The translations under genes and the position numbers were made by a program. A stretch of DNA of 64,000 nucleotides from Acidobacteriota bacterium (lineage in GTDB: Bacteria; Acidobacteriota; UBA6911): NCBI GenBank assembly GCA_963664705.1, contig OY761556.1, positions 3,808,001 to 3,872,000 on the forward strand, given 5' to 3'. The notes beneath the pieces were generated by a model. It was not told the DNA's origin. It saw nothing but the letters and a program-made list of their open reading frames with translations, and did not search any database. Positions 1 through 64,000 of this stretch are shown here, piece by piece. How positions within the stretch are numbered: the stretch's first letter is position 1; every line of letters starts with the position of its first letter.

Positions 1-47
1 GCTCGGGAATATGGATTTCGGGCATCGGGTAAAACTATAACATAAAA

Positions 48-124
48 CAGTAGCCAGTAGTCAGTAGCCAGTAGTCAGTAGCCAGTAGTCAGCATAACTA
101 CTGACTACTGGCTACTGACTACTG
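48..124 (-). terminator. Heptamer (CAGTAGY)n inverted array forming a long hairpin; probable terminator of the aromatic cluster
   Basis: (CAGTAGC CAGTAGT)x3 at 48-89 pairs with (RCTACTG)x4 at 97-124, immediately after the stop codon at 132; T-rich tract follows on the minus strand. Confidence 0.6.
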
Positions 125-131
125 CTTTTAG

Positions 132-1085
132 TTAGCTGGGCGGCACTTTCCCCATTGCAGGCATGGGATCCTTGGGGCGTGCGACACGGGCAAATTCATA
201 TCCGGCCGCAATGATCGGGCTGAGCGTCCCCCCCGCCAACACCGTAAACCGCAGGCAGAGGCCGCCGAACAACCCGAGCACGGCAGCCAGACCGCCGGCC
301 ATTCCATGTCCTCCACTCAACTCCAGGAAGAACGGGATCACCAATCCACAGGCAATGACTCCAAGCCAGAATGCCGGCGCAACCGCTCCCGAAAGAACAC
401 GCCTGGCGGAGTACCTGGATTCCACCGTTCTATAGGCGTTGTACAGGAACACAACCAGCACAAACATCTCGAGCAGCAGAATCCAGACATCTATGCCCGC
501 CAACAACTCCAACTGCGTAGCCGCAACCCCCAGGCCTCCTCCAATCAGCATGATGGCCATGATGCCCGCCGATACCGCCGAAATGAAGAACAGCACCGGC
601 AACAGGGCGGTATGCCACAAAGAAATAGGTTGGCTATACCCGAGCAGAAGCCCCGTGTAAATCACCGTAAGAAACGCGAAAACAGCGCCCAGGGCGCCCA
701 CGATGTGGCGTGCCGATGCATCCTCAGCCAGTGCGCCCGGGAAAGGCCATACCAGCCATCCCATGTGAATGGCCGCAAAGATCATGAACAGGACAATGAT
801 GATCGTTCCCCTGGCAATCCATGAGGTCTTCGGTTTCATCCAGACCCTCCAGGCATTGAAAGGGTTGCCAAGATCGCAAAGCAGGAACATCGTCCCAAGG
901 AGCACACAGGGCAGGCCCAGTGTGATTCCGATCTTGGAAACGCTCATCCAGTCCGCACCGCCCGCCCAATCAGCGACAACACCCACCAGGTAAGCTCCGC
1001 CGCCGACGCCGGCCAGAAAGAGGTACGCGGCAATCAGCCAGCGCCACTCCACCTGGACCTGGCCCTCCAATTTCACGGATCCCAT
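132..1085 (-). CDS. NrfD/PsrC-family membrane anchor subunit of a molybdoenzyme (PadD-like)
   Basis: Highly hydrophobic, about 8 TM segments; motifs W.WLIAAYLFLAGVGGG, DLG.P, TSWIARG, YTGLLL; last gene after the Mo and Fe-S subunits. Confidence 0.85.
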   Translation of the reverse strand: MGSVKLEGQVQVEWRWLIAAYLFLAGVGGGAYLVGVVADWAGGADWMSVSKIGITLGLPCVLLGTMFLLCDLGNPFNAWRVWMKPKTSWIARGTIIIVLFMIFAAIHMGWLVWPFPGALAEDASARHIVGALGAVFAFLTVIYTGLLLGYSQPISLWHTALLPVLFFISAVSAGIMAIMLIGGGLGVAATQLELLAGIDVWILLLEMFVLVVFLYNAYRTVESRYSARRVLSGAVAPAFWLGVIACGLVIPFFLELSGGHGMAGGLAAVLGLFGGLCLRFTVLAGGTLSPIIAAGYEFARVARPKDPMPAMGKVPPS

Positions 1086-1134
1086 AAAATTCTCCTATCA
1101 GCAATTGTGCCCAAATTCCGGGTACCGCACGGAA

Positions 1135-1761
1135 CTACCTCGGGGGCAGATAATAGACTTTAGGTTCGGTGCCAACCTCAGGCCGCAGGACAAAACCGCG
1201 TTTTGTCTTGATGAGATAGGATGCTTCGCTTTCAGGGTCGTCGAGATCGCCGAAAACCCGCGCCTTCCCCGGACAGACCTGCACGCAGGCAGGTTCCTTT
1301 CCCCCGGCGCGTCGATCGAAGCAGAAATCGCATTTCGTAGAAACGCCGTTTCCGCTTTTCTCCTCCCAGGCCTTCATGCAGAACTTTTCATAATCGCTGA
1401 CTGGAAGCCCTTCGGGGAAATAGCTTTTGTACTCGCTTACCGAATAGCGCGCGCCGTACGGGCACGCCATCATGCAGTACTTGCACCCAATGCACTTGTT
1501 TTTGTCAATCCGGACGATTCCATCCTCTGTCTGGTAGGTTGCACCCGTAGGGCAGACCTTCATGCAATCCGGTTCTTCGCATTGATTGCAAAGCACCGGC
1601 AGCGCCTGCCGAACAGAATTGGGATACGTCCCTACCTCACCACGCAGGACACGGCTCCAGAACACGCCCGGTGGCGTATGGTTCGCTTGTTTGCATCCCA
1701 TGACGCAGGAATAGCATCCATAGCATCTCTTGAGGTCAATGACCATTCCGTAACGTGCCAT
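1135..1761 (-). CDS. 4x[4Fe-4S] electron-transfer subunit (PsrB/DmsB/NrfC type; PadC-like)
   Basis: MARYGMVIDLKRCYGCYSC, CNQCEEPDC..VCP, CIGCKYCMMACPY, KCDFC...PACVQVCP; ATG at 1761 preceded by GGAG. Confidence 0.9.
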   Translation of the reverse strand: MARYGMVIDLKRCYGCYSCVMGCKQANHTPPGVFWSRVLRGEVGTYPNSVRQALPVLCNQCEEPDCMKVCPTGATYQTEDGIVRIDKNKCIGCKYCMMACPYGARYSVSEYKSYFPEGLPVSDYEKFCMKAWEEKSGNGVSTKCDFCFDRRAGGKEPACVQVCPGKARVFGDLDDPESEASYLIKTKRGFVLRPEVGTEPKVYYLPPR

Positions 1762-1803
1762 ATTCAACTCCAAATAAAATTGTCCAAAGCCATCGGCCTG
1801 AAC

Positions 1804-1827
1804 GCCGGCGAGACGCCGGTGTTCCCG
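1804..1827. repeat. REP-like palindrome, family B (GCCGGCGAGACGCCGGTGTTCCC)
   Basis: GC-rich hairpin; related copies at 7193-7216, 7273-7292 and 18972-18992. Confidence 0.6.
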
Positions 1828-1832
1828 GCAAG

Positions 1833-4508
1833 CTACGCCTTATAGATTTTCACCCGGACGCAGATGTCCTGGCCTAAGGTCAGAGGATCCGTGTGCGCCC
1901 CATCCATCATGACGAGATCGTTGAAAAATGCCCCTTTGCCTTTGGCAATCGGCATGTAGTTCCCCCAGTGGCCGCCAATGGCGGCAATGGCCACATGGTG
2001 CGGTTCGATTCCTTCGCTCAGCGAAACCCAGCCCTTGACCCGTTTGCCCTCCGGGTTTTCCAGCCAAACAAAGTCGCCGTCCTTGATCCCCTTCTCCTCG
2101 GCGGTCTTCCGGTGCATCTGGGTACCGTAGATATTGGGATCTTCCTGGGTGATCTCATCCAGGTACGGGTTTTGTTGCGTCATGGAATTGCACTGGGTAA
2201 CAGGGCGCCAGTAAAACGCATTCATATCGTATTCCGGCTTGTCGTGACCGTGGGTCGGACAGGGGAACCAATCCGCAAGCGCCTTAAAAACACCCCAGTT
2301 CAGATCGATGTACTTTTTCTCCGGATCGTACTCGCTGCAAATCTTGGTGATCTGTTCGCCGGCATCTATGAAATACTCGAAATAGATCGGAACCCTGGAG
2401 GGGTTGAACCACTTCCAGTACACGTCCTCCTTGCGCTTTGGCCATGTAAAGACCGCTGTCTTGCTGACGTGCTCCAATCCATGATCCGGCCCGAACCGGT
2501 CTTTCAGGAGACGATCCACAACATCCGGCCACGTATGCTCCCGGCTCCCGTCTTCACACAGTTTGTTTTCGGGACTGAACGGCCCGCCGTAGCGCATCAC
2601 CGTCATATCATTCAGCGCCTTGTAATATTTCGGCAGTATGTCAAGGCGCTTGCAGATTTCCATCAGCACCTCGTTGAAATCGCGCCGCTCATACATCGGC
2701 TTGATTGCCGGCTGCCGAATCGTCCAGCCCCAATCATCCTCCCCCTGCGGATGCGAAAACGTGGAGGGGAAGCTCACGGCAGGGGTGTATCGCTCGAGAT
2801 AGCAGGTATCCGGCAACACAATGTCGGCCACCGCTTCCTCGAATTCCGTGAGGTAGAGCTGGAAGGAAAAGATGAAGTTGAACTTCTTCAGGAAGTTCTC
2901 CGTCACGATCTCCGCATTCCCCATCGTCATAACCGAGTTGGACCCGAAATTGACCATGACGTCCGGACGGTAGCCGATTTTGAACTGGTCGAGGATGTCG
3001 AACCACTTATCATTCATGATAGTGAACGCATTGTAGATCGAGGTAGGGAACATATCGTGCAGGTCGAGTCGCGTCGGCGCTTTGGGCACTCGCAGCGGGT
3101 ACGGAACGTGGTCATAGACCCAGGCTTTTGCAACCAAAAGTCCATCTTCATCGGGGTATGGAATCTGGTAGGGCTTGCCCGTAGGCTTGTAGCCTTCGGT
3201 AACAGCCGCGCCCAAACCCATTGCGGCGCCGTAGGTATCGGCAGCGCCCAGGATGTGGTTGATCATATCAATGGAGAGACAGGTCCACCCGGAATTGACG
3301 TGCCCCTGGGAGCCTCTGAAGAAGTGCGCTGCTATCGGGCGCTTTGGAATTTTTTTCGGTCCCTGCTCCGTCTGGATCGTTACCGTAGCACCAATCTCGG
3401 CACATTCAACGATCTCTTTTCCCAGGCGGCGGATCGTGGCCGCCGGGATCCAGGTAATCTTCTCCACGTATTCGGGCGAGTACTTTTTGACGTGCTCTTT
3501 GAGGAGCTCGAACGCAGGACGGCATTTCACGCCATCAACTTCATATACTCCCAGCAAAGCCACATCATGCGCCGTGTCTTCATACTGAACACGCGTCACC
3601 GAGGGATCGTTGTGCACTTTAGGACAATTGTCCACCAGGTCCCAAACCAGCGGCTTATTGGTGGCTTTGTCCCGCATATATCGGCCATCCGAGGGCCGGA
3701 CCAGATAGGGCCCGTTTGTCTTGTACTTAAGGTATTCGTCATCCCAGACTCCAAGTTCGTTCAGAAATACATTCACGAACCCGAGAGCAAGCGCTCCGTC
3801 GGTACCGACACGGATCGGCACCCATTCATGCGCCTTGGACGCCTGCGGACTCTGCATAGGATCGAATGTGATCGTCCTGGCTCCGCGCGCCCGCGCGTCA
3901 GCGGCCTGCTGGGCATTCTGGATGGCGGTATGCCCGGCGCCATGCCCTTTCGAACAGCCGAAATTCAAGGGCAGGTTGCAGTGTGCGAAATCGGGAATGA
4001 TTGACCAGGCGACGTGCATGATGCCGTTCATGAAATGGGCGCCGTTTCCGCAGTGCAGCCCTCCTCCGGACACCCAGTAGTTGGGCGTTCCGAAAGCCTT
4101 GTTGAACGCGGTGACCGCATACCGGATCTCGGAAGCTTGTGTTGTCGTGGCCTGGAAGTAGGCGCCGCGCGAATCCCGCTCGTGGCATTCCTTCAGTTTC
4201 TTGACAATGGTATCAAGCGCTTCTTCCCAAGTGATCCTCACGAATTTCGGATCAACGCCGAGACCTTTCTGCGGGTTGGTTCGTTTCAGGGGATAGTTTA
4301 CGCGATACGGATCGTACAGCAGGTGTGTCCCGGCCAGACCCTTGACGCAGATTTTGCCCCGGCCCGTGGGAGCCTCCGGATTTCCTTCAATCTCCGTAAC
4401 CACTCCGTTCTGCCGATGAACACGGATACCGCACATGCAGTAGCACTGGCCGCAACATGTCGGAATCCAAACATCCTCCTGAACGCTAGACGCTTGTGTA
4501 GCAGCCAT
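1833..4508 (-). CDS. Mo/W-bisPGD (DMSO reductase family) catalytic subunit without a Tat signal; resembles phenylacetyl-CoA:acceptor oxidoreductase PadB
   Basis: N-terminal CGQCYCMC...C Fe-S motif, LYDPYRVNYPLKRTNP, ADIVLPDTCYLER, C-terminal molybdopterin-binding domain; no twin-Arg leader; the PadB assignment is inferred from context. Confidence 0.8.
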   Translation of the reverse strand: MAATQASSVQEDVWIPTCCGQCYCMCGIRVHRQNGVVTEIEGNPEAPTGRGKICVKGLAGTHLLYDPYRVNYPLKRTNPQKGLGVDPKFVRITWEEALDTIVKKLKECHERDSRGAYFQATTTQASEIRYAVTAFNKAFGTPNYWVSGGGLHCGNGAHFMNGIMHVAWSIIPDFAHCNLPLNFGCSKGHGAGHTAIQNAQQAADARARGARTITFDPMQSPQASKAHEWVPIRVGTDGALALGFVNVFLNELGVWDDEYLKYKTNGPYLVRPSDGRYMRDKATNKPLVWDLVDNCPKVHNDPSVTRVQYEDTAHDVALLGVYEVDGVKCRPAFELLKEHVKKYSPEYVEKITWIPAATIRRLGKEIVECAEIGATVTIQTEQGPKKIPKRPIAAHFFRGSQGHVNSGWTCLSIDMINHILGAADTYGAAMGLGAAVTEGYKPTGKPYQIPYPDEDGLLVAKAWVYDHVPYPLRVPKAPTRLDLHDMFPTSIYNAFTIMNDKWFDILDQFKIGYRPDVMVNFGSNSVMTMGNAEIVTENFLKKFNFIFSFQLYLTEFEEAVADIVLPDTCYLERYTPAVSFPSTFSHPQGEDDWGWTIRQPAIKPMYERRDFNEVLMEICKRLDILPKYYKALNDMTVMRYGGPFSPENKLCEDGSREHTWPDVVDRLLKDRFGPDHGLEHVSKTAVFTWPKRKEDVYWKWFNPSRVPIYFEYFIDAGEQITKICSEYDPEKKYIDLNWGVFKALADWFPCPTHGHDKPEYDMNAFYWRPVTQCNSMTQQNPYLDEITQEDPNIYGTQMHRKTAEEKGIKDGDFVWLENPEGKRVKGWVSLSEGIEPHHVAIAAIGGHWGNYMPIAKGKGAFFNDLVMMDGAHTDPLTLGQDICVRVKIYKA

Positions 4509-4546
4509 CTAAGTGTCCTTTCCTTGATGAATTTGCGCCGAAGGCG

Positions 4547-4634
4547 CCTTGGAGTGCGGCAGCAAGCTGCCGCCTTTCAACAGTGCTTTATCGCACACAT
4601 TACTAAAGCTCAAGCAAGCCTGCACACTCCAAGG
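4547..4634. repeat. REP doublet, family A (TTGGAGTGCGGCAGC...GCACTCCAA)
   Basis: Terminal inverted repeat CCTTGGAGTG / CACTCCAAGG with internal hairpins; homologous copies at 18866, 21770 and 30048. Confidence 0.75.
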
Positions 4635-4663
4635 GTTCCGCCGCAGATAAAAATGAAACATCC

Positions 4664-5857
4664 CTAAATCACTCCATCTGATTTCAGCTCTTCAATCTGC
4701 CTGCCGCTAAAGCCCAAAACATCAGCAAGAATCTCCCGCGTGTGCTCCCCCAAAACAGGCGGAGGGATGCGAACAGTCGCTTTCGATTCCGAATACTTGA
4801 CCGGAATGCCTACCAGCCTGATCTTTCCGGCTTTCGGATGATCCATTTCCACCAGCATATTCCTATGAAGCACCTGTGGATTCTGAAACACCTCGTCCAT
4901 CGTATTGATCGGAGCGCACGGGACTGCATCCTCGTTCAATAACTGAACCCATTCATCGCGAGGGCGTGTCTTCATGATAGGAGCGATGATCCCGATGCAC
5001 TCCTTGCGATTCCTGACACGCAGCGGATTCGTCTTGAATCGTGGATCATCAATCAATTCCGGCATTCCGATGATTTTGCAAAATCGGCTCCAGAGCTGGT
5101 CATTCCCAACGGCAACAATCACGTACTTATCTTTGGTTTCAAACCCCTGATACGGGACAATGGTTTCGTGCGCTGTCCCCCAGCGCCTGGGGATATCCCC
5201 GGAAACCAGATAGGAGCTTGCAATATTCACCAGCGCCGCGACCTGCGTCTCCAACAGCGACAAATCAACCCGTTGGCCCTTCCCTGTTTTTTCGCGCGCA
5301 TACAGAGCCGCGCAGATGGCGCCTTGTGCGGAAATACCCGTGGTAACGTCCGTGATCGCTACCCCCACTTTAACCGGGGGCCCCTCGGGCTCGCCTGTAA
5401 TACCCATAAGGCCGCCAAACGCAGACACAGCCAGATCGTAGCCTGCACGGTTACTAAAGGGACCATCGGGCCCGAAGCCGGTGATGGAACAGTAAATGAT
5501 GCGTGGGTTGATCGCGCTCAGCGTCTCATATCCGATGCCGAGCCCATCCATGGTTCCCGGAGTGAAGTTCTCGATGACGACATCGGATTTGAGGACAAGC
5601 GATTTCACGATCGCAATGCCCTCAGCCTTTTTCATGTCTATGGTGATGCTGCGCTTATTGCGATTGACACAGAGGAAATAGGCGCTTTCTCCAGGCGCTG
5701 CGAACGGCGGCCCCCAATGGCGAGTCTCATCGCCGACACCAGGGCGTTCGACCTTGATGACATCCGCACCAAGATCCCCCAGAATCATTGAACAATACGG
5801 TCCCGCCAACACCCTGGAAAGATCAAGCACTCGAATATCACTAAGCGGACCATTCAT
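4664..5857 (-). CDS. Family III (CaiB/BaiF) CoA-transferase
   Basis: PLSDIRVLDLSRVLAGPY, LGADVIKVE, NRNKRSITID, DVVIENF, AITD (catalytic Asp region), PPVLGEHT. Confidence 0.92.
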   Translation of the reverse strand: MNGPLSDIRVLDLSRVLAGPYCSMILGDLGADVIKVERPGVGDETRHWGPPFAAPGESAYFLCVNRNKRSITIDMKKAEGIAIVKSLVLKSDVVIENFTPGTMDGLGIGYETLSAINPRIIYCSITGFGPDGPFSNRAGYDLAVSAFGGLMGITGEPEGPPVKVGVAITDVTTGISAQGAICAALYAREKTGKGQRVDLSLLETQVAALVNIASSYLVSGDIPRRWGTAHETIVPYQGFETKDKYVIVAVGNDQLWSRFCKIIGMPELIDDPRFKTNPLRVRNRKECIGIIAPIMKTRPRDEWVQLLNEDAVPCAPINTMDEVFQNPQVLHRNMLVEMDHPKAGKIRLVGIPVKYSESKATVRIPPPVLGEHTREILADVLGFSGRQIEELKSDGVI

Positions 5858-5871
5858 ATAGACACCGAAGT

Positions 5872-5960
5872 AATTTCAGATTCCAGATTTCAGATTTTCG
5901 ATTCGAGATTTCACAAATTCAGATCAGGAATCCGGAATCGGGAATCTGAAATCTGGAATT
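5872..5960. repeat. Heptamer inverted array (ATTYCAG)n...(CTGRAAT)n
   Basis: Tandem 7-mers on both arms between the thiolase and CoA-transferase genes. Confidence 0.7.
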
Positions 5961-5965
5961 TATAT

Positions 5966-7168
5966 TCAGACTCTCTCCACAATTGTTGCGATGCCCTGGC
6001 CAACGCCGATGCACATTGAGACCAGACCATAGCGGGCACCTCGACGCCTCATCTCGTGGACAAGCGTTGTAAAGATCCGTGCTCCCGTGGACCCCAATGG
6101 ATGCCCAATCGCAATGGCCCCACCGTTGACATTTACTTTCGCCGGATCAAGCCCAAGTTCACGGATGCAAGGGATCGACTGGGCTGCAAACGCTTCATTC
6201 AGCTCAACCAGATCAATATCCCCAATCTTCAATCCCGCGCGCTCAAGCGCCTTGCGCGTCGCCGGCACCGGTCCCATGCCCATAAAGGATGGATGAACGC
6301 CTGCCACCGCGCTGGCAACAACGCGGACGATCGGGGCATACCCAAGTTCCCGGGCTGTCTGTGCATCCATCAACAGCACTGCGGCGGCGCCATCGTTCAC
6401 GCCACTTGCATTGCCGGCTGTGACAGTCCCGTCCTTTTTGAATGCAGGCGGCAGTTTCGCCAATTGCTCGATGGTGACATCAGGCCGCGGATGCTCATCC
6501 CGGTCAACCAGGATAACCTCGCCCTTCTTGGCTCCCTTTGTCGGAACATTGACAATCTCATCTTTGAACCTGCCGGCAGTAAAAGCCGCACCCCATTTCT
6601 GCTGGGTTTTAAGGGCAAACTCGTCCTGTTCCTGCCTAGTAATGCCGTACTTCGCAGCAACGTTCTCCGCCGTCTCACCCATCCCTTCGATTCCATATTT
6701 CTCTTTCATCTTCGGATTCACGAAACGCCAGCCAATGGTCGAATCATAAACTGCGGCATCACGGGAGAATGCAGAGTCGGCCTTGGGGAAGACAAAAGGC
6801 GAGCGGGTCATGGACTCTGTGCCGCCGGCAATAAACACGTTCCCTTCGCCAACCTTGATCGCCTGCGCGGCGCTATTGATTGCATTCAGCGCCGATCCGC
6901 ACAAACGGTTGATGGTCTGGCCTCCCACCTCAACAGGATATCCGGCCAACAACAGGGCCATCCGCCCAACATTCCGGTTGTCATCGCCAGCCTGATTCGA
7001 GCATCCAAAGATCACATCCTCAACTTTGTTGGGATCGAGATTATTGCGCTTGGTAATTTCCGCTATGCAGAGTGCCGCGAGATCATCGGAGCGGACATCC
7101 TTGAGTACGCCGCCATATTTCCCTACGGGTGTGCGAACTGCATCGACAACAACAGCGTCCTTCATCAC
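5966..7168 (-). CDS. Thiolase (PcaF/PaaJ-like; candidate 3-oxopimeloyl-CoA thiolase)
   Basis: TINRLCGS (catalytic Cys), [18 protein letters not shown]; AGGAGG RBS. Confidence 0.92.
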
Positions 7169-7192
7169 ATCCTCCTGTCCCAGCCAATTGGC

Positions 7193-7292
7193 CGGAGCGC
7201 CGGCGTCTCGCCGGCATCACATTTCGTTTACTGCATGCGCGTTCGATCAGCCTTCACAAATCTCCGTGCCACCGGGAGTGCCGACGTGCCGG
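7193..7292. repeat. Two REP-like palindromes, family B
   Basis: GGAGCGCCGGCGTCTCGCCGGC (7193-7216) and GGGAGTGCCGACGTGCCGG (7273-7292). Confidence 0.55.
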
Positions 7293-8081
7293 CTAGATGT
7301 ATTGTCCACCGTCGACCTTGATCACTTCGCCCGTGATGTGCCGCGCCTTTTCGGTGCAAAGGAACGTCACCACAAACGCGACCTCTTCCGGAGTTCCCAT
7401 TCTTCCGAGCACGATTTCAGCCATGGCTTTCTGCCGCACGTCCTCGGGAGCCTGCTTGACCATATCTGTTTCAATTAGCCCCGGAGCGACCGCATTACAG
7501 TTCACATTTGACTTTGCCAACTCGCGCGCAACAGTCTTGGTAAGTCCTATGATCCCAGCCTTGGCCGCTGTGTAATTGGCCTGGCCGAACTTGCCGCGCA
7601 ATCCGTTGATCGACGTCACATTCACGATCTTGCCGCTCCCCTGCTCCTTGAACAGCGGCGCCACCGCGCGGATATAGTTGAAGTAGCCCTTGAGGTTGAT
7701 ATCCAGCGCCTCATCCCACTGTTCTTCCGTCATCTTCCAGATCACCGCATCGCGGTTGACTCCGGCGTTATTGACGAGAATGTCGACGCGGCCGAATTCT
7801 TTCAGAACGCTGGCCACCATCGCCTGGGCATCCGCGAAACTGGCAACATCGGCGCGCACTGCCAATCCCCGGCGTCCCATGGCCGCGACCTGTTCGCAGA
7901 TTGCACGCGCCTCCGCATCGTGTTTGCGGTAGTTGATGGCAACGTTGGCGCCGTTTTTGGCAAAATCGAGTGCGCATGCGCTGCCGATTCCGAGACTTGC
8001 CCCTGTGACGATTGCTACCTTTCCATCAAGTTCCACGGGTTTACCCTCCAGAAATTTGGTCCTTTCCGCGGGATCTGCCAT
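7293..8081 (-). CDS. Short-chain dehydrogenase (FabG-like; BzdZ-like candidate 3-hydroxypimeloyl-CoA dehydrogenase)
   Basis: TGASLGIG, NNAG, YTAAK catalytic motif; substrate inferred from position in the bam cluster. Confidence 0.85.
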   Translation of the reverse strand: MADPAERTKFLEGKPVELDGKVAIVTGASLGIGSACALDFAKNGANVAINYRKHDAEARAICEQVAAMGRRGLAVRADVASFADAQAMVASVLKEFGRVDILVNNAGVNRDAVIWKMTEEQWDEALDINLKGYFNYIRAVAPLFKEQGSGKIVNVTSINGLRGKFGQANYTAAKAGIIGLTKTVARELAKSNVNCNAVAPGLIETDMVKQAPEDVRQKAMAEIVLGRMGTPEEVAFVVTFLCTEKARHITGEVIKVDGGQYI

Positions 8082-8090
8082 GTTCAGCAG

Positions 8091-8684
8091 TCATTCGCGG
8101 TTAAACGAAGCCAATGCTTCCGTCAATACATAGGCCGCCTGTAAAGCCGACGTCGGGCAGAGAGGAAAACACTCTTTACAGTTCCAGCATTCCTTCGCTG
8201 CCAGTTCCGGAATGAAGCTGATAGATCGATGCGCGCCCCTGTCCACAAACCCAATCGCATCCAACCGCTTCACTTCGGTGCAGTAGCGGACGCAAAGCCC
8301 GCACAGAACACAGAACGACGCCTCCTTCTCGAAACGATTCCTGTCTGCCCCATATTCCTGAGCAAGGCTGACCAATTCGGCCGAATCCGGCGCATGCGCC
8401 ATCAACTCCTCCAGCAGAACCCGGCGGATCCGGTTCACTTTTTCCGATCTCGTTCGAATCACGAATCCGTTCTCCACCGGACGGACGCAGGCTGCAACAT
8501 AGTTGATGCGCCCGTTTACTTCCGCTTCCACCGTGCAGACACGGCAGGCCCCATAAGCTTCCAGCTTTTCGTGATGACACAGTGTCGGAATGGAAATCCC
8601 AGCTTCGCGGGCAGCATCAAGAATTGTCATCCCATCTTTAGCCCGGATTTCTTTCCCATCAATCGTTATGAAGATATCGTTCAC
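8091..8684 (-). CDS. bamI: Class II benzoyl-CoA reductase subunit BamI (NuoG N-terminal-like Fe-S protein)
   Basis: IPTLC..GACRVC..AAC [2Fe-2S] motif, CVLCGLCVRYC, CWNCKECFPLCPT; overlaps the bamH stop. Confidence 0.85.
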   Translation of the reverse strand: MNDIFITIDGKEIRAKDGMTILDAAREAGISIPTLCHHEKLEAYGACRVCTVEAEVNGRINYVAACVRPVENGFVIRTRSEKVNRIRRVLLEELMAHAPDSAELVSLAQEYGADRNRFEKEASFCVLCGLCVRYCTEVKRLDAIGFVDRGAHRSISFIPELAAKECWNCKECFPLCPTSALQAAYVLTEALASFNRE

Positions 8685-10609
8685 GGCCGTGTCTCCCTGG
8701 CCAGCATCCTGGCCTCTTCATGAATGGGAGGAGGAACCGGCTCGCCGGATAAACGACGGACCGCACCGAAACGCGACGGGCAGACCTCAAAGCAGGTCCC
8801 ACAGCTGTTGCATTTTCCCTGGTCAATCACGTGAATCTGGTTTTTACCGCCGCCAATCGCCTGCGTCGGACATTTCCTGAGGCAGATCATGCAGGCCTTG
8901 CACTTCTCCGGATCAATGCAATAGGAAACCAGCTGCTTGCAGACAAACGCCGGGCATTTTTTCCCCTTGATGTGCGCGTCGTATTCGTCGCGGAAATAGC
9001 GAATCGTGCTCAGCACCGGGTTCGGAGCGCTTCCGCCCAGCGCGCACATCGATGCCAGCTTTGTTGTCTCAGCCAGATCCTCCAGAAGCTCAACATCCCC
9101 TTCTTTGCCCTTCCCCTGGCTGATGTTCGTTAAAATTTTGAGCATCTGCCGGATGCCTTCCCGGCACGGCGTGCATTTGCCGCACGATTCCTCGGCTAGA
9201 AAATCCAAAAAATACCTGGCGACATCAATCATGCAGGTATCTTCATCCATCACGATCATGCCGCCCGATCCCATGATGGCGCCCACTTTTGCCAGCTCAT
9301 CAAAATCAACCCCGATATCGAGGAATTGTTCGGGAATGCAACCACCGGAGGGGCCGCCGGTCTGCACCGCCTTGAACTTCTTTCCTTTGGGGATACCACC
9401 GCCTACCCTGTAAATGATGTCCCTCAGAGTAATCCCCATAGGTACTTCGACGAGGCCGGTATTGTTTACCTTGCCGACGAGCGAGAATATTTTCGTCCCC
9501 TTGCTCCGGCCTGTTCCGATCGATGCAAGAAACTCCGGACCATTGTTGATAATCAGCGGAATATTGGCCCATGTTTCAACATTGTTGATATTGGTGGGTT
9601 TTCCGTGGAGTCCTCTTACGGCAGGGAATGGCGGCCGGGGACGAGGTTCGCCTGGCTTTCCTTCAAGCGACATGAGAAGCGCCGTCTCTTCACCGCAGAC
9701 AAACGCCCCTGCCCCCCGATGCACATGAACAGAAAAATTAAAGCCGCTGCCGAGAATATTCTCTCCAAGCAAGCCATACTCTTTGGCTTGCTTAATGGCA
9801 ATCGTGACATTCTCAACGGCTAGCGGGTATTCCTGTCGAACATAAATGTAGCCTTCATTGGCGCCGATGGCATACGCGCCAATTGTGAGGCCCTCCAGAA
9901 CCGCATGCGGATTTCCTTCAAGCAGCGCCCTATCCATGAACGCGCCCGGATCACCCTCGTCCGCATTCACTACAACGTACTTGATGTCACCCGCACTCTT
10001 GCGGGCAAATTCCCACTTCAACCCGGACGGAAATCCGGCACCACCGCGGCCACGCAATCCGGATGACTTTACCCCTTCAATTATTTGCTCCGGCGTCATT
10101 TGAAATAAGGCTTCCATCAACGCGGAATAGCCGCCGACCGCGAAATAGCTGTCGATACTTTTGGGATCAAGTTTGATGTTGTTTCCGAGGAGAAGCCGCC
10201 GTTGATATTTGTAAAAAGGAATTTCTGATTCCTGAACCGACTTTTCGCTGGTAATGGGATCCACATAGAGCAGTCGATCGATGACCTTCCTGTTTACAAT
10301 CGTTTCAGATACGATTTCTGCCGCATCCCTGGCCTGCGCCTGTACATAACAGGTCTCCTCAGGGTAAATCACCATGATGGGCCCGCGTTCACAGAAGCCC
10401 GGGCAGCCCGTTTCCCGAAGATCGACAACCTCCGTATTCAATCCCTTCTTTCTGATCTCACCTCTCAGGGCTGTGACAAGTGCAGTGGCACCCAACGCAA
10501 TGCAGCCGGTTCCAGTACACACGGCAATACAAGCCTTTTGCGGATTGTCTCTGGCGATTAGCTCTTTCCGGAACTCTTCCAGTTCATCGGGCGTATTCAG
10601 CCTTGGCAT
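8681..10609 (-). CDS. bamH: BamH (NuoF-like NAD(H)/FMN-binding subunit)
   Basis: SGLRGRGGAGFP, NADEGDPG, FVCGEETAL, ESCGKCTPCREG, C-terminal 2x[4Fe-4S]. Confidence 0.9.
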   Translation of the reverse strand: MPRLNTPDELEEFRKELIARDNPQKACIAVCTGTGCIALGATALVTALRGEIRKKGLNTEVVDLRETGCPGFCERGPIMVIYPEETCYVQAQARDAAEIVSETIVNRKVIDRLLYVDPITSEKSVQESEIPFYKYQRRLLLGNNIKLDPKSIDSYFAVGGYSALMEALFQMTPEQIIEGVKSSGLRGRGGAGFPSGLKWEFARKSAGDIKYVVVNADEGDPGAFMDRALLEGNPHAVLEGLTIGAYAIGANEGYIYVRQEYPLAVENVTIAIKQAKEYGLLGENILGSGFNFSVHVHRGAGAFVCGEETALLMSLEGKPGEPRPRPPFPAVRGLHGKPTNINNVETWANIPLIINNGPEFLASIGTGRSKGTKIFSLVGKVNNTGLVEVPMGITLRDIIYRVGGGIPKGKKFKAVQTGGPSGGCIPEQFLDIGVDFDELAKVGAIMGSGGMIVMDEDTCMIDVARYFLDFLAEESCGKCTPCREGIRQMLKILTNISQGKGKEGDVELLEDLAETTKLASMCALGGSAPNPVLSTIRYFRDEYDAHIKGKKCPAFVCKQLVSYCIDPEKCKACMICLRKCPTQAIGGGKNQIHVIDQGKCNSCGTCFEVCPSRFGAVRRLSGEPVPPPIHEEARMLARETRP

Positions 10610-10618
10610 ACACAATCC

Positions 10619-11071
10619 TTACTCGTAATGTTTCAGCACCTCTTGAGAGCTCGACGGGGACATCTTTCCGTGATAGTCACCATCGATTACCATCACAGGC
10701 CCCAGTGCGCAGCAACCGACACAGCCCACAGTCTCCAGGCTAAAACGATATTCGGAGTCCGTTTCTCCTGGGCCGACTCCGATCAGATCCTGCACGGAAT
10801 CGAGCAGCCGCGCCGCGCCACGCACGTGGCAGGCTGTACCCGTGCACACATGAATTTCATGGCGGCCTTTCGGGACGAGGCTGAAAGCCTTATAAAAGGT
10901 CACAATGTGCTGAATCCGGCTGAGCGGCACTTTGAGCCTAAGGCTGACCTTTTCAATAGCCTCGTCTGGAAGCCATCGATTCTCGCGTTGAATCTCGAGG
11001 AGAATCTGGATGAGCGAACCGGAATCGTCCGGATACTTCCCGATAATTTCCTCAATCCTTGCGTTGTCCAT
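10619..11071 (-). CDS. bamG: BamG (NuoE-like [2Fe-2S] subunit)
   Basis: CTGTACHVRG and CVGCCALGP motifs. Confidence 0.9.
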   Translation of the reverse strand: MDNARIEEIIGKYPDDSGSLIQILLEIQRENRWLPDEAIEKVSLRLKVPLSRIQHIVTFYKAFSLVPKGRHEIHVCTGTACHVRGAARLLDSVQDLIGVGPGETDSEYRFSLETVGCVGCCALGPVMVIDGDYHGKMSPSSSQEVLKHYE

Positions 11072-11081
11072 ATGTCCTGTT

Positions 11082-11168
11082 ATTTAGATTTCAAATTTCA
11101 GATTACGGATTTCAGATTTCAGATGAAGACCTGTTGATCTGAAATCTGAAGTCTGGAATCGTGAATCG
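11082..11168. repeat. Heptamer inverted array (ATTTCAG)n...(CTGAAAT)n overlapping the bamF 3' end
   Basis: Same 7-mer family as 5872-5960; translates as the TIPDFRFQINRSSSEI tail. Confidence 0.7.
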
Positions 11169-11918
11169 CTTTTGGCTCTCGTCAAATTTCGTCAGGCCCT
11201 GCCTCGCGGAATTATTCAAATGCCTCGCAACAACCGGGGCAGGCATCCCCAGAATTCCCGAAAGCTCTCCAGTCGATCGTGGTTGCTCTTTCAGGAGGGC
11301 TAGGATCTCGGCAATCGTCAGTTTCTCTGCAATGAGTTCCTCGAAGAGCCGCATCACCCCTTCACTGCCGAAGTAGGCCTCATACTCTTCCGCTGAGTTG
11401 CAGCGCGTCCGCAGACGTTCCCTCTCCACCAACCGAATGTATGGAATCAATTTCGTAATTGCTTCCAGCTTGAACCGCAGTGCTCCCTTTTCAATTCCTT
11501 CGCCAGCCCCGATGGGTCCCAACTCGCGCAGCGTCCTTGAAAAGTCATTCATGACTTCAGCGAACCGGATCCCCTCGCCGGCAGAAACCTGTTCAATCCT
11601 CAGTCGTTCAGGATTGAGCCCGATGAGCCCGAGCATCTTCTTGCAAATCTGCACCATCGCATATGCGTGGTGATTGCCATCGGTGATGTAGTGGCACTCG
11701 TTCAGGTGACACCCGCCAATGAATACACCGTCCGATCCATTGGAGAAGGCACGGAAGACAAATGCCAGATCGACACGTCCGCTGCACATGACCCGGATCA
11801 GTTTGATATCGGTTGCGTATTGTTGTCTGGAGACTCCAGCGAGATCGGCAGCGCCGTACGCTCACCAGTTACATACGAAACCAATAACCCTTGGTTTAAA
11901 ATTGGCCTCTGCTCTCAT
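11112..11918 (-). CDS. bamF: BamF (MvhD-like [2Fe-2S] selenoprotein, 268 aa, Sec at codon 19)
   Basis: ATG at 11918 with GAGGGG RBS reads MRAEANFKPRVIGFVCNW-TGA-AYGAADLAG...RVMCSGRVD, in frame with ORF 11112..11789; TGA at 11862-11864 occupies the second Cys/Sec position of the MvhD CxxC/U motif. Confidence 0.9.
11815..11861 (-). promoter_or_regulatory. Candidate bacterial SECIS element
   Basis: After the UGA: GCGTA...TACGC base pairing and an apical CTGGA-GTC-TCCAG hairpin whose loop starts about 27 nt downstream. Confidence 0.55.
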
Positions 11919-11960
11919 TTTGGCCCCTCACTTAACATTTCACGTTGGACGTTGGAACGC

Positions 11961-14900
11961 TTATGCCACAAAAAGCGCAGCATCGATCTGATCAATAATG
12001 GCCTCATCCGTGTAATGCTTCAGAACAATTGCGCCGGTTGCGCATTTTGTGTTGCAAAGCCCATCCCCCTTGCAGAGGATAGGATTTACCTTTGCCTTCC
12101 GCCCCTTTTCCGATTGGTAAAACTCAATGGCACCATAGGTACACGCGGTGATGCAGGCGCCGCACGACACACACAGGTCCTCGTTAACATCACACACGGA
12201 TCCCGAAGCCGTGACAGTGTCATGCGAGAGCAATGTAACGGCTCGCCCTGCAGCTCCATAAGCCTGGCTGACCGCTTCGGTAATATGCTTCGGGTAATGT
12301 GCAGTCCCACACAAATACACGCCCTCGGCCCCAAAATCGACGGGGCGCAACTTGACATGCGCTTCCTGGAAAAACCCGTCAGGATTCAAAGTAACCTTGA
12401 ACAGCGCAGCAATTTCCTTATTCCCTGAAGAGGGAATGACCGCCGCGGCCAATACGAGCGCATCGGCGTCGATCCCAAGCTCTGTTCCTAAAATGGGATC
12501 CGGCACCGTCACCCGCAGTACGCTTCGGCCATTCTCCTCAACAGCGTCCACTTGAGGCTTTGCATCTGCCTCGTAGCGGATAAATCGCACATTCCGGTTG
12601 GATGCTTCGCGGTAATAGTCCTCGCGAAAGCCATACGCGCGAATATCCCGAAAAAGGACATAGACATCCGCGGCCGGGTTGATTTCTTTGAGTTTTAAAG
12701 CGTTTTTAATGGCATGGCTGCAGCAGATGCGCGCGCAATAATTGCGATCCTCCTGCCTGCAGCCCACACACTGAATCATTGCTATCGTTTGAGCGCCGGA
12801 AATGCGTTCATCATTTCGCGCTATTCTCTCTTCCAGTTCAAGCTGCGTTAGCACTCTGTCGTTCTGTCCATACAGGTACTCAGTCGGCTTGTATTCATCC
12901 GATCCGGTGGCAAGCACCGTGACGCCGTGCTTAATGCGCAAAATTGTGCCTCTGGACTTGAGAGTGGTAACAAAATTTCCGACATAGCCTGCATTCTCAG
13001 TAATTGTTGTGCCGGTATAGACGTGAACGAGAGGATGTCGATATACCTGACTGACAATTCCCGTGAGATAGGCCTGAACATCCAAGCCTTCCAGTGTGTA
13101 GTGAATTCTCCGGGCAACGCCGCCAAGGTCTTCCTCTCTTTCCACGAGGTACACTTCATATCCCTGGTTGGCGATACTCAACGCGCTGCTCATCCCCGCG
13201 AGCCCTCCGCCCACCACCAGGGCTTTCTTATTCACAGGAAGATCAAACTCCTGCAATGGTTCCAGGTGAGTAGCGCGGGCAACGGCCATTCGGATAATGT
13301 CCTTGGCCTTTCGCGTCGCATCTTCCTTTTCCTTGGAATGAACCCACGAACAGTGCTCCCGGATATTCGCCATGTCGTAGAAGTACTGATTGATTCCTGC
13401 TTCACGGAGCGTATCGCGGAAAAGCGGTTCATGCGTACGCGGAGTGCAGGCTGCGACCACGACGCGGTTAAGTCCTTTCTCGCGGATGGAGGTCGCAAGT
13501 CTTTGCGCGGCATCCGTCGAACAGATAAAGAGGCTCTCTTCTGCGTGAGCAACATTGGGCAGGCTCAATGCATATTCAACGGCAGAGGGAACATTGACGA
13601 CCCGTCCGATGTTGGCGCCACAGTGGCACACATAAACGCCGACTTTGGGTTCCTCCTTGGAGACATCCCGTTCCGGCGGATACACTCTCTGCTCCGCAAG
13701 CTTGCCCCTGCGGTACCCAAGGAGTTCCCCGCATTGTGATCCCGCGCCGCAGGCAGTCACAACCGATTCAGGAATATCGATAGGCCCTTGAAAGGCGCCG
13801 CTGATGAAGATGCCAGGGCGCGAGGTCTTCATCGGATTCACAGGATCTGTCTGGCAGAACCCATGGCTGTTCAAATCAATGCCAAACTTGGCAGCCAAAC
13901 CCTGGAAATCTTTGGGAGGATTCAATCCGACCGAAAGCACAACCATGTCGAACTCTTCCTCTTTTACTCCCTCATCCGGCGTGGAATAGCGGATTGTTAC
14001 GTTTTTGCTTCCGGGAATTTCCTTTCCAATGGACGTATAGCTCCGGATAAACCGGATACCGGGCAGCTTTTCGGCTCTCTGGTAGAAGCGCTCGAAATCC
14101 TTTCCATAGGATCGAATATCGTTGTGAAAAATGGTGCACTCTGCCTCCGCGTCGTGGTCCTTTGTGAGGATCACCTGCTTCTGAGTATAGGTGCAGCAGA
14201 CCGCGGAGCAGTAACTGCGCCCGCCGGGAATCACCTGGCGGGATCCGACGCAATGAACCCATGCAATTTTGTGCGGATGTTTTTTATCCGTCACGCGCCG
14301 GATTTCTCCCTCATAGGGACCGGTGGCACAGAGCAGCCGTTCATAGTCCAGGCTGGTTACTACGTTTTCATACTTGCCGTAACCGTAATCTTCGCGCAGC
14401 TTCGGGTCGAACGGCTCAAAACCAGGGGAGAGGATGATGGCGCCAACCTTGACCTCCATCTTTTCTGTGGTCTGATGGAAATCGATCGCGTTGTTTTTAC
14501 AGACGCTCGTGCAGATTGTGCATTTCTGCTCTTTAAGATATAGACAACTGTCATCTATATACGTAACCAGCGGGATAGCCTGCGAAAAATATATGTGGAT
14601 GGCCTTATTGGAGGAAATGTCCTGGTTGAAGGGATCAGGGTATTTGACCGGGCAATACTCGACACACACCGTGCAGCCGGTGCAGCGCTCTTCAACAACA
14701 TACCGAGGCCTCTTGGCCAGGGTAACCCTGAAATCACCGGCTTTGCCTTCGACGCTGTCCACTTCCGTGTAGGTCAGGATCTCAATATTCGGATGACGGC
14801 TGCACTCCACGAATTTAGGAGATTCGATACACATCGAGCAGTCATTGGTAGGAAATGTCTTGTCAAGTTGAGACATATGCCCGCCAATGGTGGGAGACTT

Positions 14901-15029
14901 CTCAACCAGGTAAACCTTGAAGCCGGCTGTGGCAAGGTCAAGGGCAGCCTGAATCCCGCTGATTCCGCCGCCCACTACCATGACATCTCCGTAATTACCG
15001 TTTGGGCTCAACCTCACTTCATTTGCCAC
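11961..15029 (-). CDS. bamE: BamE (HdrA-like flavin electron-bifurcating subunit)
   Basis: Two FAD-binding GGG motifs, LDKTFPTNDCSMC, CVGSR..YCSAVCC, VCHCGANI, AACTPRTHE, NIREHCSWVH, C-terminal ferredoxin. Confidence 0.92.
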   Translation of the reverse strand: MANEVRLSPNGNYGDVMVVGGGISGIQAALDLATAGFKVYLVEKSPTIGGHMSQLDKTFPTNDCSMCIESPKFVECSRHPNIEILTYTEVDSVEGKAGDFRVTLAKRPRYVVEERCTGCTVCVEYCPVKYPDPFNQDISSNKAIHIYFSQAIPLVTYIDDSCLYLKEQKCTICTSVCKNNAIDFHQTTEKMEVKVGAIILSPGFEPFDPKLREDYGYGKYENVVTSLDYERLLCATGPYEGEIRRVTDKKHPHKIAWVHCVGSRQVIPGGRSYCSAVCCTYTQKQVILTKDHDAEAECTIFHNDIRSYGKDFERFYQRAEKLPGIRFIRSYTSIGKEIPGSKNVTIRYSTPDEGVKEEEFDMVVLSVGLNPPKDFQGLAAKFGIDLNSHGFCQTDPVNPMKTSRPGIFISGAFQGPIDIPESVVTACGAGSQCGELLGYRRGKLAEQRVYPPERDVSKEEPKVGVYVCHCGANIGRVVNVPSAVEYALSLPNVAHAEESLFICSTDAAQRLATSIREKGLNRVVVAACTPRTHEPLFRDTLREAGINQYFYDMANIREHCSWVHSKEKEDATRKAKDIIRMAVARATHLEPLQEFDLPVNKKALVVGGGLAGMSSALSIANQGYEVYLVEREEDLGGVARRIHYTLEGLDVQAYLTGIVSQVYRHPLVHVYTGTTITENAGYVGNFVTTLKSRGTILRIKHGVTVLATGSDEYKPTEYLYGQNDRVLTQLELEERIARNDERISGAQTIAMIQCVGCRQEDRNYCARICCSHAIKNALKLKEINPAADVYVLFRDIRAYGFREDYYREASNRNVRFIRYEADAKPQVDAVEENGRSVLRVTVPDPILGTELGIDADALVLAAAVIPSSGNKEIAALFKVTLNPDGFFQEAHVKLRPVDFGAEGVYLCGTAHYPKHITEAVSQAYGAAGRAVTLLSHDTVTASGSVCDVNEDLCVSCGACITACTYGAIEFYQSEKGRKAKVNPILCKGDGLCNTKCATGAIVLKHYTDEAIIDQIDAALFVA

Positions 15030-15078
15030 GTTGCTTTGTCTCCAATGCCTTTTCGCCCCAGCTGGCTCTCCGGCCCCG

Positions 15079-16230
15079 CTAGATGAGTGGCTCGATAATC
15101 TCGGTGATTTCCTTCACCTCAATCGCATCGCTGTCATCACGATTCATTCGGCTGTCTTCAAAATTCGTAATGCAGTAAGGACAGGCTGTAACCAGAGTCC
15201 GGGCTCCAGTCTCAACAGCCTGTGCCAACCGGAGATCGGAAAACCGCTCTCCTTTCGGCGTTTCCATCCAGATTCGTCCTCCGCCGCCCCCGCAGCACAT
15301 GCTGTCCACTCTGGCATCCGGCATTTCGCGCACTTGAAGCCCGGGAATCCTTTTCAGAATTTCCCTCGGCTGTTCGTAAATGCCATTGTGCCGTCCGAGA
15401 TAGCATGGATCATGGTAGGTAGCCGATGCCTCCAGGCTTCCATTCAACTGAAGCCTTCCGGAATCCATCAGTTCCAATAAAAACTGACTGATATGCACAA
15501 CCTCAAAGTGAACCTTGAATTCCGCATACTCATTCTTGAAGGCCTGATAGCAATGGGGGGATGAGACCAATATCTTCTTCACGCCGGCATCGATGAAGGT
15601 TTTGATGTTCTCCTTGGCCAGTTTACGGAACAAATTTTCGTCGCCGGCCTTGCGGATGCTTTCACCGCAACAGCTTTCCTGCTCGCCGAGGATACCGAAT
15701 TTCACGCCCGCCTTATTGAGGATACTGACTGTGGATTTGGCCGCTCTTTTTAGCCTCGCATCGTAACTGAGATAGCAGCAGGGGAAATACAGGAGTTCCA
15801 TGCCCTCTTCAAAAAGGCTTACATTCAGGCCCCAGGCCCAGTTTGCACGTTTGGCTCTTTCCTCGCTGAGTGGATTCCCGACGCCGCTCAGGCTTGCGCT
15901 GACACCGCGGATGGGACGAACGGAATTCGGAAAAACTCCAAATTCAGTGGCAACACGTCGGGATGCAACTCCGACTTCAATGATTCCAACACCTCGCGGG
16001 CACCGCTGGGGACACCGGCCACAGGTTGTACAGCGCCAGATTTCCTCGGTTTCAATTTCCGTCAGTCCGAATGTTGCCTGACGGATAAGACGGCGCATGC
16101 TGAAAGAGCGAACGCGGTTCCACGGGCAAACGGTGTCGCACAGTCCGCACTGATAGCAGTATTTGAAGGCTTCGCCGCCCTGGGCGCGTATGCTATCGAC
16201 GATTTCCTTGTAGTCGGCTACATTTTCCAC
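15079..16230 (-). CDS. bamD: BamD (HdrB/C/D-like CCG-domain Fe-S protein)
   Basis: CYQCGLCDTVCP, CTTCGRCPQRCPRG, ESCCG, YHDPCYLGR, CCGGGGG, TACPYC. Confidence 0.9.
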   Translation of the reverse strand: MENVADYKEIVDSIRAQGGEAFKYCYQCGLCDTVCPWNRVRSFSMRRLIRQATFGLTEIETEEIWRCTTCGRCPQRCPRGVGIIEVGVASRRVATEFGVFPNSVRPIRGVSASLSGVGNPLSEERAKRANWAWGLNVSLFEEGMELLYFPCCYLSYDARLKRAAKSTVSILNKAGVKFGILGEQESCCGESIRKAGDENLFRKLAKENIKTFIDAGVKKILVSSPHCYQAFKNEYAEFKVHFEVVHISQFLLELMDSGRLQLNGSLEASATYHDPCYLGRHNGIYEQPREILKRIPGLQVREMPDARVDSMCCGGGGGRIWMETPKGERFSDLRLAQAVETGARTLVTACPYCITNFEDSRMNRDDSDAIEVKEITEIIEPLI

Positions 16231-16281
16231 TTTGCATTCCTATTTTGCGCGAGCCCCACCGAGACGGCGGAGTTCCCTGCT

Positions 16282-16821
16282 TTAGCCCTTCTTCGACATT
16301 CGAGCGATGGCGTCCATCACCTGCTGCAATCCGTACTTCCTGGCCAGGGCCTCAAGGCCGATTTCCATTTCCTGTGGCTTTTCCGTTTCCTCGACTTCCT
16401 CTTCCCGCTCCTCGTAAATCAGTGCCTTGTTGAGACACCACTGCACGCACATCGGTTCTGCAAGCGGCGGATCCGATTCGCACATATCGCACTTCAGCGG
16501 CAAGCCAGAATCCGGCTCTCGAAAGATATCCCTGGAGGAGCAGGAAGCGCGGCAGAAGCCGCATTCGTCATACTCCTTTCCGTCAATGATGTAGACATCT
16601 CTGCCCATACATTCGGCGGGCGCATGTTCTCCGGCATACACAGGGATGAACACATCGCGCAGAGGATCCCGCATCATCCGGATTCGCGACCGCGCAGGGT
16701 TGTTGCTGCTGTATTTCGGCGTCGCGTGGAAAGCGGAGCAGATCACTTCGCAGGCCCTGCAGCCATTGCATTTGTCCGCGTCAATCCGGATCATTTTGAT
16801 TTTTTTCCTGACTTTACCCAT
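16282..16821 (-). CDS. bamC: BamC (electron-transfer Fe-S subunit)
   Basis: CNGCRACEVICS, CGFCRASC, KCDMC...PMCVQWC; ATG at 16821 overlaps the bamB stop. Confidence 0.9.
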   Translation of the reverse strand: MGKVRKKIKMIRIDADKCNGCRACEVICSAFHATPKYSSNNPARSRIRMMRDPLRDVFIPVYAGEHAPAECMGRDVYIIDGKEYDECGFCRASCSSRDIFREPDSGLPLKCDMCESDPPLAEPMCVQWCLNKALIYEEREEEVEETEKPQEMEIGLEALARKYGLQQVMDAIARMSKKG

Positions 16822-18775
16822 TTTGAATAATCCCTCTCTGCTGCAGGTCGTCGGCAATGTACGTCATATCCAGTTCTTTCAGTGACTCCCGGGTGGGAAT
16901 GCCCTGTTCGTCCCAGCCCTTAAAACTGTAATAGGAATCGAGCAGCTGTTTCTCCAGTTCGGGAAAACGCTTTTTCCAGTGGTCTTCGGGCGGGACTTCG
17001 TCGGATCTTCTCATCCCTTTGCGGATGTTTACGGCTCTGAGCAGCGTGCGATTTCTCTTTGTAATCTTCATCAGCCCGGCTTCATCGATATCCATTCCGG
17101 TGGCTGCGGAAATGAAGGATGGGTAGTTGTGAATATGGTACGGCGGCTTCAGTGGGAATGAAGACAGGCCCGCACACATGCCCATGGCATCATCGACGTA
17201 GTGCATCATCTCCTGCCAGTCGACGATATCGCAGCTCGCTGCAACATCCGGGTAATTGGGGTTGGAGTACTCGCCGCGCATCTCCCACTTGAGGACATAT
17301 TCCTTGAATCGGTTGTCCGGAACCTGAACCCAGTCCTTTACAAAATCTTCCCTCTCCTGGATGGTCGGAAAGGGTGCCTGCGGGAACTGTCCTTCGATCT
17401 GGGTAATGTTGATCTTCTCCCCTGTGGAATACATCAGGAAGTAAACGGGATTCAGCATCCCGAGTTTAAGCGGAAGCTGCTCCTGCTTCTTGATGTTGTT
17501 ATGAGCGAATTCCTCGGCACCACTGCCGATCTGTTTGGCCGCCCAGTAAGTTCCATTGGCAAGGACATCTCCGATTCCTTCGCGCCGGACGATCCGGTCC
17601 AGCAGCCAATAGAATCGGCCTTCGTTGTCAGAAGGCATCCCCTCGAACTGCTCAGGTTTCAGGATGCCGGCTTCGAGCAGCTCGAGCCCAAAAGCCATTA
17701 CTTGCGGCGCGGAAAAGCCGTCAACGCCGTACTCCGTAGCCCGTTGGGCAATTTTGAAACCAAAGTCGAGGTCTGCATACGCTGCCATCGTGTAGGTGAG
17801 TTTTGTGAAGCATTTCATCATGTACGTGGAGATGCCCGGCACCGCGATCGTCGCGCCGCATTTCATCGGACAGTTGTAGCAGCTGATCAATCGCTTTCGG
17901 ACTGCAGTTTGTGTTTCTTCCCACTTCTTTTCGACTTCCTTCGTCCAGAAGTCCTTGCGGCGCGTGCGGGAATTCCCCCACATGAAGTTTGTGGTGTGCC
18001 ACTCTTCATCAATGAGCTTCATTTCCTGCGGCGAACCAAGACCGGCAAGAATCGGCATGACACCCGGGATCGGCTTATCTTCACGATCCCTGATGTATTG
18101 GAGAACCTGCTGGCAAAGCCCATGGAATTCCGCTGGCTTGGCAAGGTTGACATCTTTGGTGCCGCGAACCGCAATCGCCTTGATGCCCTTATCACCCATA
18201 ACGGCACCAATCCCGCCACGGCTTGCACTTGAGCGTCCCTGCTCGATCGAAGCAAAGTAGACCCTGTGTTCACCCGCCATCCCGATAGCCGCAACCTGGG
18301 CCCGAGGTTCCTTCAGTTCCCGGCGAATCTCCTCCGCCGTTTCATTGGCACCCTTGCCTCGCAGATGCGTTGCATCGCGTATTTCAACCTTATCATTATT
18401 GATCCAGATGTAGACGAGGTTGGGCGACTTGCCGCGAAAAATGACCTTGTCATAGCCCGCATATTTCAATTCGGGCGCCCAGAATCCGCCCATCATGGAG
18501 TAGGCGGTAAAAAGCGTCTGCGGTGAAAAAGTCGTAACGATCGTACGATTCGCACCGGGCGCCGGAGTGGCGCAGAGAAGACCCGTGCTGAAAATCAGAA
18601 GATTATCCGGAGAGAAAGCATCCGTATCAGGGGGGACCCGATCCCACAGAATCTTGGTGCTTGTTCCCAAGCCTCCGAGATGCATTTCGGTCAGTTTGGG
18701 ATCTGTTTCGACACGATCGATGCTCCCTCTGGATAGATCTATTTCCAGGTTAAACCCTGTCTCCCCATACCTCAT
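16814..18775 (-). CDS. bamB: BamB, tungsten-pterin active-site subunit of class II benzoyl-CoA reductase (AOR family)
   Basis: 653 aa; MRYGETG start, ASIEQGRSSASRGG, SCYNCPMKC, MMKCFTKL (Cys322), EKINITQIEGQFPQ, LSSFPLKPPYHIHNY; closely matches the recalled Geobacter BamB sequence. Confidence 0.95.
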   Translation of the reverse strand: MRYGETGFNLEIDLSRGSIDRVETDPKLTEMHLGGLGTSTKILWDRVPPDTDAFSPDNLLIFSTGLLCATPAPGANRTIVTTFSPQTLFTAYSMMGGFWAPELKYAGYDKVIFRGKSPNLVYIWINNDKVEIRDATHLRGKGANETAEEIRRELKEPRAQVAAIGMAGEHRVYFASIEQGRSSASRGGIGAVMGDKGIKAIAVRGTKDVNLAKPAEFHGLCQQVLQYIRDREDKPIPGVMPILAGLGSPQEMKLIDEEWHTTNFMWGNSRTRRKDFWTKEVEKKWEETQTAVRKRLISCYNCPMKCGATIAVPGISTYMMKCFTKLTYTMAAYADLDFGFKIAQRATEYGVDGFSAPQVMAFGLELLEAGILKPEQFEGMPSDNEGRFYWLLDRIVRREGIGDVLANGTYWAAKQIGSGAEEFAHNNIKKQEQLPLKLGMLNPVYFLMYSTGEKINITQIEGQFPQAPFPTIQEREDFVKDWVQVPDNRFKEYVLKWEMRGEYSNPNYPDVAASCDIVDWQEMMHYVDDAMGMCAGLSSFPLKPPYHIHNYPSFISAATGMDIDEAGLMKITKRNRTLLRAVNIRKGMRRSDEVPPEDHWKKRFPELEKQLLDSYYSFKGWDEQGIPTRESLKELDMTYIADDLQQRGIIQNG

Positions 18776-18865
18776 TCTGCAGCCCCCTGTTTGGACACGT
18801 ATCCCGCCGGAAAAGCCCGGAGCACAGCCACCCTCGCCGATGCCGCATATTGTCTGTCGGAAGCA

Positions 18866-18953
18866 AAGACCTTGGAGCGCGGTGGTTTGCCACCGCCTTC
18901 ACTCTTTTGTGGTCTTTTAAAGGCGGCGGCAAGCTGCCGCACTCCAAGGTCTT
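18866..18953. repeat. REP doublet, family A
   Basis: AAGACCTTGGAG...CTCCAAGGTCTT terminal inverted repeat with GGCGGCAAGCTGCCGCACTCC. Confidence 0.75.
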
Positions 18954-19038
18954 CGCCCTAGGCAAATAATAGGCGGGACGCCGGCACTCCGGCTCCAAGG
19001 TCGCACAAAGCCCCTAAGCGTACCTGCGTTGGAGAAGG

Positions 19039-19683
19039 CTAGATTTCCTTCTCCAAGGGCAACATTTGAATCATGCTAAAGCCCAAAGACTTGAAATAGG
19101 AAATAAGATCGCCATCATGCCATTCCACCAGAGTCTGGATCTTCCGGACGTTCTTCTTCCGAAAATGGTCCACCAGCGTGGCCCCCAGCTTGCGGCCCAC
19201 GCCTTTCCCCTGGTATTCAGGATCAACGCCCAAAATCAGGATCCAGCCGGTCATTTCAGACCGGCCGAATTCCCAGCGCCGGACTTCCCCAATCACAAAA
19301 CCAACCAGTTTCTGGTCGATCTCCGCCCCCAGGATCATCAACGGATCACCGTGCTGCAGGTGGTAAACCGTTGTATCTTTCAGGGAGACAAGCTTCTCCT
19401 TGTCGGAATCCTGCTCCCCTACGATTTTTGCCTGAATGCGAAGGATGTCTTCGAGGTCGTCCATCCCAAGGAATCGGATGGTAATGGCTGCCGAAATATC
19501 GGTCCAAAGTTTAGTGCGGCCGACTTGATTGTAGTGGATCTTTCCCTCTGCGCGAAGTACTTCCAGGTATTTGGCTACAGTGTGGCGGGTTAGGTTCAGT
19601 CGCTCGGCGAGTTCTTCCATTTGAATGCCGGACTTGGCGGACTGGAGGATCTTCAGGATATTGTTCTGGATGTTTTCTTCCAT
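19039..19683 (-). CDS. Winged-HTH / GNAT acetyltransferase fusion (putative regulator)
   Basis: N-terminal ELAERLNLTRHTVAKYLEVL..EG HTH; C-terminal GNAT motif A LGVDPEYQGKGVG and YFKSLGF. Confidence 0.8.
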   Translation of the reverse strand: MEENIQNNILKILQSAKSGIQMEELAERLNLTRHTVAKYLEVLRAEGKIHYNQVGRTKLWTDISAAITIRFLGMDDLEDILRIQAKIVGEQDSDKEKLVSLKDTTVYHLQHGDPLMILGAEIDQKLVGFVIGEVRRWEFGRSEMTGWILILGVDPEYQGKGVGRKLGATLVDHFRKKNVRKIQTLVEWHDGDLISYFKSLGFSMIQMLPLEKEI

Positions 19684-19701
19684 ACAACACTCGGCGCCAT
19701 G

Positions 19702-19753
19702 GGTTACCGATATTGGTTACCGATAGAGTAGTCAGCACGCCGAGGAGTGTCAA
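19702..19753 (-). promoter_or_regulatory. Sigma70-like promoter TTGACA-17-TACTCT with a tandem TATCGGTAACC repeat over the start site
   Basis: -35 at 19748-19753, -10 at 19725-19730; plus-strand GGTTACCGATA at 19702-19712 and 19715-19725. Confidence 0.65.
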
Positions 19754-19809
19754 GGAGAATTCGTGGGATTCATAGTTAAAAGCTTCTAACCACGAATCCC
19801 ACAAAAGGC

Positions 19810-20604
19810 CTATTTATCCTCCCAGACAGCCTTGCGGCGCTCGATAAAAGCCATGATCCCTTCATTGCCATCATGGCTCGCCAGCACTTCAGTCACATAC
19901 TGGCGCTCGAGACTATCCAGCGTATCACCAAGTGCAACAAGGATGCCGGAGCCTGTGCGCGCAACCTTCGCAGCCTGGCGAATTGCAAAAGCAGACAGTG
20001 GACGCAGAGTATTGCGGTACCAGTCGAGCATCTCTTCATCGAGGCTCCCGCCTGAAAACAGAGCGGAGACAAATCCCACCCGCTCCGCCGTTGCGGCGTC
20101 GATTGTCGCTCCGGTCAGAATCATCCTTTCCGCCAGTGCGCCCCCCAGCCGATGGGCACCGATGGCGCCCAGAACCGGCGGAAAAACTCCAAGTTTGATT
20201 TCCGGGCATCCGAAATTTGCGCTGGGAGCGGCAAAAACAAGGTGACAGGCAAGAGCCAATTCAAATGCGCCGCCAAGACAGGCCCCTTCCACCAAAGCTA
20301 CAACAGGGACTGGATAGGACGCCACTTGACGAATCATCGCATGAAACCCGGCGAGCATGGCCGGAGCCTGATCCTTTTTATGTTCTTCCACTGAAGCCCC
20401 GAAAGAAAAATGACTCCCCGCCCCGCGAATAACCACCATGCGAAGGCGAGGGCTATTCGCATGAGCGGAAAGCGCTTCGGAGAGTGCCTTCATCATCTCC
20501 ATCGAAAGCACGTTGCCTTTTGGTTTATCGAGCACCAGGCGAAGCAGCGTATCCTCTTCAAGAAGGCTGATGTTTACAACGGGCGAAGCAGTTTCTGTGG
20601 GCAT
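19810..20604 (-). CDS. dch: Cyclohexa-1,5-diene-1-carbonyl-CoA hydratase (Dch/BamR)
   Basis: Crotonase fold, PKGNVL, HFSFGASVEEH, CLGGAFEL, PEIKLGVFPP, SHDGNEG; start at 20604 with AAGGAG RBS. Confidence 0.9.
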   Translation of the reverse strand: MPTETASPVVNISLLEEDTLLRLVLDKPKGNVLSMEMMKALSEALSAHANSPRLRMVVIRGAGSHFSFGASVEEHKKDQAPAMLAGFHAMIRQVASYPVPVVALVEGACLGGAFELALACHLVFAAPSANFGCPEIKLGVFPPVLGAIGAHRLGGALAERMILTGATIDAATAERVGFVSALFSGGSLDEEMLDWYRNTLRPLSAFAIRQAAKVARTGSGILVALGDTLDSLERQYVTEVLASHDGNEGIMAFIERRKAVWEDK

Positions 20605-20693
20605 AAAGACTCCTTGGCTACTATTGGATTTCGGATTATGGATCGGGATTCCGGATTGAGGTCGAATTGGCTTTTTCAATCCGGAATCACAAT

Positions 20694-21743
20694 CTACGCA
20701 CGCGGATCCATTACCATTCGCTTCTCCAATTTGTGGGCAGCCATGTCGGCAAGATAATCATTCACCTTGGACATGGGGCCATAAGCAATAAATGGATCCA
20801 GCTTCACCTTTCCCTCCTGAATCAAACGGAGTACTCCGGGATAAACTTCCGGAGGACATCCCCAGGTTCCATGCAGCGTTGCATCAAACGCCATCAGGTT
20901 GGACAGCCTCACATCAATTTTCGTGGGCGTGTATCCCACCTGCAGCATCGTCGCACCTCGTTCGAGGAGTCCATAAGCAGTTACCTGTCCGGGTGCGCTG
21001 CCGCTGCATTCGAAAATCTTGTACTGGAAGGTGGGCGCGCCTTTGGCAAATGCTCGCACCTGCTTGCGGAGTTCCTTCGGATCCAGGTTTGCAAGATTGA
21101 TAATCTGCTCTGCTCCATATTGGGCAATCAAAGCCAGCCGTTCGACAACGATATCGCAGGCAAGAACTCGCGCCCCGAGTGCGCTGGCAATCTGCACTAC
21201 AAAACCTCCGACGCCGCCAGCCCCGATAACAATTGCGACATCACCCGGGCTGAGACTGGCACGAAGGATCGCCTGGTATGCGGTGGACACGGCATCCGCC
21301 ACCACCGAAAGAGCGGCCGGGTTGTCCATCGAGCCGATCTTGATCAGCGGAGGGGCGGGCACAAGGAAGTGAGTTGAGAATCCACCGTCGATATCGTTCC
21401 CCGGCATTTTCTGATTCGGGCATGCGTTCCCTCGTCCCGCTTTGCAAAACGGGCACTCGCCGCAAGGAAGCACGGCCGGCACCAGAACAATGTTGCCAAC
21501 CAGCGGTTCAAAATATTTTCCGGCTTCAACAACGCGCCCAACGGCCTCATGTCCCAATACGATGGGAGTTCCTTTCTTCGTTGGCACGGATCCATCGGCG
21601 TAGCCCAAGTCTGTGTGACAAAGCCCGCAGGCGATCACTTCGACAATAGCTTCAGTCGGTCCGGGAGCCGGAATCGGCAAGGGACGGCGCACCAATGGGG
21701 ACTTCGGAGTCTCCAAAACATATGCTTCAGCGGTCACTGGCAT
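20694..21743 (-). CDS. had: 6-hydroxycyclohex-1-ene-1-carbonyl-CoA dehydrogenase (Had/BamQ)
   Basis: Zn-ADH motifs CGLCHTD, GHE, CGECPFC...C, QKMPGND, SNLMAFDA, WGCPP. Confidence 0.92.
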   Translation of the reverse strand: MPVTAEAYVLETPKSPLVRRPLPIPAPGPTEAIVEVIACGLCHTDLGYADGSVPTKKGTPIVLGHEAVGRVVEAGKYFEPLVGNIVLVPAVLPCGECPFCKAGRGNACPNQKMPGNDIDGGFSTHFLVPAPPLIKIGSMDNPAALSVVADAVSTAYQAILRASLSPGDVAIVIGAGGVGGFVVQIASALGARVLACDIVVERLALIAQYGAEQIINLANLDPKELRKQVRAFAKGAPTFQYKIFECSGSAPGQVTAYGLLERGATMLQVGYTPTKIDVRLSNLMAFDATLHGTWGCPPEVYPGVLRLIQEGKVKLDPFIAYGPMSKVNDYLADMAAHKLEKRMVMDPRA

Positions 21744-21769
21744 GTCTTTTCTCCATTTCCTGGAAGGTT

Positions 21770-21853
21770 CTTGGAGTGCGCAGGCTTGCTTGCGCCTTCA
21801 CAACAATCGTGAAGGCAAAGCCCAAAGGCGGCAGCAAGCCGCCGCACTCCAAG
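21770..21853. repeat. REP doublet, family A
   Basis: CTTGGAGTGCG...CGCACTCCAAG between oah and had. Confidence 0.75.
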
Positions 21854-21855
21854 CA

Positions 21856-23016
21856 TTATTTCTTGCTGCCTGCTGGTTGAGGAGCTCCCAACACCTGTTC
21901 CATGAACCATTCGTCGACGAGAGCGCCTTCCGAGATGAGCTGACGATATTTGATGAAGTTGATGGTATCCGCGTTTGTTATCTTCTTGGTGTTAAACGCG
22001 CCGAAGCCAAGGAAGGCTTCGCCCATCATATTCGCGGCAAGCCAGTGCCGGTTGGGATTCTTGATCTGATCCCAGAAGAACTTCTTCTTATTCCGGATCC
22101 CATCAATAGACATGATCAGGCATCCGGGGAAGAGATTTGCAAAGGTCCAGACAATTTTGTCTACTTCGGCATCGAGGAGGGAAAAATCGTAATCGTTGTT
22201 CTTCAGCTTTTCATTTACCCAGGCGCGCGCCTTTTTCAAATCATCACCGGTTTTATACTCGCCATAAACGATTTCCCCATTCTGGACATAGGTATCGGTT
22301 ATGATTTGAGGATTCCGCACCCACTCCCCCTTCTCGTCCTTGAGAACAGGAACAACCTTGGACACAAGGTTTTTCGCCTTCATTTTGTAGGCGCTCCACA
22401 TTTCACAACTGATGCAGTTCCACATGGCATCTTCAGCGGTAAGGAACCAGGGCAGGAAATCCGAGGCACCTCCAACGGGAGCGGATCCATGCCGCGGGCC
22501 GGCCTGCCCGAATATGGCTAAATCCGATGTCACCGCGATATCGCAAGCCAGCCCGATCTCCTGGCCACCGGCCACCCTCATGCCGTTTACACGGCAGATA
22601 ACCGGTTTCTTGCACATCAGAATGGAGTCCACCATATTGTTGAAGAGCTCCATATACGCGCCGTACTCCTCGGGTCGTTTGCTGTAATATTCCGAGTATT
22701 CCTTGGTATTGCCGCCGGTGCAGAAGGCATTAGGTCCGGTCCCGGTAAATACGACCGCAACCACTTCCCGGTCGACGGAGGAATTCTCGAATCCAGCAAT
22801 AACGCCCTTCACCATTTCGGTTGTATAGGAATTGTATTGCGCGGGGTTGTTCAGCCGAATCCAGGCCACAAAAAGCCCTGGGACGACATTCCCCTTCGGG
22901 TCCTTCAATGGCGTTTTTTCATATACTACGCAAGGGGAATCCACGCCCCAATGCTCCGGGCCGAATCTGCTGTGATCCTTTTTCCCATGCTCTCTCGGCA
23001 TCCAATCTAGTCCCAT
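21856..23016 (-). CDS. bamA: 6-oxocyclohex-1-ene-1-carbonyl-CoA hydrolase (Oah/BamA)
   Basis: QYNSYTTEMVKG, FCTGGNTKEY, RVNGMRVAGGQE, FGQAGPRHGSAP, WLAANMMGEA. Confidence 0.95.
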   Translation of the reverse strand: MGLDWMPREHGKKDHSRFGPEHWGVDSPCVVYEKTPLKDPKGNVVPGLFVAWIRLNNPAQYNSYTTEMVKGVIAGFENSSVDREVVAVVFTGTGPNAFCTGGNTKEYSEYYSKRPEEYGAYMELFNNMVDSILMCKKPVICRVNGMRVAGGQEIGLACDIAVTSDLAIFGQAGPRHGSAPVGGASDFLPWFLTAEDAMWNCISCEMWSAYKMKAKNLVSKVVPVLKDEKGEWVRNPQIITDTYVQNGEIVYGEYKTGDDLKKARAWVNEKLKNNDYDFSLLDAEVDKIVWTFANLFPGCLIMSIDGIRNKKKFFWDQIKNPNRHWLAANMMGEAFLGFGAFNTKKITNADTINFIKYRQLISEGALVDEWFMEQVLGAPQPAGSKK

Positions 23017-23285
23017 ATTGATCTCCTTGCGGAATGAAGAGAATGGTTCTGAGACACCTACAGGCGGGCGAATGCCGCCTTCAGAACTGGTTAGTTCGAG
23101 GTTGAAAAAAGGAACAGAGCAACTTATGACTAATCCTTTTCTTAATCTCCTGTCAAGGGGATTTGCTCATTTGGGCACCAAAGAAATGGACGACGCTGAA
23201 GACTACGAAGAAAAAAATAATATTTTTCCTCAGTGTCTCTGCTTTTTCCCGTGTTCTCCGGAGCTCGCATGATAGGATTCACCGG

Positions 23286-25592
23286 ATGGACATATTGGCT
23301 AATTTAAATCCCCCGCAGAGGCTTGCGGTTGAACATGGACGCGGCCCGGCGCTGGTTCTTGCCGGTGCCGGAAGCGGGAAAACCCGCGTCATTGCATTCC
23401 GAATTGCATACTTAATACAAAATGCGGCGGCTCGTCCCGAGAACATCCTGGCGGTGACCTTCACCAACAAGGCGGCCAAGGAAATGCGGGAGCGCGTTCA
23501 AAAAATTGTAGGCCCCGCCCGCACCGCCGAACCATTAATATCTACATTTCACTCTTTCTGCGTACGGCTGCTGCGACGGGAAATTCACCATCTCGGATAT
23601 AAGCGCGATTTTTCCATCTATGATACAGACGATCAAAAACGCCTGATCAAGCAGACGCTGGATGAACTGAACAAGCCGGATCTTGATCTTTCGCCTCGGG
23701 AAGTCATCAGCCGTATCAGCTTTGCCAAAAACCACGGGATTACGCCGGAGACATATCCCACGGTCTTTCCATCGGATATTGCCGAGCACGTGCAGACCCT
23801 TTACAACAAGTACAACAGCCGGCTGAAGAATACCAACTCGCTCGATTTCGACGATCTGCTCCTCAAGTCTGTCGCGGTCCTGGAAAAGATCCCCGAACTG
23901 CGGAAATACTACAGCGACTGGTACAGCTACATCCTCGTCGATGAGTACCAGGACACGAACCGTCCGCAATACCAGCTTTTGCGGCTGCTCACAACGTCGC
24001 ACCAGAATCTCTTTGTCGTCGGCGACGAAGATCAATCCATCTACAAGTTCCGTGGTGCGGATATTCAGAATATACTCAAGTTCGAAAAGGACTTCCCGGG
24101 CGCAAAAGTCATCAAGCTGGAACAAAACTATCGCTCGAAGGGAAATATCCTGCGTGTAGCCGGCGCAGTTGTCGAAAACAACACGGAACGCAAAGGGAAA
24201 ACCCTTTGGACCGAAAACGACAGCGGCGATGTGGTTACCTGCAAATGCATCGAAAGCCCGCGCGACGAGGCCAACTGGGTTGCCCGGCGGATCAAAACAA
24301 TCCTGGAAGATCAGCCGAGCGGCCATATTGCAATTCTCTACCGGGCCAATTTTCTTTCCCGGAATTTTGAAGACGTTCTGACCAATGAAGGAATTACTTA
24401 TGCCGTCGTAGGTAGTGTCGCCTTCTTTGGGCGGATGGAAGTGAAGGATTTGCTGGCGTATCTGCGAGTCATCTTCAATCCCGAAGACGATGTGGCGCTT
24501 CTGCGCATCCTCAACACTCCGCCCCGCGGCATCGGGAGCACTACCATTGATATGCTCACCGCCGCAGCCCTGGAACAGGGAATTCCAATCCTGCAGGTGC
24601 TTCGGGAGAAAGCGCGAGATCCGCAACTGCCGGGCCGAACCAGTAAAGCGCTGCTGCGATTCCAGGAACTCGTGGATAAATGGGCGGCCATGCTGGACAA
24701 ATCCACAATCGGCGAACTGCTCGAGATGATTGTAAAGGACATCCAGTACAAAGAGATGCTGGACAAGCAAGAGGCCAGCGCCGAAGTTGAAAACCGGCTG
24801 GCCAATATTGAGGAATTGATCCGGGCTGCCGGCGAATCGCAAACAAGAGGCGAGACGATTGCGGAATTCCTCGATCGCGCCGCGCTATCATCGGAACTGG
24901 ATCATCTCGATCCGAACTCCCGCGTGTCGCTGATGACGCTGCATAGCGCCAAGGGGCTCGAGTTCGAGACTGTATTCCTGGCCGGAATGGAAGAAGGCCT
25001 GTTCCCGCATTCACAATCTTCCGGATCCAATGAGGACCTGGAGGAAGAACGACGGCTTTGCTATGTCGGCATTACGCGTGCCAAGGAAAAACTCTTCATC
25101 ACCTGGACCCCCTTCCGCAAGGCATACGGACCCGAGGCGGGATTCCCAGCCCAGCCGTCGAGGTTCTTGAAGGAGATGCCTTCGGATCTGGTTGAGGGGC
25201 TCGACGATGGACCGGAGTATTTTGATCAGCGCCCCAAAATGCGGAACCGCCTCTACGAAGAAACGGATACGTATAAAGCTGGCATTGTCTACCGCCCCAA
25301 AAGCAGCGTTACGCGGGAAGAGCCACAGCCTCAGGCGGGACCCAAAACGATTGCTGAACTGAAAGCCTACATCGAGGAAAAAGAGAGGCAACGCTTCTCC
25401 GGAAAGACAGCGGAAGCGCCCAGAAGCGGATCGGGCGTCAAGACCGGAACCCGTGTGCGGCATGAACAGTTTGGCGACGGCATCGTGCTCAGCAAGGAGC
25501 GGTCAGGAGATGATTTCAAGCTGGTTGTCACCTTCAGCCGCGTCGGCAAGAAAACTCTGATGGAGAAGTACGCGAAATTAAAAACGCTTTAG
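23286..25592 (+). CDS. uvrD: UvrD/PcrA ATP-dependent DNA helicase
   Basis: LAGAGSGKT, TFTNKAA, VDEYQD, GDEDQSIY, EQNYRS, HSAKGLEF, EERRLCYV, C-terminal Tudor-like domain; ATG at 23286. Confidence 0.93.
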   Translation: MDILANLNPPQRLAVEHGRGPALVLAGAGSGKTRVIAFRIAYLIQNAAARPENILAVTFTNKAAKEMRERVQKIVGPARTAEPLISTFHSFCVRLLRREIHHLGYKRDFSIYDTDDQKRLIKQTLDELNKPDLDLSPREVISRISFAKNHGITPETYPTVFPSDIAEHVQTLYNKYNSRLKNTNSLDFDDLLLKSVAVLEKIPELRKYYSDWYSYILVDEYQDTNRPQYQLLRLLTTSHQNLFVVGDEDQSIYKFRGADIQNILKFEKDFPGAKVIKLEQNYRSKGNILRVAGAVVENNTERKGKTLWTENDSGDVVTCKCIESPRDEANWVARRIKTILEDQPSGHIAILYRANFLSRNFEDVLTNEGITYAVVGSVAFFGRMEVKDLLAYLRVIFNPEDDVALLRILNTPPRGIGSTTIDMLTAAALEQGIPILQVLREKARDPQLPGRTSKALLRFQELVDKWAAMLDKSTIGELLEMIVKDIQYKEMLDKQEASAEVENRLANIEELIRAAGESQTRGETIAEFLDRAALSSELDHLDPNSRVSLMTLHSAKGLEFETVFLAGMEEGLFPHSQSSGSNEDLEEERRLCYVGITRAKEKLFITWTPFRKAYGPEAGFPAQPSRFLKEMPSDLVEGLDDGPEYFDQRPKMRNRLYEETDTYKAGIVYRPKSSVTREEPQPQAGPKTIAELKAYIEEKERQRFSGKTAEAPRSGSGVKTGTRVRHEQFGDGIVLSKERSGDDFKLVVTFSRVGKKTLMEKYAKLKTL

Positions 25593-25650
25593 TCTCGGAT
25601 TCCAGGTTATAGCTCCGGCTTTATCTGGAATCTGGAATCTCCAAACAGCT

Positions 25651-27132
25651 ATGCAAATCCTCAAGCGAAGGCCGATTGCAGATCTGCTCGCGAACGAGGA
25701 ATCGCCGCACGGGTTGAAGCGTTCGCTTGGTGCCGGCGATCTCATTATGCTCGCGATTGGTGCGGTCATTGGCGCAGGCATTTTTGGCGCGATCGGCACT
25801 GCTGCCGCGGGACAGGTCGATGCGGCCGGAAATGTCATCCGCGCCGGCGCGGGACCGGCGCTGATCTTTTCCTTCCTGATGCTGGGAGCTGTCTGTACGC
25901 TCGCCGGACTCTGCTACGCCGAACTCGCATCCATGATTCCCCAGGCAGGAAGCGCTTATGCGTACTCCTACGCCACGCTGGGGGAACTGGTCGCATGGAT
26001 CATCGGATGGGATCTGATCCTCGAATATGCGGTCGGCAACGTTGCGGTTGCCATATCTTGGGGGGACTATTTTGGCACGCTGCTTCGCGGTATTGGGATC
26101 GATTTGCCTCAGTGGTTGACGACTGGATACCGGACGGCGCTGCTTAGCGCCGATCCATCCATTCATGGCTTACTCCAAACCGCACCGAGAGTTTTCGGCC
26201 TTCCCATTTTGGTGAATATTCCAGCCTTTGCGATAGTCCTATTCATCACCTGGCTCCTGTTGCGCGGCGCGAGGGAGAGCGCCACGGCCAATAACATAAT
26301 GGTGGGAATCAAGCTGATTGCGCTTGCGTTGTTCGTGATCGCGGGCCTGATGCACCTGGACGGCAGGAATTTTCACCCGTTCGCTCCGAATGGATTCAGG
26401 GGAATCCACCAGGGTGCCGCAATCGTATTCTTCGCCTATATCGGGTTCGATGCCATTTCCACAGCCGCAGAAGAAACTCGGAATCCTCAAAGAAATCTGC
26501 CGATCGGCATTCTTGGCGGGTTAGCTATCTGCACGGTTATTTACGTCATTGTCGGGACGGTGTTGACAGGAATGGTCTCGTACAAAGAACTGGCGGTGGC
26601 CGATCCTCTGGCTCGCGCTCTCCAGGTAGCGGGATACCAGAAAGTCGGATGGATCGTCGCCCTCGGAGCCGCCATTTCAATGGCTGCCGTGCTTCTCGTG
26701 TTTCAGTACGGTCAGCCGCGCATTTTCTTTGCGATGGCACGCGACGGTTTACTGCCGAAGTGGGCCGCTCGCGTCGATCCGGTGCATCGAATCCCGTATG
26801 TCACCACGCTGATAACAGGCATCGCCGTGGGGCTGGCATCGCTCATTGGCGACGCGGCAGAAACCTATGATCTCACCAATATAGGGACTCTGTTTGCGTT
26901 CGCATTGGTATCGATCGGCGTGCTGGTGCTGCGCTATAAGGACCCGCTTCGCCCACGGCCATTCCGCGTGCCGTTTGTCTGGCCTGTCGCGCTGGGAAGT
27001 GCTGCGGCCTGTCTTTTTGTCATGAAGGGTTTGCCCAAACAGGCCTGGACGCGTTTCGGCGCATGGCTTCTCCTGGGCCTCGCGATTTACCTCTTCTACG
27101 GCTACCGCCACAGCAAACTCCGGGAGCCTTAG
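25651..27132 (+). CDS. APC-family amino acid permease
   Basis: GAVIGAGIF, YAELASMIPQAGSAY, FFAYIGFD, AEETRNPQRN; about 12 TM segments. Confidence 0.9.
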   Translation: MQILKRRPIADLLANEESPHGLKRSLGAGDLIMLAIGAVIGAGIFGAIGTAAAGQVDAAGNVIRAGAGPALIFSFLMLGAVCTLAGLCYAELASMIPQAGSAYAYSYATLGELVAWIIGWDLILEYAVGNVAVAISWGDYFGTLLRGIGIDLPQWLTTGYRTALLSADPSIHGLLQTAPRVFGLPILVNIPAFAIVLFITWLLLRGARESATANNIMVGIKLIALALFVIAGLMHLDGRNFHPFAPNGFRGIHQGAAIVFFAYIGFDAISTAAEETRNPQRNLPIGILGGLAICTVIYVIVGTVLTGMVSYKELAVADPLARALQVAGYQKVGWIVALGAAISMAAVLLVFQYGQPRIFFAMARDGLLPKWAARVDPVHRIPYVTTLITGIAVGLASLIGDAAETYDLTNIGTLFAFALVSIGVLVLRYKDPLRPRPFRVPFVWPVALGSAAACLFVMKGLPKQAWTRFGAWLLLGLAIYLFYGYRHSKLREP

Positions 27133-27188
27133 CCCTATCCACCGGTGGAACGGGTCTCCTGACTTGACCGAATTAGTACAACCCCATT

Positions 27189-27452
27189 AACCGCGAAGAC
27201 CGCAAAGACCGCAAAGAAAATATTTTTGCAGGTTTTGCGGTTATCATTCTCGCCAGATCATACCCTGGATTCCATCCTTGATGCTTCATACATTAGTCAC
27301 CGCTGATAAACGGACTCCAGCAATCCTGGCGCTGTATGGATTGCTGAATCGACAATATGATGCGCAACTTCTTTCCTATCCATCACACTATCTCATTGCC
27401 CAGCAGCAAAATGAGCCAAAAAATCTTTGCGGTCTTCGAGGTCTTCGCGGTT
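27189..27452. repeat. 29-bp inverted repeats built from 9-mers (ACCGCRAAG) enclosing a decayed gene
   Basis: AACCGCGAAGACCGCAAAGACCGCAAAGA (27189-27217) versus TCTTTGCGGTCTTCGAGGTCTTCGCGGTT (27424-27452), 2 mismatches. Confidence 0.75.
27244..27383 (-). pseudogene. Internally deleted GxxExxY-family remnant
   Basis: MDRKEVAHHIVDSAIHTAPGLLESVYQR*LMYE, then in another frame IKDGIQGMIWRE*; GLLESVY is the family motif and most of the middle is missing. Confidence 0.7.
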
Positions 27453-27478
27453 CAAATATAAAAACTGATCAACGCCAT

Positions 27479-28333
27479 TTATCTTTTCGCAAGGCCGGCG
27501 AGAGTGGCAAGGTTCATCAGGTCCTCCTCAATACCGGAACCTTTGGGAGTTTCCAATATTTTCGGAATTGCAGAAAAGCGCCTATCGTTCATCAAAAAGC
27601 GGAAGGCATCGAGCCCAATATATCCCTGGCCAATATGGCAGTGGCGATCCACATGACTGCCAAGATCCTTTTTGCTGTCATTCATGTGAAATGCTTTTAT
27701 TTTGCCAATTCCGATCTTTTGATCGAATTCGCGAATCGTCCGGTCATACCCATCCCGCGTGCGAATATCATAGCCCGCGGCAAACAGGTGGCAAGTATCC
27801 AGGCAGACTCCTACACGCTCCGGAGATTTCAGCTTCTCCAATATGCCGGCCAGTTGTTCAAATCGATCACCGAGGCAGCTGCCCTGGCCAGCTGTGTTTT
27901 CCAGGAGGATCTGTACCGGCGGCTCGGCTTCCTTTAATGCCCTGTCCAGGGATTTTGCTACCTTGGAAATGCCAGCCGCAATCCCTGACCCGGTGTGCGC
28001 TCCGGGATGCATTACGAGGTATGGTACGCCCAGAAAATTCGCGCGGCGCAACTCCTCCGCAAATGCAGCCAGAGACTTGCGGTGAAGTTCGGGATCAGGC
28101 GATGCAAGGTTGATCAGATAGCTGTCATGGGCAACAACACTCACAATCTTGCTGTTTTTGCGCGCTTCCTTGAATAATTCACAATCAGGCTGCGTGAGCG
28201 GTTTGGCTTTCCACTGGTTGCTGTTTTTCAGGAATATCTGGATAGCGCGGCATTGCAGAGCAGTGCCGCGTTCGAAGGCTTTATATAAGCCTCCGGCGAT
28301 CGATACATGTGCGCCAGTCAGTAATTCACTCAT
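27479..28333 (-). CDS. nfo: Endonuclease IV
   Basis: GAHVSIAGG, HDSYLINL, HPG, LENTAGQG, DTCHLF, HMNDSK, DRHCHIG, ILETP. Confidence 0.93.
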   Translation of the reverse strand: MSELLTGAHVSIAGGLYKAFERGTALQCRAIQIFLKNSNQWKAKPLTQPDCELFKEARKNSKIVSVVAHDSYLINLASPDPELHRKSLAAFAEELRRANFLGVPYLVMHPGAHTGSGIAAGISKVAKSLDRALKEAEPPVQILLENTAGQGSCLGDRFEQLAGILEKLKSPERVGVCLDTCHLFAAGYDIRTRDGYDRTIREFDQKIGIGKIKAFHMNDSKKDLGSHVDRHCHIGQGYIGLDAFRFLMNDRRFSAIPKILETPKGSGIEEDLMNLATLAGLAKR

Positions 28334-28338
28334 GAAGC

Positions 28339-29595
28339 TCAGATGACGGTGCCGTTTTTGATCAATGCGCCTTTGGGAATAACAATAATCCCATCACGGA
28401 TACTGTAGTTTTCGTCGTCCTTTTCCTGCAGATTGTGGGCATTAATGATGGAGACGTTATCGCCGATTCGCGCCTCTTTATCAATTATGGCGTTGATGAT
28501 CGTACAGTGATTCCCGATCCCTATGTTGGGAATGCGTTTCGATGCATTTTCTTCAAGCTCATCGACCGTTTCAAACCGGTCCGCACCCATGATGATCGAG
28601 TGCTTGATGGTAGTCCCACCGCCAATCCTGCTTCTGACGCCGATAATGGAGTGTTTAACATCGGCTCCATTCAATATGCATCCTTCAGAAATGATTGAAT
28701 GATGGACATTGCAATTATTCAGTTTGGATCCCGGGAGATTTCTCGGATGCGTAAAGATGGGCGCATCCAGGTCGTAAAAGTTGAACTTCGGTGAGGTATC
28801 GGTCAAGGCCAGATTGGCTTCATAGAAGGATCGTATGGTCCCGATGTCCTCCCAATACCCGTCAAAGGTAAAAGCGTGCACCCGGCGCGAATGAATTGAC
28901 TGAGGAATGACTTCCTTTCCAAAGTCGATGGCTTTGGATTCCATCAGCAGATCTATGAGCGTCTGTTTATGGAAAACATAAATTCCCATACTGGCCAGGA
29001 AGTCACGTCCGTCGGCTCGTTTTGAGAACCGGATTTCAGGCAATTCCTGCGGCTTCGGTTTTTCTCTGAATTCCGTGACTCTTCCATCGGACTGCACCTT
29101 CATCAGCCCAAGTCCCGGAGCGGATTCGGCCGTCACAGGGATGGCCGCGACGGTGATGTCTGCTTTCTGATCTATGTGGGAGCTGATAATGCGGCGCAAA
29201 TCCATCTGGTAGAGCTGATCGCCCGACAGCACAATAATGTATTTTGCCTGAGTGTAGGGGAGCAGGTGTTTGATGCTTTGTCGTACCGCATCCGCGGTTC
29301 CCTGGAACCAGTCGGGATTATCCGGCGTCTGCTCCGCGGCGAGGATGTCGACGAATCCTCCACTGAACATATCGAAACTATAGGTATGAACAATGTGTTT
29401 GTTCAGTGACGCGGAATTGAACTGCGTCAGAACAAACACCCGGTTGATGCGCGAATTCAGGCAATTGCTGATTGGGATATCGATGAGCCGGTATTTTCCG
29501 CCGAGTGGAACGGCAGGCTTGCTTCTGAACTTGGTAAGCGGGTACAAACGTTGGCCTTGTCCTCCGCCTAGGACTACTCCTATGACGTCCTGCAT
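28339..29595 (-). CDS. glgC: Glucose-1-phosphate adenylyltransferase
   Basis: GGGQGQRLYPLT, KPAVPLGGKYRLID, WFQGTADA, YWEDIGT, beta-helix C-terminus. Confidence 0.95.
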   Translation of the reverse strand: MQDVIGVVLGGGQGQRLYPLTKFRSKPAVPLGGKYRLIDIPISNCLNSRINRVFVLTQFNSASLNKHIVHTYSFDMFSGGFVDILAAEQTPDNPDWFQGTADAVRQSIKHLLPYTQAKYIIVLSGDQLYQMDLRRIISSHIDQKADITVAAIPVTAESAPGLGLMKVQSDGRVTEFREKPKPQELPEIRFSKRADGRDFLASMGIYVFHKQTLIDLLMESKAIDFGKEVIPQSIHSRRVHAFTFDGYWEDIGTIRSFYEANLALTDTSPKFNFYDLDAPIFTHPRNLPGSKLNNCNVHHSIISEGCILNGADVKHSIIGVRSRIGGGTTIKHSIIMGADRFETVDELEENASKRIPNIGIGNHCTIINAIIDKEARIGDNVSIINAHNLQEKDDENYSIRDGIIVIPKGALIKNGTVI

Positions 29596-29698
29596 ATATT
29601 CTCCCGTATAAACCCGATTATAGCAGTTTAGAACAATTTAAGATTTACGATTTATGAAAGATACCCTGGCCGCTTGTCTCATCGTCCATTGCAAATCG

Positions 29699-30025
29699 TC
29701 AATCGCCAAGAACCGGGTCGTTGAAGCAGGAGCGGGCGCCGGTATGGCAGGCGGGACCCTTCGGGTTCACCTTAATGACAAGCGCATCGTAATCACAGTC
29801 CGTAATGATCTGCACTACTTTCTGCGTATTCCCGGAGGTTTCGCCCTTGTGCCAGAGACATTGACGGCTTCGGCTGTAAAAAACCGTCTCGCCGATTTCC
29901 ATCGTCTTGGCCAGGCTTTCACGACTCACGTAAGCCACGGTGAGCACTTCTCCGGATGCAGCATCCTGAACAACGGCGGGTAATAATCCGGTCGAACCCC
30001 ATTTCAATTCTTCAATTTTTTTCAT
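29699..30025 (-). CDS. hisI: Phosphoribosyl-AMP cyclohydrolase (monofunctional)
   Basis: [31 protein letters not shown]. Confidence 0.92.
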
Positions 30026-30047
30026 ATCTGTCTATGCCTGCGTTTAC

Positions 30048-30073
30048 AAGGCGGCAGCAAGCTGCCGCACTCC
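30048..30073. repeat. Single REP, family A
   Basis: AAGGCGGCAGCAAGCTGCCGCACTCC. Confidence 0.65.
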
Positions 30074-30077
30074 CAGT

Positions 30078-30857
30078 CTATTCGGTTAACCTCACCGGAA
30101 TCCCTTGATTCCGCAATTCTCTCTTGGCATCTGCAATCGTATGGTGCCCGAAATGGAAAATTGAGGCCGCCAGCGCCGCACTCGCCTTCCCATCAATAAA
30201 CGCGTCCGCAATGTGTTGCAGAGTCCCGCAGCCACCGGATGCGATAACGGGGATATCCACCCTTTCTGAAATCTTGCGATTCAGAATATTGTCATATCCG
30301 GCCTGAGTACCGTCGCAATCCATGGATGTGAGCAGAATCTCTCCCGCGCCGCGCTCCGCCGCTTCTCCGGCCCACGCAACCGCCTCGATCGGGCGTGTCA
30401 CCCTTCCTCCGTGAGTCGTTACTTCCCACCGCGGATTTTCCGGATCAAACGGCTGGATCCGCCGCGCATCGATTGCAACGATGATGCACTGCGAGCCGAA
30501 ATAACGTGCCGATTCGTTGATCAAATCGGGATTCTCTATGGCCGAGGTATTCAGCGACACCTTATCGGCCCCGGCGCGAAGGATCGCCTGGATGTCTTCA
30601 ATAGTGCGCAATCCGCCGCCCACAGTGAACGGGATGAAGATTCTGTCGGCAACAGCGCGAACCATCCTGGTAACGATATCCCGCCGGTCGGATGATGCGG
30701 TGATATCCAGGAACACCAATTCGTCCGCGCCTTCGGCGTCATATCGGGCGGCCGTTTCGACCGGGTCGCCGGCGTCAACCAGATTCACAAAATGCGTTCC
30801 TTTGACCACACGCCCATCACGCACATCCAAACAGGGTATAATTCGTTTTGCTAGCAT
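30078..30857 (-). CDS. hisF: Imidazole glycerol phosphate synthase, cyclase subunit
   Basis: [33 protein letters not shown]. Confidence 0.96.
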
Positions 30858-30944
30858 AACGTTCCAATTCAGGATTTCGGATTTCCGGTTCCAGATTTCG
30901 GAATTTCCATTCGGGGATCTGAAAGCCGGGCGCTCAAATTTGCG

Positions 30945-31691
30945 CTATCTCCACGAGAGCAATTGACTCCGCAAATCCGCGAAGTCAATCTTTTGGTCAT
31001 ATAGTGCGCGGCCAAGAATCACGCCTTCAATTCCGCGCCGGCGTCTTTCCCATAGCGTACGCACATCCTCCACCGTTGTAACCCCGCCGCTTGCGATGAC
31101 CTTGATTCCAGCCTCAATGCAGAGCGCCTCCGTTTCCCGGTAGTTCACGCCGCTCAGCATTCCGTCACGGGCAACATCGGTATAAATGATCCGCTCGACT
31201 CCGAGATCTTTCATCTGCCGCGCCAATTCAGCCGCCGCCACGGTTGTAACATCCACCCAGCCGCGCAGTGCCACCTTTCCCTGACGCGCATCAATACCGA
31301 CTACAATCGATGCGGAGGAAAACCGCTTCACCGCTTCCGCCACGATTTCCGGATGATCTACGGCGACAGTGCCCAGAATTGCCCTTTGCGCACCCAATTC
31401 AAGTATTTTTTCAATTTGCTCGAGCGTCCGCAAACCGCCGCCGAATTCGACCGGTATTTTCAGCGCGCTGAAAATGGACCGCGCAATCTCCAGATGTGCC
31501 GCGGCGCCGGAAAATGCTCCATCGAGATCAACAAGGTGCAGTCGCGTGGCACCCAGTTCCTCCCAATGCAGTGCCATGGCCACCGGGTCATTGCTGTATT
31601 CGGTCGACCGGGATGCCACTCCTTCCTGGAGCCGGACGCACTTGCCCCCCTTCAGGTCCACTGCCGGGATCAACTCAAAATCAGTCATCAT
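30945..31691 (-). CDS. hisA: ProFAR isomerase
   Basis: IPAVDLKGGKCVRL, HLVDLDGA, GGGLR, TDVARDGMLSG. Confidence 0.95.
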   Translation of the reverse strand: MMTDFELIPAVDLKGGKCVRLQEGVASRSTEYSNDPVAMALHWEELGATRLHLVDLDGAFSGAAAHLEIARSIFSALKIPVEFGGGLRTLEQIEKILELGAQRAILGTVAVDHPEIVAEAVKRFSSASIVVGIDARQGKVALRGWVDVTTVAAAELARQMKDLGVERIIYTDVARDGMLSGVNYRETEALCIEAGIKVIASGGVTTVEDVRTLWERRRRGIEGVILGRALYDQKIDFADLRSQLLSWR

Positions 31692-31729
31692 TCCTCACAT
31701 GGATTCACGATTGTTCAAAAGACACGTGG

Positions 31730-32347
31730 CTATATCTGCAGAAAATTCTTCAGGAGCTTCTTACCGGCATCCTGGCTTTTTTCCGGGTGAAATTGTGCGC
31801 CCCAGACCTTGTCCCTGCACGCAATGGAGCAGAATCGGTGGCCATAATCCGTCCACCGGAGCGCATCTTCCGGCATTTCCGGTTCTACATAATAGGAATG
31901 GACAAAATAGAAATAGCTGCCTTCCGGTATGTCCTGGAGCAGCAGATCAGGCTGCGTCCCTTCGATTTGGTTCCATCCGACATGCGGCACCCGAAATCCG
32001 GGGTCCCGAAATCTCAACACCCTTCCCGGAATCAGGTTCAAGCCTTTGTGCCTTCCGAATTCCTCGCTTTCGGTAAAAAGCAGTTGCAAGCCAAGGCAGA
32101 GCCCCAACAGCGGCGTCCCCAACGCTACCGCATCCTGCACGGCAGCATCCATCCCATCACGACGGAGGTTATCCATCGCATCGCCGAAGGCGCCCACGCC
32201 GGGCAGTATCAGCCGCCTGGCCTTTCGGACCACATCGGGATCCCCTGAGATCAGGGGTCGGCCGCCAACGGACTCCAGTGCTTTCTCCACGGATCGGAGA
32301 TTGCCCATGCCGTAATCCACAATTATCGTTTCAGACAGATCGGCCAA
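31730..32347 (-). CDS. hisH: Imidazole glycerol phosphate synthase, glutaminase subunit
   Basis: DYGMGNLRS, PGVGAF, GLCLGLQ, QFHPEKS; likely TTG start at 32347 right after the hisB stop. Confidence 0.93.
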   Translation of the reverse strand: MADLSETIIVDYGMGNLRSVEKALESVGGRPLISGDPDVVRKARRLILPGVGAFGDAMDNLRRDGMDAAVQDAVALGTPLLGLCLGLQLLFTESEEFGRHKGLNLIPGRVLRFRDPGFRVPHVGWNQIEGTQPDLLLQDIPEGSYFYFVHSYYVEPEMPEDALRWTDYGHRFCSIACRDKVWGAQFHPEKSQDAGKKLLKNFLQI

Positions 32348-32348
32348 T

Positions 32349-32939
32349 CTATATAACTCCCTTCGTCGACGGAACGCCTTGGACTCGCGGATCAACACGC
32401 GTCGCAATGCTCAGCGCCCGCGCCGCAGCCTTGAACATAGCTTCAAAAATGTGATGCGTGTTCCGACCGTACAGCATCTCGATATGCAGGCAGATCCGCG
32501 CGTGAGTCACAACCGCCTTCCAAAACTCCTCGATGAGATCCGATTCCAGCGCGCCCACGTGTTCCCGCTCGACTTTCACGTTATAAACCAGATAGGGTCT
32601 GCCTGAAAGATCCAGCGCAACGCGCACCAGCGTTTCATCCATTGGAAAATAGGAATGCGCAAACCGCACAATACCGGATTTGTCCCCAAGGGCCTGTTCC
32701 AATGCCGTCCCAAGACAGATACCGATGTCCTCAACCGAATGGTGGGCATCGACGCCAAGATCCCCCTTGCAGGAAACATCCAGATCGATAATCCCATGTT
32801 TCGCGAAAAGATTGAGCATGTGATCCAGAAACTGAACGCCCGTATCTATATTGCTTTGTCCTGTCCCATCCAGATTCAAGGTTACCGAAACATTGGTTTC
32901 GCTGGTGTTGCGCTTTATGGTTGCAGTTCGTGCTTTCAT
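32349..32939 (-). CDS. hisB: Imidazoleglycerol-phosphate dehydratase
   Basis: DAHHSVED, PMDE, NTHHIFEAMFKA, PSTKG. Confidence 0.96.
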   Translation of the reverse strand: MKARTATIKRNTSETNVSVTLNLDGTGQSNIDTGVQFLDHMLNLFAKHGIIDLDVSCKGDLGVDAHHSVEDIGICLGTALEQALGDKSGIVRFAHSYFPMDETLVRVALDLSGRPYLVYNVKVEREHVGALESDLIEEFWKAVVTHARICLHIEMLYGRNTHHIFEAMFKAAARALSIATRVDPRVQGVPSTKGVI

Positions 32940-32958
32940 GTAAGTTTCCAGGCGCTGT

Positions 32959-34050
32959 CTATGCGGGTGAGACCCTTGCGCTCAAGGACGCACGCAGCGC
33001 GGACAAAAGTCGATTGTTTTCCTCCGGTGTTCCGACACTGATCCGCAGACACTTGGACAGCATCGGGTAAGACGAAACATCCCGAATCAGAATACCCTGG
33101 GCAAACAAATCCTGAAAAACCAGTTTTGGCTCAACCGGGACCTCGATCAAGAAGAAGTTGGCCTCGGTCGGGTGTACCTTGAGATCCGGCATTTGGCCGA
33201 GTTCACGAACCAGCCGATCTCGCTCCTGCAGAACAGCCTCGATGGGCGGGCGGAAGCGGCTGATATTTTCGAGAGCAACTTCGGCGGCGGTCAGGCTGAA
33301 CTGATTGACGTTATAGGGCAGCTTCGCTTTGGCAACCTGAGTGGTCAGTTCCGGATGCGCCAGCATATAACCCACCCGCAGGCTGGCCATTCCCATGGCT
33401 TTCGAAAAAGTTCTCGTGATAATCAGTCGCGGATAGTCTTTGAGAAATTCAAGTCCACTTTGCCCCCAAAACTCATAGTAGGCTTCATCCAGCAGCACAT
33501 GTCCGGGAAACCGATCCAGGATGAGTCTCAGGTTTTCCCCTCTCAAAACCGCACCGGTCGGATTATTCGGAGTATTGACAATCAAAACGCCTGCGCCCGA
33601 TTCTATGGATTTGTCAATGAGGGCATCGACGTCAAAGGCCAAATCCTCCTTCAGTGGAATGCCCACAACTTCCGCACCCAATACAGTCGAAATCAAACGA
33701 TAAACCGTAAACGTCGGAGCAGGAATGGCAACCTTTGACCGACTTTTGATGAGCACGGTTAAGGTTGCCTGCAGCAGTTCGTTCGATCCATTCCCGACGA
33801 GAACGCCATCGGGCCGCCAGCCGACAAAATCCGCCAACTGCTTGTGCAGCGACTCGGGAATAAAGTCCGGATAGCGGGACCATTGGCGATTCCTGAACCT
33901 CCGGTAGGTCTCCTCCTTAAGATCGTCGGGGAAATCATAGGGGTTTTCGTTCTGGTTGAGCTTCACCTCCGCATCATACGCATGCAGCGTGTAAGCTGGA
34001 ACCTTCAGAACCTGCGGCTTCACTCCATATAAAGGCGAATTCTTCTTCAC
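32959..34050 (-). CDS. hisC: Histidinol-phosphate aminotransferase
   Basis: KLNQNENP, GNGSNE, PNNPTG, DEAY, RTFSKA. Confidence 0.93.
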   Translation of the reverse strand: MKKNSPLYGVKPQVLKVPAYTLHAYDAEVKLNQNENPYDFPDDLKEETYRRFRNRQWSRYPDFIPESLHKQLADFVGWRPDGVLVGNGSNELLQATLTVLIKSRSKVAIPAPTFTVYRLISTVLGAEVVGIPLKEDLAFDVDALIDKSIESGAGVLIVNTPNNPTGAVLRGENLRLILDRFPGHVLLDEAYYEFWGQSGLEFLKDYPRLIITRTFSKAMGMASLRVGYMLAHPELTTQVAKAKLPYNVNQFSLTAAEVALENISRFRPPIEAVLQERDRLVRELGQMPDLKVHPTEANFFLIEVPVEPKLVFQDLFAQGILIRDVSSYPMLSKCLRISVGTPEENNRLLSALRASLSARVSPA

Positions 34051-34052
34051 GG

Positions 34053-35363
34053 CTAGGCTTCCTCATCCAATGGTTCTTCCCCGGATTCCTGTCGAATGGT
34101 GACCGACCGGGCATGGGCGTCCAAACCTTCCGAACGGGCAAGGGCATCGATCGATTTCCAGGTACGGGAGAGTTCTTCTTTCGAATACCGGATAATGCTG
34201 GTTCTGCGCTGGAAGTGATACACGCCAAGTGGCGAGAAAAACCGCGCGGTTCCGCTTGTCGGGAGGACATGATTCGCACCGGCAAAATAGTCCCCGACCG
34301 CTTCCGGAGAATAGTCGCCATAGAAAATCGATCCGGCATGCCGGACCTTGTCGATGGCAGACATTGGTATGGATGCAAAAATCTCCAGGTGTTCGGGAGC
34401 AATCTCATTGATCCACTGCGTTGATTGCAGATAGCTGTCCATCACAACAACGGCTCCATAGCTTTCAATCGATTTCCTGGCAATTTCCTTTCTTGAAAGA
34501 GATGCCATCTGCTTCTCTATTTCGCGCTGGATGAGAATAGCGTGCGGCATGGAGTCGGTAAAACAAATGGAGCAGGCGGCTTCATCATGTTCTGCCTGGG
34601 ACAGCATGTCTGCTGCAATAAAGCGCGGATTGGATTCGGCCGACGCAAGAATCACAACCTCGCTGGGCCCGGCAACCATGTCGATGTCGACCTGACCGTA
34701 TACTTCCCGTTTCGCAGCCGTGACATATGCATTCCCGGGGCCAACAATTTTATCGACGCGCGGAATCGTATCCGTACCATATGCCAGTGCGGCGACAGCC
34801 TGCGCGCCGCCAACAAGATATACTTCGGAGGCATTTAGTTCGTGCAACGCCGCGGCTATCACCGGATTCTGCTGAAAGGTGTGCGGCGGAGTTACGACCA
34901 CGATGCGTTTCACACCGGCTATTTTGGCGGGAATGATATTCATCAGGACAGAGGAAGGATATGCCGCACTCCCACCTGGCACATAAACGCCAACGCTGTC
35001 CAAAGGCAAAACACGTTGCCCCAATACAACCCCGCGCTTGCTGAATTCCCAGGATTTCTGAATCTGCCGCGCATGGTAGGCATGGATGTTGAAAATAGCC
35101 TTTTCGAGATCGATGAGGAGATGCGGGTCCGCCTTTTTGGCAATCGTGCGCAATGCCTGAGGGCGAACGCGCATTTGCCTGGCATTCATTTTGACTTTAT
35201 CGAACCGCTCCGTGTATTTCAGAACCGCGCGGTCGCCCTCCTTCTGCACCTGCGAGATGATCTGCCGTACGCTGCCCACGATGTCATGGGCAACGAGGCT
35301 TTTGCGACTCTCCAGGCGGGCGAATAGTTTGGCCCTGTCCCGTTCTTGATAGATCTTTATCAT
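34053..35363 (-). CDS. hisD: Histidinol dehydrogenase
   Basis: GVYVPGG..YPSS, GPGNAYV, AGPSE, QAEHD, APEHL, NHVLPT; ATG at 35363. Confidence 0.95.
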   Translation of the reverse strand: MIKIYQERDRAKLFARLESRKSLVAHDIVGSVRQIISQVQKEGDRAVLKYTERFDKVKMNARQMRVRPQALRTIAKKADPHLLIDLEKAIFNIHAYHARQIQKSWEFSKRGVVLGQRVLPLDSVGVYVPGGSAAYPSSVLMNIIPAKIAGVKRIVVVTPPHTFQQNPVIAAALHELNASEVYLVGGAQAVAALAYGTDTIPRVDKIVGPGNAYVTAAKREVYGQVDIDMVAGPSEVVILASAESNPRFIAADMLSQAEHDEAACSICFTDSMPHAILIQREIEKQMASLSRKEIARKSIESYGAVVVMDSYLQSTQWINEIAPEHLEIFASIPMSAIDKVRHAGSIFYGDYSPEAVGDYFAGANHVLPTSGTARFFSPLGVYHFQRRTSIIRYSKEELSRTWKSIDALARSEGLDAHARSVTIRQESGEEPLDEEA

Positions 35364-35413
35364 GTCAGCACCTTCACGGGTTCTCCGCTTCCGGCTCCCC
35401 GCATCCTGTTCAA

Positions 35414-36751
35414 TCAATTTCGAATTGCTTCCGCCAACCCTTTTTCTGTCATCAACCGCTCGATATCAGCGATTTCCTTCGGCACTTCCCCTGTAAGAAC
35501 CTCGTATCCGTCCCTGGTTACAAGGACGGTATCCTCGATACGAATGCCAATACCCTTATCCGGCATGTACACGCCCGGTTCAACAGTCAACACCACTCCA
35601 GGTTCAAATGGCACGGATCTTCCAACGTCATGCGTAGCCATTCCCACATAATGGCTGACCCCGTGATTGAGAAATCTCGCATAGGCATGGCGATTGAGCA
35701 CATCACGGACCGTCCCCTCAAGATCGCTGAAAGTTGCTCCCGGCTTGATCTTCTCCAGCGCAGCTTTTTGCGAGTCCAACACGATTTGGTAGACCTTCGC
35801 CTGCTCTCCGGTAAACTTGCCGGAAATCGGAAAAGTGCGGGTAACGTCTGCCTGGTAATATTGGTAGTCTGGCCCGTAATCGATCAGGACGAGGTCTCCG
35901 GATTCCATCCTGCGCGCATTCTCGCCATAGTGCAAAAGGCACGAGTTCGGTCCCGATCCCACAATCGGATAGAAAGCATCCCCGGATGCCCCATTCCAGA
36001 GGAAAACGAACCTGGCTATGGCGGCCACCTGGTATTCGAACATGCCCGGCTTTGCGGACCGTATCGATTCCTTCAAACCAAGAGCACCAATGCGACCAGC
36101 CTGGCGCAGTCGGTCGATTTCCCGCGAGTCTTTGACGCGCCGCATTTCATCCAAAATTGGCGAAAGATCTTTGACCGATGTCAGCTTGAATTGCGTCTGC
36201 AGGACCTGTTCAAAAACCGCTTCACGACTGGAACGTCCATCCCAGAAATCACTCTTGCGGCTTATTTCAAATCTCACCGCTCTGTCGCGACTGGTTGCGG
36301 ATGTCTCGCTGGGAGACATCGGCGTATACAGACATTTCTGGCTCCCCAGACGCTTTTCCAGCTCTTCCCCGAACTGCATGCTCTCCAAAACGGCATCCAT
36401 TCCGGTAGTCTTCTGCGCTTCCACCCCGGGGATAAGCCGCCTTCCTTCCCAGCCTTCAAGCTCCTTGTCCAACTCAGGCAGAAAGAGGATAGATTGACGG
36501 CGTACGCCATCCACAAGCAGCCTGGCATTGGGAGTTTCAACGCCCGTCAGGTAATAAAAGCTGTTGTCCTGGCGAAAGACGGTGTAAGACCTGAGATCCG
36601 GCTCTCCCTGGAGAACCGCGATTGAGTTTCCGATCTTTTTCATCAGGGATGCACGTCTCGACGCATAAACTGCATTGTCATCGGAATTCCCGATAGCCGT
36701 TTGCAGGAAGATGCAGGCAAGAAGCAACGCCCTCAGCACCGCTTTCAACAT
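35414..36751 (-). CDS. Xaa-Pro aminopeptidase (M24B) with a signal-peptide-like N-terminus
   Basis: FRQDNSFYYLTG, LHY, D.G..Y.ADVTRT, HGVSHYVG..THD, TVEPG, RIED. Confidence 0.88.
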   Translation of the reverse strand: MLKAVLRALLLACIFLQTAIGNSDDNAVYASRRASLMKKIGNSIAVLQGEPDLRSYTVFRQDNSFYYLTGVETPNARLLVDGVRRQSILFLPELDKELEGWEGRRLIPGVEAQKTTGMDAVLESMQFGEELEKRLGSQKCLYTPMSPSETSATSRDRAVRFEISRKSDFWDGRSSREAVFEQVLQTQFKLTSVKDLSPILDEMRRVKDSREIDRLRQAGRIGALGLKESIRSAKPGMFEYQVAAIARFVFLWNGASGDAFYPIVGSGPNSCLLHYGENARRMESGDLVLIDYGPDYQYYQADVTRTFPISGKFTGEQAKVYQIVLDSQKAALEKIKPGATFSDLEGTVRDVLNRHAYARFLNHGVSHYVGMATHDVGRSVPFEPGVVLTVEPGVYMPDKGIGIRIEDTVLVTRDGYEVLTGEVPKEIADIERLMTEKGLAEAIRN

Positions 36752-36876
36752 TTCCCACTCCAAATGCCAAAACCATGATAATAGCACGAGATACAAACGG
36801 GGTCCGACCCTGAAAAACTGAAAATTCCAGAGAACGCGAACAAAATTTTCAAATTATCGGGGTCTGGCTCCGTTTT

Positions 36877-38052
36877 TCACTTTTTATGGACAAGGGCGGC
36901 ACGGGTAATGGCTTTGCCGCCAAAGCGCTGGGTAATGCTATCCATGGCTGATGCCAGCTTCTGGTTTTTCGGCGAGGGTTGATCCAACAACGACATCTGC
37001 TTCCCAATGGTCTCAACTTCGAGGTTGCTGCTGTATATACCAATCAGCCGAACCAGCAATCCTTCACGCCAAAGGCTTTGTAAAAGCTTGTCTGCAACCG
37101 GAAAAATTTCCTCTGCCGTATTCACCGAAGGGTTCAGGGTGATCCGCCGGGTGAAGGTCGAGAAGTCCGCCTCCCGGAATTTGACCGTAATTGTCCGGGC
37201 CCGCGTTTGGTTGGCCCGAAGCCGTTGGGCTACTTTTTCAGACAATGCAAGAAGAGTGGCATGAAGCAAACCGGCATCCGATGTGTCCTTGTCGAAAGTG
37301 ATCTCATGGCCAATTGATTTGAATCCTTCCGCAGAGACCACCGGCCGGTCGTCTATCCCGTTTGCAAGCTGCCACAAGTGGGCTCCCGTTTTTCCCAGGC
37401 GAACGGCAAGCTCACTATGGGATAAATCCGCGATTTGTCCGATCCGCTGCAACCCCGCTCGCTTCAGATCCTCTTCGGTCTTGGGTCCCACGCCCCAAAG
37501 CCGGCGTATGGGAAGCGGCGACAGGAATTCCTTCTCCCCTCCCGGTCTCACGATAACAAGTCCGTCCGGTTTCTCGAGATCAGATGCGACTTTTGCAATG
37601 AATTTGCTGGCGGCAACTCCAACAGAGGCCGTCAGCCCCAGTTCATGCCCGATCCTGGTTTTGATCTTCCTGGCAATCGTGGGTCCATCGCCAAAGAGCT
37701 TCTCGCTCCCTGTCACGTCCAGGAAAGCCTCATCAACGCTGACTTGCTCAATCAGGTCGGTAAAGTCGCCGAAAATATCCATGATGAGCCCGGAAACCCG
37801 TGCATACTTCTCCATATCCGGCCGAACATAAATTCCTTGCGGGCAGAGTTTCCATGCTTTGGATATAGGCTGCGCGGAGTGCACTCCGAATTTGCGCGCT
37901 TCGTAGGAACAGGTCGCGACAATTCCCCGGCCTTTTCCTTCTTTGGGATCGGATCCGACAATGACCGGCCTGCCCCGTAACTCGGGTCGATCGCGCTGCT
38001 CAACCGATGCATAAAATGCATCCATATCCACATGCAGAATGGTCCGGTTCAT
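36877..38052 (-). CDS. dinB: DNA polymerase IV (intact catalytic motifs)
   Basis: HVDMDAFYASVE, SYEAR, SVDEAFLD, KPDG, clamp motif QMSLL. Confidence 0.95.
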   Translation of the reverse strand: MNRTILHVDMDAFYASVEQRDRPELRGRPVIVGSDPKEGKGRGIVATCSYEARKFGVHSAQPISKAWKLCPQGIYVRPDMEKYARVSGLIMDIFGDFTDLIEQVSVDEAFLDVTGSEKLFGDGPTIARKIKTRIGHELGLTASVGVAASKFIAKVASDLEKPDGLVIVRPGGEKEFLSPLPIRRLWGVGPKTEEDLKRAGLQRIGQIADLSHSELAVRLGKTGAHLWQLANGIDDRPVVSAEGFKSIGHEITFDKDTSDAGLLHATLLALSEKVAQRLRANQTRARTITVKFREADFSTFTRRITLNPSVNTAEEIFPVADKLLQSLWREGLLVRLIGIYSSNLEVETIGKQMSLLDQPSPKNQKLASAMDSITQRFGGKAITRAALVHKK

Positions 38053-38160
38053 CTCTTCAGTTTATCCCAAAGCCGGAATACCGCTCACGATTACTTATGG
38101 TTTCAAACCGGGCAGCGGGCGGCGGCAGCAAGAACAGTCAAACGGAGGTGACGTCGCGAT

Positions 38161-39774
38161 TCAAACCTGAAGTACGCCGGTTTGGAATGTCTCCAAGACA
38201 GGATTCTGGGCAGCTGTCTCCAACGCGAGGATGAAGGCCTGTCGCGTTTCCAGTGGAGAAATTATCTTATCGACCCAGAGTCGCGCAGCCGCATAGCGAG
38301 GATCCAATGCCGCGGTATATTGCGCCGCAATGCCGGTCAGAATGCGTTCCTTCTCATCTTCCGAAAGCTGCCGGCCCCTCTGTTCCTCCTGGCGAACACG
38401 TATATCCGCGAGCGTGCGCGCCGCGGAAGCTCCGGCCATGACTGCATAGCGAGCCGTGGGCCATGCAAAAACAAATCGCGGATCATAGGCTTTCCCGCAT
38501 AGCGCGTAATGGCCCGCTCCATAACTCCCGGCAAGAATCAGCGTAATTTTCGGCACAACGCTGTTGGCAACGACATTAACCAGCTTTGCTCCGGACTTGA
38601 TGATTCCAGAGACTTCCGCGTCCCGGCCTACCATAAACCCGTTGACATCGTGCATGAATACCAGGGGGATCCGGTTTTCATTGCAGTCCATGACAAATCG
38701 CGCCGCCTTGTCGGCTGCATCCGCGTATATGACGCCGCCGACCTCCACCGGTTTCCCAGGCTCCCGATGATGCAGTTTGTTGTTGGCGACGATTCCGACC
38801 GCCCAACCGCCAATGCGTGCATAGCCGCAAATCAGCGATTTCCCGTACTCCGATTTGTACTCGGTGAACTCGCTATTATCGGCAATGCAGGCAATAATCG
38901 CGCGAACATCATATTCCCGCGAAGGATTCACCGGCATCAGATCAAATATCGATTCGGCCGGATGCAACGGTTCCCTCGGTTCGATGCGATTGAAAGGCGA
39001 GCCAATCGACTGTCCCATCATTGAGGCCAGGGTCCTAATTCTCTGAATGCAGGCTCCATCGTCTTTCTCGCGAAAGTCCACCGTGCCACTAAGCTCGGCG
39101 TGGAGGCGCGCGCCTCCGAGATCTTCCCCGCTGAGATCCTGACCAATTGCGGCCTTGACCAACGATGGACCGGCGATATACAAACCACTCCCCTCTGTCA
39201 TCAGGATCTTGTCAGACATTACCGGAAGGTAGGCCCCGCCGGCCACGCAACTCCCCATGATGGCCGCTATCTGCGGAACTCCCATCGCCGACAGGCGCGC
39301 ATTGTTTCGAAAAATGCGACCGAAATCGTCTTCGTCGGGAAAAACCTCGTCCTGCAATGGAAGAAATACGCCGGCGGAATCCACCAGGTATATCACCGGC
39401 AATCGATTATCCATTGCGATACGCTGCGCCCTCAGAAATTTCTTCGCCGTCATCGGGAAAAACGAGCCTGCCTTGACGGTAGCGTCATTCGCGATGATCA
39501 TGAATGGACGCTGCGCAATCTGGCCGATGCCGGTGATAACACCGGCAGAGGGAGCGCCCCCCCACTCCTCGTACATCTGGTAGGCCGCAAAAATTGCCAA
39601 TTCAAAAAAATGGGACCCGGGATCAATCAGCTGCTTTATACGCTGACGGGCTGTCAGCCGTTTTTTTGCATACTGCCTTTTTATGGCATCCGATCCACCA
39701 CCCTGACACAGGATGTTTTCATCTTTCCCGATAGCTTCCAGCAATTCCGCCCATCGTTTCCGGTTTTCTTCCAA
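38161..39774 (-). CDS. Acyl-CoA carboxylase, carboxyltransferase subunit (MCC beta-like)
   Basis: ANDATVKAG, DSAGVFLPLQ, GSCVAGGAY, GFMVG, SYGAG. Confidence 0.88.
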   Translation of the reverse strand: MEENRKRWAELLEAIGKDENILCQGGGSDAIKRQYAKKRLTARQRIKQLIDPGSHFFELAIFAAYQMYEEWGGAPSAGVITGIGQIAQRPFMIIANDATVKAGSFFPMTAKKFLRAQRIAMDNRLPVIYLVDSAGVFLPLQDEVFPDEDDFGRIFRNNARLSAMGVPQIAAIMGSCVAGGAYLPVMSDKILMTEGSGLYIAGPSLVKAAIGQDLSGEDLGGARLHAELSGTVDFREKDDGACIQRIRTLASMMGQSIGSPFNRIEPREPLHPAESIFDLMPVNPSREYDVRAIIACIADNSEFTEYKSEYGKSLICGYARIGGWAVGIVANNKLHHREPGKPVEVGGVIYADAADKAARFVMDCNENRIPLVFMHDVNGFMVGRDAEVSGIIKSGAKLVNVVANSVVPKITLILAGSYGAGHYALCGKAYDPRFVFAWPTARYAVMAGASAARTLADIRVRQEEQRGRQLSEDEKERILTGIAAQYTAALDPRYAAARLWVDKIISPLETRQAFILALETAAQNPVLETFQTGVLQV

Positions 39775-39832
39775 GGGTCACCTCTAGGAATTATTATAAT
39801 TGCGTGGTTTCATCACTCCCAGGAATAAGAAA

Positions 39833-39862
39833 AGGAGACAGGAGGCAGGAGACAGGAGACAG
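39833..39862. repeat. Heptamer tandem array (AGGAGRC)n
   Basis: AGGAGAC AGGAGGC AGGAGAC AGGAGAC in the divergent intergenic region. Confidence 0.6.
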
Positions 39863-39950
39863 AGCGCTTTCTTTTTTCTTTCCATTCCGCCGGGTTCTGG
39901 TATGATCTTGGGTTTGATTGAAATTTGTTTTCAAGAAAGAGATTTAATAG

Positions 39951-42218
39951 ATGGCGAAAGATACTCCCCTTCTTTCGAAGAAAGTAGTTCTGGTCGGCAA
40001 CCCCAACGTAGGAAAGTCCGTTATTTTCAGACTTTTAACCGGAAATTACGTACTGGTCTCAAACTTCCCGGGAACAACGGTTGAGGTATCGCGTGGACGG
40101 ATGCAGATTGCCGGCGTCAACTATGAAATCGTGGATACGCCGGGAGTCAACAGCCTTGTTCCGCAATCCGAGGATGAGCGTGTCGCGTGCGAAATTCTGT
40201 TGAGGGAAAAACCGGACCTCATCATTCAGGTAGCGGATGCCAAAAACATGCGGCGCACACTCCTGATTGCCTCTCAACTTGCCGAGTTTGGCATTCCCAT
40301 GATCCTTGTTCTCAACATGATTGACGAAGCGGAAGAGCGAGGCATTGAGATCGATTCCCAGGGACTGTCCTCCTATTTCTCCATTCCGGTCATTGAAACG
40401 GTGGCCATCTATTCGCGCGGAAGGCGGCAGCTTCTTAACGCGATTCAGAGTGCCGGAAGACCACCGCGCAATCTCCTTTCGGAGTTTGCCCAGGGATCCC
40501 AAGTTCCGATGCTCGCACGCGGACTGCCGGCCCCCGCTCTTCTATCGGTTGAATGGCTGGCTGAGGGAGATATTGAACTCGCGCGAACGATAGAAGCCTC
40601 CGCAGGATCAAAAGCTTTTGCGCAGCTAAAGGAATTCGGAGAAAAATATCGGGCCGCCGGCCATGGCAATGCCGTTCACGAAATTGGCGAGATCAGAAAC
40701 CGCATGCTTGAAAAATCGGCTCCTCTATTCAAGAGAAAGAGGACGAGCCGGTTTGTGGAGGAATCGAGCGGGAGCAAAAAGTTCTGGCTCTCATTTCTGA
40801 TCTGTGGGCTGGTGTTGTTCGTGTGGAATGAACTCGGTGGAATGCTGCGCATCCCAACGCCTTTTACGATGATCTCGCGGGCCGTGGTAGGATGGGCAGA
40901 CGCATGGCTGGGGCATGGCTACTTTGGAGCCGATCTGCTGCGCAGCCTATTGCTCGGCAAAAATGCATCCGGACGCTATGAATACGGAATTATCCCCGAA
41001 GTCATTCATTTTTTAATGCTGATTGCACCCGTGATTCTCCCGCTTGGAATGCTCCTGTCCCGCAGCCGGGCCTTTGTCCATGAAATCGGAATTATGACGC
41101 GGCGGGCCTCCACCGGCATCCCGATACTATTCGGCGTGCTGATGCTGCTGTATGAATTTGTCGGCTATACGGGGGCGCAGACGCTCGTCGGACTTATTGA
41201 AAAGGTGCTCTTTGGCGACCACTTTATCCCGTTCCTGCAACGCCTGCTGCCGCCCGGCTTTTTTGCAGAGCTGATTGCAGGAAAATACGGCATCGTTTCG
41301 GTAGGTCTGACCTACGCCATCGGCATTGTGATGCCCGTAGTGGGAACATTTTTTATCGCCTTTGGACTGCTTGAAGACAGCGGATATCTGCCTAGGCTCT
41401 CGATTCTGTCGGATCGACTGATGCGGCTGCTGGGACTGAATGGCAAAGCCGTGCTCCCCATGGTCCTGGGCTTCGGCTGCGGTACGATGGCGACAATGTC
41501 TACCCGAATTCTGAGTTCCAGAAGAGAACGACTCATCGCCACGCTGCTGCTCGCACTGGGTATTCCCTGCTCCGCGCAGCTCGGCGTCATGATGGGAATC
41601 GCAGCCGGTTTTTCTCAGAAAGCTACACTCACCGTCATGGCGGTGGTTGCATCCCAGCTGCTCCTGGTCGGGTTTCTCTCCTCCAAGCTGATCAAAGGGC
41701 AGCCGAGCGAGTTTATTTTTGAGATACCGCCGATCCGTGTACCTCAATTCAAGAACGTCGCGCTGAAAACCTGGTATCGCGTTCAATGGTACCTGAAAGA
41801 GGCGGTTCCTCTTTTCCTCGTCGGCACAATGGTTTTGTTTGTGCTGGACGCCGTTCATGTGGAAACGCACAGTCTGCTGGAGTGGCTGCAAATCGGAATG
41901 GCACCACTGCTCTCCGGACTGCTCCACCTCCCATCAGAAGCGGCCGGCATATTTCTCCTCGGTTTCCTGCGCCGCGATTATGGAGCCGCAGGGCTTTACG
42001 ATCTGGCGCGCAGAGGACTGTTGAACGGACAGCAGATTGTGGTCAGCCTTACGGTCATCACGCTGTTCGTCCCGTGCGTGGCCAGTTTCCTCGTGATTAT
42101 CAAGGAGCAGGGTGTGAAGCGAGCACTTGCGATCACGGGATTTATCGTGCCTTTTGCGATCGGCGTCGGCGCTGTGTTGAGTTGGATCCTTCGCACCTTT
42201 AACATTCAGTTTTACTAG
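39951..42218 (+). CDS. feoB: Ferrous iron transporter FeoB
   Basis: GNPNVGKS, NFPGTTV, DTPG, NMID, LEDSGYL.R, GFGC, PCSAQL, FVPC. Confidence 0.92.
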   Translation: MAKDTPLLSKKVVLVGNPNVGKSVIFRLLTGNYVLVSNFPGTTVEVSRGRMQIAGVNYEIVDTPGVNSLVPQSEDERVACEILLREKPDLIIQVADAKNMRRTLLIASQLAEFGIPMILVLNMIDEAEERGIEIDSQGLSSYFSIPVIETVAIYSRGRRQLLNAIQSAGRPPRNLLSEFAQGSQVPMLARGLPAPALLSVEWLAEGDIELARTIEASAGSKAFAQLKEFGEKYRAAGHGNAVHEIGEIRNRMLEKSAPLFKRKRTSRFVEESSGSKKFWLSFLICGLVLFVWNELGGMLRIPTPFTMISRAVVGWADAWLGHGYFGADLLRSLLLGKNASGRYEYGIIPEVIHFLMLIAPVILPLGMLLSRSRAFVHEIGIMTRRASTGIPILFGVLMLLYEFVGYTGAQTLVGLIEKVLFGDHFIPFLQRLLPPGFFAELIAGKYGIVSVGLTYAIGIVMPVVGTFFIAFGLLEDSGYLPRLSILSDRLMRLLGLNGKAVLPMVLGFGCGTMATMSTRILSSRRERLIATLLLALGIPCSAQLGVMMGIAAGFSQKATLTVMAVVASQLLLVGFLSSKLIKGQPSEFIFEIPPIRVPQFKNVALKTWYRVQWYLKEAVPLFLVGTMVLFVLDAVHVETHSLLEWLQIGMAPLLSGLLHLPSEAAGIFLLGFLRRDYGAAGLYDLARRGLLNGQQIVVSLTVITLFVPCVASFLVIIKEQGVKRALAITGFIVPFAIGVGAVLSWILRTFNIQFY

Positions 42219-42229
42219 GTCCCAATTGC

Positions 42230-42922
42230 ATGAATCACAACGAACAGGTCGGAATTATGGAAAACAGAACGCCTGAAGAGGTCACTGAGGTTCTTGAGGC
42301 AGTTTGGACTCTGCAGGAACAGGGAACGGCATCGCTTGAAAGTGTGACGCAGAATGCGCCGATAAAGGTCACGGATGCTTTGATCAAAAGCCTGAGCGAG
42401 GAAGGACTTCTGTCGATCGACGCCGATAAAAACGTCCGGCTCCTTCCCAAAGGGCGCGAAATGGCCGAACAGATCATCCGCCGGCACCGACTGGCTGAAC
42501 GGCTGATTTGTGACGCCCTGGGTGCACACGTCGACGAAAGCGAGATCGCCGCCTGCGAATATGAGCATCTCCTCGCGGAAGGGATCACCAATTCCATCTG
42601 CACTCTGCTGGGCCATCCACGGTATTGCCCGCATAACCGCCCAATCCCGGAGGGGGATTGCTGCAGGCAAGCCCGCGATGAATTGCGGCCAATCGTTGTT
42701 TCGTGTGACCAGCTGCGCATCGGCGAGTCTGCTCGAATCGCCTATTTCAGCACCAAAGAGCATTCGCGGCTGCTGAAGCTGTCCGCATTGGGAGTTTCCC
42801 CCGGAATGCCCATGAAACTCATTCAGAAGTGGCCGGCATACGTGGTTCAATGTGAGGAAACCGAAATTGCGCTCGAGCCCGGAGTCGCCAAAAACATCTA
42901 CGTCTGGCATACGCCGGAGTAG
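42230..42922 (+). CDS. DtxR/MntR-family metal-dependent regulator with a C-terminal FeoA domain
   Basis: RRHRLAE, AC.YEH, GHP..CPH..PIP, RLLKLSALGVSPG (FeoA/SH3-like). Confidence 0.85.
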   Translation: MNHNEQVGIMENRTPEEVTEVLEAVWTLQEQGTASLESVTQNAPIKVTDALIKSLSEEGLLSIDADKNVRLLPKGREMAEQIIRRHRLAERLICDALGAHVDESEIAACEYEHLLAEGITNSICTLLGHPRYCPHNRPIPEGDCCRQARDELRPIVVSCDQLRIGESARIAYFSTKEHSRLLKLSALGVSPGMPMKLIQKWPAYVVQCEETEIALEPGVAKNIYVWHTPE

Positions 42923-42953
42923 GTTGGACGTTGGACGTTAGACGTTGGACGTT
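42923..42953. repeat. Heptamer tandem array (GTTGGAC)n between convergent genes
   Basis: Four units; the same motif occurs at 11942-11958. Confidence 0.65.
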
Positions 42954-45549
42954 ACAGACTTGTCTTTCGTAACCGCAACGCATTGCTGATCACAGATACC
43001 GAACTGAATGTCATGGCCGCGCTGGCAATCATCGGATTCAACAGCAGCCCGATCACCGGGTACAGAATTCCGCCCGCAATCGGAACTCCAAGCATGTTGT
43101 AAACAAAGGCAAAGAAAAGATTCTGCCGGATGTTTCGCATCGTATTCCGGCTGAGTTTCCGCGCGCGAACGACGCCTCGCAAATCCCCTTTCACAAGCGT
43201 AATGCCGGCACTTTGAATCGCGACATCGGTCCCGGTCCCCATCGCAATCCCCACGTGGGCCTGGGCCAACGCCGGAGCGTCATTGATCCCATCGCCGGCC
43301 ATGGCGACTGTTCGCCCCTGGGATTGCAACTGCTTCAGAACCTCTCCTTTTCTTTCCGGAGAGACTTCCGCCTCCACGGTATCGATGCCCAACTGGCGTG
43401 CAACGATATCTGCCGTTGTCTTGTTGTCTCCGGTAAGCATGACGATGTGAATCCCCTGGCCATGCAATTCCCGGATGGCATCATGCGCTGATTCCTTGAT
43501 TGGATCTGAAACGCCAAGCAAGCCTGCCGGAGTCCGGTCGATCAGGACGAACACCACGGTCTGTCCCTTTCGCCTCTCTTCATCCGCAGCCTGAGCGAAT
43601 GGCCCTGGATCGACCCCTAATTGCTCCATCAGTGCTTTGTTCCCGATCGCAATGGCATGGCCGTCCACAGTTCCAACAATCCCCTGACCCGTGATGGAGC
43701 GGAAGTCATTCACGACAGAAAGATCGAGGTTTTGTTTCCTGGCAGCTGCCACAATGGCTCCTGCCAGTGAGTGCTCACTCCCCTGTTCGAGGCTCGCACC
43801 AAGACGCAGCATATCGGGTTCGCTCCAGCCGCCACAGGCTTTGAGGCAGGTCAGCCGCGGTTTGCCTTCGGTAAGCGTTCCGGTCTTGTCGACGACAAGC
43901 GTATCCACTTTCTCGAGCAGTTCCAGCGCCTCGGCATTCCTGATCAAAACGCCGGCTCCTGCGCCACGCCCGGTTCCGACCATGATGGACATTGGAGTTG
44001 CCAGCCCCAAAGCGCAAGGACACGCAATAATAAGGACGGCCACCGCATTCACGAGTGCATAGACCATTCGGGGTTCCGGACCGGTAAAGCCCCAGAGCAG
44101 AAACGTCGCCAATGAAATAAGAACGACAATAGGGACAAACCAGGAGGAAACGCGGTCCGCCACCCGTTGAATGGGAGCACGGCTGCGCTGTGCCTCGCTG
44201 ACCATCCGGACGATTTGTGCCAGGAGCGTATCGCTTCCGACTTTATCCGCGCGCATGATAAAAGTTCCGGTTTCATTGATGGTACCGCCTGTAACGGAGC
44301 TTCCAGACGACTTTTCCACCGGGATCGGCTCGCCCGTTACCATCGACTCGTCTATAGAGCTCCCTCCCTCCAGGAGAGTTCCATCAACAGGCACGCGCTC
44401 TCCGGGGCGCACGCGCAGCCGGTTGCCCGGGTGGACCTGATCCAGAGAGATATCCCTCTCGGATCCATCTTCATTGACAATGCGCGCTGTTGTGGGAACA
44501 AGACCAAGCATGGCTCGGATGGCGCTTCCGGTCTGACTTCGTGCCCGCAGCTCGAGCACCTGTCCAAGCAGAACCAGGGTTGTGATGACCGCGGATGCCT
44601 CAAAATAGACTTGCGGAGTTCCATGATGCCCACGGAATGATGAAGGCAATAGGTCCGGGAACAACGTCGCAAAGACACTGTAGGCATACGCGGTTCCGGT
44701 GCCAATGGCGATCAGCGTGAACATGTTCAGGCTGCGATTGATGAATGAAGCCCAGCCGCGTTGAAAGAAGGGCAAGCCACCCCAGAGTACCACAGGGGTT
44801 GCAAGCGCAAACTGAAGCCAGACACTCCAACGGAGGTGGACACCTGCAACCATCTCTCCCATGGCGACGAGAAAAACCGGAATTGCCAGGAGCAGGCAAA
44901 TCCAAAACCGGCGCCTCATCAGGGTTAACTCGGGATTTTCCGCTTCATCGAGACTCACGGTGCGAGGTTCAAGAGCCATTCCACAGATCGGACAGGATCC
45001 GGGCGAATCCTGGACAACCTCCGGGTGCATGGGACAAATATATTCCGTACGAAATGCAGGCAGCGGTTCCATCGGTTCCAGCGCCATGCCGCATTTCGGA
45101 CAAGGGCCCGGCTTGTCCTGGAGCACTTCGGGATCCATGGGACAGGTATACCGCATCCCGGGCAGTGGGGGTTCTGCCGCAATATCCGCATCCCGCATGC
45201 TCAGGTATTTTTCGGGACTGGCCTGAAACTTTGCCATGCACCCCGGATTGCAGAAGTAGTAGGTTTGACCTTTATACTCAAACTTCCCCGCGGCCTTCTC
45301 TGGAGCAAACTGCATCCCGCATACCGGATCGGTGACCGGAAGCGCCACCAGTCCGGCGGTATCCGGCGCACCCAGGTATTTTTCAGGGCCGGCCTGAAAC
45401 TTTGCCATGCACCCCGGATTGCAGAAGTAGTAGGTTTGACCTTTATACTCAAACTTCCCCGCGGCCTTCTCTGGAGCAAACTGCATCCCGCATACCGGAT
45501 CGGTTACGATGCCCATAGTTTTTTCGGCGTGAACCTTTTTCTCGTCCAT
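42952..45549 (-). CDS. copA: Cu(I)-type P1B ATPase with two YHS and two CPM(H/D)P metal-binding domains
   Basis: [21 protein letters not shown]..., M..SS; DPVCGM...YYFC x2; CPMDPE and CPMHPE; ATG at 45549. Confidence 0.88.
45220..45504. repeat. Exact 114-bp direct repeat (period 171 bp) encoding the two YHS domains
   Basis: 45220-45333 is identical to 45391-45504. Confidence 0.9.
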
Positions 45550-45665
45550 GTGGCTCCTATATGAGTAGCGGTCCGCAGGCAAGTATAGCAAAAGAAAAAC
45601 TTAGGATCGCTGAGAGGTGCTGGCAAATGGCGGAGGGACCGTCAAGGAAACATGAATGCAATTCA

Positions 45666-45695
45666 TTGCTTTGGGCAATTTTGTCGGTCTATAAT
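45666..45695 (+). promoter_or_regulatory. Sigma70-like promoter TTGCTT-18-TATAAT
   Basis: Perfect -10 at 45690-45695, upstream of the small ORF. Confidence 0.5.
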
Positions 45696-45733
45696 GCCGG
45701 AATCTTAAAATCCGCGAAGCAGGAGAGTGGACG

Positions 45734-45868
45734 ATGCTCGGTCTTGTTGTAACCCTTTTAGCAGTATTTTTGGTGATCTGTCTGGCTTTGCATTCATCAG
45801 ACCGAAAGGTCCAATCGGAAATAGATATTGTGTTGGGACGTGAAAACAGGAGGAGGACTCCGGAGTAA
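45734..45868 (+). CDS. Small single-pass membrane protein, 44 aa (not in the ORF track)
   Basis: AGGAGAG RBS at 45721-45727; MLGLVVTLLAVFLVICLALHSSDRKVQSEIDIVLGRENRRRTPE*. Confidence 0.55.
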   Translation: MLGLVVTLLAVFLVICLALHSSDRKVQSEIDIVLGRENRRRTPE

Positions 45869-45909
45869 GAAATCCCTCCGCTAATCCGAGTTATACCGCT
45901 CAATTCCAG

Positions 45910-47058
45910 CTACCGGGCACTGCCTACATTCAGAAAATCAGAACGTTTCGTTTTTGCTGCCATCTCGCGACGCAACGATTCCCATTCCGAAACCGGAATG
46001 ACCATCAATTCCTCGACTACCCGCGGATCCAGTTGTTTCCCCGACATCTTTTGGATTTCGGCAATGGCCTCTTCGAAGCTCATCGGTATTTCCCGCTGGC
46101 CCTCGGACGTCAGACGATCCAACGCATCGGCCACGGCAAAGATACTGGCGCCGATGTGAATCTCGTTCATTTTCAGCCCCTGGGGATAGCCGTTCCCATC
46201 ATATTGCTCGTGATGATGCAGGACAACCTGTGCAGCTCCGGTCAGAAATTTGATGCTGGATAGAATTCTATAGCCGATCTCGGGATGCTGCCGCATCAAT
46301 AGCCATTCGCGCCCGGTCAACTCTTCGGGATTGCGGAGCAGTTCATCAGGAATGCCAATTTTGCCGATATCATGCAGCAAAGCTCCCTGCTCCACGATGC
46401 GGATGTCCGATTCGCTCAAATTCAAACGTTGAGCCAGCTTCTTCGTATATACAGTAACGCGTAGAGAATGCCCGTCGGAATCGGCGTCGCGGCTGTCCAG
46501 CGCCTTACTTAAGGCCACCAGGGTGGAATGGTAAGTTTGTTGAAGAACGCCCAATGCCTCCTCGAGCTGTCTGGTGCGGCTTGCCACCTGCTCTTCAAGC
46601 GTGCGCTGATAATTCTGGTTTTCCTGAAGGAGTCGGCGTTTCTCAAGAGCTCTGGAAACCGAAATGGAGACCTGTTCAAGACTGAAGGGCTTGGTTATGT
46701 AATCGTAGGCTCCATCCTTAATGGCATCCACGGCTACTTCAATATCAATAACCGAGGTCACCAGGATAACCGCGACGTCGGGTGAGATCCGCATGGCTTC
46801 TTTGAGAAGGCCAATACCGCCAATCTCGGGCATTTGAATATCTGCCACGATAAGATCATATTTGCCCTTGCTCAACAGATCGAGGGCCGCACGACCATTG
46901 GCGCAGCATTCACAGGCATAGCCCAGGCTTTCCAGCTTTCGTGCCAGAATCTCCCGGACAACAACCTCATCATCAGCAATCAGGATGCGCGAAGGGCGCA
47001 GAACCGCGCCGAGAGGATTATTGGACAGCTGCCTGAAGATGCTTTCCGCCGTGGACAT
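45910..47058 (-). CDS. Response regulator with HD-GYP domain (RpfG-like)
   Basis: REC (ADDE, DIQMP, KPF), coiled coil, LHDIGK, HHHE..DG.GYP. Confidence 0.9.
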   Translation of the reverse strand: MSTAESIFRQLSNNPLGAVLRPSRILIADDEVVVREILARKLESLGYACECCANGRAALDLLSKGKYDLIVADIQMPEIGGIGLLKEAMRISPDVAVILVTSVIDIEVAVDAIKDGAYDYITKPFSLEQVSISVSRALEKRRLLQENQNYQRTLEEQVASRTRQLEEALGVLQQTYHSTLVALSKALDSRDADSDGHSLRVTVYTKKLAQRLNLSESDIRIVEQGALLHDIGKIGIPDELLRNPEELTGREWLLMRQHPEIGYRILSSIKFLTGAAQVVLHHHEQYDGNGYPQGLKMNEIHIGASIFAVADALDRLTSEGQREIPMSFEEAIAEIQKMSGKQLDPRVVEELMVIPVSEWESLRREMAAKTKRSDFLNVGSAR

Positions 47059-47204
47059 AGAGCGTTTTTTTTATTTCTCCGCAACTCTTATCGACGGCTG
47101 TGAGACAAACATTCCAGGGAAATTATACCCATCGCACGATTTAGTGAGATTTGCTTTATATAAACAATCAACATAAAGAGTTGATATTTAATATTTACCA
47201 AGAA

Positions 47205-48290
47205 TTAGGCCGGAAAGACGCGGGCATCCAGACAATCAGAAAGCCGGGCGGTATCCTGCGGGGCTTCCCCAAAGCTCCGTTCCCAAACAAAACGGTTCTC
47301 CATACACAGATAAACATATACCTGAGGGGCTTCTTTGGCTATCCACTCCCGCATTTTGCGGTAGATTTCTTCCCGTATAGGTCTGAAGTATCTGTCTTTC
47401 CCGTGGTGTCCGGGAACAAACTCGCCAAACGGCACTTTTGATTTTGGAAAGCGCTGATGCACCATATCGCGCAGTCGTGGAGGAAATCGGAGCGCTCCAA
47501 GGCTTATCCAGGCAATCCGTGTTTTATTCATTGTATGAAGGATTTCTTCAACGGCGCTCCGGTATCCCTCCTCCCACCCTTCGTACCAGACGATTGGATC
47601 GAAATGAAAACCGATCCGATAGCCCCAATCCTGGCATTGGACGGCAGCCGCAAGACGTTCTTCAAATGAAGCTGCCTTGAGTTCCTCATGGCGGCAGATA
47701 GTCTTTGAATTCATGGACCAGGAAATAACGGTATGGCCGCCATGGTCCAAATTCTTCAGATTGGAAATCTGGTTCGATTTGGTCTTCAACTCGAGAATTC
47801 CATTGGGAAGAGAGGCAAAAAACGGGACAAGCCGGCGTGAGAAACACGTCAAGTGATCCAATGCCAGAGAGTCCGCCAGTTCACCCGTTCCAATCCGGAA
47901 ACGGTGATCGGGCGTCTGCGCCAGCGTTTGGCTTACATCCAAAATCAGATCATCTATATTGGTGCAGACTACCAACGCTTCGCTGCTTAGATATGATTGC
48001 AAAACGCAGTAGGTGCACTCGAAATGGCAATTCCATGCATAACTGACCACGTAATAGTTGCAACAGATTTCGGCTCCCGATCCCTGGCATTGCTTTAAAA
48101 ACTTCCCGGGATAATGCATCAGGATCAGCGCATCCTTGGCATATCCGGTGTCGGAGGCAGATGCTGTCGACTCAAAGTCATGAAAGGTCGAGGTTTCAAC
48201 TCCAGGCAGCCTTGCCAGGATTTCGTGGGTGGCGCTGTCATCCCAGGATCGATCTTGAACCAGCACCCGATTCGGCTTGTATGAATCCAT
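47205..48290 (-). CDS. Spore photoproduct lyase-like radical SAM protein
   Basis: NCHFECTYCVLQ (CxxxCxxC), GELADSL, LELKTKS, GFHFDPI, YLCME; ATG at 48290. Confidence 0.8.
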   Translation of the reverse strand: MDSYKPNRVLVQDRSWDDSATHEILARLPGVETSTFHDFESTASASDTGYAKDALILMHYPGKFLKQCQGSGAEICCNYYVVSYAWNCHFECTYCVLQSYLSSEALVVCTNIDDLILDVSQTLAQTPDHRFRIGTGELADSLALDHLTCFSRRLVPFFASLPNGILELKTKSNQISNLKNLDHGGHTVISWSMNSKTICRHEELKAASFEERLAAAVQCQDWGYRIGFHFDPIVWYEGWEEGYRSAVEEILHTMNKTRIAWISLGALRFPPRLRDMVHQRFPKSKVPFGEFVPGHHGKDRYFRPIREEIYRKMREWIAKEAPQVYVYLCMENRFVWERSFGEAPQDTARLSDCLDARVFPA

Positions 48291-48348
48291 AATCTCGTTT
48301 GCGTCGCATGGAATTCGTGGCAGCCTGAGCTTCAAATCTCGGCGAATT

Positions 48349-49311
48349 TCACGAAATATTGAACAAATCTTCAAACTCTGGAGAATCGGCAGATTCTTGA
48401 AGCGCCGCTACCAGTTCTCGAAATCTTGCGGCATTGATAGCGTCAAATTCTACGCGCAATCCAGGTTCCTCGAAAAACGGGTGCGCGGAAACGCGAATCG
48501 AGCCGGTCAAACCAAGCCTCTTCTTTTTCTCCTGAAACTGTTCCTGCGCCAGCGACAACCTTGGATTCCGCAGGCGATAGATAAGCTCAAAAACTCTCTC
48601 CCCCTTCTGAAAAGGGGAAAGACGCTGATCTCCGGTAATTTCAATAACGTCCTCTCTATCTAATGCACCACGAGGACTATCTCCCCCGACTCCGGCGAGA
48701 TCGTCCAGCAATGCCAGCAGCTTTTTCTGCAGGCTTGCACTCAAACGGATTTTCCCCATCAATACTGCGAAGCTGTTCTGTACCGACGGTGATTTACCCG
48801 CAAGCGATTCAATGCTGGAAAGAGTCAATCGACCATCTGCCAGGCATTGTCGAAGACCCGGATGTATCTGATGCAGAAGAAGATAACTCCGAAAAACATG
48901 TTCGGCCGGACTTAGGCCAAGAAGAGGCAGGTACTCGCGAATTATCGTTGTGTCGGGTAAGCCGAATTCATTGTGAAGCTTATGCAGAATGCGGGCATTC
49001 TCAAGCGGGTTGAGCTGCCGATGAGATAGGTTATCCCGCACCGCGATCGAGTACGCTTGAACCGCACTATATTCGTCCGCTTGCAGAATACGAGCCAGTA
49101 TTTTGGATTTGCTCAAGCCTCTCAGCGCGCGAATACGACGGAACCCGCAAACAATTTTATGGCGGGAACCCCGCCTCCAGAGCAATACCGGATTCAATTG
49201 ACCAATCTCGCGCAGTGAATCTTGAACGGCGGGCAAATCCAGTCCTTCGCTGATTCGAAAGACTTCATCTTCCAGATCTATGGTTTCAAACTCTACCTCT
49301 TGGATGAACAT
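48349..49311 (-). CDS. ParB/Srx N-terminal domain protein
   Basis: SLREIGQLNPV, IVCGFRR (GxRR), DNLSHRQLNPLE; ATG at 49311. Confidence 0.75.
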   Translation of the reverse strand: MFIQEVEFETIDLEDEVFRISEGLDLPAVQDSLREIGQLNPVLLWRRGSRHKIVCGFRRIRALRGLSKSKILARILQADEYSAVQAYSIAVRDNLSHRQLNPLENARILHKLHNEFGLPDTTIIREYLPLLGLSPAEHVFRSYLLLHQIHPGLRQCLADGRLTLSSIESLAGKSPSVQNSFAVLMGKIRLSASLQKKLLALLDDLAGVGGDSPRGALDREDVIEITGDQRLSPFQKGERVFELIYRLRNPRLSLAQEQFQEKKKRLGLTGSIRVSAHPFFEEPGLRVEFDAINAARFRELVAALQESADSPEFEDLFNIS

Positions 49312-49451
49312 ATCCGGAAGGATAACCAAATCCAAACAGCAACATCCATTCATTTATTTGTTTACGGCAGACTTTTGATATAAAATCGCCCACATTATCA
49401 AGCGGAGGAGCCTTGACGCATTTCCTTCGCATCAATATAGGAGGCTATGCT

Positions 49452-50432
49452 ATGAATTCCCCCTTTTCCAAAACACTTGTTGCCATCCTGTTCGCTGCGT
49501 GTCTGGTCATTACGCCAAAGATTGTGAAAGCACAGGATTACACGGAAGAGGAGTACAAGGTTTTCCAGGATGTCCAGGCCGAGAAGGACGACGCCAAGAA
49601 GATTGACATGATCGTGGCGTTCCTTAAAGAAAAGCCCAAGAACGGCTTGCGGCCCAACATGATTGCCGAAGGACAGAAGGTCATTGTTGAGCTTTCCAAC
49701 GCAAAAAAATGGAATCAGCTCATCGCTCTTGGCGACAAACTTGCAGATGTTGCCCCCAGTGACGCCATTACGGTCAATGCGTTGACCGCGGCCTATTCAG
49801 AAACCGGAAACATGAAAGGTTTCGCGGCTTTTGGCGAGAAAGCCTATGCCAACAAGCCGAGCGCAGATCTGGCCATGGCGCTCTCAAAGGCTTATCAGCA
49901 GTTGGGAAATGACGCCAAAGCGCTCCAGTGGAAAGAAAAGGTGCTTGCTTCGGATCCGGACAACATCGAAGTTCTCATGGATGCGATGAAAAAAGCCGCC
50001 GCCAGCCAGAACATGGTTCAGGCCGTGAAATACTCCAAGCAGTGCCTCGCATTGCTGCCGAAAGCACAGAAGCCTGCCAATATTGATGCTCAGGCCTGGA
50101 AGAACGCCACTGACAGCGCCTATGCGGTCGCTTACGGGATTGTAGGGCAGGATGCCTACGCCAAGAATCAGTTCAGCCTGGCCATCATAAATCTTGAAAA
50201 TGCAGTGAAGTATTACAAGAGAATGGATCAGGCATATTTCGCGCTCGGAATGAGCTACTGGCAATCCAGGAAGCTGGATGCAGCCATGCTGAATTTTGCA
50301 AAGGCCTATGCCATTCATGGGGCCGTGGCGAGCACCGCCAAAGCACAGCTTGATAAGATTTTTGCAAGTTCCAAAATGACGCCTGCCGCTCAGCAGCGTA
50401 TCATGGACAGGGCTGCGCAGGATTTGAAGTAA
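49452..50432 (+). CDS. Secreted TPR-like helical protein
   Basis: GGAGG RBS, signal peptide ending VKA-Q, Ala-rich helical repeats (AYFALGMSY). Confidence 0.7.
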   Translation: MNSPFSKTLVAILFAACLVITPKIVKAQDYTEEEYKVFQDVQAEKDDAKKIDMIVAFLKEKPKNGLRPNMIAEGQKVIVELSNAKKWNQLIALGDKLADVAPSDAITVNALTAAYSETGNMKGFAAFGEKAYANKPSADLAMALSKAYQQLGNDAKALQWKEKVLASDPDNIEVLMDAMKKAAASQNMVQAVKYSKQCLALLPKAQKPANIDAQAWKNATDSAYAVAYGIVGQDAYAKNQFSLAIINLENAVKYYKRMDQAYFALGMSYWQSRKLDAAMLNFAKAYAIHGAVASTAKAQLDKIFASSKMTPAAQQRIMDRAAQDLK

Positions 50433-50522
50433 TTGCGAATCACAGAGGCCGAATGACGAATTGAAAACCTCAGTTTGTCATTCGGCATCAATCCGTTCTG
50501 AATCCCCCCCGAACCCGGCTTC

Positions 50523-51875
50523 CTACATCAATTTGCGCTCATGCGCGGCCCGCTCCAATTCTTCCCTGAATTTCGGATGCGCAATGTTGATCAGCGACCG
50601 GCATCGCTCGCGAACTGTTTTCCCGTGCAAATATGCCACTCCGAATTCGGTAACCACATAATGCACATCTCCCCTGGATGTGACCACGCCGGCTCCTTGT
50701 TTCAGGTAGGACACAATTCGGCTGACGGTATCGTTTACGGCGGTTGAGTGCAAGGCGATGATCGGCTTGCCGCCTTTGCTGCGAGCTGAACCGCGCACGA
50801 AATCGACCTGTCCGCCGATTCCGCTGTAAAAGTGAATCCCAATGGAATCCGCGCAGATCTGACCGGTCAGATCGACTTCGATGGCGGAATTGATGGCAAT
50901 CTGCTTTTCGTTCCGGCTTATCACAAAGGGGTCGTTGACGTACTGGCTGGGATGGAATTCGAATATGGGATTGTTGTGGATAAACTCGAATAGCCGCTTC
51001 GTACCAAGCACGAACCCGATCACAATTTTCCCCGGATGAAGCGTTTTCTTTTCGTTGGTAATGACTCCCTTCTCAATCAGGTCAATGACACCATCGCTTA
51101 CCATCTCCGAGTGAATGCCAAGATCCTTCTTCTCGGTCAGGTAGTTCAACACCGCATCCGGTATTTCACCAATCCCAAGCTGTAGCGTTGAACCATCTTC
51201 AATAAGGTCGGCAATATGGCGGCCGATCCGCATCGCAATATCGGAGACTTCGCCCATAGGAAATTCAAGTAATTCCTCAGAAGTTTCGACAATGTGGTGG
51301 ATCTTGTTCAAGTGAATAAACGAATCGCCGAGTGTCCGCGGCATCTTCGGGTTGACCTGGGCAATAACCGTACGCGCATACTCTGCCGCGGTTTTCGTTG
51401 TATCGACGCCGGCGCCAAAGCTGCAAAAACCATGTTCGTCCGGCGGTGAAACATGGATCAGAGCTACCTCAATCGGCAGGCTTCCGCCGCTGAACAGCGA
51501 TTCGATCTCGCTCAGGAATATCGGCACAAAATCGGCGCGTCCCTCATTGATGGCTTCTCGAACATTCGCACCCGAAAACAGGGCAACATGTCGGAAGCTG
51601 CCAGACATTTCAGGTCTGACGTAGTCCGCACCACCGCGCGTCAATATATGAATGATCTTCACATTCTGCAGTTCGCCGGCGCGAGCAACCATCGCCTTGA
51701 CCAGTTGCTCCGGTTCTGCACATCCAGGGTGGATGTACACACAGTCCCCGCTGCGGATCACCTGCACGGCTTCGGCCGCCGTGCGTCGCTTCTCGAGATA
51801 CTTATCCAGCCAGGTGGCTCGCCGACCGATGGCGCGCTTCTGATCCAATTCCGGTATTGAGGTAGCCATGGTCAC
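50523..51875 (-). CDS. Acetyl-CoA hydrolase/transferase (4-hydroxybutyrate CoA-transferase-like)
   Basis: SPPDEHG, TLQLGIG, LGIHSEM, SGIGGQVDF, VVTEFG, IAHPKFR. Confidence 0.9.
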   Translation of the reverse strand: MTMATSIPELDQKRAIGRRATWLDKYLEKRRTAAEAVQVIRSGDCVYIHPGCAEPEQLVKAMVARAGELQNVKIIHILTRGGADYVRPEMSGSFRHVALFSGANVREAINEGRADFVPIFLSEIESLFSGGSLPIEVALIHVSPPDEHGFCSFGAGVDTTKTAAEYARTVIAQVNPKMPRTLGDSFIHLNKIHHIVETSEELLEFPMGEVSDIAMRIGRHIADLIEDGSTLQLGIGEIPDAVLNYLTEKKDLGIHSEMVSDGVIDLIEKGVITNEKKTLHPGKIVIGFVLGTKRLFEFIHNNPIFEFHPSQYVNDPFVISRNEKQIAINSAIEVDLTGQICADSIGIHFYSGIGGQVDFVRGSARSKGGKPIIALHSTAVNDTVSRIVSYLKQGAGVVTSRGDVHYVVTEFGVAYLHGKTVRERCRSLINIAHPKFREELERAAHERKLM

Positions 51876-53017
51876 TCCTCACGCGTCGTATCATTTAAAA
51901 GCGATTCAAGCCCGCAGTAATCGCAACCCAGCAATCCGGCCAATCCTTCGTGCGTGCAATGGCCGGAGAAGAGGTAAACGCCTCTTCGCAGTGCAGAGTT
52001 CTCGCGGAAAGAGTCAATACCCTTCTCCCCCACATCCTCGACAAAAGGCACGATCACATTATTGAGTGCATGGGAAGCGGTGCGCGCAACGGCGGAGGGA
52101 ATGTTGGGAACGCAATAGTGGATCACTCCGTGCTTCTTGAATATGGGGTCGGAAAGCGTCGTCGGGCGGCTGGTTTCCACGCAACCGCCTTGATCGATGG
52201 ACAGATCGACGATTACACTGCCAGGTCGCATCTTTCGGACCATGGCCTCGGAAATAACGTGCGGCGCTCTGCGCCCATGTATCCACACCGCACCAAGCAG
52301 CACATCGGCCGTCCGGAGATAGCGCTCGAGGTTATAGGGAGTTGCGAGGGCTGTATTGGCAAATGCGGGCAGGCTGGAGTCCACCGCACGCAGACGCTTC
52401 ATATTATCGGTCATAACCGTTACGCGGGCTCCATAGCCCAGAAACACGCGCGCAGCGGTGCGCCCTGCGTTCCCCGCCCCAACAATGACAATATTAGAGG
52501 CGGGAATTCCCGGCAGGCCTCCCAGGATAACACCTCTTCCCCCGTAGGTTGTCTCGAGGAAGCGTCCAGCAATCTGCGGAACCAGCATCCCCGCAATCTC
52601 CCCCATAGCCGTAACCTCAGGCACGTCGTGATCATCATCCTCCATCAGTTCCAACCCCACGCCGATGACGTTCTGCTCTCGCAGCAACCGGTGTACCTCC
52701 GGATTTGCCGAGCCCAGATGTACGACGCTGAAAAGAAATTTGCCTTCGCCAATCCAGTTGCACTCCGGGACGGTCGGCGGCATTACTTTGACAATGATGT
52801 CCGCGCGGGCAAATACCTCCTCGGCCGAAAAAGCGATGGAAGCGCCCGCCTCCCGGTAGGCTTCCATGGAAAAACCGCACTCCGAACCGGCATCCGATTG
52901 CGCGATGACAACGTGACCTGCTTTTGACAGCGAGTGAACACCTGCGGGCGTCAATGCAACCCGGCGCTCCTCGCCCCATCTCTCCCTCGGTATCCCGATG
53001 ATCATCGGATCCCTCAC
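51872..53017 (-). CDS. Alanine dehydrogenase-like protein (divergent)
   Basis: IIGIPRE..ERRVALTP, GAGNAG, VDLSIDQGGCVET, HYCVPNIP; overlaps the next gene. Confidence 0.8.
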   Translation of the reverse strand: MRDPMIIGIPRERWGEERRVALTPAGVHSLSKAGHVVIAQSDAGSECGFSMEAYREAGASIAFSAEEVFARADIIVKVMPPTVPECNWIGEGKFLFSVVHLGSANPEVHRLLREQNVIGVGLELMEDDDHDVPEVTAMGEIAGMLVPQIAGRFLETTYGGRGVILGGLPGIPASNIVIVGAGNAGRTAARVFLGYGARVTVMTDNMKRLRAVDSSLPAFANTALATPYNLERYLRTADVLLGAVWIHGRRAPHVISEAMVRKMRPGSVIVDLSIDQGGCVETSRPTTLSDPIFKKHGVIHYCVPNIPSAVARTASHALNNVIVPFVEDVGEKGIDSFRENSALRRGVYLFSGHCTHEGLAGLLGCDYCGLESLLNDTTREE

Positions 53018-53077
53018 TTTTTGATTGGGTTTGCTTTATCGTGCGCCTGATCCCCCTCGCGGGTCAATATCGCTCCC

Positions 53078-53111
53078 AAAAAACAAGGGCCCGAAGAATT
53101 CTTCGAGCCCC
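53078..53111 (-). terminator. Intrinsic terminator after the peroxidase gene
   Basis: GGGCTCGAAG-AATT-CTTCGGGCCC followed by TTGTTTTTT on the minus strand. Confidence 0.65.
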
Positions 53112-53206
53112 AGTGTCTTTACAAAACATCGTTGAGAGTAATGGAATTCGCGGCAAATATGCGGCACCCGCTGGCCGCGAATGACGCCCCATGCAATACG
53201 GCCAGG

Positions 53207-54262
53207 CTAATTCATATCCGGTTTGGGCGTTTTGCTTGTGCTTTTCGGAAGCACAGGAGGTTTGATGTAATCAGCCGGGACATCGCCGGTCAGACTCTTC
53301 ATCCATGTCACTATCGATTGCACCTGTCCCGCAGACAGAGTCTTGCCCAGTTGATATTCAGCCATCCGGGAAACGGCATCATCCAGCGTCGAGACCTTTC
53401 CGCTATGGAAATAGGGCTTGGTTTCGGCAATATTGCGCAATCCCGGGACTTTGAATAGCATGTGGTCCACCTGGTTTTTTGTCACCTTTTCGCGGCCAGG
53501 GTCCGAATTTTCCGGGTATTCCTTTATCAACCCCAGTTTCTGATACATGCTCCCGCCGAGATAGGAGCCGGAATGGCAAGCCTGGCATCCGGTTTCCATG
53601 AACAGATTGAATCCGGCCTTTTCTTCATTGGTCAATGCCTGGGCATCGCCTTTGAGAAATTTATCCCAGCGCGAGGGCGTCACAAGCTTCCGCTCAAATG
53701 CGCCAATGGCTTTGGCCATATTTCCATAGTTGACCGGATCCTTGTCTTCGGGAAAAGCTTTCTTGAATGCATCAACATATTCGGGCATGGACTTCAGCAC
53801 CGCGACCACTTGCTTCTCCGAGGTCATGGCCATTTCAACCGGATTCATCACCGGACCTTTCGCCTGTTCCTCAACATCGGCCGCCCGGCCGTCCCAGAAC
53901 TGAACAAAGTGTCCGGCCGCATTATAGACAGTAGGAGAATTGCGATCCCCTTTCACTCCCTTGTGCCCGTCCGACGTAGGATTTCCGTCGACTCCGTACC
54001 GGTCGAGCAGGTGACAGGAGTTGCAGGAAATCGTCTGGCTTTTGGACAACCGCGGTTCAAAATAAAGCAGGCGGCCCAGTACAACCTTATCCTCTGTAAT
54101 GGCATTTGAATTCGAAATCACCGCATCCGGTAGCGGCTGGAACATCTGCAGTTTGGCTGAATCAACTGTTACGGCCGCAACCTCCGGGGCCTTGGACTCT
54201 TTGCTGCACCCGGCACTAATCAAAACCGCAAGGCATGCAAAAACTACCACCCAATGTTTCAT
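53207..54262 (-). CDS. ccp: Di-haem cytochrome c peroxidase (lipoprotein)
   Basis: ISAGC lipobox, CNSCH, CQACH, QFWDGRA, NPVEM, FKVPGLRN, PYFHSG. Confidence 0.9.
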   Translation of the reverse strand: MKHWVVVFACLAVLISAGCSKESKAPEVAAVTVDSAKLQMFQPLPDAVISNSNAITEDKVVLGRLLYFEPRLSKSQTISCNSCHLLDRYGVDGNPTSDGHKGVKGDRNSPTVYNAAGHFVQFWDGRAADVEEQAKGPVMNPVEMAMTSEKQVVAVLKSMPEYVDAFKKAFPEDKDPVNYGNMAKAIGAFERKLVTPSRWDKFLKGDAQALTNEEKAGFNLFMETGCQACHSGSYLGGSMYQKLGLIKEYPENSDPGREKVTKNQVDHMLFKVPGLRNIAETKPYFHSGKVSTLDDAVSRMAEYQLGKTLSAGQVQSIVTWMKSLTGDVPADYIKPPVLPKSTSKTPKPDMN

Positions 54263-54332
54263 TCAGCACCTCCTGAAATCGGTTGTTGCAAAATTATCTG
54301 AATATTCGTTTCTTCGGCGGAATCCGACAACC

Positions 54333-56453
54333 CTATTTCACAGCGTCCAACGCATTTTCCGTAGCGGCCAGCAAAGCCTCGGGCCCCACGGGCGAACCGG
54401 TCGCCCCCTTCATCCACAAATCAGGGGCGATGCGCCCCTGGCGGGCTACGCGTTCGAATTCGGGACCGATCTTGCCGGTTTTTTTCATATGCGCTTCCAG
54501 CTGAAACGCAATCATATGTCCGATCGGATAATCGGGAAGATACAACGATGAATCGATCATATGGGAATAGATACCCAGCAACACAACATCCTTTTTATGG
54601 AATACCGGTTCATAAAACCTGTTCCAGACATCTTTTGAGATCTGAAGAACGGCATCGCGCAATTGTTCCGGCGTTGCCTGGGGATGGTCATACATCCAGT
54701 GCCAGACCTGCATGTCGACAAGGCTCACCCCGCATATTTCGGCGGTTGCCCAGAAATCGTTCAGCACCTTGAACGCCTCGGCCTGGGCATCGGGAGAGTC
54801 CAAACCCAGCACTTTCATATCCTGCCCTTGGAATACAAAGGCAAGGGCCTCGGTGAATGCGGTATTCGGAACGCCGTTGAGAGTGTAATAATCGATCGAA
54901 TTCAGTGAAAAAGTCTGCTCCACATTGTGTCCCATTTCATGAACCGCAATGTTGAAGCCTTTGTAATTCATCCCTGTTTTTTCGATACGCGTCCGAAGAT
55001 GGGCTTTCGCCCCCCGCATGGCAGCTCCCATTGCGTGCCCGGAGCCACGAGCCGGATCAACCACAATGTTATCCGCCAGAAATTTGGCCTTATCCGGTGC
55101 AAAACCCAGCTTTCCCAAAAGCGCCGGAATGTCCTTTTGATAGGCTTCAGCCGTTGGATACTTCCTGGAAACCACCGCGTCAAGTTCAGCCTCGGAATAT
55201 TTCGGTCTGGGCTTGAATCCGTCGTACCAGATATCAAATGGTTCCAGCGGACGGCCCAGTTTCTTCTGAATCAGAGCGCCGACACGGGCAAGCTGCGGCG
55301 ACGACAGCACCTGCTCAAACATTTTTTGTACACGCTCTTCGGGAAGCTGCCGATCTTCATTGAATCGCCGCGCAATCAGGCTCGGAGCGGTTGGCGAGTA
55401 CGGATCCATGAGTTTTGCCGCACGGTAAACCTCAAGAAGATGACGATACCGCGTGTTGGGCTCCGGAGTGTTTGCGGCGGTTTTTCCTGCGGGAGCATAG
55501 TTTGAATCCTTCTCCGCCGCAGGTTTGACATCATTGGAAAAAGGATTCCAATCCACCTGAGGGTTGTTCACAACCGCTTCCGGAATTGATTGGGTTACTA
55601 TACGCTCCATTACCTTTTCAATCATGCGTTGCTTGGCAAGGCCCTGCAGGGGATCCCGGTAATCTGATTTGATCTCATCGCGCAGATTCCAGTGGGACAA
55701 CAGGCGCAATTCCGCAGGGAATAACCGCTGCCCCTGCTCATTGAGCAGATGGTGCATCCATATGTTGTATTCGGAGATGTAGTGTCCGGCTTCAGCACCC
55801 GCTTTTGAAATTGCCAGGTTGACATCGGCCGGAATTCGCTTGGAGAAGGCTTCAGCCAGGCGCGTCTCTGCCCACTGTCGCCGGGTCCATTTCTCCCCCT
55901 GCGTCAAACGCTCATCAAGCGTGGTCATTGGGAAATTCAGAAGTACTACAAAGGCCAGCTTGTTGTTGTACCAATCCTCAGCCAAATGCGCGGAAGGATC
56001 ATAGCCGGCAAAGATTTCGTCATAGGGCTGCACCGGGCCCAAATCAAGATCGGTCTGCTGACGCAATTCACGGTTGATTTCATTCATGTGCCCGGAGGTC
56101 TTCTCCAGAAGGTACTCAAACCGGCCAAACATGGTATCGAGAGCGGTCTGATCGCCGGCAAAGTTTTTGCCGACGAATTCCTCAAACGCCGCCTGATCAC
56201 CGTCGGAAGCGCGCCAGAATTCCGAAATCTGCTTCAATCCGCGCTGTATGCGTGCGCGCTGAGATTCGCCGAACTGTTTTGTCATTGCGGCTTCGAGCTT
56301 GCCTGCCGCCCCTTGCATCCAGGCAGGGGCGGCAGGAGACTGAGCCGCGTCCTTAAATCCATCCTTCTGCGGTGCATTCATTTGAGACTCCTGTGAACAT
56401 GAAACGGCAAATAACAGCGACAAACAGAAAACGGATAATAGAGGTTTTCGCAT
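54333..56453 (-). CDS. Lipoprotein with a gluzincin-like metallopeptidase motif
   Basis: FAVSC lipobox; HEMGH followed by NTAFTEALAF; ATG at 56453. Confidence 0.6.
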   Translation of the reverse strand: MRKPLLSVFCLSLLFAVSCSQESQMNAPQKDGFKDAAQSPAAPAWMQGAAGKLEAAMTKQFGESQRARIQRGLKQISEFWRASDGDQAAFEEFVGKNFAGDQTALDTMFGRFEYLLEKTSGHMNEINRELRQQTDLDLGPVQPYDEIFAGYDPSAHLAEDWYNNKLAFVVLLNFPMTTLDERLTQGEKWTRRQWAETRLAEAFSKRIPADVNLAISKAGAEAGHYISEYNIWMHHLLNEQGQRLFPAELRLLSHWNLRDEIKSDYRDPLQGLAKQRMIEKVMERIVTQSIPEAVVNNPQVDWNPFSNDVKPAAEKDSNYAPAGKTAANTPEPNTRYRHLLEVYRAAKLMDPYSPTAPSLIARRFNEDRQLPEERVQKMFEQVLSSPQLARVGALIQKKLGRPLEPFDIWYDGFKPRPKYSEAELDAVVSRKYPTAEAYQKDIPALLGKLGFAPDKAKFLADNIVVDPARGSGHAMGAAMRGAKAHLRTRIEKTGMNYKGFNIAVHEMGHNVEQTFSLNSIDYYTLNGVPNTAFTEALAFVFQGQDMKVLGLDSPDAQAEAFKVLNDFWATAEICGVSLVDMQVWHWMYDHPQATPEQLRDAVLQISKDVWNRFYEPVFHKKDVVLLGIYSHMIDSSLYLPDYPIGHMIAFQLEAHMKKTGKIGPEFERVARQGRIAPDLWMKGATGSPVGPEALLAATENALDAVK

Positions 56454-56727
56454 TCCATTCCTCCTCCCTGCTTTGGGCAAACCAGGCAAAAAGCTTAACA
56501 CAAAAAGCGCTCAAAGAAACTCCGACACCTATTGGACGTACCGGGAGGAGCGCCGGCGCCCCGACTAAGGCTGCATGCTATTGTCGAGGGCGAAGTCCTT
56601 CGAAGGGCGGCGACCGGTGGCCGCCGCGTCAACTCCGACCTCTTTCGTACTAAATTCCATGAATTTAGCAAAGCGGCTTTGAGGTTGGGCCCGGCGGAGC
56701 TAAATTTGTATTTAGAGGGGAGGATCC

Positions 56728-58266
56728 ATGGCAAAACTTGCGAAAACTTCGGCGATTCTGAAAGAGCTTTCTCTGAAAGATGTGAATGCAGGCGCCTGCT
56801 CCGGACCTGATCGCTGGATCTCGGATCCCGAAGGACAGGAGCTTATTTCCTATTGTCCTGCAAGCGGGGATCCCATTGCCGGCGTGATACAGGCGGGGCC
56901 TGACGCCTATGAGCAGATCATGGCAGAAGCCTCCTCCGTATTTGAAAGCTGGCGCATGATTCCGGCGCCCAAACGGGGCGAACTGATTCGTGACCTTGGC
57001 AATGCATTAAGGGAGTTGAAGGAACCCCTTGGGGATCTGGTCAGCCTGGAAATGGGAAAGATCCAGGCGGAGGGCCATGGCGAAGTCCAGGAGATGATTG
57101 ATATCTGCGATTTCGCGGTCGGGCTATCCCGTCAATTGTATGGGTTGACGATGGCTTCCGAACGTCCTGCCCATCGTATGATGGAGCAATGGCATCCGTT
57201 GGGTGTCGTCGGCGTGATCACGGCATTCAACTTCCCGGTTGCAGTCTGGTCCTGGAACAGCGCCATTGCGGGAGTCTGCGGAAATCCCACGGTGTGGAAA
57301 CCCGCCGGGCCGACACCGTTGTGTGCCGTTGCCGTGCAGCACATCGCAAACCGCGTCATGGCGGATCACGGCATGCGCGGCATATTCAATCTTGTCATCG
57401 GAGCCGGCCGGAGCATTGGCGAGCATATGCTGAATGACTCCAGGATTCCATTGATCTCATTCACCGGATCTACAGCCATCGGAAGACACGTTGCAGAAAC
57501 CGTGGCGCGCAGGTTTGGTCGCACAATCCTCGAGCTTGGCGGAAACAATGCCATTATCGTTACGGAAGAGGCCAATCTCGATCTCGCCATCCGTGCCATC
57601 CTGTTCGGTGCAGTTGGAACCGCAGGACAACGGTGCACCTCGACGCGGCGGATTATCGTCCACAAGAGCATCTCCCGGGATTTGTCTGACAGACTTGTGC
57701 AGGCCTATGCACAGGTGCGCATCGGCAATCCGCTCGATCCGAATGTACTGATGGGACCGCTGGTTACCTCGGAAGCCGTCGAGGAGATGTTCCTGGCCTT
57801 GGAGCAGTCCGAAGCAGATGGCGGCCAGGTCCTTTGCGGAGGCAGGCGTCTCCCGGAGATCGGCTCGCAGTTCGTGGAGCCCGCAATTGTCCGGATGCCC
57901 ACACAAACCGACATTGTGCGAAAAGAAACCTTTGCCCCGATTCTCTACATCCTGGAATACGAAAACTTTGACGAAGCCCTCAAATTGCATAACAGTGTGC
58001 CGCAGGGACTTTCGAGTGCAATATTCACGGGAAGCCTGCAAAAGGCTGAAGAATTCCTCTCTCCGCGCGGGTCCGATTGCGGAATTGCCAACGTAAACAT
58101 CGGGACTTCAGGCGCCGAAATCGGGGGGGCATTTGGCGGTGAAAAGGAAACAGGGGGCGGGCGCGAATCCGGTTCAGACGCCTGGAAGGCTTACATGCGA
58201 CGCCAGACCAACACCATCAACTGGTCCACAGACCTTCCACTCGCGCAGGGCATCAGGTTCCTTTGA
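56728..58266 (+). CDS. Aldehyde dehydrogenase (ALDH7/AmaB, piperideine-6-carboxylate dehydrogenase-like)
   Basis: GEVQEMIDICDFAVGLSRQL, AFNFP, LELGGNNA, GTAGQRCT, GAFGGEKETGGGRESGSD. Confidence 0.9.
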   Translation: MAKLAKTSAILKELSLKDVNAGACSGPDRWISDPEGQELISYCPASGDPIAGVIQAGPDAYEQIMAEASSVFESWRMIPAPKRGELIRDLGNALRELKEPLGDLVSLEMGKIQAEGHGEVQEMIDICDFAVGLSRQLYGLTMASERPAHRMMEQWHPLGVVGVITAFNFPVAVWSWNSAIAGVCGNPTVWKPAGPTPLCAVAVQHIANRVMADHGMRGIFNLVIGAGRSIGEHMLNDSRIPLISFTGSTAIGRHVAETVARRFGRTILELGGNNAIIVTEEANLDLAIRAILFGAVGTAGQRCTSTRRIIVHKSISRDLSDRLVQAYAQVRIGNPLDPNVLMGPLVTSEAVEEMFLALEQSEADGGQVLCGGRRLPEIGSQFVEPAIVRMPTQTDIVRKETFAPILYILEYENFDEALKLHNSVPQGLSSAIFTGSLQKAEEFLSPRGSDCGIANVNIGTSGAEIGGAFGGEKETGGGRESGSDAWKAYMRRQTNTINWSTDLPLAQGIRFL

Positions 58267-58312
58267 GGATAGAACCAATTGGCGAAGTTCATGACAGATT
58301 CCACTGATTAGC

Positions 58313-61288
58313 CTAAATCAGCCGGACGGAATCAACAGTCAGGGTACAAACTCCGAATTCCTCGCCAACTACACCGGTCAGCACATAAGGCCGGGAACGG
58401 TTCAAAATGTGACAAAACCGCGCATAGGCCTTTGGAAAAAAAACGGTCTCGTACAACGCCGTCGTATCTTCAAAACTGATAAATTCCATCGGTTCATCAT
58501 CCTTTGTCGTAACCAGTTTTCCCGTCACCCACCAACCGATGGTCGTGACATGCTTTCCGACATACCGGCAAAGATCTTTGCCTCTGACATATCTCATCCT
58601 CGAGAGTTGCTGGGAGTAGAGCGACAGCGGATGCCGGCTGATAAGGAAATCCAGCGTCTCCAGTTCATGTTCTAAAATGGTTCGCGGGCTGTACTGCGGA
58701 ACCCGAGGCGGAACCACCTGCGGCATATCGTGAAATAGAGACCGGGTCACCGCACGGCGCGATATCCGTGTTTCATGCCACGACAGTGCCTGCCAGATCA
58801 TCGCCGGCCGCGTCGCCCCCTGGGCAATGCGGTCAAAAGCGCCTGCCTTGATCAGAACCTTTACGTCGGAAATATCGATATCCACGCGACAGAGAAAATC
58901 CTCGAGCGAACGGAAGGGGCTTTTGCCGCGCGCCGCCAACACCGCCTGGAGTGCACTTTCGCGAAGACCTTTGATCTGCATGAGCCCGACCCGTACGGTC
59001 CGCCCCTGTCCCCAGTATGCTTTGCGGCTCTCGTTGATATCGGGAAGAAGCACCTGCAATCCCATGCGACGGGATTCGGACACATACGCAAAAGAAGAAT
59101 AGTATCCACCCTGGTTCGTCAGAACAGCCGCAATGAACTCCGCCGGATAGTGCGCGCGCAGATACCCGGATTTGTAGGACACCAGCGCATAGGAAGCAGA
59201 GTGCGGCTTGCAGAACGAATATCCGGAAAAACTCATGATCATTTCCCAGACTTCTTCAACGATATTCCGCGGAACTCCACGCTCAACCGCCCCTGCAAAA
59301 AACATCTCCCGGTAATCTTCCAGTTTCCTGCCGGCCCGTTTCTTGGAAAGGATCTTTCGAAGCAGATCCGCATTGGACGCATCGAATCCGGCCATTGCCA
59401 TTGCAATCCTGGAAACATCCTCCTGGTACACCATGATCCCGTACGTCTCCCGCAGCACTTCATCCAGGATGGAATGCAGCGGCTCATAACTGCCTCCCCT
59501 CAACCGGCGCACGTATTCACGAATGTACTTGTTGGCAGCGGGGCGTATGATCGAACTGTGAATCACAAGGTGATCGAAATCTCCCGTCCCGCACTTCTGC
59601 TGGAGCTGGCGCATGGCGGGAGATTCTGTGTAAAACACTCCGATTGTATCCCCCCGGCGAAACAGGTCCTGGGTTTTGGCATCCGTAGTCGGGTCCCATA
59701 GATCGTAGTCGATTTCGACACCGTGGTTCTCTTTAACGGCGGCCAAAGCATCCCGAATGACCGCGAGCGACCGGTTTCCGAGCAGATCGATCTTGATCAG
59801 ACCGGCGTCTTCCGCCTGGTCCTTTTCCCATTGAATGATCGGAACCCCTTTCGGTGCCGGCTGCACCGGGACATACCGATCAATTCTGTCGGGTACAACC
59901 ACAATGCCGCCACAATGAACCGACATGTAGCGCGGAAATCCTTTCAGCCTGCCGGCGAGACGAATGATTTCGGGCCAGGGAGCTTTCAACTCCATGTCTT
60001 TGTAAACGGGTTGGTGATCGATCATGTCCTGCAGGTGAGACAGCGACCAGTAATACCCCATGCGTTGCGTGACCGCTTTGATCTCCTGCTCCGGCAATCC
60101 GTACACTTTCGCGATCTCCCGCGTGGCCGCACGGGGGCGAAACCCGACATGGTTCGAAATCATTGCGGCTCGCGCCGCACCATATTTCTGAAAAACATAA
60201 TCGAAGACGGCATCTCTCTCGTCCCAGGGGAAATCGATGTCGATGTCGGGTGGATCCGAGCGCCCTTCGTTCAGGAAACGCTCGAAGAAGAGATTGTGGG
60301 TCACCGGCTCCACATGCGTGATCCCAAGACAATAGGCAACGAGGCTCGCAGCGGCGGACCCCCGGCCGCACGTCCGATTTGACTGCCGCACAATATCCCG
60401 TACCACCAGGAAGTAAGTGGCAAAGCCCTTATCTTTGATAATCTTCAATTCGTGATCGAGGCGCTTCAGCACGGAATCCGACAGCTCGCCATACCTCCGC
60501 TCCGCCCCTCGATAACACTCTTCTTTCAGGTGCTCAAAAGTATCCGATTCCGGACTGTCAAAGGACGGAAACACAAAGGCACCAATTCCGAGATCCGAAG
60601 AACAATCCGCGGCAATGCGCTCTGTATTTTCCAAAGCCCTGGTGAGGTGTGGATACCGGCGAACCATGTCGGATTCCGGCTTGAGCCAGCTGTCCATTCG
60701 CGCAAGCTCATTGGGCGGGATTCGCGACAACGATGTATTCAGATCAATGGCGCGCAGAAGCCGATGCAGTTCAAAATCCGCTGCATCCACAAAATAGACA
60801 TCATTGGTCGCAACCGGAGGGATCCCGGTTTCGCGGGAAAATTTGATCAGCGGCGCTTCAATCGCAGGGTTGCTTAATTCTACAAAAAGCTGCGAAGTAC
60901 CATCCTGTTTCCCAAGCGACTGCAGGAGCGGAATCTGATCGCTGAGTACAATCAGATGTTCCCTGTTCTCTTTCAGCATCCGGCTCAGACAAAAATTGGA
61001 ATCAAACTGACACCGGGAAATGATGCGGCAAAGCGTTTCATAGCCGCTCCGGTTCCGCACCAGCAGCGTCGCATGCTCCTGGGTTGTCCGCAACTCCGCA
61101 CCGACAATCGGGCGCAAACCGCGCTCCGCGGCCTGCTGGAGAAACCAGATCAGTCCGTACACACCGTTGATGTCGGTCAACGCCATCGATGACATGCCGC
61201 GCGCTAAAACGGCATCCACGAGTTCCTCAATTCTGCCGGCTCCGCGGCAGAATGAAAAATTGGAGTGTACGTGAAGGTGTGTGAACAT
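58313..61288 (-). CDS. dnaE2: Second DNA polymerase III alpha (DnaE2-like, presumed error-prone)
   Basis: HLHVHS PHP domain, GRGSAA, PPDIDIDF, KIDLLG, FSGYSFCKPH, OB fold; ATG at 61288; located beside a Y-family gene. Confidence 0.85.
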   Translation of the reverse strand: MFTHLHVHSNFSFCRGAGRIEELVDAVLARGMSSMALTDINGVYGLIWFLQQAAERGLRPIVGAELRTTQEHATLLVRNRSGYETLCRIISRCQFDSNFCLSRMLKENREHLIVLSDQIPLLQSLGKQDGTSQLFVELSNPAIEAPLIKFSRETGIPPVATNDVYFVDAADFELHRLLRAIDLNTSLSRIPPNELARMDSWLKPESDMVRRYPHLTRALENTERIAADCSSDLGIGAFVFPSFDSPESDTFEHLKEECYRGAERRYGELSDSVLKRLDHELKIIKDKGFATYFLVVRDIVRQSNRTCGRGSAAASLVAYCLGITHVEPVTHNLFFERFLNEGRSDPPDIDIDFPWDERDAVFDYVFQKYGAARAAMISNHVGFRPRAATREIAKVYGLPEQEIKAVTQRMGYYWSLSHLQDMIDHQPVYKDMELKAPWPEIIRLAGRLKGFPRYMSVHCGGIVVVPDRIDRYVPVQPAPKGVPIIQWEKDQAEDAGLIKIDLLGNRSLAVIRDALAAVKENHGVEIDYDLWDPTTDAKTQDLFRRGDTIGVFYTESPAMRQLQQKCGTGDFDHLVIHSSIIRPAANKYIREYVRRLRGGSYEPLHSILDEVLRETYGIMVYQEDVSRIAMAMAGFDASNADLLRKILSKKRAGRKLEDYREMFFAGAVERGVPRNIVEEVWEMIMSFSGYSFCKPHSASYALVSYKSGYLRAHYPAEFIAAVLTNQGGYYSSFAYVSESRRMGLQVLLPDINESRKAYWGQGRTVRVGLMQIKGLRESALQAVLAARGKSPFRSLEDFLCRVDIDISDVKVLIKAGAFDRIAQGATRPAMIWQALSWHETRISRRAVTRSLFHDMPQVVPPRVPQYSPRTILEHELETLDFLISRHPLSLYSQQLSRMRYVRGKDLCRYVGKHVTTIGWWVTGKLVTTKDDEPMEFISFEDTTALYETVFFPKAYARFCHILNRSRPYVLTGVVGEEFGVCTLTVDSVRLI

Positions 61289-61325
61289 AGCCGTTAGTGG
61301 GCGGTGAGCAGTAGGCAGTGACGCA

Positions 61326-62498
61326 TCAGACCGTATTGAGACCCACGGCCGACTGCCGACTGATGACCGCCTTGCCAAAACGTTGACGTAAACTATCCAA
61401 CGCCGATTCCAATTTCGACTGGCGGACCGGTTTCGGATCCGCAAACAGTTCCAGTTGAATCGACCCGGCGGAAAGATCCGTCAGACGAAGGTGTATGCGT
61501 CGCACCCGTGTACGCCGCTGAAGAACTCGATCCAACCCCGTAAGCGCATGAGTATAAAGCCCGGCAGAAGACTGTATCGGTGGGCTCAGCTTGAACTTGT
61601 TTCCGTCGTCCCGGTAATCCGCATACAGAACACCCAACTCCAATTGTCCGGCTCGCTGTTTTCTTTCACGAAGCCGTTCCCCGGCTTCCTCACACAAGTC
61701 GAACAGCACACGCCGCAGCAAGTCGTAGTCATTGCTGTCTTCCGGGAGCACCCGTTCCACGTCCAGGGCCGGAATCGTCCGCAAAGGATTTACCGGTGTG
61801 CTGTCAATTCCCAGGGCACGCTGGTGCAGCACAATCCCAAACCGCCCGAAAGCCAGCGAGAGGTGCGCCGGATCCATCGCCGCAATATCGTGGATAAGGC
61901 AAATGTTGAGATCCTTCAATTGAACTTCGGTCCGGGTTCCAATGCCAGGAAGAAACCGTACCGGCAAAGGGGAAAGAAACGACGACTCATCTCCAGGCGG
62001 AACATCCTGCAGACCGGCCGGGCGCTCGACAACTTCCGACGCGATTCTGCTGACCATCTTATTGGATGCAACTCCAAGTGAACTGTCCAATCGCAGCCGT
62101 TGCCGGATCTCCTTCTGGGCTTTCCATGCCGTATCGCGGGGCGGTCCGAAAAGTCTCCCGGTTCCCGTGATATCTAGATACGCATGCCCATGGCCGGACG
62201 GTTCGAGCACAGGAGAAAAGCTCTCCAGTACGCGAAAAATCGCACGGGATGCCCTCAAATAGAGAGACTCATTCGGGGGAAGCACAATAGCGCTTCTGCA
62301 ATAACGCATCGCTTTTGCCAGCACCATCCCTTTGCGGACGCCCGCCTTCCATGCTTCACCCGAAAGCGCTGTTACAACGGAACGGGAGGCCCCCAAAGGC
62401 GACACGATCACCGGCTTCCCGCGCAGTTCTGGATGAACTACCCGCTCTACGGCCACAGGAAAACTGTTTACCGTCAGATAGATGATCTCTCGTTCCAT
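61326..62498 (-). CDS. Catalytically degenerate Y-family polymerase (ImuB-like) with a clamp motif
   Basis: YLTVNSF replaces HVDMDAF; SGHGHAYLD replaces SVDEAFLD; QLELF near the C-terminus. Confidence 0.8.
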   Translation of the reverse strand: MEREIIYLTVNSFPVAVERVVHPELRGKPVIVSPLGASRSVVTALSGEAWKAGVRKGMVLAKAMRYCRSAIVLPPNESLYLRASRAIFRVLESFSPVLEPSGHGHAYLDITGTGRLFGPPRDTAWKAQKEIRQRLRLDSSLGVASNKMVSRIASEVVERPAGLQDVPPGDESSFLSPLPVRFLPGIGTRTEVQLKDLNICLIHDIAAMDPAHLSLAFGRFGIVLHQRALGIDSTPVNPLRTIPALDVERVLPEDSNDYDLLRRVLFDLCEEAGERLRERKQRAGQLELGVLYADYRDDGNKFKLSPPIQSSAGLYTHALTGLDRVLQRRTRVRRIHLRLTDLSAGSIQLELFADPKPVRQSKLESALDSLRQRFGKAVISRQSAVGLNTV

Positions 62499-62502
62499 GA
62501 TT

Positions 62503-62582
62503 TCAATTTACGATTTACGATTGACGAATGACGATTGAAAAGCGACGTGTCTTGCTCCATTCGTCAATCGTAAATCGTAAAT
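62503..62582. repeat. Heptamer inverted array (ATTTACG)n...(CGTAAAT)n within the DUF72 3' end
   Basis: A related degenerate copy lies at 29636-29704. Confidence 0.65.
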
Positions 62583-63341
62583 CCCCAGTTCTTCCAGCAG
62601 CATGCGGGCATTGATCACCGCTTGGCCCCTCCAGGGATTATTCATAAAGACCAGGACCCGTTCACACTCCGCTTCCAGCCGCCGGATCTCCGGCACCACG
62701 GCGGCAAGTTCCGCCCGGCTGTACAGGTAATCGTGCTGGGCCGATCCATCCCCTTTCAGCCACCTGGACTGATTGCGGCCCTGGAAGCGGATATACGCCA
62801 TTCCTGCCGTAGCACAGTAGAAGGTCTTTTCCGTCAGGTTGGCCCCCCCATCCACACACGCAAGCATCACGCGGGCAGAAGCCAGATGTTTTGCCGCTCT
62901 GGACGAATTCCAGTCGGGACAGCCGAATTCGGCAATCAGAGGCACCCCTTCCAGTAAATCCCGGAGCCGACACACCCGGTCGAAGTTGTCCCGAATGAAA
63001 TCAAATCCAGGCGGAAACTGGGCCAGAACACCCGACACCTGCCCGGACTCCCTCAGGGGCCATATGGCACTGCAGAAACGCCGGGCCAACTCTACGTCGG
63101 CCACAGGCTCCTGAGATAACCGGGCAGGAAGGCGGAGCACAAATTGCACCGCCCCGCGCGTCTCATCCGCAATCTGCTGGACAGCGGAAACCTCGGGAAT
63201 CCGGAAGTATGTGAATCCGATCTCGCAGCAATTGAAATGCCGACCGTAATACCGCAGCCAGAAGTCCGGATTCAAATTCCTCGGATAAAAAACCGATACC
63301 CAATCTCGATATTGAAAGCCGCTTGTTCCCACCAGAATCAT
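62508..63341 (-). CDS. DUF72 (YecE-like) TIM-barrel protein
   Basis: ILVGTSGFQY.DW..FYP, LAQFPP.F, YIRFQGRN, DYLYS..EL, FMNN. Confidence 0.8.
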   Translation of the reverse strand: MILVGTSGFQYRDWVSVFYPRNLNPDFWLRYYGRHFNCCEIGFTYFRIPEVSAVQQIADETRGAVQFVLRLPARLSQEPVADVELARRFCSAIWPLRESGQVSGVLAQFPPGFDFIRDNFDRVCRLRDLLEGVPLIAEFGCPDWNSSRAAKHLASARVMLACVDGGANLTEKTFYCATAGMAYIRFQGRNQSRWLKGDGSAQHDYLYSRAELAAVVPEIRRLEAECERVLVFMNNPWRGQAVINARMLLEELGIYDLRLTNGARHVAFQSSFVNRKS

Positions 63342-63376
63342 GCGGCCAAGATAGGTGAAAATTAGGTGAAAATCAA
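63342..63376 (-). promoter_or_regulatory. Promoter TTGATT-17-TATCTT, likely leaderless, with a TTTTCACCTA tandem repeat in the spacer
   Basis: -35 at 63371-63376, -10 at 63348-63353, ATG 6 nt further on; plus-strand TAGGTGAAAA at 63352-63361 and 63363-63372. Confidence 0.6.
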
Positions 63377-63612
63377 GTTAGAAAATACTAATTATATTTC
63401 CAGTACCATCCGGCGATATTGCGAATTCCGGGAAATCCGTAGCCGATTTAAAGCTCCTTTTTACCACCAATTGCACGAAACTCCGGACATTTCCCCCTCC
63501 GACATACTTTTTAGAATTTTCATGTCTTCCCCAATCGGCCATCAGGTGTAATATCGGGCAGAAGTGAACACGCCGGGCAAGGCACTGAATGAACCTAAGG
63601 ATCGGATGACTG

Positions 63613-64000
63613 ATGGAACAAGAACCTCGACAAATCAATTTCGCCTTTATCGGATTCGGACATGTTGGCCGGGCATTCGCACGTCTGTTGATCGATCGGC
63701 GAAAATGGCTGCTCAAGGAGTACGGGCTCGAGTGGAAACTCACCGGGATCGCGACTCAGAATCATGGCACAGCCATTGACCGCGAGGGGCTCCCGATCAA
63801 AAAAATTCTCGGATCCTGGAAACGACATTCCAATCTGGACCAATTCAACAACGGGCCTGCCGTGGTTTCCCACACAGATTTTATTCGTCAATGCGGAGCC
63901 GACGTTCTGTTTGAAATGAGTGTTCTGAACCTGAGCGGCGAGCCGGCGGCCACCTACATCCGCGAAGCTCTCGGCGCAGGGCTCCATGTGATTACGACAA
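63613..64000 (+). CDS. hom: Homoserine dehydrogenase, 5' part (runs off the window)
   Basis: MEQEPRQINFAFIGFGHVGRAF...GEPAATYIREALGAGLHVITT; Rossmann GxGxxG; not in the ORF track because it lacks a stop. Confidence 0.8.
   Translation, partial: MEQEPRQINFAFIGFGHVGRAFARLLIDRRKWLLKEYGLEWKLTGIATQNHGTAIDREGLPIKKILGSWKRHSNLDQFNNGPAVVSHTDFIRQCGADVLFEMSVLNLSGEPAATYIREALGAGLHVITT

Follow-up and report, generated by a model that had tools for sequence, protein, structure and literature searches.

A complete operon for a predicted class II benzoyl-CoA reductase in Acidobacteriota of the family UBA6911

We find a complete class II benzoyl-CoA reductase (BCR) operon in 64,000 nucleotides from the genome of an uncultured bacterium of the Acidobacteriota family UBA6911 (this whole stretch is called the window below). 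The operon is very probably native to this lineage, where it is predicted to dearomatise benzoyl-CoA without ATP under anoxia. This reading builds on what we observed of the gene set, the catalytic residues, the selenocysteine (Sec) codon, the host, the support genes and the conservation within the genus.

According to ORF and domain calls, the minus strand of the window carries, with no disrupted gene, oah-had-dch, a bamK-like regulator, bamBCDEFGHI, an SDR, a thiolase and a CoA-transferase (Table 1). A preliminary description of this DNA had proposed a complete and compact class II BCR cluster followed by the last three genes, and this was borne out: all eight bam genes are present, clustered and intact, and the three downstream genes lie on the same strand. 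It had also called the bam genes contiguous with oah-had-dch; they are co-oriented, but the gene of a wHTH-GNAT protein separates dch from bamB. The extent it gave (8091..23016) agrees with the gene positions but not with the end of the co-oriented run, which continues with genes for a molybdopterin oxidoreductase, an Fe-S protein and NrfD (132-4508) and, immediately outside the window, takes in a JAB-domain gene and, at the operon end, an ADP-forming acyl-CoA synthetase. The start of bamF, earlier put at 11789, had to be moved to 11918, from where the gene reads through an in-frame TGA.

Table 1. Features of the operon and its flank (positions within the window).
Feature	Position	Strand	Basis or remark
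oah (bamA), 6-oxocyclohex-1-ene-1-carbonyl-CoA hydrolase	21856..23016	-	TIGR03200 535 bits, cut-off 464
had (bamQ), 6-hydroxycyclohex-1-ene-1-carbonyl-CoA dehydrogenase	20694..21743	-	TIGR03201 385 bits, cut-off 339
dch (bamR)-like dienoyl-CoA hydratase, divergent	19810..20679	-	best family TIGR03189, 218 bits, below cut-off 292
wHTH-GNAT protein, 214 aa, bamK-like	19039..19683	-	Pfam HTH_11 and Acetyltransf_1
bamB, predicted tungsten catalytic subunit	16814..18775	-	1142 bits against 4Z3W
bamC, polyferredoxin	16282..16857	-	Fer4; 62-88% to gene after bamB in related loci
bamD, HdrBC-like high-potential output subunit	15079..16230	-	two CxxCxxCxxxC (4Fe-4S) and CCG
bamE, fused double-HdrA bifurcating flavoprotein, 1022 aa	11961..15029	-	HdrA2 933 bits, three stretches
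bamF, MvhD-like adaptor, C-terminal wHTH, Sec codon 19	11112..11918	-	TGA at 11862-11864
SECIS-like hairpin, 22 nt past bamF TGA	11827..11839	-	shared 13-mer hairpin
bamG, NuoE/HydC-like	10619..11071	-	domain and family matches
bamH, NuoF/HydB-like, Trx and C-terminal ferredoxin domains	8681..10615	-	Asp219 kept
bamI, NuoG-N-like Fe-S subunit	8091..8684	-	domain and family matches
SDR	7293..8081	-	Pfam adh_short; 87-93% conserved beside cluster in relatives
thiolase, PcaF-like	5966..7168	-	PRK09050 593 bits, cut-off 605
family III CoA-transferase	4664..5857	-	456 bits against 9BR7
bis-MGD molybdopterin oxidoreductase, uncharacterised, cytoplasmic	1833..4508	-	distant sister of PadB; no Tat signal seen
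4Fe-4S subunit of molybdoenzyme	1135..1773	-	domain and family matches
NrfD-type membrane anchor of molybdoenzyme	132..1085	-	domain match; 8 hydrophobic segments
uvrD/pcrA, conserved divergent flank	23163..25592	+	75-77% to Acidobacteriota-titled genomes, 35% to Syntrophobacteraceae genome

The ring-opening genes are thus linked to the bam genes, with Had and Oah above their model cut-offs and Dch below; the dch-like gene keeps its position in relatives, and its start codon is uncertain. The real start of bamC is probably near the end of bamB. Judging by gene position, the SDR is likely a 3-hydroxypimelyl-CoA dehydrogenase, and the thiolase, which several relatives replace by a thiolase and DUF35 pair, is likely a 3-oxopimelyl-CoA thiolase. 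The closest solved relative of the CoA-transferase is succinate-hydroxymethylglutarate CoA-transferase (9BR7). The wHTH-GNAT protein is likely a regulator; its gene precedes bamB in 7 of 8 Acidobacteriota-titled loci, and bamK of Geobacter metallireducens is described as a benzoate-induced N-acetyltransferase (PMC1924859).

BamB aligns without gaps over residues 1-652 to BamB of G. metallireducens (PDB 4Z3W; 1142 bits, E=0), while its next-best match in the AOR family reaches only 219 bits; by sequence it is a BamB-clade AOR subunit, far nearer to BamB than to aldehyde oxidoreductases. The alignment shows that it retains the tungsten ligand Cys322, the proton donors His260 and Glu251, E257, F264, E461 and Q466, as well as the 4Fe-4S cysteines C299/302/306/534. 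Position 255 has Ile instead of His. Although His255 is given as an invariant Zn ligand (PMC12096430), we do not regard it as a defining residue of BamB, since only 20 of 94 BamB rows have it.

The hallmark residues of BamD, BamE, BamF and BamH agree with the published cryo-EM description of the Geobacter complex. BamD has H226, W321 and Y352 and a Ser for the Cys of the CPHC motif, which correspond to H230/W325/Y356 and the Cys-to-Ser exchange described for G. metallireducens; the residue numbers differ by 4 throughout, and the match was made by this offset rather than by an alignment. BamE has C64-x2-C67 and the YCSAVCCTYTQK lysine motif, and the Sec codon of bamF is in the place of Sec19 of G. 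metallireducens. Of 37 bamF rows with a TGA, 33 carry an identical 13-mer hairpin, against none of 13 rows with a Cys, some genomes being counted twice; the folding energy of the bamF hairpin alone is not significant (z=-0.26).

Further genes that the preliminary description had suggested looking for, namely selABCD, a tungstate transporter and glutaryl-CoA dehydrogenase, turned up in the host genome. We located selA, selB, selD and tRNA-Sec together, a TupA-like ABC transporter beside two AOR genes (230 bits with the TupA model, below the cut-off of 400) and a decarboxylating-type glutaryl-CoA dehydrogenase. Furthermore, EtfAB is encoded once and EMO-like membrane Fe-S/CCG proteins twice, both elsewhere in the genome, which also has NrfA, an A-type oxidase and numerous multiheme cytochromes; it has no dsrA and no match to the acetyl-CoA synthase CdhC. 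Since none of its seven HGD-D proteins exceeds the cut-off for class I BCR (bcrABCD / bzdNOPQ), and neither PaaA/C nor a Rieske ring-hydroxylase alpha was found, class II BCR is the only route of ring attack that we found.

If the complex works like the one of Geobacter (bioRxiv 10.64898/2026.04.10.717634), electrons from NADH and reduced ferredoxin would enter at BamGHI and be relayed by BamF (Sec19) to BamE with its bifurcating FAD. The low-potential electrons would reach the tungsten centre of BamB through BamC and reduce benzoyl-CoA to the 1,5-dienoyl-CoA; the high-potential electrons would leave through BamD, the single ETF and an EMO-like membrane protein to the quinone pool, and from there go to nitrite (NrfA), to extracellular acceptors (multiheme cytochromes) or to traces of oxygen. 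The ring would be opened by Dch, Had and Oah, and the SDR and thiolase would lead to glutaryl-CoA, to be removed by the glutaryl-CoA dehydrogenase encoded elsewhere.

The least certain step of the pathway is the formation of benzoyl-CoA. No benzoate-CoA ligase exceeds the TIGR02262 cut-off in the host genome, and only 2 of 30 genomes of the genus have one. The ligases of the host are at most 31% identical to 13 AMP-forming ligases from related loci (10 beside bamB, 2 TIGR02262-positive and 1 from a pad-like cluster). This negative carries less weight in view of Geobacter BamY, which is only 19% identical to Thauera BclA, so that the model may miss such a ligase; we consider entry by an unrecognised AMP-forming ligase unlikely. 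Our preference, which we hold by a little better than an even chance, is for entry via the ADP-forming acyl-CoA synthetase at the operon end or a CoA-transferase.

Doubtful, if compatible with the rest of our explanation, is an entry from aromatic amino acids instead of free benzoate. Here IorAB would convert phenylpyruvate to phenylacetyl-CoA, the operon molybdoenzyme would oxidise this in the manner of PadBCD, and a POR-type enzyme would yield benzoyl-CoA. An IOR alpha in the host genome is over its cut-off, and an ESM Atlas cluster close to the molybdoenzyme bears the automatic name 'related to phenylacetyl-CoA:acceptor oxidoreductase'. The molybdoenzyme occurs in 16 of 20 bamB-positive and 0 of 10 bamB-negative genomes of the genus, which as kin are not independent. 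It also shares with PadBCD of Thauera and Aromatoleum the three-subunit layout (Mo-bis-MGD, 4Fe-4S, NrfD) and the link to genes of acyl-CoA metabolism. On the other hand, it is only 27-28% identical to PadB of a true pad cluster (L226), falls into a separate clade with different active-site motifs and is not adjoined by padEFGHI, so that we rejected it as a member of PadBCD; neither PadEFGHI nor HcrA is over cut-off in the host genome. Its usual neighbours in 68 metagenome loci are a family III CoA-transferase (28/68) and FdhD, whereas only a few of these loci have bam, oah or pad genes, and almost all of those few are closely related to the window. The host does have a POR-gamma/GltD/alpha/beta cluster laid out like one that adjoins a PadB-like gene (L225), but it is under the Pad cut-offs, and just 7 of 30 genomes of the genus have it.

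It is considerably less probable that the substrate is a substituted aryl-CoA (hydroxy-, methyl- or amino-benzoyl-CoA) or that the complex works chiefly in the oxidative direction. This would account for the absent benzoate ligase and the divergent Dch, and one could add that Had is only 40-47% identical to the Had beside bamB in other phyla and that HcrA-like proteins score 667-716 bits, below the cut-off of 995. However, HcrA-like genes are equally frequent in bamB-negative genomes, Oah and Had pass their equivalog cut-offs, and the BamB pocket positions that we checked are of the common type, unlike those of divergent paralogs in the same alignment (54-56% identical, with W or S at 251).

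The host was placed by single-marker trees (RpoB) and identities (RpoB, UvrD), which make it a member of Acidobacteriota, family UBA6911, as the preliminary description had suspected for the phylum. RpoB identity is 92-94% with six MAGs titled Acidobacteriota; it drops to 86-87% for two further genera of UBA6911, to 69-71% for three further families of its class and to 52-62% for 14 genomes from other phyla, where the matches were partial. In the RpoB tree the host and these six (7 rows, SH-aLRT 100) lie inside an Acidobacteriota clade (14 rows, 100). The host is not one of the Desulfobacterota or Firmicutes known for bam genes. One of the six (L032, WGS prefix JAFGIY) is a genome of family UBA6911 deposited by bioRxiv 10.1101/2021.04.09.439258.

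The BamB tree puts the window protein into a 12-row clade of the host lineage (support 100). Its nearest outside relatives are mostly Desulfobacterota or delta-proteobacterial records, the closest (80-82%) being those of Syntrophobacteraceae, Syntrophaceae and related records; the 80 closest BamB loci also comprise some titled Betaproteobacteria, Bacteroidota, Chloroflexota and Myxococcota. These outside relatives, and a contamination estimate of 6.18% for a genome of one contig, could speak for a misassembled or misbinned piece of Desulfobacterota or a recent foreign island, which we refute as extremely improbable given the assembly into one contig of 6.89 Mb whose GC skew switches cleanly twice, the host-like composition (tetranucleotide divergence of the operon at the 45th percentile among 459 genome windows), the spanned junction, the same site beside uvrD in relatives and the lineage-specific BamB clade. 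Short-read contigs and relatives cross the junction near 23.1 kb, where a chimera had been considered: a 14,226-base contig, probably from the same sample but assembled separately, covers 9252-23477 of the window with 0 differences, and uvrD adjoins oah in three related loci (L011, L012, L031) and is one gene away in a fourth (L048). The bam block was probably acquired long ago from a BamB pool dominated by Desulfobacterota and replaced at least once within the genus.

BamB is found in 20 of 30 genomes of the host genus, in 1 of 21 from the rest of the family and in 0 of 86 from the rest of the class. Class II BCR is a stable trait of one genus of Acidobacteriota and almost never occurs elsewhere in the class. 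No dsrA match was obtained in 12 of the 20 bamB-positive genomes, several of which are incomplete. The genomes of the genus come from freshwater sediments, springs and digesters.

Compared with Bam[(BC)2DEFGHI]2 of G. metallireducens, the operon has the same eight subunits in the same order, a colinear BamB, the long wHTH form of BamF, BamH Asp219 and a GNAT gene, and both hosts have a decarboxylating-type glutaryl-CoA dehydrogenase, ETF, EMO-like proteins, an oxidase and many multiheme cytochromes. The differences are the phylum, Ile at position 255, the lack of a recognisable benzoate-CoA ligase, a single ETF where G. metallireducens has nine, the absence of a second BamB copy from the genome, and the gathering of the genes for ring opening, the reductase and the lower pathway into a single co-oriented run, together with those for the Mo/Fe-S/NrfD enzyme and the ADP-forming synthetase. 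Desulfosarcina cetonica and other sulfate reducers and syntrophs are described as having the same complex, and unlike them the host is without dsrA and CdhC matches. The host also fits the published picture of family UBA6911 (subgroup 18 Acidobacteria; bioRxiv 10.1101/2021.04.09.439258) as versatile in its respiration, with O2, nitrite ammonification and, in some members, sulfate.

The enzyme is familiar and its host little documented. We found no paper that places class II BCR in Acidobacteriota. The preliminary description was right about the host, but the surprise is smaller than it suggested: 'benzoate' degradation was listed in one clause for genus UBA6911 in 2021 (bioRxiv 10.1101/2021.04.09.439258; the main text has 'benzoyl-CoA' and 'tungst' 0 times and names no enzyme or BCR class), full bam sets were already published for Chloroflexota MAGs, and BamB loci occur in varied phyla. 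Reviews still assign class II BCR to strict anaerobes, typically those that reduce sulfate or iron (PMC12096430); the oxidase of the host alone does not break this rule, since G. metallireducens has a caa3 oxidase as well (PMC2996986).

While the chemistry of class II BCR is unchanged by our finding, the operon names the enzyme behind the 'benzoate' entry in the 2021 family description, and the host lineage likely degrades aromatic compounds without oxygen. More tentatively, genus UBA6911 may be an overlooked, widespread guild of aromatic degraders, with an oxygen-sensitive tungsten reductase in a redox-flexible cell that has no sulfate reduction, class I BCR or benzoate ligase and is fed by a new entry module within the operon, made up of an ADP-forming aryl-CoA synthetase and an uncharacterised family of membrane-bound molybdoenzymes oxidising acyl-CoA substrates. 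The entry step and the co-inherited molybdoenzyme are the testable part of this picture, and the finding bears on how bamB marker-gene data from contaminated or peat sediments are to be read.

The minus-strand bam run of the preliminary description can be read directly in the window sequence: downward from its first gene the order is oah, had, dch, a wHTH-GNAT gene and bamB, C, D, E, F, G, H and I, and after bamI come an SDR, a thiolase, a family III CoA-transferase and a bis-MGD molybdoenzyme with its Fe-S and NrfD subunits. Directly beyond the window edge lie a JAB-domain gene and an ADP-forming acyl-CoA synthetase. Oah and Had each exceed the NCBIfam cut-off; the Dch family is the best match for its gene, yet scores below cut-off. 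An assembly error accounts for the frameshift in the ADP-forming synthetase, since contigs of four runs (one sample) all carry one more base there. A chimeric contig near 23.1 kb, which the preliminary description had considered, is ruled out by the single contig, by the host-like tetranucleotide composition of the operon (45th percentile for divergence among 459 windows of the genome) and by a separately assembled short-read contig, probably from the same sample, that crosses the oah-uvrD junction with 0 differences. The uvrD-oah neighbourhood is also found in 4 of 8 Acidobacteriota-titled loci and in the compared genomes G005, G021, G022, G024 and G049. A promoter scan gave fewer sites than shuffled sequences did. 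An ORF of about 300 aa that the relatives have between CoA-transferase and molybdoenzyme is missing in the source genome, G000; with neither a Pfam nor an Atlas match, and possibly just a shadow frame, it was set aside. The window also holds two families of REP-like palindromic repeats; one of them, which reaches into the 3' end of bamF, gave about 150 matches with the motifs used, the other 17.

Positions of features in the window, in G000 and in compared loci
Feature	Location	Strand	Remark
First gene of the run (oah)	window, downward from 23016	minus	
bamF start	window 11918	minus	in-frame TGA at codon 19
Mo-bis-MGD/Fe-S/NrfD family	window 1833-4508 and 132-1773	minus	
Identical short-read contig	window 9252-23477		
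REP-like repeats, two families	window 73-120 and 11085-11155		
Acetyl-CoA hydrolase/transferase family protein	window 50523-51875	minus	450 aa, 27 kb from oah
DUF72, ImuB-like DinB, error-prone DnaE2 cassette	window 58313-63341	minus	
Second DinB	window 36877-38052		
BamH with GltD-like module	L196:16152-19517 (G048)		1121 aa
SelD with fused C-terminal domain	L118:6507-8141		
Multiheme c-type cytochrome ORF clusters	G000 1.653-1.672 Mb, 2.505-2.509 Mb, 4.70-4.91 Mb		up to 43 CxxCH
Long HdrA/MvhD loci (L184, L185)	G000 45-50 kb, 87-93 kb		

The guess that the host belongs to Acidobacteriota was borne out by RpoB and UvrD identities, by the RpoB tree and by the link to L032, an Acidobacteriota-titled relative. 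The window lies on a single contig of 6.89 Mb with a two-switch GC skew, in a genome that is 98.15% complete with a contamination rating of 6.18%. RpoB identity is 92-94% with six Acidobacteriota-titled genomes, 86-87% with two other genera of the family, 69-71% with three further families in the class and 62% with two more Acidobacteriota lineages; in other phyla, 14 genomes gave 52-62% over partial matches and one further genome gave no match. In a quick IQ-TREE phylogeny of 29 RpoB rows, supported by SH-aLRT only, G000 and the six relatives group together (100) within a 14-row Acidobacteriota group (100), apart from Desulfobacterota and Myxococcota. UvrD, encoded beside the cluster, is 75-77% identical in Acidobacteriota-titled genomes as against 35% in a Syntrophobacteraceae genome. 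A Desulfobacterota host is ruled out by the RpoB identities and tree and by the single, host-like contig. Because RpoB groups G000 with L032, whose WGS prefix (JAFGIY) is listed among published UBA6911 genomes (bioRxiv 10.1101/2021.04.09.439258), the host belongs to family UBA6911 (subgroup 18); its genus is very likely UBA6911.

The BCR subunits carry the hallmarks of class II. BamB aligns gap-free with that of G. metallireducens and scores 1142 bits, as against 219 bits for the next structure of the AOR family. Compared with 94 BamB-like rows in an alignment, the window protein retains E251, E257, H260, F264, C322, E461, Q466 and the four cluster cysteines. Position 255 is Ile in the window and His in just 20 of these rows, therefore the zinc ligand His255, termed invariant in PMC12096430, is not invariant. 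L026, L053, L058, L107 and L108 hold BamB paralogs of a divergent type (54-56%), in which Asp occupies position 257 and either Trp or Ser position 251; some adjoin a canonical bamB, and they possibly act on another substrate. The in-frame TGA of bamF stands at the position of Sec19 in the Geobacter structure (bioRxiv 10.64898/2026.04.10.717634). A 13-base hairpin 3' of the TGA occurs in 33 of 37 TGA-bearing rows and in none of 13 Cys-bearing rows; the folding energy of this SECIS-like hairpin is by itself not significant. Codon 19 is Cys and the hairpin is lost in L034, L041, L046, L053, L062, L064, L036, L060, L061, L038, L012 and L203; the Cys-type loci are betaproteobacterial, Bacteroidota and Myxococcota, plus two of the UBA6911 lineage. 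By residue offset, BamH Asp219, the CxxC pair and lysine motif of BamE, and the His/Trp/Tyr and Cys-to-Ser positions of BamD are Geobacter-like as well (same preprint). In some genus members (G048; L254) BamH is fused to, or stands before, a GltD-like module.

At a threshold of E<=1e-100, BamB turned up in 20 of the 30 genus genomes; in one of these the match is just 62% over a truncated stretch of 500 residues, and in another the gene is broken into two frames. The other genera of the family gave 1 positive among 21 genomes, the other families of the class 0 among 86, and a draw of 400 genomes from the phylum gave 5 besides G000, four of these from two other families. In a tree of 94 rows the window BamB belongs to a clade of 12 rows from the UBA6911 lineage (support 100); four further members of the genus cluster with a Desulfobacterales sequence, and one more stands apart. 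An AU test rejected a single clade for the 14 genus rows (p=0.004); it was set up after the tree was known, used 51 of the 94 rows, leaving out distant paralogs and near-duplicates, and grouped L023 by title and BamB clade only. Since the gene order next to uvrD is unchanged in the four members as far as this is visible (G021, G022), the pattern suggests that their bam block was replaced in place. G005 and G024 have bamB-I on a different contig from the ring-opening and downstream genes, which stay at uvrD; the bam block of G047 lies among different neighbours. BamB of other Acidobacteriota lineages (L111-L113, L024, G473) is 64-76% identical and sits on separate branches, hence the phylum gained BamB several times. 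The genome scan gave at least 679 BamB relatives, and the best 80 of these comprise 45 Desulfobacterota or delta-proteobacteria by title, 8 Acidobacteriota, 8 Myxococcota by rank (most titled just 'Deltaproteobacteria'), 7 Pseudomonadota, 4 Bacteroidota, 4 Chloroflexota and 4 others. As these best 80 cover many phyla, class II BCR is broadly spread in MAGs, although short contigs among them may be misbinned.

We were not able to find a benzoate-CoA ligase above cut-off in G000, and only 2 of 30 genomes of the genus have one. The family model can miss such a ligase, since Geobacter BamY is just 19% identical to Thauera BclA (PMC1924859). None of the G000 ligases exceeds 31% identity to 13 ligases from related loci, and neither phenylglyoxylate dehydrogenase (PadI) nor HcrA gave a match above cut-off in G000. 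Entry through the ADP-forming synthetase or a CoA-transferase is favoured on comparative grounds, because the synthetase is 77-92% conserved in relatives, such synthetases also flank the bam loci L060 and L050, and a CoA-transferase has been proposed in G. bemidjiensis, where bamY is broken. The acetyl-CoA hydrolase/transferase family protein in the window is a candidate enzyme for activating benzoate through CoA transfer.

The molybdoenzyme accompanies bamB in the genus (16 of 20 bamB-positive vs 0 of 10 bamB-negative genomes). PadB was ruled out: identity to PadB of a true pad cluster is 27-28%, and the molybdoenzyme forms its own clade; the matches in PDB and in plasmids do not exceed about 30%. 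Outside the UBA6911 lineage its neighbours are a family III CoA-transferase (28 of 68 metagenome loci) and FdhD, not aromatic genes. From sequence comparison, phenylacetyl-CoA would be a less likely substrate than a dicarboxylyl-CoA or another acyl-CoA close to the lower pathway. The family is 75-80% conserved in sediment metagenomes and also occurs in records named Planctomycetota, Zixibacteria and Deltaproteobacteria; it has no solved close relative.

The preliminary description had named selABCD, a tungstate transporter and glutaryl-CoA dehydrogenase as genes to be looked for elsewhere in the genome. The latter two are present in G000: a TupA-like ABC system adjoins two AOR genes, and the dehydrogenase is of the decarboxylating type (493 bits vs 208 for the non-decarboxylating 3MPI). 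Of the first, we see selA, selB, selD and tRNA-Sec at one locus. ARAGORN calls three tRNA-SeC, just one of them beside selABD, and in L118 SelD carries a carboxymuconolactone-decarboxylase-family domain. G000 has 24 AOR-family ORFs, BamB included and one gene counted as two pieces; all 24 other genus genomes searched have 11-29 AOR/WOR matches each, and 16 genomes of the class's other families none, which marks a very large expansion of this family. The genome encodes one EtfAB and two EMO-like proteins, which combine N-terminal membrane segments with CCG domains and two 4Fe-4S motifs. By homology, NADH and ferredoxin electrons would enter at BamGHI, and BamE would bifurcate them between BamCB, for ring reduction, and BamD, from which they would pass through ETF and EMO to the quinone pool. 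Dch, Had and Oah would open the ring, and SDR, thiolase and glutaryl-CoA dehydrogenase would complete the path to acetyl-CoA.

Respiratory genes of G000 comprise an ACIII and A2-type oxidase operon, NrfA and qNOR; COX1 is matched in 13 of 20 bamB-positive genomes of the genus, and a motif match first taken as COX1 proved to be Rho. Geobacter species have caa3 as well (for G. metallireducens, PMC2996986), therefore the oxidase does not prove that the host lives facultatively, and the idea that this would be the first facultative aerobe with a class II BCR was dropped. By motif count alone, 33 ORFs have at least four CxxCH motifs, and the multiheme clusters may point to extracellular electron transfer. 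IorAB is present. Neither dsrA (present in 10 of 30 genus genomes), CdhC, PaaA/C nor a Rieske ring hydroxylase was found in G000, and no class I BCR subunit scored above cut-off. In all, the metabolic picture is closer to Geobacter than to a sulfate reducer or a syntroph. Two further long HdrA/MvhD loci stand beside methylene-THF reductase genes, despite the missing CdhC, and the window also carries a DnaE2 cassette and a second DinB.

We found no paper on class II BCR or bamB in Acidobacteriota; two of the searches were weak by choice of terms, and Table S3 of the UBA6911 paper may list bam genes. The main text of that 2021 preprint (bioRxiv 10.1101/2021.04.09.439258) gives benzoate as a substrate of genus UBA6911, in the part available without enzyme names. 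The accessible parts of PMC13328260, PMC2755013, PMC4453571, PMC11778308, bioRxiv 2023.07.10.548433 and bioRxiv 2026.05.27.727921 hold nothing on Acidobacteriota bam genes. A mangrove study describes Acidobacteriota MAGs with class I BCR (PMC11704145), and full bam sets are reported in Chloroflexota MAGs (PMC11362221). That UBA6911 is a new host lineage for the known class II BCR system is well supported; the operon also holds a candidate entry module.

What the first reader, a model, noticed from the sequence alone, without database searches (positions are those of the whole stretch)
19039..19753. Winged-HTH-GNAT fusion heading the bamB-I operon, with its own promoter and tandem operator: candidate new one-component acyl-CoA-sensing regulator
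Seen: HTH and GNAT domains in one 214-aa protein; a TTGACA-17-TACTCT promoter; a perfect 11-bp direct repeat (TATCGGTAACC, 13-bp period) over the predicted start site; no clear promoter between this gene and bamB. Known: in Rhodopseudomonas palustris the GNAT BadL and the repressor BadM act together as separate proteins in benzoate regulation; other systems use BzdR or BamVW. Inference: the GNAT domain binds a CoA ester (acetyl- or benzoyl-CoA) or acetylates an effector, and the protein controls itself and bamB-I through the repeat.
Basis: partly seen in the sequence, partly recalled or inferred. Interest (0 to 1): 0.72.

Follow-up and report, generated by a model that had tools for sequence, protein, structure and literature searches.

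The report
Acetyltransferase-fold repressor of anaerobic ring reduction
A DNA-binding domain fused to an acetyltransferase-like domain sits at the head of benzene-ring-reducing gene clusters in uncultured Acidobacteriota together with a conserved palindrome over its promoter, and it likely works as a repressor that is predicted to let go when a CoA ester such as benzoyl-CoA binds.

Summary
Observation confirmed and extended. The 214-aa winged-HTH–GNAT gene, TTGACA-17-TACTCT promoter and 13-bp-period repeat are real. The repeat is one reading of a 20-bp dyad, GGWWWCC-RATATY-GGWWWCC, lying 3 nt after the -10 box. It precedes 61 of 61 homologues with enough upstream DNA, is unique in this genome, and in 401 phylum genomes occurs exactly in the 4 carrying the fusion. 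The next gene is a benzoyl-CoA reductase in 55 of 57 readable loci: bamB (44) or class I bzdN (11). Six further copies stand away from the regulator, before SDR/thiolase genes, a second bamB or an HpaB-family gene, so control likely extends beyond autoregulation. The GNAT domain belongs to the wider family holding BadL-like proteins but is not a BadL orthologue; it keeps the CoA-binding loop and has Phe at the usual catalytic Tyr. Repression is strongly inferred; the ligand is untested (benzoyl-CoA favoured). It works like BzdR but fails membership of BzdR, BadM/BgeR and BadL. No paper found in 10 searches. This scan already noted the same family and operator on another genome (e1-926104).

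The parts
19039..19683 (-). wHTH-GNAT fusion gene (214 aa): wHTH residues ~5-60, GNAT ~66-214; CoA pyrophosphate loop QGKGVG at 158-163; family motif RRWEFG 135-140; C-terminal strand LPLEKE 208-213
19748..19753 (-). -35 box TTGACA
19725..19730 (-). -10 box TACTCT (3 of 6; T-A-n-n-n-T kept)
19702..19721 (.). Operator core, 20-bp dyad GGWWWCC-RATATY-GGWWWCC (19699-19724 with flanks); two GG-N3-CC boxes 13 bp apart; predicted +1 near 19718-19719 falls inside it
19760..19805 (-). Terminator-like hairpin between dch and the promoter
18776..19038 (-). 263-nt spacer with a 57-nt-arm hairpin (18843-18976) from a genome-wide repeat; no promoter-like or terminator-like site listed; longest spacer among homologues
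16814..18775 (-). bamB-type AOR-family reductase subunit (named from domain content and gene order)
8091..16857 (-). bamC, D, E, F (in-frame TGA, probable Sec, real start near 11918), G, H, I-type genes
132..8081 (-). Same-strand continuation: SDR (7293-8081), thiolase (5966-7168), class III CoA transferase (4664-5857), molybdopterin oxidoreductase/Fe-S/NrfD genes; the SDR-led block carries its own operator copy in genomes where it is detached
19810..23016 (-). Upstream oah (21856-23016), had (20694-21743), dch (19810-20679); no operator copy in front of them in this genome

Best explanation
The gene encodes a winged-HTH domain fused to a GNAT-fold domain, preceded by a conserved palindrome 3 nt after the -10 box, and it likely acts as a homodimeric repressor of its own mRNA, which likely runs on through bamB-I, and is predicted to release the DNA when an aroyl-CoA (benzoyl-CoA first choice) fills the GNAT acyl-CoA pocket. 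Shown: domains, site, position, conservation, co-occurrence, gene order. Inferred: (1) the wHTH binds the site (~90%); (2) binding over +1 represses (~85%); (3) one transcript covers regulator and reductase genes (~85%); (4) the GNAT domains dimerise through a swapped C-terminal strand (model only); (5) the GNAT domain is a ligand sensor for an aroyl-CoA rather than a working enzyme (~55%, the weakest step).
For: Site before 61 of 61 fused homologues with at least 60 nt upstream, at most 3 mismatches to the 20-mer, 12 of 20 positions invariant in 54 non-redundant loci, across proteins down to 56% identity. PWM without this locus scores it 33.9 bits, next best in the genome 10.8. Exact pattern in 4 of 401 phylum genomes, the same 4 that hold the full-length fusion; none of the 37 with only stand-alone GNAT relatives; reversed-pattern control 0. 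Of 29 congeneric genomes 18 have the gene, all 18 directly before bamB; 10 have neither. Next gene bamB in 44, bzdN in 11 of 57 readable loci (bzdN/O/Q over NCBIfam cut-off); 10 of 11 bzdN and 1 bamB overlap or abut the stop codon, 9 of 44 bamB spacers are 30 nt or less. Six extra copies in 5 genomes lie away from the regulator gene: 4 before the SDR/thiolase block, 1 before a second bamB, 1 before an HpaB-family gene; 5 of the 6 keep TTGAC 32-34 nt upstream. Recognition helix TRHT-AKYLE-LRAEGK invariant in 42 aligned homologues. Homodimer model: score 0.66, best of 3 controls 0.00; that mark was reached by 20 of 30 solved homodimers and 1 of 23 single chains; runs agree in at least 92% of contacts, pLDDT at least 85; counts hold only roughly here. 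Phe197 aligns with the Tyr of RimI and Naa50; 0 of 407 motif-matched family members have Tyr there. Known regulators of these pathways commonly sense aroyl-CoA (PMC4424350 passages); BzdR reuses a dead enzyme fold for benzoyl-CoA (PMC3602430 abstract); PanM is a non-catalytic GNAT acetyl-CoA sensor (PMC4537548 passages).
Against: No binding, expression or ligand data. Active tGCN5 also has Phe at that position, and BadL homologues do acetylate aminobenzoates, weakly (PMC6191541 section 8), so loss of catalysis is not shown. oah-had-dch carry no site in this genome. No benzoate-CoA ligase reaches the TIGR02262 cut-off in the genome, so the source of benzoyl-CoA is not identified. Two loci have a NifB-like gene next instead of a reductase (L070, L075). 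Some stand-alone relatives sit by non-aromatic genes (3 of 26 loci; L145, L146). The loci are related genomes and include duplicates, so counts are not independent events. The detached copies could be leftovers of rearrangement. G411 keeps two near-perfect sites although its regulator gene has an internal stop in the assembly.
Confidence: 0.55

Rival explanations
1. Bifunctional BadL-like enzyme-repressor: same operator and repression, but the GNAT domain acetylates an aminobenzoate or other arylamine with acetyl-CoA, and the product or the catalytic cycle releases the DNA.
For: BadL homologues acetylate 2-, 3- and 4-aminobenzoate and the products weaken BadM binding (PMC6191541 sections 8, 10, 15). 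CoA-binding loop intact. The fused-domain profile finds a GNAT next to an Rrf2 gene in a badL-badM-like cluster at E 2.7e-13, against 1.4e-3 for the best other frame in the own genome.
Against: BadL activity was below kinetic detection and 10 mM product was needed in EMSA; a later paper says it is unclear why acetamidobenzoates would accumulate on benzoate (bioRxiv 10.1101/2023.10.10.561740 passages). The fused clade is separate from the BadL-like branch.
Confidence: 0.2
2. PanM/PanZ-like sensing of acetyl-CoA or free CoA: the protein reads the general CoA pool (for example acetyl-CoA as co-repressor) rather than the aromatic substrate.
For: GNAT pockets natively bind acetyl-CoA; PanM precedent. 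Some family members are not near aromatic genes.
Against: The fusion stays with benzoyl-CoA reductases of two unrelated classes and has a single site in this genome, unlike a general carbon sensor; 15 of 26 stand-alone relatives lie beside reductase-type or dch/had/oah genes and 8 beside a weakly BoxB-like gene.
Confidence: 0.13
3. The protein only autoregulates, or the palindrome is bound by another factor, and the bam genes have their own promoter.
For: 263-nt spacer with a strong hairpin before bamB in this genome (z -4.2); binding not shown.
Against: Site and fusion co-occur exactly; overlapping genes in relatives; copies at catabolic promoters away from the regulator.
Confidence: 0.09
4. 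The palindrome works as an RNA hairpin in the 5' leader, not as a DNA site.
For: It is a dyad just after the predicted start; SD-like sequence before only 2 of 55 regulator genes.
Against: Would-be pairs are broken in 21, 14 and 14 of 55 loci at three stem positions while all G/C box positions are invariant; the predicted +1 cuts into the left arm.
Confidence: 0.03

Closest known systems
BzdR (and BoxR) of Azoarcus/Aromatoleum sp. CIB
   Same: One-component repressor logic: DNA-binding domain plus enzyme-derived sensing domain, operator overlapping -10/+1, gene upstream of bzdN. 11 homologue loci occupy that position before bzdN.
   Different: BzdR is XRE-HTH plus shikimate-kinase fold and binds TGCA-N6-TGCA; this is wHTH plus GNAT with GGWWWCC-RATATY-GGWWWCC, is the first gene of the operon it likely controls, and also heads class II bam operons.
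BadL (GNAT) with BadM (Rrf2) of Rhodopseudomonas palustris; Gmet_2096 of Geobacter metallireducens
   Same: GNAT needed for derepression of benzoyl-CoA reductase genes. Same wider GNAT family by synteny and termini: a relative beside an Rrf2 gene and a benzoate-CoA-ligase-family gene; primer-derived BadL C-termini match family C-termini at 6 of 8 residues.
   Different: Two proteins and a diffusible acetamidobenzoate there; one polypeptide here, no Rrf2 domain, only 26-31% identity to the BadL-like branch.
BgeR and BamVW of Geobacter; BamK (Gmet_2077)
   Same: Regulators of bam genes in strict anaerobes; BamK is a benzoate-induced N-acetyltransferase in the bam cluster, 21.8-fold (PMC1924859 table passage).
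   Different: BamVW is two-component; BgeR is Rrf2-type (recalled; paper not held). Homology of BamK to this domain was not tested.
PanM/PanZ
   Same: GNAT fold used as an acyl-CoA sensor without acetyl transfer.
   Different: Acts on an enzyme zymogen, has no DNA-binding domain.
Database-labelled HTH/MarR-GNAT fusions
   Same: HTH-plus-GNAT architecture exists as an annotation label (recalled; one listing).
   Different: No characterised member with an operator, ligand or aromatic link was found.

Membership tests
BzdR/BoxR | N-terminal XRE HTH plus C-terminal shikimate-kinase-like domain | tested here: not met
   Pfam gives HTH_11/HTH_24 and GNAT only; fold searches return GNATs
BzdR/BoxR | TGCA-N6-TGCA operator | tested here: not met
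   conserved site is GGWWWCC-RATATY-GGWWWCC
BzdR/BoxR | Operator overlapping -10/+1 of the reductase promoter | tested here: met
   0-5 nt after the -10 box in 53 of 53 loci with a -35 box; +1 itself is predicted
BzdR/BoxR | Benzoyl-CoA is the inducer | not testable with these tools
   needs binding assays
BadM/BgeR (Rrf2) | Rrf2 domain | tested here: not met
   no Rrf2 family among 12 Pfam hits at E<=0.001
BadL GNAT | Sequence relationship to BadL-like GNATs | tested here: met
   family level only: profile E 2.7e-13 to the GNAT beside Rrf2; shared WEFG motif and C-terminus
BadL GNAT | Orthology (same branch as BadL-like proteins) | tested here: not met
   quick tree: 12 fused rows form one branch (SH-aLRT 100) apart from the 6 BadL-like rows; true BadL sequences not in the tree
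BadL GNAT | Stand-alone protein next to an Rrf2 gene | tested here: not met
   fused; neighbours are dch and bamB
BadL GNAT | Aminobenzoate N-acetyltransferase activity | not testable with these tools
   needs enzyme assay
GNAT superfamily | Fold and Q/R-x-x-G-x-G/A CoA loop | tested here: met
   QGKGVG 158-163; Z 14.6, rmsd 3.1 over 141 residues to 1wwz
GNAT superfamily | Motif-B catalytic Tyr as in RimI/Naa50 | tested here: inconclusive
   Phe here and 0 Tyr in 407 motif-matched members, but active tGCN5 also has Phe
BamVW | Two-component kinase/response regulator | tested here: not met
   no such domains

The most novel reading that the evidence does not exclude
This is a new family of one-component repressors whose GNAT domain has become a non-catalytic benzoyl-CoA receptor, and the fusion reveals what the whole Tyr-less WEFG GNAT family, BadL and perhaps BamK included, really does: sense aroyl-CoA and act directly on a partner DNA-binding protein, with aminobenzoate acetylation a side activity.
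Probability: 0.25. Interest if true: 0.85.

Novelty: new variant of a known kind. Interest (0 to 1): 0.63.

Why it matters
Only a few regulators of anaerobic benzoyl-CoA pathways are described (BadM, BamVW, BgeR, BzdR), none of them from Acidobacteriota. This family comes with a small soluble protein and a sharply defined operator, so the ligand can be found with one EMSA series. It would be a second case, after BzdR, of an enzyme fold recruited as a CoA-ester sensor, serving both ATP-dependent and ATP-independent ring reductases. It also gives a direct test of an open problem: why BadL-dependent derepression responds to benzoate (called unclear in the preprint). The operator is a precise genomic marker for genes of this pathway in uncultured anaerobes.

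Tried and rejected
RNA-hairpin reading rejected. Genome-wide regulon in this genome rejected: one strong site; single half-site hits were not followed up. One-mismatch hits in G210, G410, G414, G419 lie inside the coding region of a ribF-like gene (name recalled from its motif) and one in G416 breaks the ATAT centre; treated as chance. G415 lacks the site because its contig ends inside the regulator gene. Five HTH-only matches (L092-L096) have no GNAT and no site; dropped, as were L035 (35 nt upstream, partial site visible), L064, L081, L090 (5' end missing) from the site count, and L057, L062 from the next-gene count. Direct retrieval of BadL sequences failed: no exact terminal match among 504 proteins, no names in cluster look-ups. 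No relative in viral contigs; one in plasmids. Sequencing runs: no RNA holder listed. Protein atlas not reached. BgeR and BadM primary papers not held, so their binding sites were not compared. Four operator 11-12-mers in full text gave 12 unrelated papers. Not in print per searches; the library lacks most subscription papers, and bioRxiv supplements were closed. All three homologue searches used near lengths, so longer fusions were not sought apart from those seen. The careful tree did not finish; only the quick tree was read.

Full report
Observation. The ORF at 19039-19683 on the minus strand encodes 214 aa with HTH_11/HTH_24 hits at residues 5-49 and a GNAT hit at 106-202. An AlphaFold2 model from a 42-row alignment has a three-helix, two-strand wHTH followed by a GNAT fold (mean pLDDT 74, pTM 0.60), and both structure searches return GNATs for residues 65-214; the HTH part was barely tested by them and has only weak PDB sequence matches. 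Upstream are oah and had (over NCBIfam cut-off) and dch (under cut-off, E 1.6e-64); downstream are bamB-I-type genes, named from domain content and order. The -10 box is only 3 of 6, which is why the scanner missed it. The nearest named relatives are Acidobacteriota MAGs at 75-78% identity, so the host is probably of that phylum.

The site. The fusion is a conserved family: 580 proteins at E<=0.001 among 795 candidates, the best 120 at 76% identity or more. From three locus searches, 62 loci had a match of at least 50% identity reaching the N-terminus; 61 had at least 60 nt upstream, this locus included, and all 61 carry a 20-mer within 3 mismatches of GGTAACCAATATTGGTTACC (8, 25, 22, 6 with 0, 1, 2, 3). 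In 54 non-redundant loci without this one, the eight G/C box positions and the central ATAT are invariant while the promoter spacer upstream is not conserved. The consensus is GGWWWCC-RATATY-GGWWWCC: a dyad made of two GG-N3-CC boxes 13 bp apart, which is why it also reads as a direct repeat. 53 of 55 loci have TTGAC 30-34 nt before it, 51 of those 53 have a T-A-n-n-n-T box, and the site starts 0-5 nt after that box, most often 3. It thus covers the expected start site, the usual place for a repressor (established knowledge). Stem pairs are often broken, which argues against an RNA hairpin. A PWM finds one site in the 6.9-Mb genome, 33.9 bits against 10.8 for the next.

Site and protein go together. 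In 401 genomes of the phylum 41 match the protein, only 4 over its whole length; the exact pattern occurs in the same 4 and in no other, and the reversed pattern in none. In 29 congeneric genomes 18 have the gene, each directly before bamB; 10 have neither; one has only a 62%-identical partial bamB-like gene. With one mismatch allowed, 16 of 17 regulator-bearing genomes have the site at the gene (the miss is a contig end) and 3 of 11 genomes without the gene have a one-mismatch hit, none exact; two of those lie inside a coding region. These genomes are kin, so this is consistency, not a statistical test.

What it controls. Of 59 loci reaching the C-terminus, 57 show the next gene: bamB in 44, bzdN in 11, a NifB-like gene in 2 (BzdN, BzdO, BzdQ over cut-off and NifB-like under cut-off). 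Nine bzdN genes and one bamB overlap the stop codon by 4 nt, one bzdN abuts it, and 9 of 44 bamB spacers are 30 nt or less; this window's 263 nt is the longest and is mostly a hairpin repeat with 30 further blastn matches in the genome. So one transcript is likely. Seven extra sites were found in regulator-bearing genomes. One is a coding-region chance hit. Four (G404, G411, G422, G426) stand after oah-had-dch and before the SDR/thiolase block that in this window follows bamI; one precedes a second, regulator-less bamB in G405; one precedes an HpaB-family gene opposite a glutaryl-CoA dehydrogenase in G405. Five of the six keep TTGAC 32-34 nt upstream. When the cluster is split, the detached catabolic genes keep a promoter with the site, which is the best evidence that control is not merely autoregulatory. 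Against a complete regulon: oah-had-dch have no site in this genome. An SD-like sequence precedes only 2 of 55 regulator genes, so the repressor is probably made in small amounts from the shared mRNA.

The GNAT domain. It keeps the CoA loop (QGKGVG) and an invariant RRWEFG. Its stand-alone relatives form a large family (651 and 1555 proteins; 728 clusters at E<=1e-10). Of 26 such loci in the phylum sample, 15 lie beside reductase-type, activase-type or dch/had/oah genes, 8 beside a weakly BoxB-like gene (E 5e-13) and 3 elsewhere (only representatives were scanned); two more lie in unrelated contexts. The only plasmid relative is directly followed by an Rrf2 gene, ABC transporter genes and a benzoate-CoA-ligase-family gene, the badL-badM-hba layout described for R. 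palustris. A profile of the fused domain scores it at E 2.7e-13 and related proteins at 1e-13 to 1e-17, against 1.4e-3 for the best other frame among 26,554 in the own genome. C-termini deduced from published BadL primers match family C-termini at 6 of 8 residues for two homologues and 4 of 6 for the third; that is suggestive, not a full alignment. A quick tree of 116 domains puts the 12 fused rows on one branch (SH-aLRT 100), apart from the BadL-like rows; bzdN-linked rows branch below the bamB-linked ones with support 93, a hint only that the class I link is older. Phe197 aligns with the Tyr of RimI and Naa50 but with Phe of active tGCN5; among 439 family proteins the motif matched 407, of which 350 have Phe, 38 Leu and none Tyr. 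A two-copy model scores 0.66 against 0.00 for the best of 3 controls (mark reached by 20 of 30 solved homodimers and 1 of 23 single chains; runs agree in at least 92% of contacts; pLDDT at least 85; calibration holds only roughly), with the C-terminal strand 207-212 and the WEFG loop at the interface. It supports, and does not show, a dimer.

Mechanism. Most likely: a GNAT-dimerised repressor sits on the dyad over +1 and silences its own gene and the reductase operon; an aroyl-CoA, benzoyl-CoA first, binds the acyl-CoA pocket and releases it. DNA binding and repression I put near 0.85-0.9; the whole model with this ligand at 0.55. The ligand argument is indirect: the pocket is made for acyl-CoA, the only constant partner is a benzoyl-CoA reductase of either class, and BzdR, BoxR, MbdR, PaaX, PaaR, CouR and FerR sense aroyl-CoA esters (PMC4424350, passages). 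A BadL-type catalytic route (0.2) and acetyl-CoA sensing (0.13) remain open. No benzoate-CoA ligase passes the family cut-off in this genome; the class III CoA transferase in the operon could make the ester (inference). Whether one dimer or two occupy the two boxes is not resolved.

Comparison and novelty. It works like BzdR (PMC3602430 abstract; PMC6678401 passages) but has other domains and another operator; it is not Rrf2, not two-component and not a BadL orthologue. Papers seen: PMC6191541 abstract, sections 4, 8, 10, 15 and Table S3; PMC1924859, PMC4537548, PMC4424350, PMC6678401 and bioRxiv 10.1101/2023.10.10.561740 as passages; PMC3602430 abstract; others as listings only. Ten searches found no description of this family or site; the BgeR and BadM primary papers were not held. 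An earlier AI note of this scan (e1-926104) reached the same reading for the family on another genome; it was seen after the analysis above and is not independent evidence. Verdict: a real, apparently undescribed regulator family with a well-defined operator; new variant of a known kind; interest 0.63.

Noticed in passing
window 11112-11918 (-): The bamF-type gene starts about 130 nt upstream of the listed ORF and reads through an in-frame TGA in C-N-W-*-A-Y, probably selenocysteine; the genome has tRNA-SeC calls; an ArsR-type HTH follows the FlpD domain.
   Followed up: partly
L070 3297-4124; L075: In two loci the regulator and its operator lead into a NifB-like radical SAM gene instead of a reductase; L070 also has a Sir2/CobB deacylase and a 4-hydroxybenzoyl-CoA-reductase-like gene upstream.
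   Followed up: partly
L139 (G411:C34:10317-10961): The regulator gene has an internal TAA in the GNAT domain while two near-perfect operators persist in that genome; assembly error or a recent constitutive mutant.
   Followed up: no
L008-L013, L015, L016: Stand-alone family GNATs directly precede a ~445-aa protein with only a weak BoxB match (E 5e-13) and no Pfam hit at 1e-8, in two cases after a lipoyl-synthase-like gene; unexplained.
   Followed up: partly
P0376, P0489, P0355, P0121-P0151: The same GNAT family occurs as tandem GNAT-GNAT proteins and fused to other domains (a 580-aa protein with a flavoprotein-like N-terminus by eye; a 302-aa protein with an unassigned N-terminus), which fits a modular sensor role.
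   Followed up: no
L042, L043: oah is divergent from the regulator, so the promoter region is shared; L043 has TTGAC only 17 nt before the operator.
   Followed up: no
window 18843-18976: Long hairpin repeat with about 30 related copies in the genome; similar inserts recur around this gene in relatives.
   Followed up: partly
window 48-110, 39833, 42927: Short 14-bp-period tandem repeats.
   Followed up: no
genome G000: At least 20 further AOR-family (bamB-like) tblastn matches at 23-36% identity.
   Followed up: no
window 58313-63341 and 36877-38052 (-): DUF72, IMS-family and DNA polymerase III alpha genes in a row, plus a second IMS-family gene; looks like a mutagenesis cassette (name of the system recalled).
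   Followed up: no

Follow-up and report, generated by a model that had tools for sequence, protein, structure and literature searches.

A DUF72 protein with a remodelled pocket at the head of a likely LexA-repressed, imuA-less polymerase operon in an Acidobacteriota bacterium

Introduction

DUF72 is a large protein family for which structures have been solved but, to our knowledge, no function has been demonstrated. The 64,000-nucleotide stretch of Acidobacteriota DNA analysed here (the window) contains a DUF72 gene at the head of a cassette that also encodes an inactive Y-family polymerase and DnaE2, which raises the question of what a DUF72 protein contributes to such a cassette. The original prediction was that it occupies the position of ImuA in a distinct translesion system. 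On the evidence presented below, the locus is probably a LexA-repressed operon in which DnaE2 is the polymerase, the inactive Y protein is a scaffold that recruits RecA, and DUF72 is an optional, non-catalytic helper that binds DNA or lesions.

The polymerase genes and their closest relatives

The three genes are co-oriented on the minus strand and tightly packed, as had been described: the DUF72 gene (62508–63341; 277 aa; PF01904, E 8e-40) is followed after 9 bp by the Y-family gene (61326–62498; 390 aa; IMS and IMS_C domains), hereafter iPolY, and after a further 37 bp by dnaE2 (58313–61288; 991 aa counted from the ATG at 61288). A TTG start for dnaE2 at 61444 was dropped, because that longer frame runs into the Y gene and alignments of homologues begin at the Met at 61288.

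Aligned end to end with the intact DinB encoded at 36877–38052 (34% identity), iPolY has T/G/H at the catalytic D/D/E positions (YLTVN versus HVDMD and GHGHA versus SVDEA). The clamp motif QLELF is present at residues 348–352, upholding the description of a DinB-sized Y-family protein that has lost its catalytic acids and kept its clamp motif. The DDE triad was likewise found in 0 of 86 aligned cassette PolYs, and an ImuB-C domain was not found in the 390-aa protein. Its C-terminus carries a RecA-NT-like motif at approximately residues 359–378, some 12 residues before the end of the protein. In HHalign comparisons, the iPolY tail profile matched the RecA N-terminus profile with 92.5% probability (six control segments, ≤2%), and pairwise BLASTP between the iPolY tail and the RecA N-terminus gave no match. 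A profile built solely from the source organism's own family reached 47–49% (E ~2e-4), compared with 84% for the other iPolYs; the terminal Gly of the motif is present in 21–30% of own-family sequences versus 90% of other iPolYs, and the helix core is near-invariant in the family. The protein is best described as gbDinB2-like and PolY-core sized, a label assigned by features rather than by reference sequence, from the group named in Timinskas & Venclovas 2019 (PMC6511836). The RecA-NT-like motif suggests that RecA, which is encoded elsewhere, likely fills the ImuA role rather than DUF72.

DnaE2 comprises PHP, Pol3, HhH and predicted OB domains, and was found to have no CTD and no SRD or HDF tail. 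The Pol3 acids D348, D350 and D501 are retained, so that the original description of a polymerase with its catalytic motif and without an SRDF-type tail is accurate. The metal site of the PHP domain is disrupted (HHRIEH-DY versus HHDHEHCDH in the 1153-aa DnaE1 of the same genome). In the DnaE2 tree, the protein groups with iPolY-linked DnaE2s and apart from the imuA-linked DnaE2s of its class relatives (support 1.0); of the nine imuA-linked DnaE2s used for comparison, eight have SHDF or SRDF at the C-terminus. By sequence, it can be assigned to the non-A (B-like) type of DnaE2. The NCBIfam models score slightly higher for DnaE1 (702 bits versus 622 bits for the DnaE2 model, both under cut-off), and this identity was rejected given the separate DnaE1, which has an intact PHP domain and a CTD.

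The cassette was originally described as lacking imuA, and no copy was found in the whole genome (G000; 6.9 Mb, single contig, 98% complete), where a PF00154 search returned only recA, present once, above cut-off; as a positive control, 10 of 40 relatives yielded ImuA-like genes in the same search. The core without imuA is not in itself new, as it fits the DnaE2B-iPolY-RecA type, a putative mutasome predicted from sequence and listed among 11 types (Timinskas et al., NAR 2026, PMC12926913, section 19), and the claim of a distinct translesion system therefore falls away. Both have an inactive DinB-sized PolY with clamp and RecA-NT motifs, no ImuB-C domain and an adjacent DnaE2, in genomes with RecA and without detected imuA or imuB, and both show a wide phyletic spread that is rich in deltaproteobacteria. 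In contrast to the published type, the first gene of the window operon encodes a DUF72 protein with a remodelled pocket, the operon is not linked to lexA, and its candidate operator does not appear in those papers; DUF72 is not mentioned in the main text of PMC12926913 or PMC6511836. The canonical ImuA-ImuB-DnaE2A systems of M. tuberculosis, Caulobacter and Pseudomonas likewise combine an inactive Y-family scaffold and an additional DnaE within one damage operon, and the canonical cassettes of class relatives also sit behind the candidate TTCACC operator described below. However, the window operon lacks ImuA, ImuB-C and the SRDF/SHDF tail, and its DnaE2 belongs to a separate clade.

A promoter with a candidate LexA operator

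A leaderless sigma-70-type promoter is predicted from the sequence upstream of the DUF72 gene (63348–63376, minus strand), with a −35 element TTGATT (63376–63371), a 17-bp spacer, a −10 element TATCTT (63353–63348) and the ATG 6 nt further. Of 17 upstream regions from the same genus, 16 retain this layout against diverging surrounding DNA. The spacer between the −35 and −10 elements is filled by a candidate LexA operator, TTCACC-N5-TTCACC (63353–63371, minus strand), a direct repeat with an 11-bp period. With an operator matrix trained on lexA promoters from 29 other genomes, this site ranked fourth in the 6.9 Mb genome (26.8 bits), together with two lexA sites and an mrfA site; the highest match in the genome falls within an ORF. 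The TTCACC repeat was found upstream of lexA in the source genome and the 29 other genomes, upstream of mrfA in all 20 own-genus genomes with upstream DNA, and upstream of imuA-imuB-dnaE2 in 10 of 11 loci of relatives, such that lexA, mrfA-mrfB and the relatives' imuA cassettes have the candidate operator in common. The TTCACC unit occurs in a class of Acidobacteriota, and a TACACC variant was found in two Marinimicrobia loci (L092 and L095). One operator ahead of both lexA and damage genes is a feature of a LexA regulon, making this a candidate site at which LexA binding is predicted, and the three genes are likely to form a LexA-repressed, DNA-damage-inducible operon for an error-prone polymerase. 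The operator was absent from recA in 29 of 30 genomes (present in 1 of 30) and was not found at dinB or the second lexA of the source genome, an uncommon pattern among SOS regulons. Neither the promoter operator nor the RecA-NT motif of the Y protein featured in the original prediction.

Direct-repeat LexA boxes with T-rich spacers have precedents in the Balneolaeota (TTACACATATTTTWTACATA, EMSA-tested; PMC7739468) and the Alphaproteobacteria (GTTC-N7-GTTC; PMC8565304). These boxes resemble the TTCACC site in preceding lexA, a helicase gene and genes for translesion polymerases, but differ in their repeat unit and in that recA mostly lacks the TTCACC site, and the resemblance is one of sequence only. 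In the literature searched, which mostly excluded subscription papers, no description of a TTCACC operator, no report tying YecE to DNA damage and LexA, and no paper on COG1801 were found. The candidate operator outlines a small SOS regulon in this class of Acidobacteriota, comprising lexA, the translesion cassette and mrfA-mrfB, mostly without recA.

Linkage of DUF72 to the cassette

Genomes were scanned with DnaE2, because an alignment of 81 iPolY sequences showed too much divergence for use as a seed. The resulting 80 loci, the best from 571 relatives, derive mainly from related Desulfobacterota, so that the following counts are not independent. Among these best 80 of 571, 65 loci were informative, of which 64 have an inactive PolY immediately upstream of this DnaE2 type, 52 contain a full DUF72 (38 of them headed by lexA), 50 have DUF72 in first position and 11 have no DUF72, two of these 11 with <1 kb of downstream DNA; a RecA-like ORF was found in 0 of the 80. 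Within the source organism's family, DUF72 adjoins the iPolY cassette in 34 of the 39 genomes that have this iPolY, and the remodelled DUF72 is followed by polymerase genes in all 36 copies with downstream DNA (two copies at contig edges were not counted). The expected linkage is thus conserved across phyla and far beyond chance, with a candidate LexA operator common to other damage genes.

In two relatives (G020 and G331), the operon is complete except for a clean deletion of DUF72. Elsewhere, DUF72 lies downstream of dnaE2 in L080 and L095, and follows a complete imuA-imuB-dnaE2 cassette in G034, where the copy carries an internal deletion; G009, from the same genus as the source organism, has a canonical imuA cassette and no copy of this iPolY. 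In a quick tree of DUF72, in which long branches meet around L080, one branch (SH-aLRT 88) has 63 of the 64 operon DUF72s on the same side. The L095 copy belongs to the same broad group as the other operon DUF72s, and the L080 copy is provisionally placed in another subfamily, suggesting a separate recruitment. The linkage of DUF72 is therefore wide but optional, since it has been cleanly lost in G020 and G331.

A TIM barrel with a replaced pocket

The DUF72 protein (YecE/TM1631-like) matches PF01904 at 137.6 bits (cut-off, 25.3), with no other Pfam match, and 1vpq by sequence at E 4e-33. Its AF2 model (pLDDT 89.4; ~51 for residues 261–277) superposes on 1vpq with Z 28.5 and rmsd 2.4 over 247 of ~256 ordered residues, and the Foldseek match has E 2.8e-20, so that the model describes a TIM barrel across the whole domain. 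PF01904 and this superposition were found in place of a RecA-family sequence or fold; no RecA-fold entry occurs among the 50 matches listed by the wide fold search or among those listed by Foldseek, which alone is no proof. The fold gives no function, because the matches to EndoIV and UVDE (Z 12–13.5) are level with those to sugar isomerases.

The pocket residues considered here come from a computational proposal that TM1631 is a lesion endonuclease, which places five residues at the phosphate (N44, K72, Q114, R145 and R191; PMC3828134). Relative to this set, the window protein has lost N44 and R145 and carries Arg in place of K72, and H146 and H193 are also replaced; in TM1631 numbering, the changes are N44 to G, K72 to R, R145 to G, H146 to C, DxP to DGG and H193 to Q. 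The residues E40, Q108, E138, D164, R185, R189 and N235 (window numbering) are retained. The replacement is family-wide, with the conserved set ExN, K, EFRH, DxP and RxHGR replaced in 22 family copies and 120 close homologues. N44 and H193 are each retained in 0/22 family copies and 0/120 close homologues and R145 in 0/22 family copies, and all three in 44/44 other operon copies; among solo copies, N44 and R145 are retained in 30/30 and H193 in 19/30. This replacement is newly found, and all other DUF72s examined keep N44 and R145. Across the same 22 copies and 120 homologues, E40, E138, D164, R185, R189, Y205, Y207 and N235 are near-invariant and the replacement residues G140, C141 and Q187 are near-fixed. 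Two further DUF72 paralogues in the source genome have largely intact family motifs. The lost residues lower the case for the same activity, not for DUF72 family membership, and the window protein shares its fold, family and a damage-gene neighbourhood with TM1631 and EF0366 (PDB 1VPQ, 1VPY, 1ZTV). DUF72s are also enriched near polB2 (PMC11791011), whereas the linked polymerase here is DnaE2.

The stem branch of the remodelled group is long for DUF72 (2.23) compared with iPolY (0.48) and DnaE2 residues 1–330 (0.38), a comparison in which the sister taxa differ between genes. Median dN/dS values are similar among the three (0.18, 0.20 and 0.15, respectively), and the remodelled DUF72 thus combines a long stem with purifying selection like that on its neighbour genes.

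Possible roles of DUF72

The remodelled barrel could be an enzyme with changed specificity, acting on another lesion or a damaged nucleotide and co-induced with the polymerases without contacting them. This is on balance unlikely. It would explain why charged and new pocket residues are near-fixed in the 22 copies and 120 homologues, and DUF72s near polB2 (PMC11791011), after the canonical cassette of G034 and, provisionally from another subfamily, in L080 form a pattern that fits a stand-alone damage function. However, replacement of Asn, Arg and His by Gly, Gly and Gln would be typical of lost catalysis, two paralogues keep the motifs largely intact, and the remodelled copy is not seen away from polymerase genes. 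Rather unlikely, too, is a pseudo-enzyme that in this family serves as a subunit of the DnaE2B-iPolY(-RecA) mutasome under the candidate LexA operator, binding the lesion or primer end and docking on iPolY or the PHP domain of DnaE2; if true, the 11 mutasome types listed in 2026 would be joined by another, and a DUF72 protein would have a defined role for the first time. The PHP surface proposed for docking is the one used by ImuB-C in canonical systems.

The originally predicted role, that of a required subunit replacing ImuA in a distinct three-protein mutasome, appears improbable. DUF72 does come first in 50 of 65 informative loci (among the best 80 of 571), its remodelled pocket parallels ImuA as a dead RecA, and the last Gly of the iPolY RecA-NT motif has drifted, but the protein is a TIM barrel, the RecA-NT motif lies on iPolY with its helix core near-invariant in the family, DUF72 lies downstream in L080 and L095, and intact iPolY-dnaE2 operons occur without it (G020, G331 and 11 of 65 other loci), while in G034 it stands alongside imuA, albeit as an internally deleted copy. 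Least probable of all is a passenger that came to lie ahead of an ancestral lexA-iPolY-dnaE2 operon and was co-inherited without a damage role. The position of 63 of 64 operon DUF72s on the same side of one branch (SH-aLRT 88) means that the linkage could be mostly one inheritance, and DUF72 has been lost repeatedly; against this, it is under purifying selection equal to that on its neighbours, has been kept after a move downstream (L095) and, provisionally, recruited from another subfamily (L080), and is independently enriched near polB2 (PMC11791011).

For the preferred reading, an optional non-catalytic helper, a sequence of events can be proposed. As in known families, damage would lead to RecA-promoted cleavage of LexA and free the promoter; iPolY would act as a clamp-binding scaffold, with QLELF contacting the beta clamp and the RecA-NT tail contacting RecA; and DnaE2, without a working PHP proofreader, would synthesise past the lesion. 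More tentatively, DUF72 may have entered such operons with its EndoIV/UVDE-like barrel still intact, as it is in the Desulfobacterota, after which its pocket might have changed in the family ancestor and the protein been kept for binding. The pocket remodelling lends some weight to the suggestion that DUF72 is a lesion- or DNA-binding partner, a hypothetical activity.

The imuA-less core was already predicted in print, and the new parts are the DUF72 remodelling and the candidate operator, the former making an uncharacterised family testable as a DNA-damage accessory. Operon DUF72s with intact pockets in the Desulfobacterota (carriers include Desulfogranum marinum and Desulfopila sp.), the family with remodelled pockets and the genomes with clean deletions together form a natural experiment, and comparison of these three states can distinguish between a catalytic and a binding role and indicates residues of interest.

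The 3′ end of the DUF72 gene is overlapped by a perfect inverted repeat with 25-bp arms (62506–62582, not strand-specific; predicted −38 kcal/mol), which ends ~8 nt ahead of the Y-gene start and codes for part of the variable, low-confidence C-terminal tail of DUF72. The genome contains 11 arm-like sequences with ≤2 mismatches.

Gene content of the cassette

Three genes lie tightly packed and co-oriented on the minus strand, DUF72 first (62508-63341), followed by a 390-aa Y-family protein (iPolY; 61326-62498) and a 991-aa DnaE2 (58313-61288), with gaps of 9 and 37 bp, and the triad described in the original prediction is thus confirmed. Alignment to the intact DinB at 36877 (34% identity) bore out the reading of the Y-family protein, in which T, G and H replace the three catalytic acids and QLELF is retained despite these losses. 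DnaE2 keeps its catalytic aspartates (D348, D350 and D501), has a disrupted PHP metal site and has neither a CTD nor an SRDF tail, as predicted for the latter. According to the available text of PMC3919608, about 77% of DnaE2s carry the SRDF motif, and DnaE2 has no CTD. In the window's 6.9-Mb genome, DnaE1 is encoded separately, tblastn recovers just two Y-family genes, and there are two further DUF72 genes and one recA. Its named close relatives belong to the Acidobacteriota. A RecA profile search found no ImuA-like gene in this genome and recovered such genes in 10 of 40 relatives as a positive control.

A perfect hairpin with 25-bp arms, built of 7-mer repeats, lies between DUF72 and iPolY (62506-62582); intergenic lengths in the operon differ widely across relatives, several of which carry comparable runs of short repeats upstream.

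Polymerase core and the role of RecA

The original prediction proposed a distinct translesion system, which was not borne out, as the core fits the already described, predicted DnaE2B-iPolY-RecA type (PMC12926913). The portion of that source available lists such systems for genomes without ImuA or ImuB, one of them having a gbDinB2-like iPolY and a wide phyletic spread; for the window's iPolY this label rests on features. The window DnaE2 clusters with other iPolY-linked DnaE2s, apart from nine imuA-linked DnaE2s of class relatives. According to a proposal in the available part of PMC6511836, a motif resembling the RecA N-terminus (RecA-NT) allows RecA to substitute for ImuA. The iPolY tail profile, built from 63 cassettes, matched that of the RecA N-terminus with 92.5% probability, versus 2% or less for six control segments. 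The match for the acidobacterial family of the window's genome (own family) alone was 47-49% (E about 2e-4), with the helix core nearly invariant and the last Gly mostly lost. The most probable reading, held with moderate confidence, is that the operon is an SOS-type translesion synthesis unit in which RecA would fill the ImuA role and DUF72 would be an optional accessory, acting by binding in the own family.

In one genome of the own genus that lacks this iPolY, a canonical imuA-imuB-dnaE2 cassette (L252; G009:C192) sits behind the candidate LexA operator that also precedes DUF72 (described below), which suggests that one type of cassette can take the place of the other. L263 (G437:C389) and L264 (G312:C6) each carry a second PolY-like gene, more divergent and scoring about 350 bits against the iPolY profile, with no dnaE2, DUF72 or operator in the available flanking DNA.

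DUF72 is a frequent but optional member

Cassettes were surveyed by a genome scan seeded with DnaE2, from which 15 of the best 80 loci were left out (upstream DNA <1.5 kb). Among the 65 loci counted from the best 80 of 571 relatives, inactive PolY lay upstream of dnaE2 in 64 and DUF72 ahead of PolY in 50, with lexA first in 38 of the latter; DUF72 followed dnaE2 in two, was fragmented in one and was absent from 11 (two with <1 kb of downstream DNA), while dnaE2 stood alone in one. No RecA-like ORF was found in any locus of these best 80 of 571. Nine of the 65 were own-family loci, five of these repeating loci already included in the analysis, and because the remainder were mostly from Desulfobacterota or deltaproteobacteria (Fibrobacterota, Marinimicrobia and unclassified lineages contributing single cases), the counts represent non-independent events. 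Within the own family, this iPolY occurs in 39 of 51 genomes and DUF72 is adjacent in 34 of the 39. Two genomes (G020, G331) have a clean DUF72 deletion that joins the promoter to iPolY and leaves dnaE2 intact, and the remaining three (G437, G016, G312) have iPolY near contig ends. The triad is complete but frameshifted in G430 and G448, DUF72 sits at a contig end in G021, and G030 has lexA-DUF72-iPolY with no dnaE2 after it. In G034, imuA-imuB-dnaE2 is followed by an internally deleted DUF72, of a different subfamily by motifs.

DUF72 is therefore a frequent yet optional cassette member that can coexist with ImuA. The original interpretation, partly supported overall, had placed DUF72 in the position of ImuA. 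Its common place ahead of PolY would suit a required ImuA-like subunit, but the clean deletions, the coexistence with imuA and the RecA-NT match count otherwise and make this role improbable.

Inserts of 1-2.4 kb interrupt three cassettes (L092:2738-3760, L126:1400-3780 and L124:2950-4980), separating iPolY either from the lexA or DUF72 before it or from the dnaE2 after it.

A remodelled DUF72 pocket

The predicted DUF72 model is a TIM barrel (pLDDT 89.4) that matches TM1631 with Z 28.5 (247 residues superposed at rmsd 2.4), the next structural families scoring Z 15.7 or less. Modelling described in the available part of PMC3828134 proposed that N44, K72, Q114, R145 and R191 of TM1631 bind DNA phosphate. 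The accessible text of PMC11791011 notes DUF72 near polB2 and likens it to UV-damage endonuclease, and that of PMC3765255 does not mention DUF72. At the aligned positions the window DUF72 reads G, R, Q, G and R, so that N44 and R145 are missing, K72 is R, and Q114 and R191 are unchanged; H146 is further replaced by C and H193 by Q. N44 is kept in 0/22 family copies and 0/120 close homologues versus 44/44 other operon copies and 30/30 solo copies, R145 in 0/22 family copies versus 44/44 and 30/30, and H193 in 0/22 and 0/120 versus 44/44 and 19/30. The replacement is thus family-wide, and a search of 401 genomes from the phylum recovered the remodelled form in the own family only (4 matches).

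Family copies form one clade, whose stem measures 2.05-2.23 changes per site; the corresponding stems of iPolY and of the N-terminal part of DnaE2 measure 0.48 and 0.38, sister taxa differing between trees. Median pairwise dN/dS over unsaturated pairs was 0.18, 0.20 and 0.15 for DUF72, iPolY and the DnaE2 N-terminal part (87, 110 and 115 of 190 pairs, respectively). Given the long stem and low dN/dS, the DUF72 history resembles an episode of rapid change and then a return to constraint. The pocket changes suggest that catalysis was lost; this loss is only inferred, since other charged residues are retained, and an enzyme of changed specificity is a less likely, though credible, alternative to an accessory that acts by binding. 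That DUF72 is a passenger, a reading its optional presence might invite, appears most doubtful beside its low dN/dS.

The two further DUF72 genes of the window's own genome are solo paralogues (G000:C1:4134009-4134920 and 4318085-4318804; L070, L071); one, with intact motifs and orthologues across the genus, lies after a SAM hydroxide adenosyltransferase gene, and a HIT-domain gene precedes the other.

A candidate LexA operator

In 16 of 17 own-genus DUF72 upstream regions, a -35 element, the direct repeat TTCACC-N5-TTCACC, a -10 element and an ATG 6-7 nt later are conserved, and the DNA flanking this promoter is unrelated among these sequences. Two inverted copies of the repeat occur in the lexA1 promoter of the window's genome (promoter and gene, G000:C1:815399-816049; L036/L038), and the repeat is also found in the lexA promoters of 29 other genomes, including eight that belong to other families of the class. 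A matrix trained solely on these 29 promoters, with sites chosen by the pattern seen beforehand, scored six sites of the window's genome at no less than 19 bits: two at lexA, one in the DUF72 promoter, one at the mrfA-mrfB start, a weaker one between envelope genes and one inside an ORF. In three shuffles, 0-2 sites per strand reached this score. The mrfA-mrfB site (G000:C1:314394-314412; L068) immediately precedes the start codon of a pair (314415-318009) encoding an mrfA-like DEAD/MZB helicase and an RNase_H_2 (mrfB-like) exonuclease. The candidate operator lies upstream of mrfA in all 20 own-genus genomes with upstream DNA and of canonical imuA cassettes at 10 of 11 loci. It precedes recA in just 1 of 30 genomes; a second lexA (G000:6493718-6494299; 40% identical) and recA of the window's genome are without it. 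LexA is predicted to bind this repeat, which resembles an EMSA-tested Balneolaeota direct repeat (PMC7739468, available text); no published account of the TTCACC motif was found in the literature searched.

The intact DinB (36877-38052), with a C-terminal clamp motif and a RecA-NT-like tail, has no candidate operator upstream; in several own-genus genomes, 12-35 kb separate it from the cassette. In Desulfobacterota and acidobacterial family f4 (L026, L027, L100-L151), the lexA-DUF72-iPolY-dnaE2 operons encode a LexA distinct from LexA1, with 37-38% identity to it in f4. Upstream of their lexA, repeats built on TTTACA and ATGTA..TACAT surround the -35 element and represent a second candidate operator.
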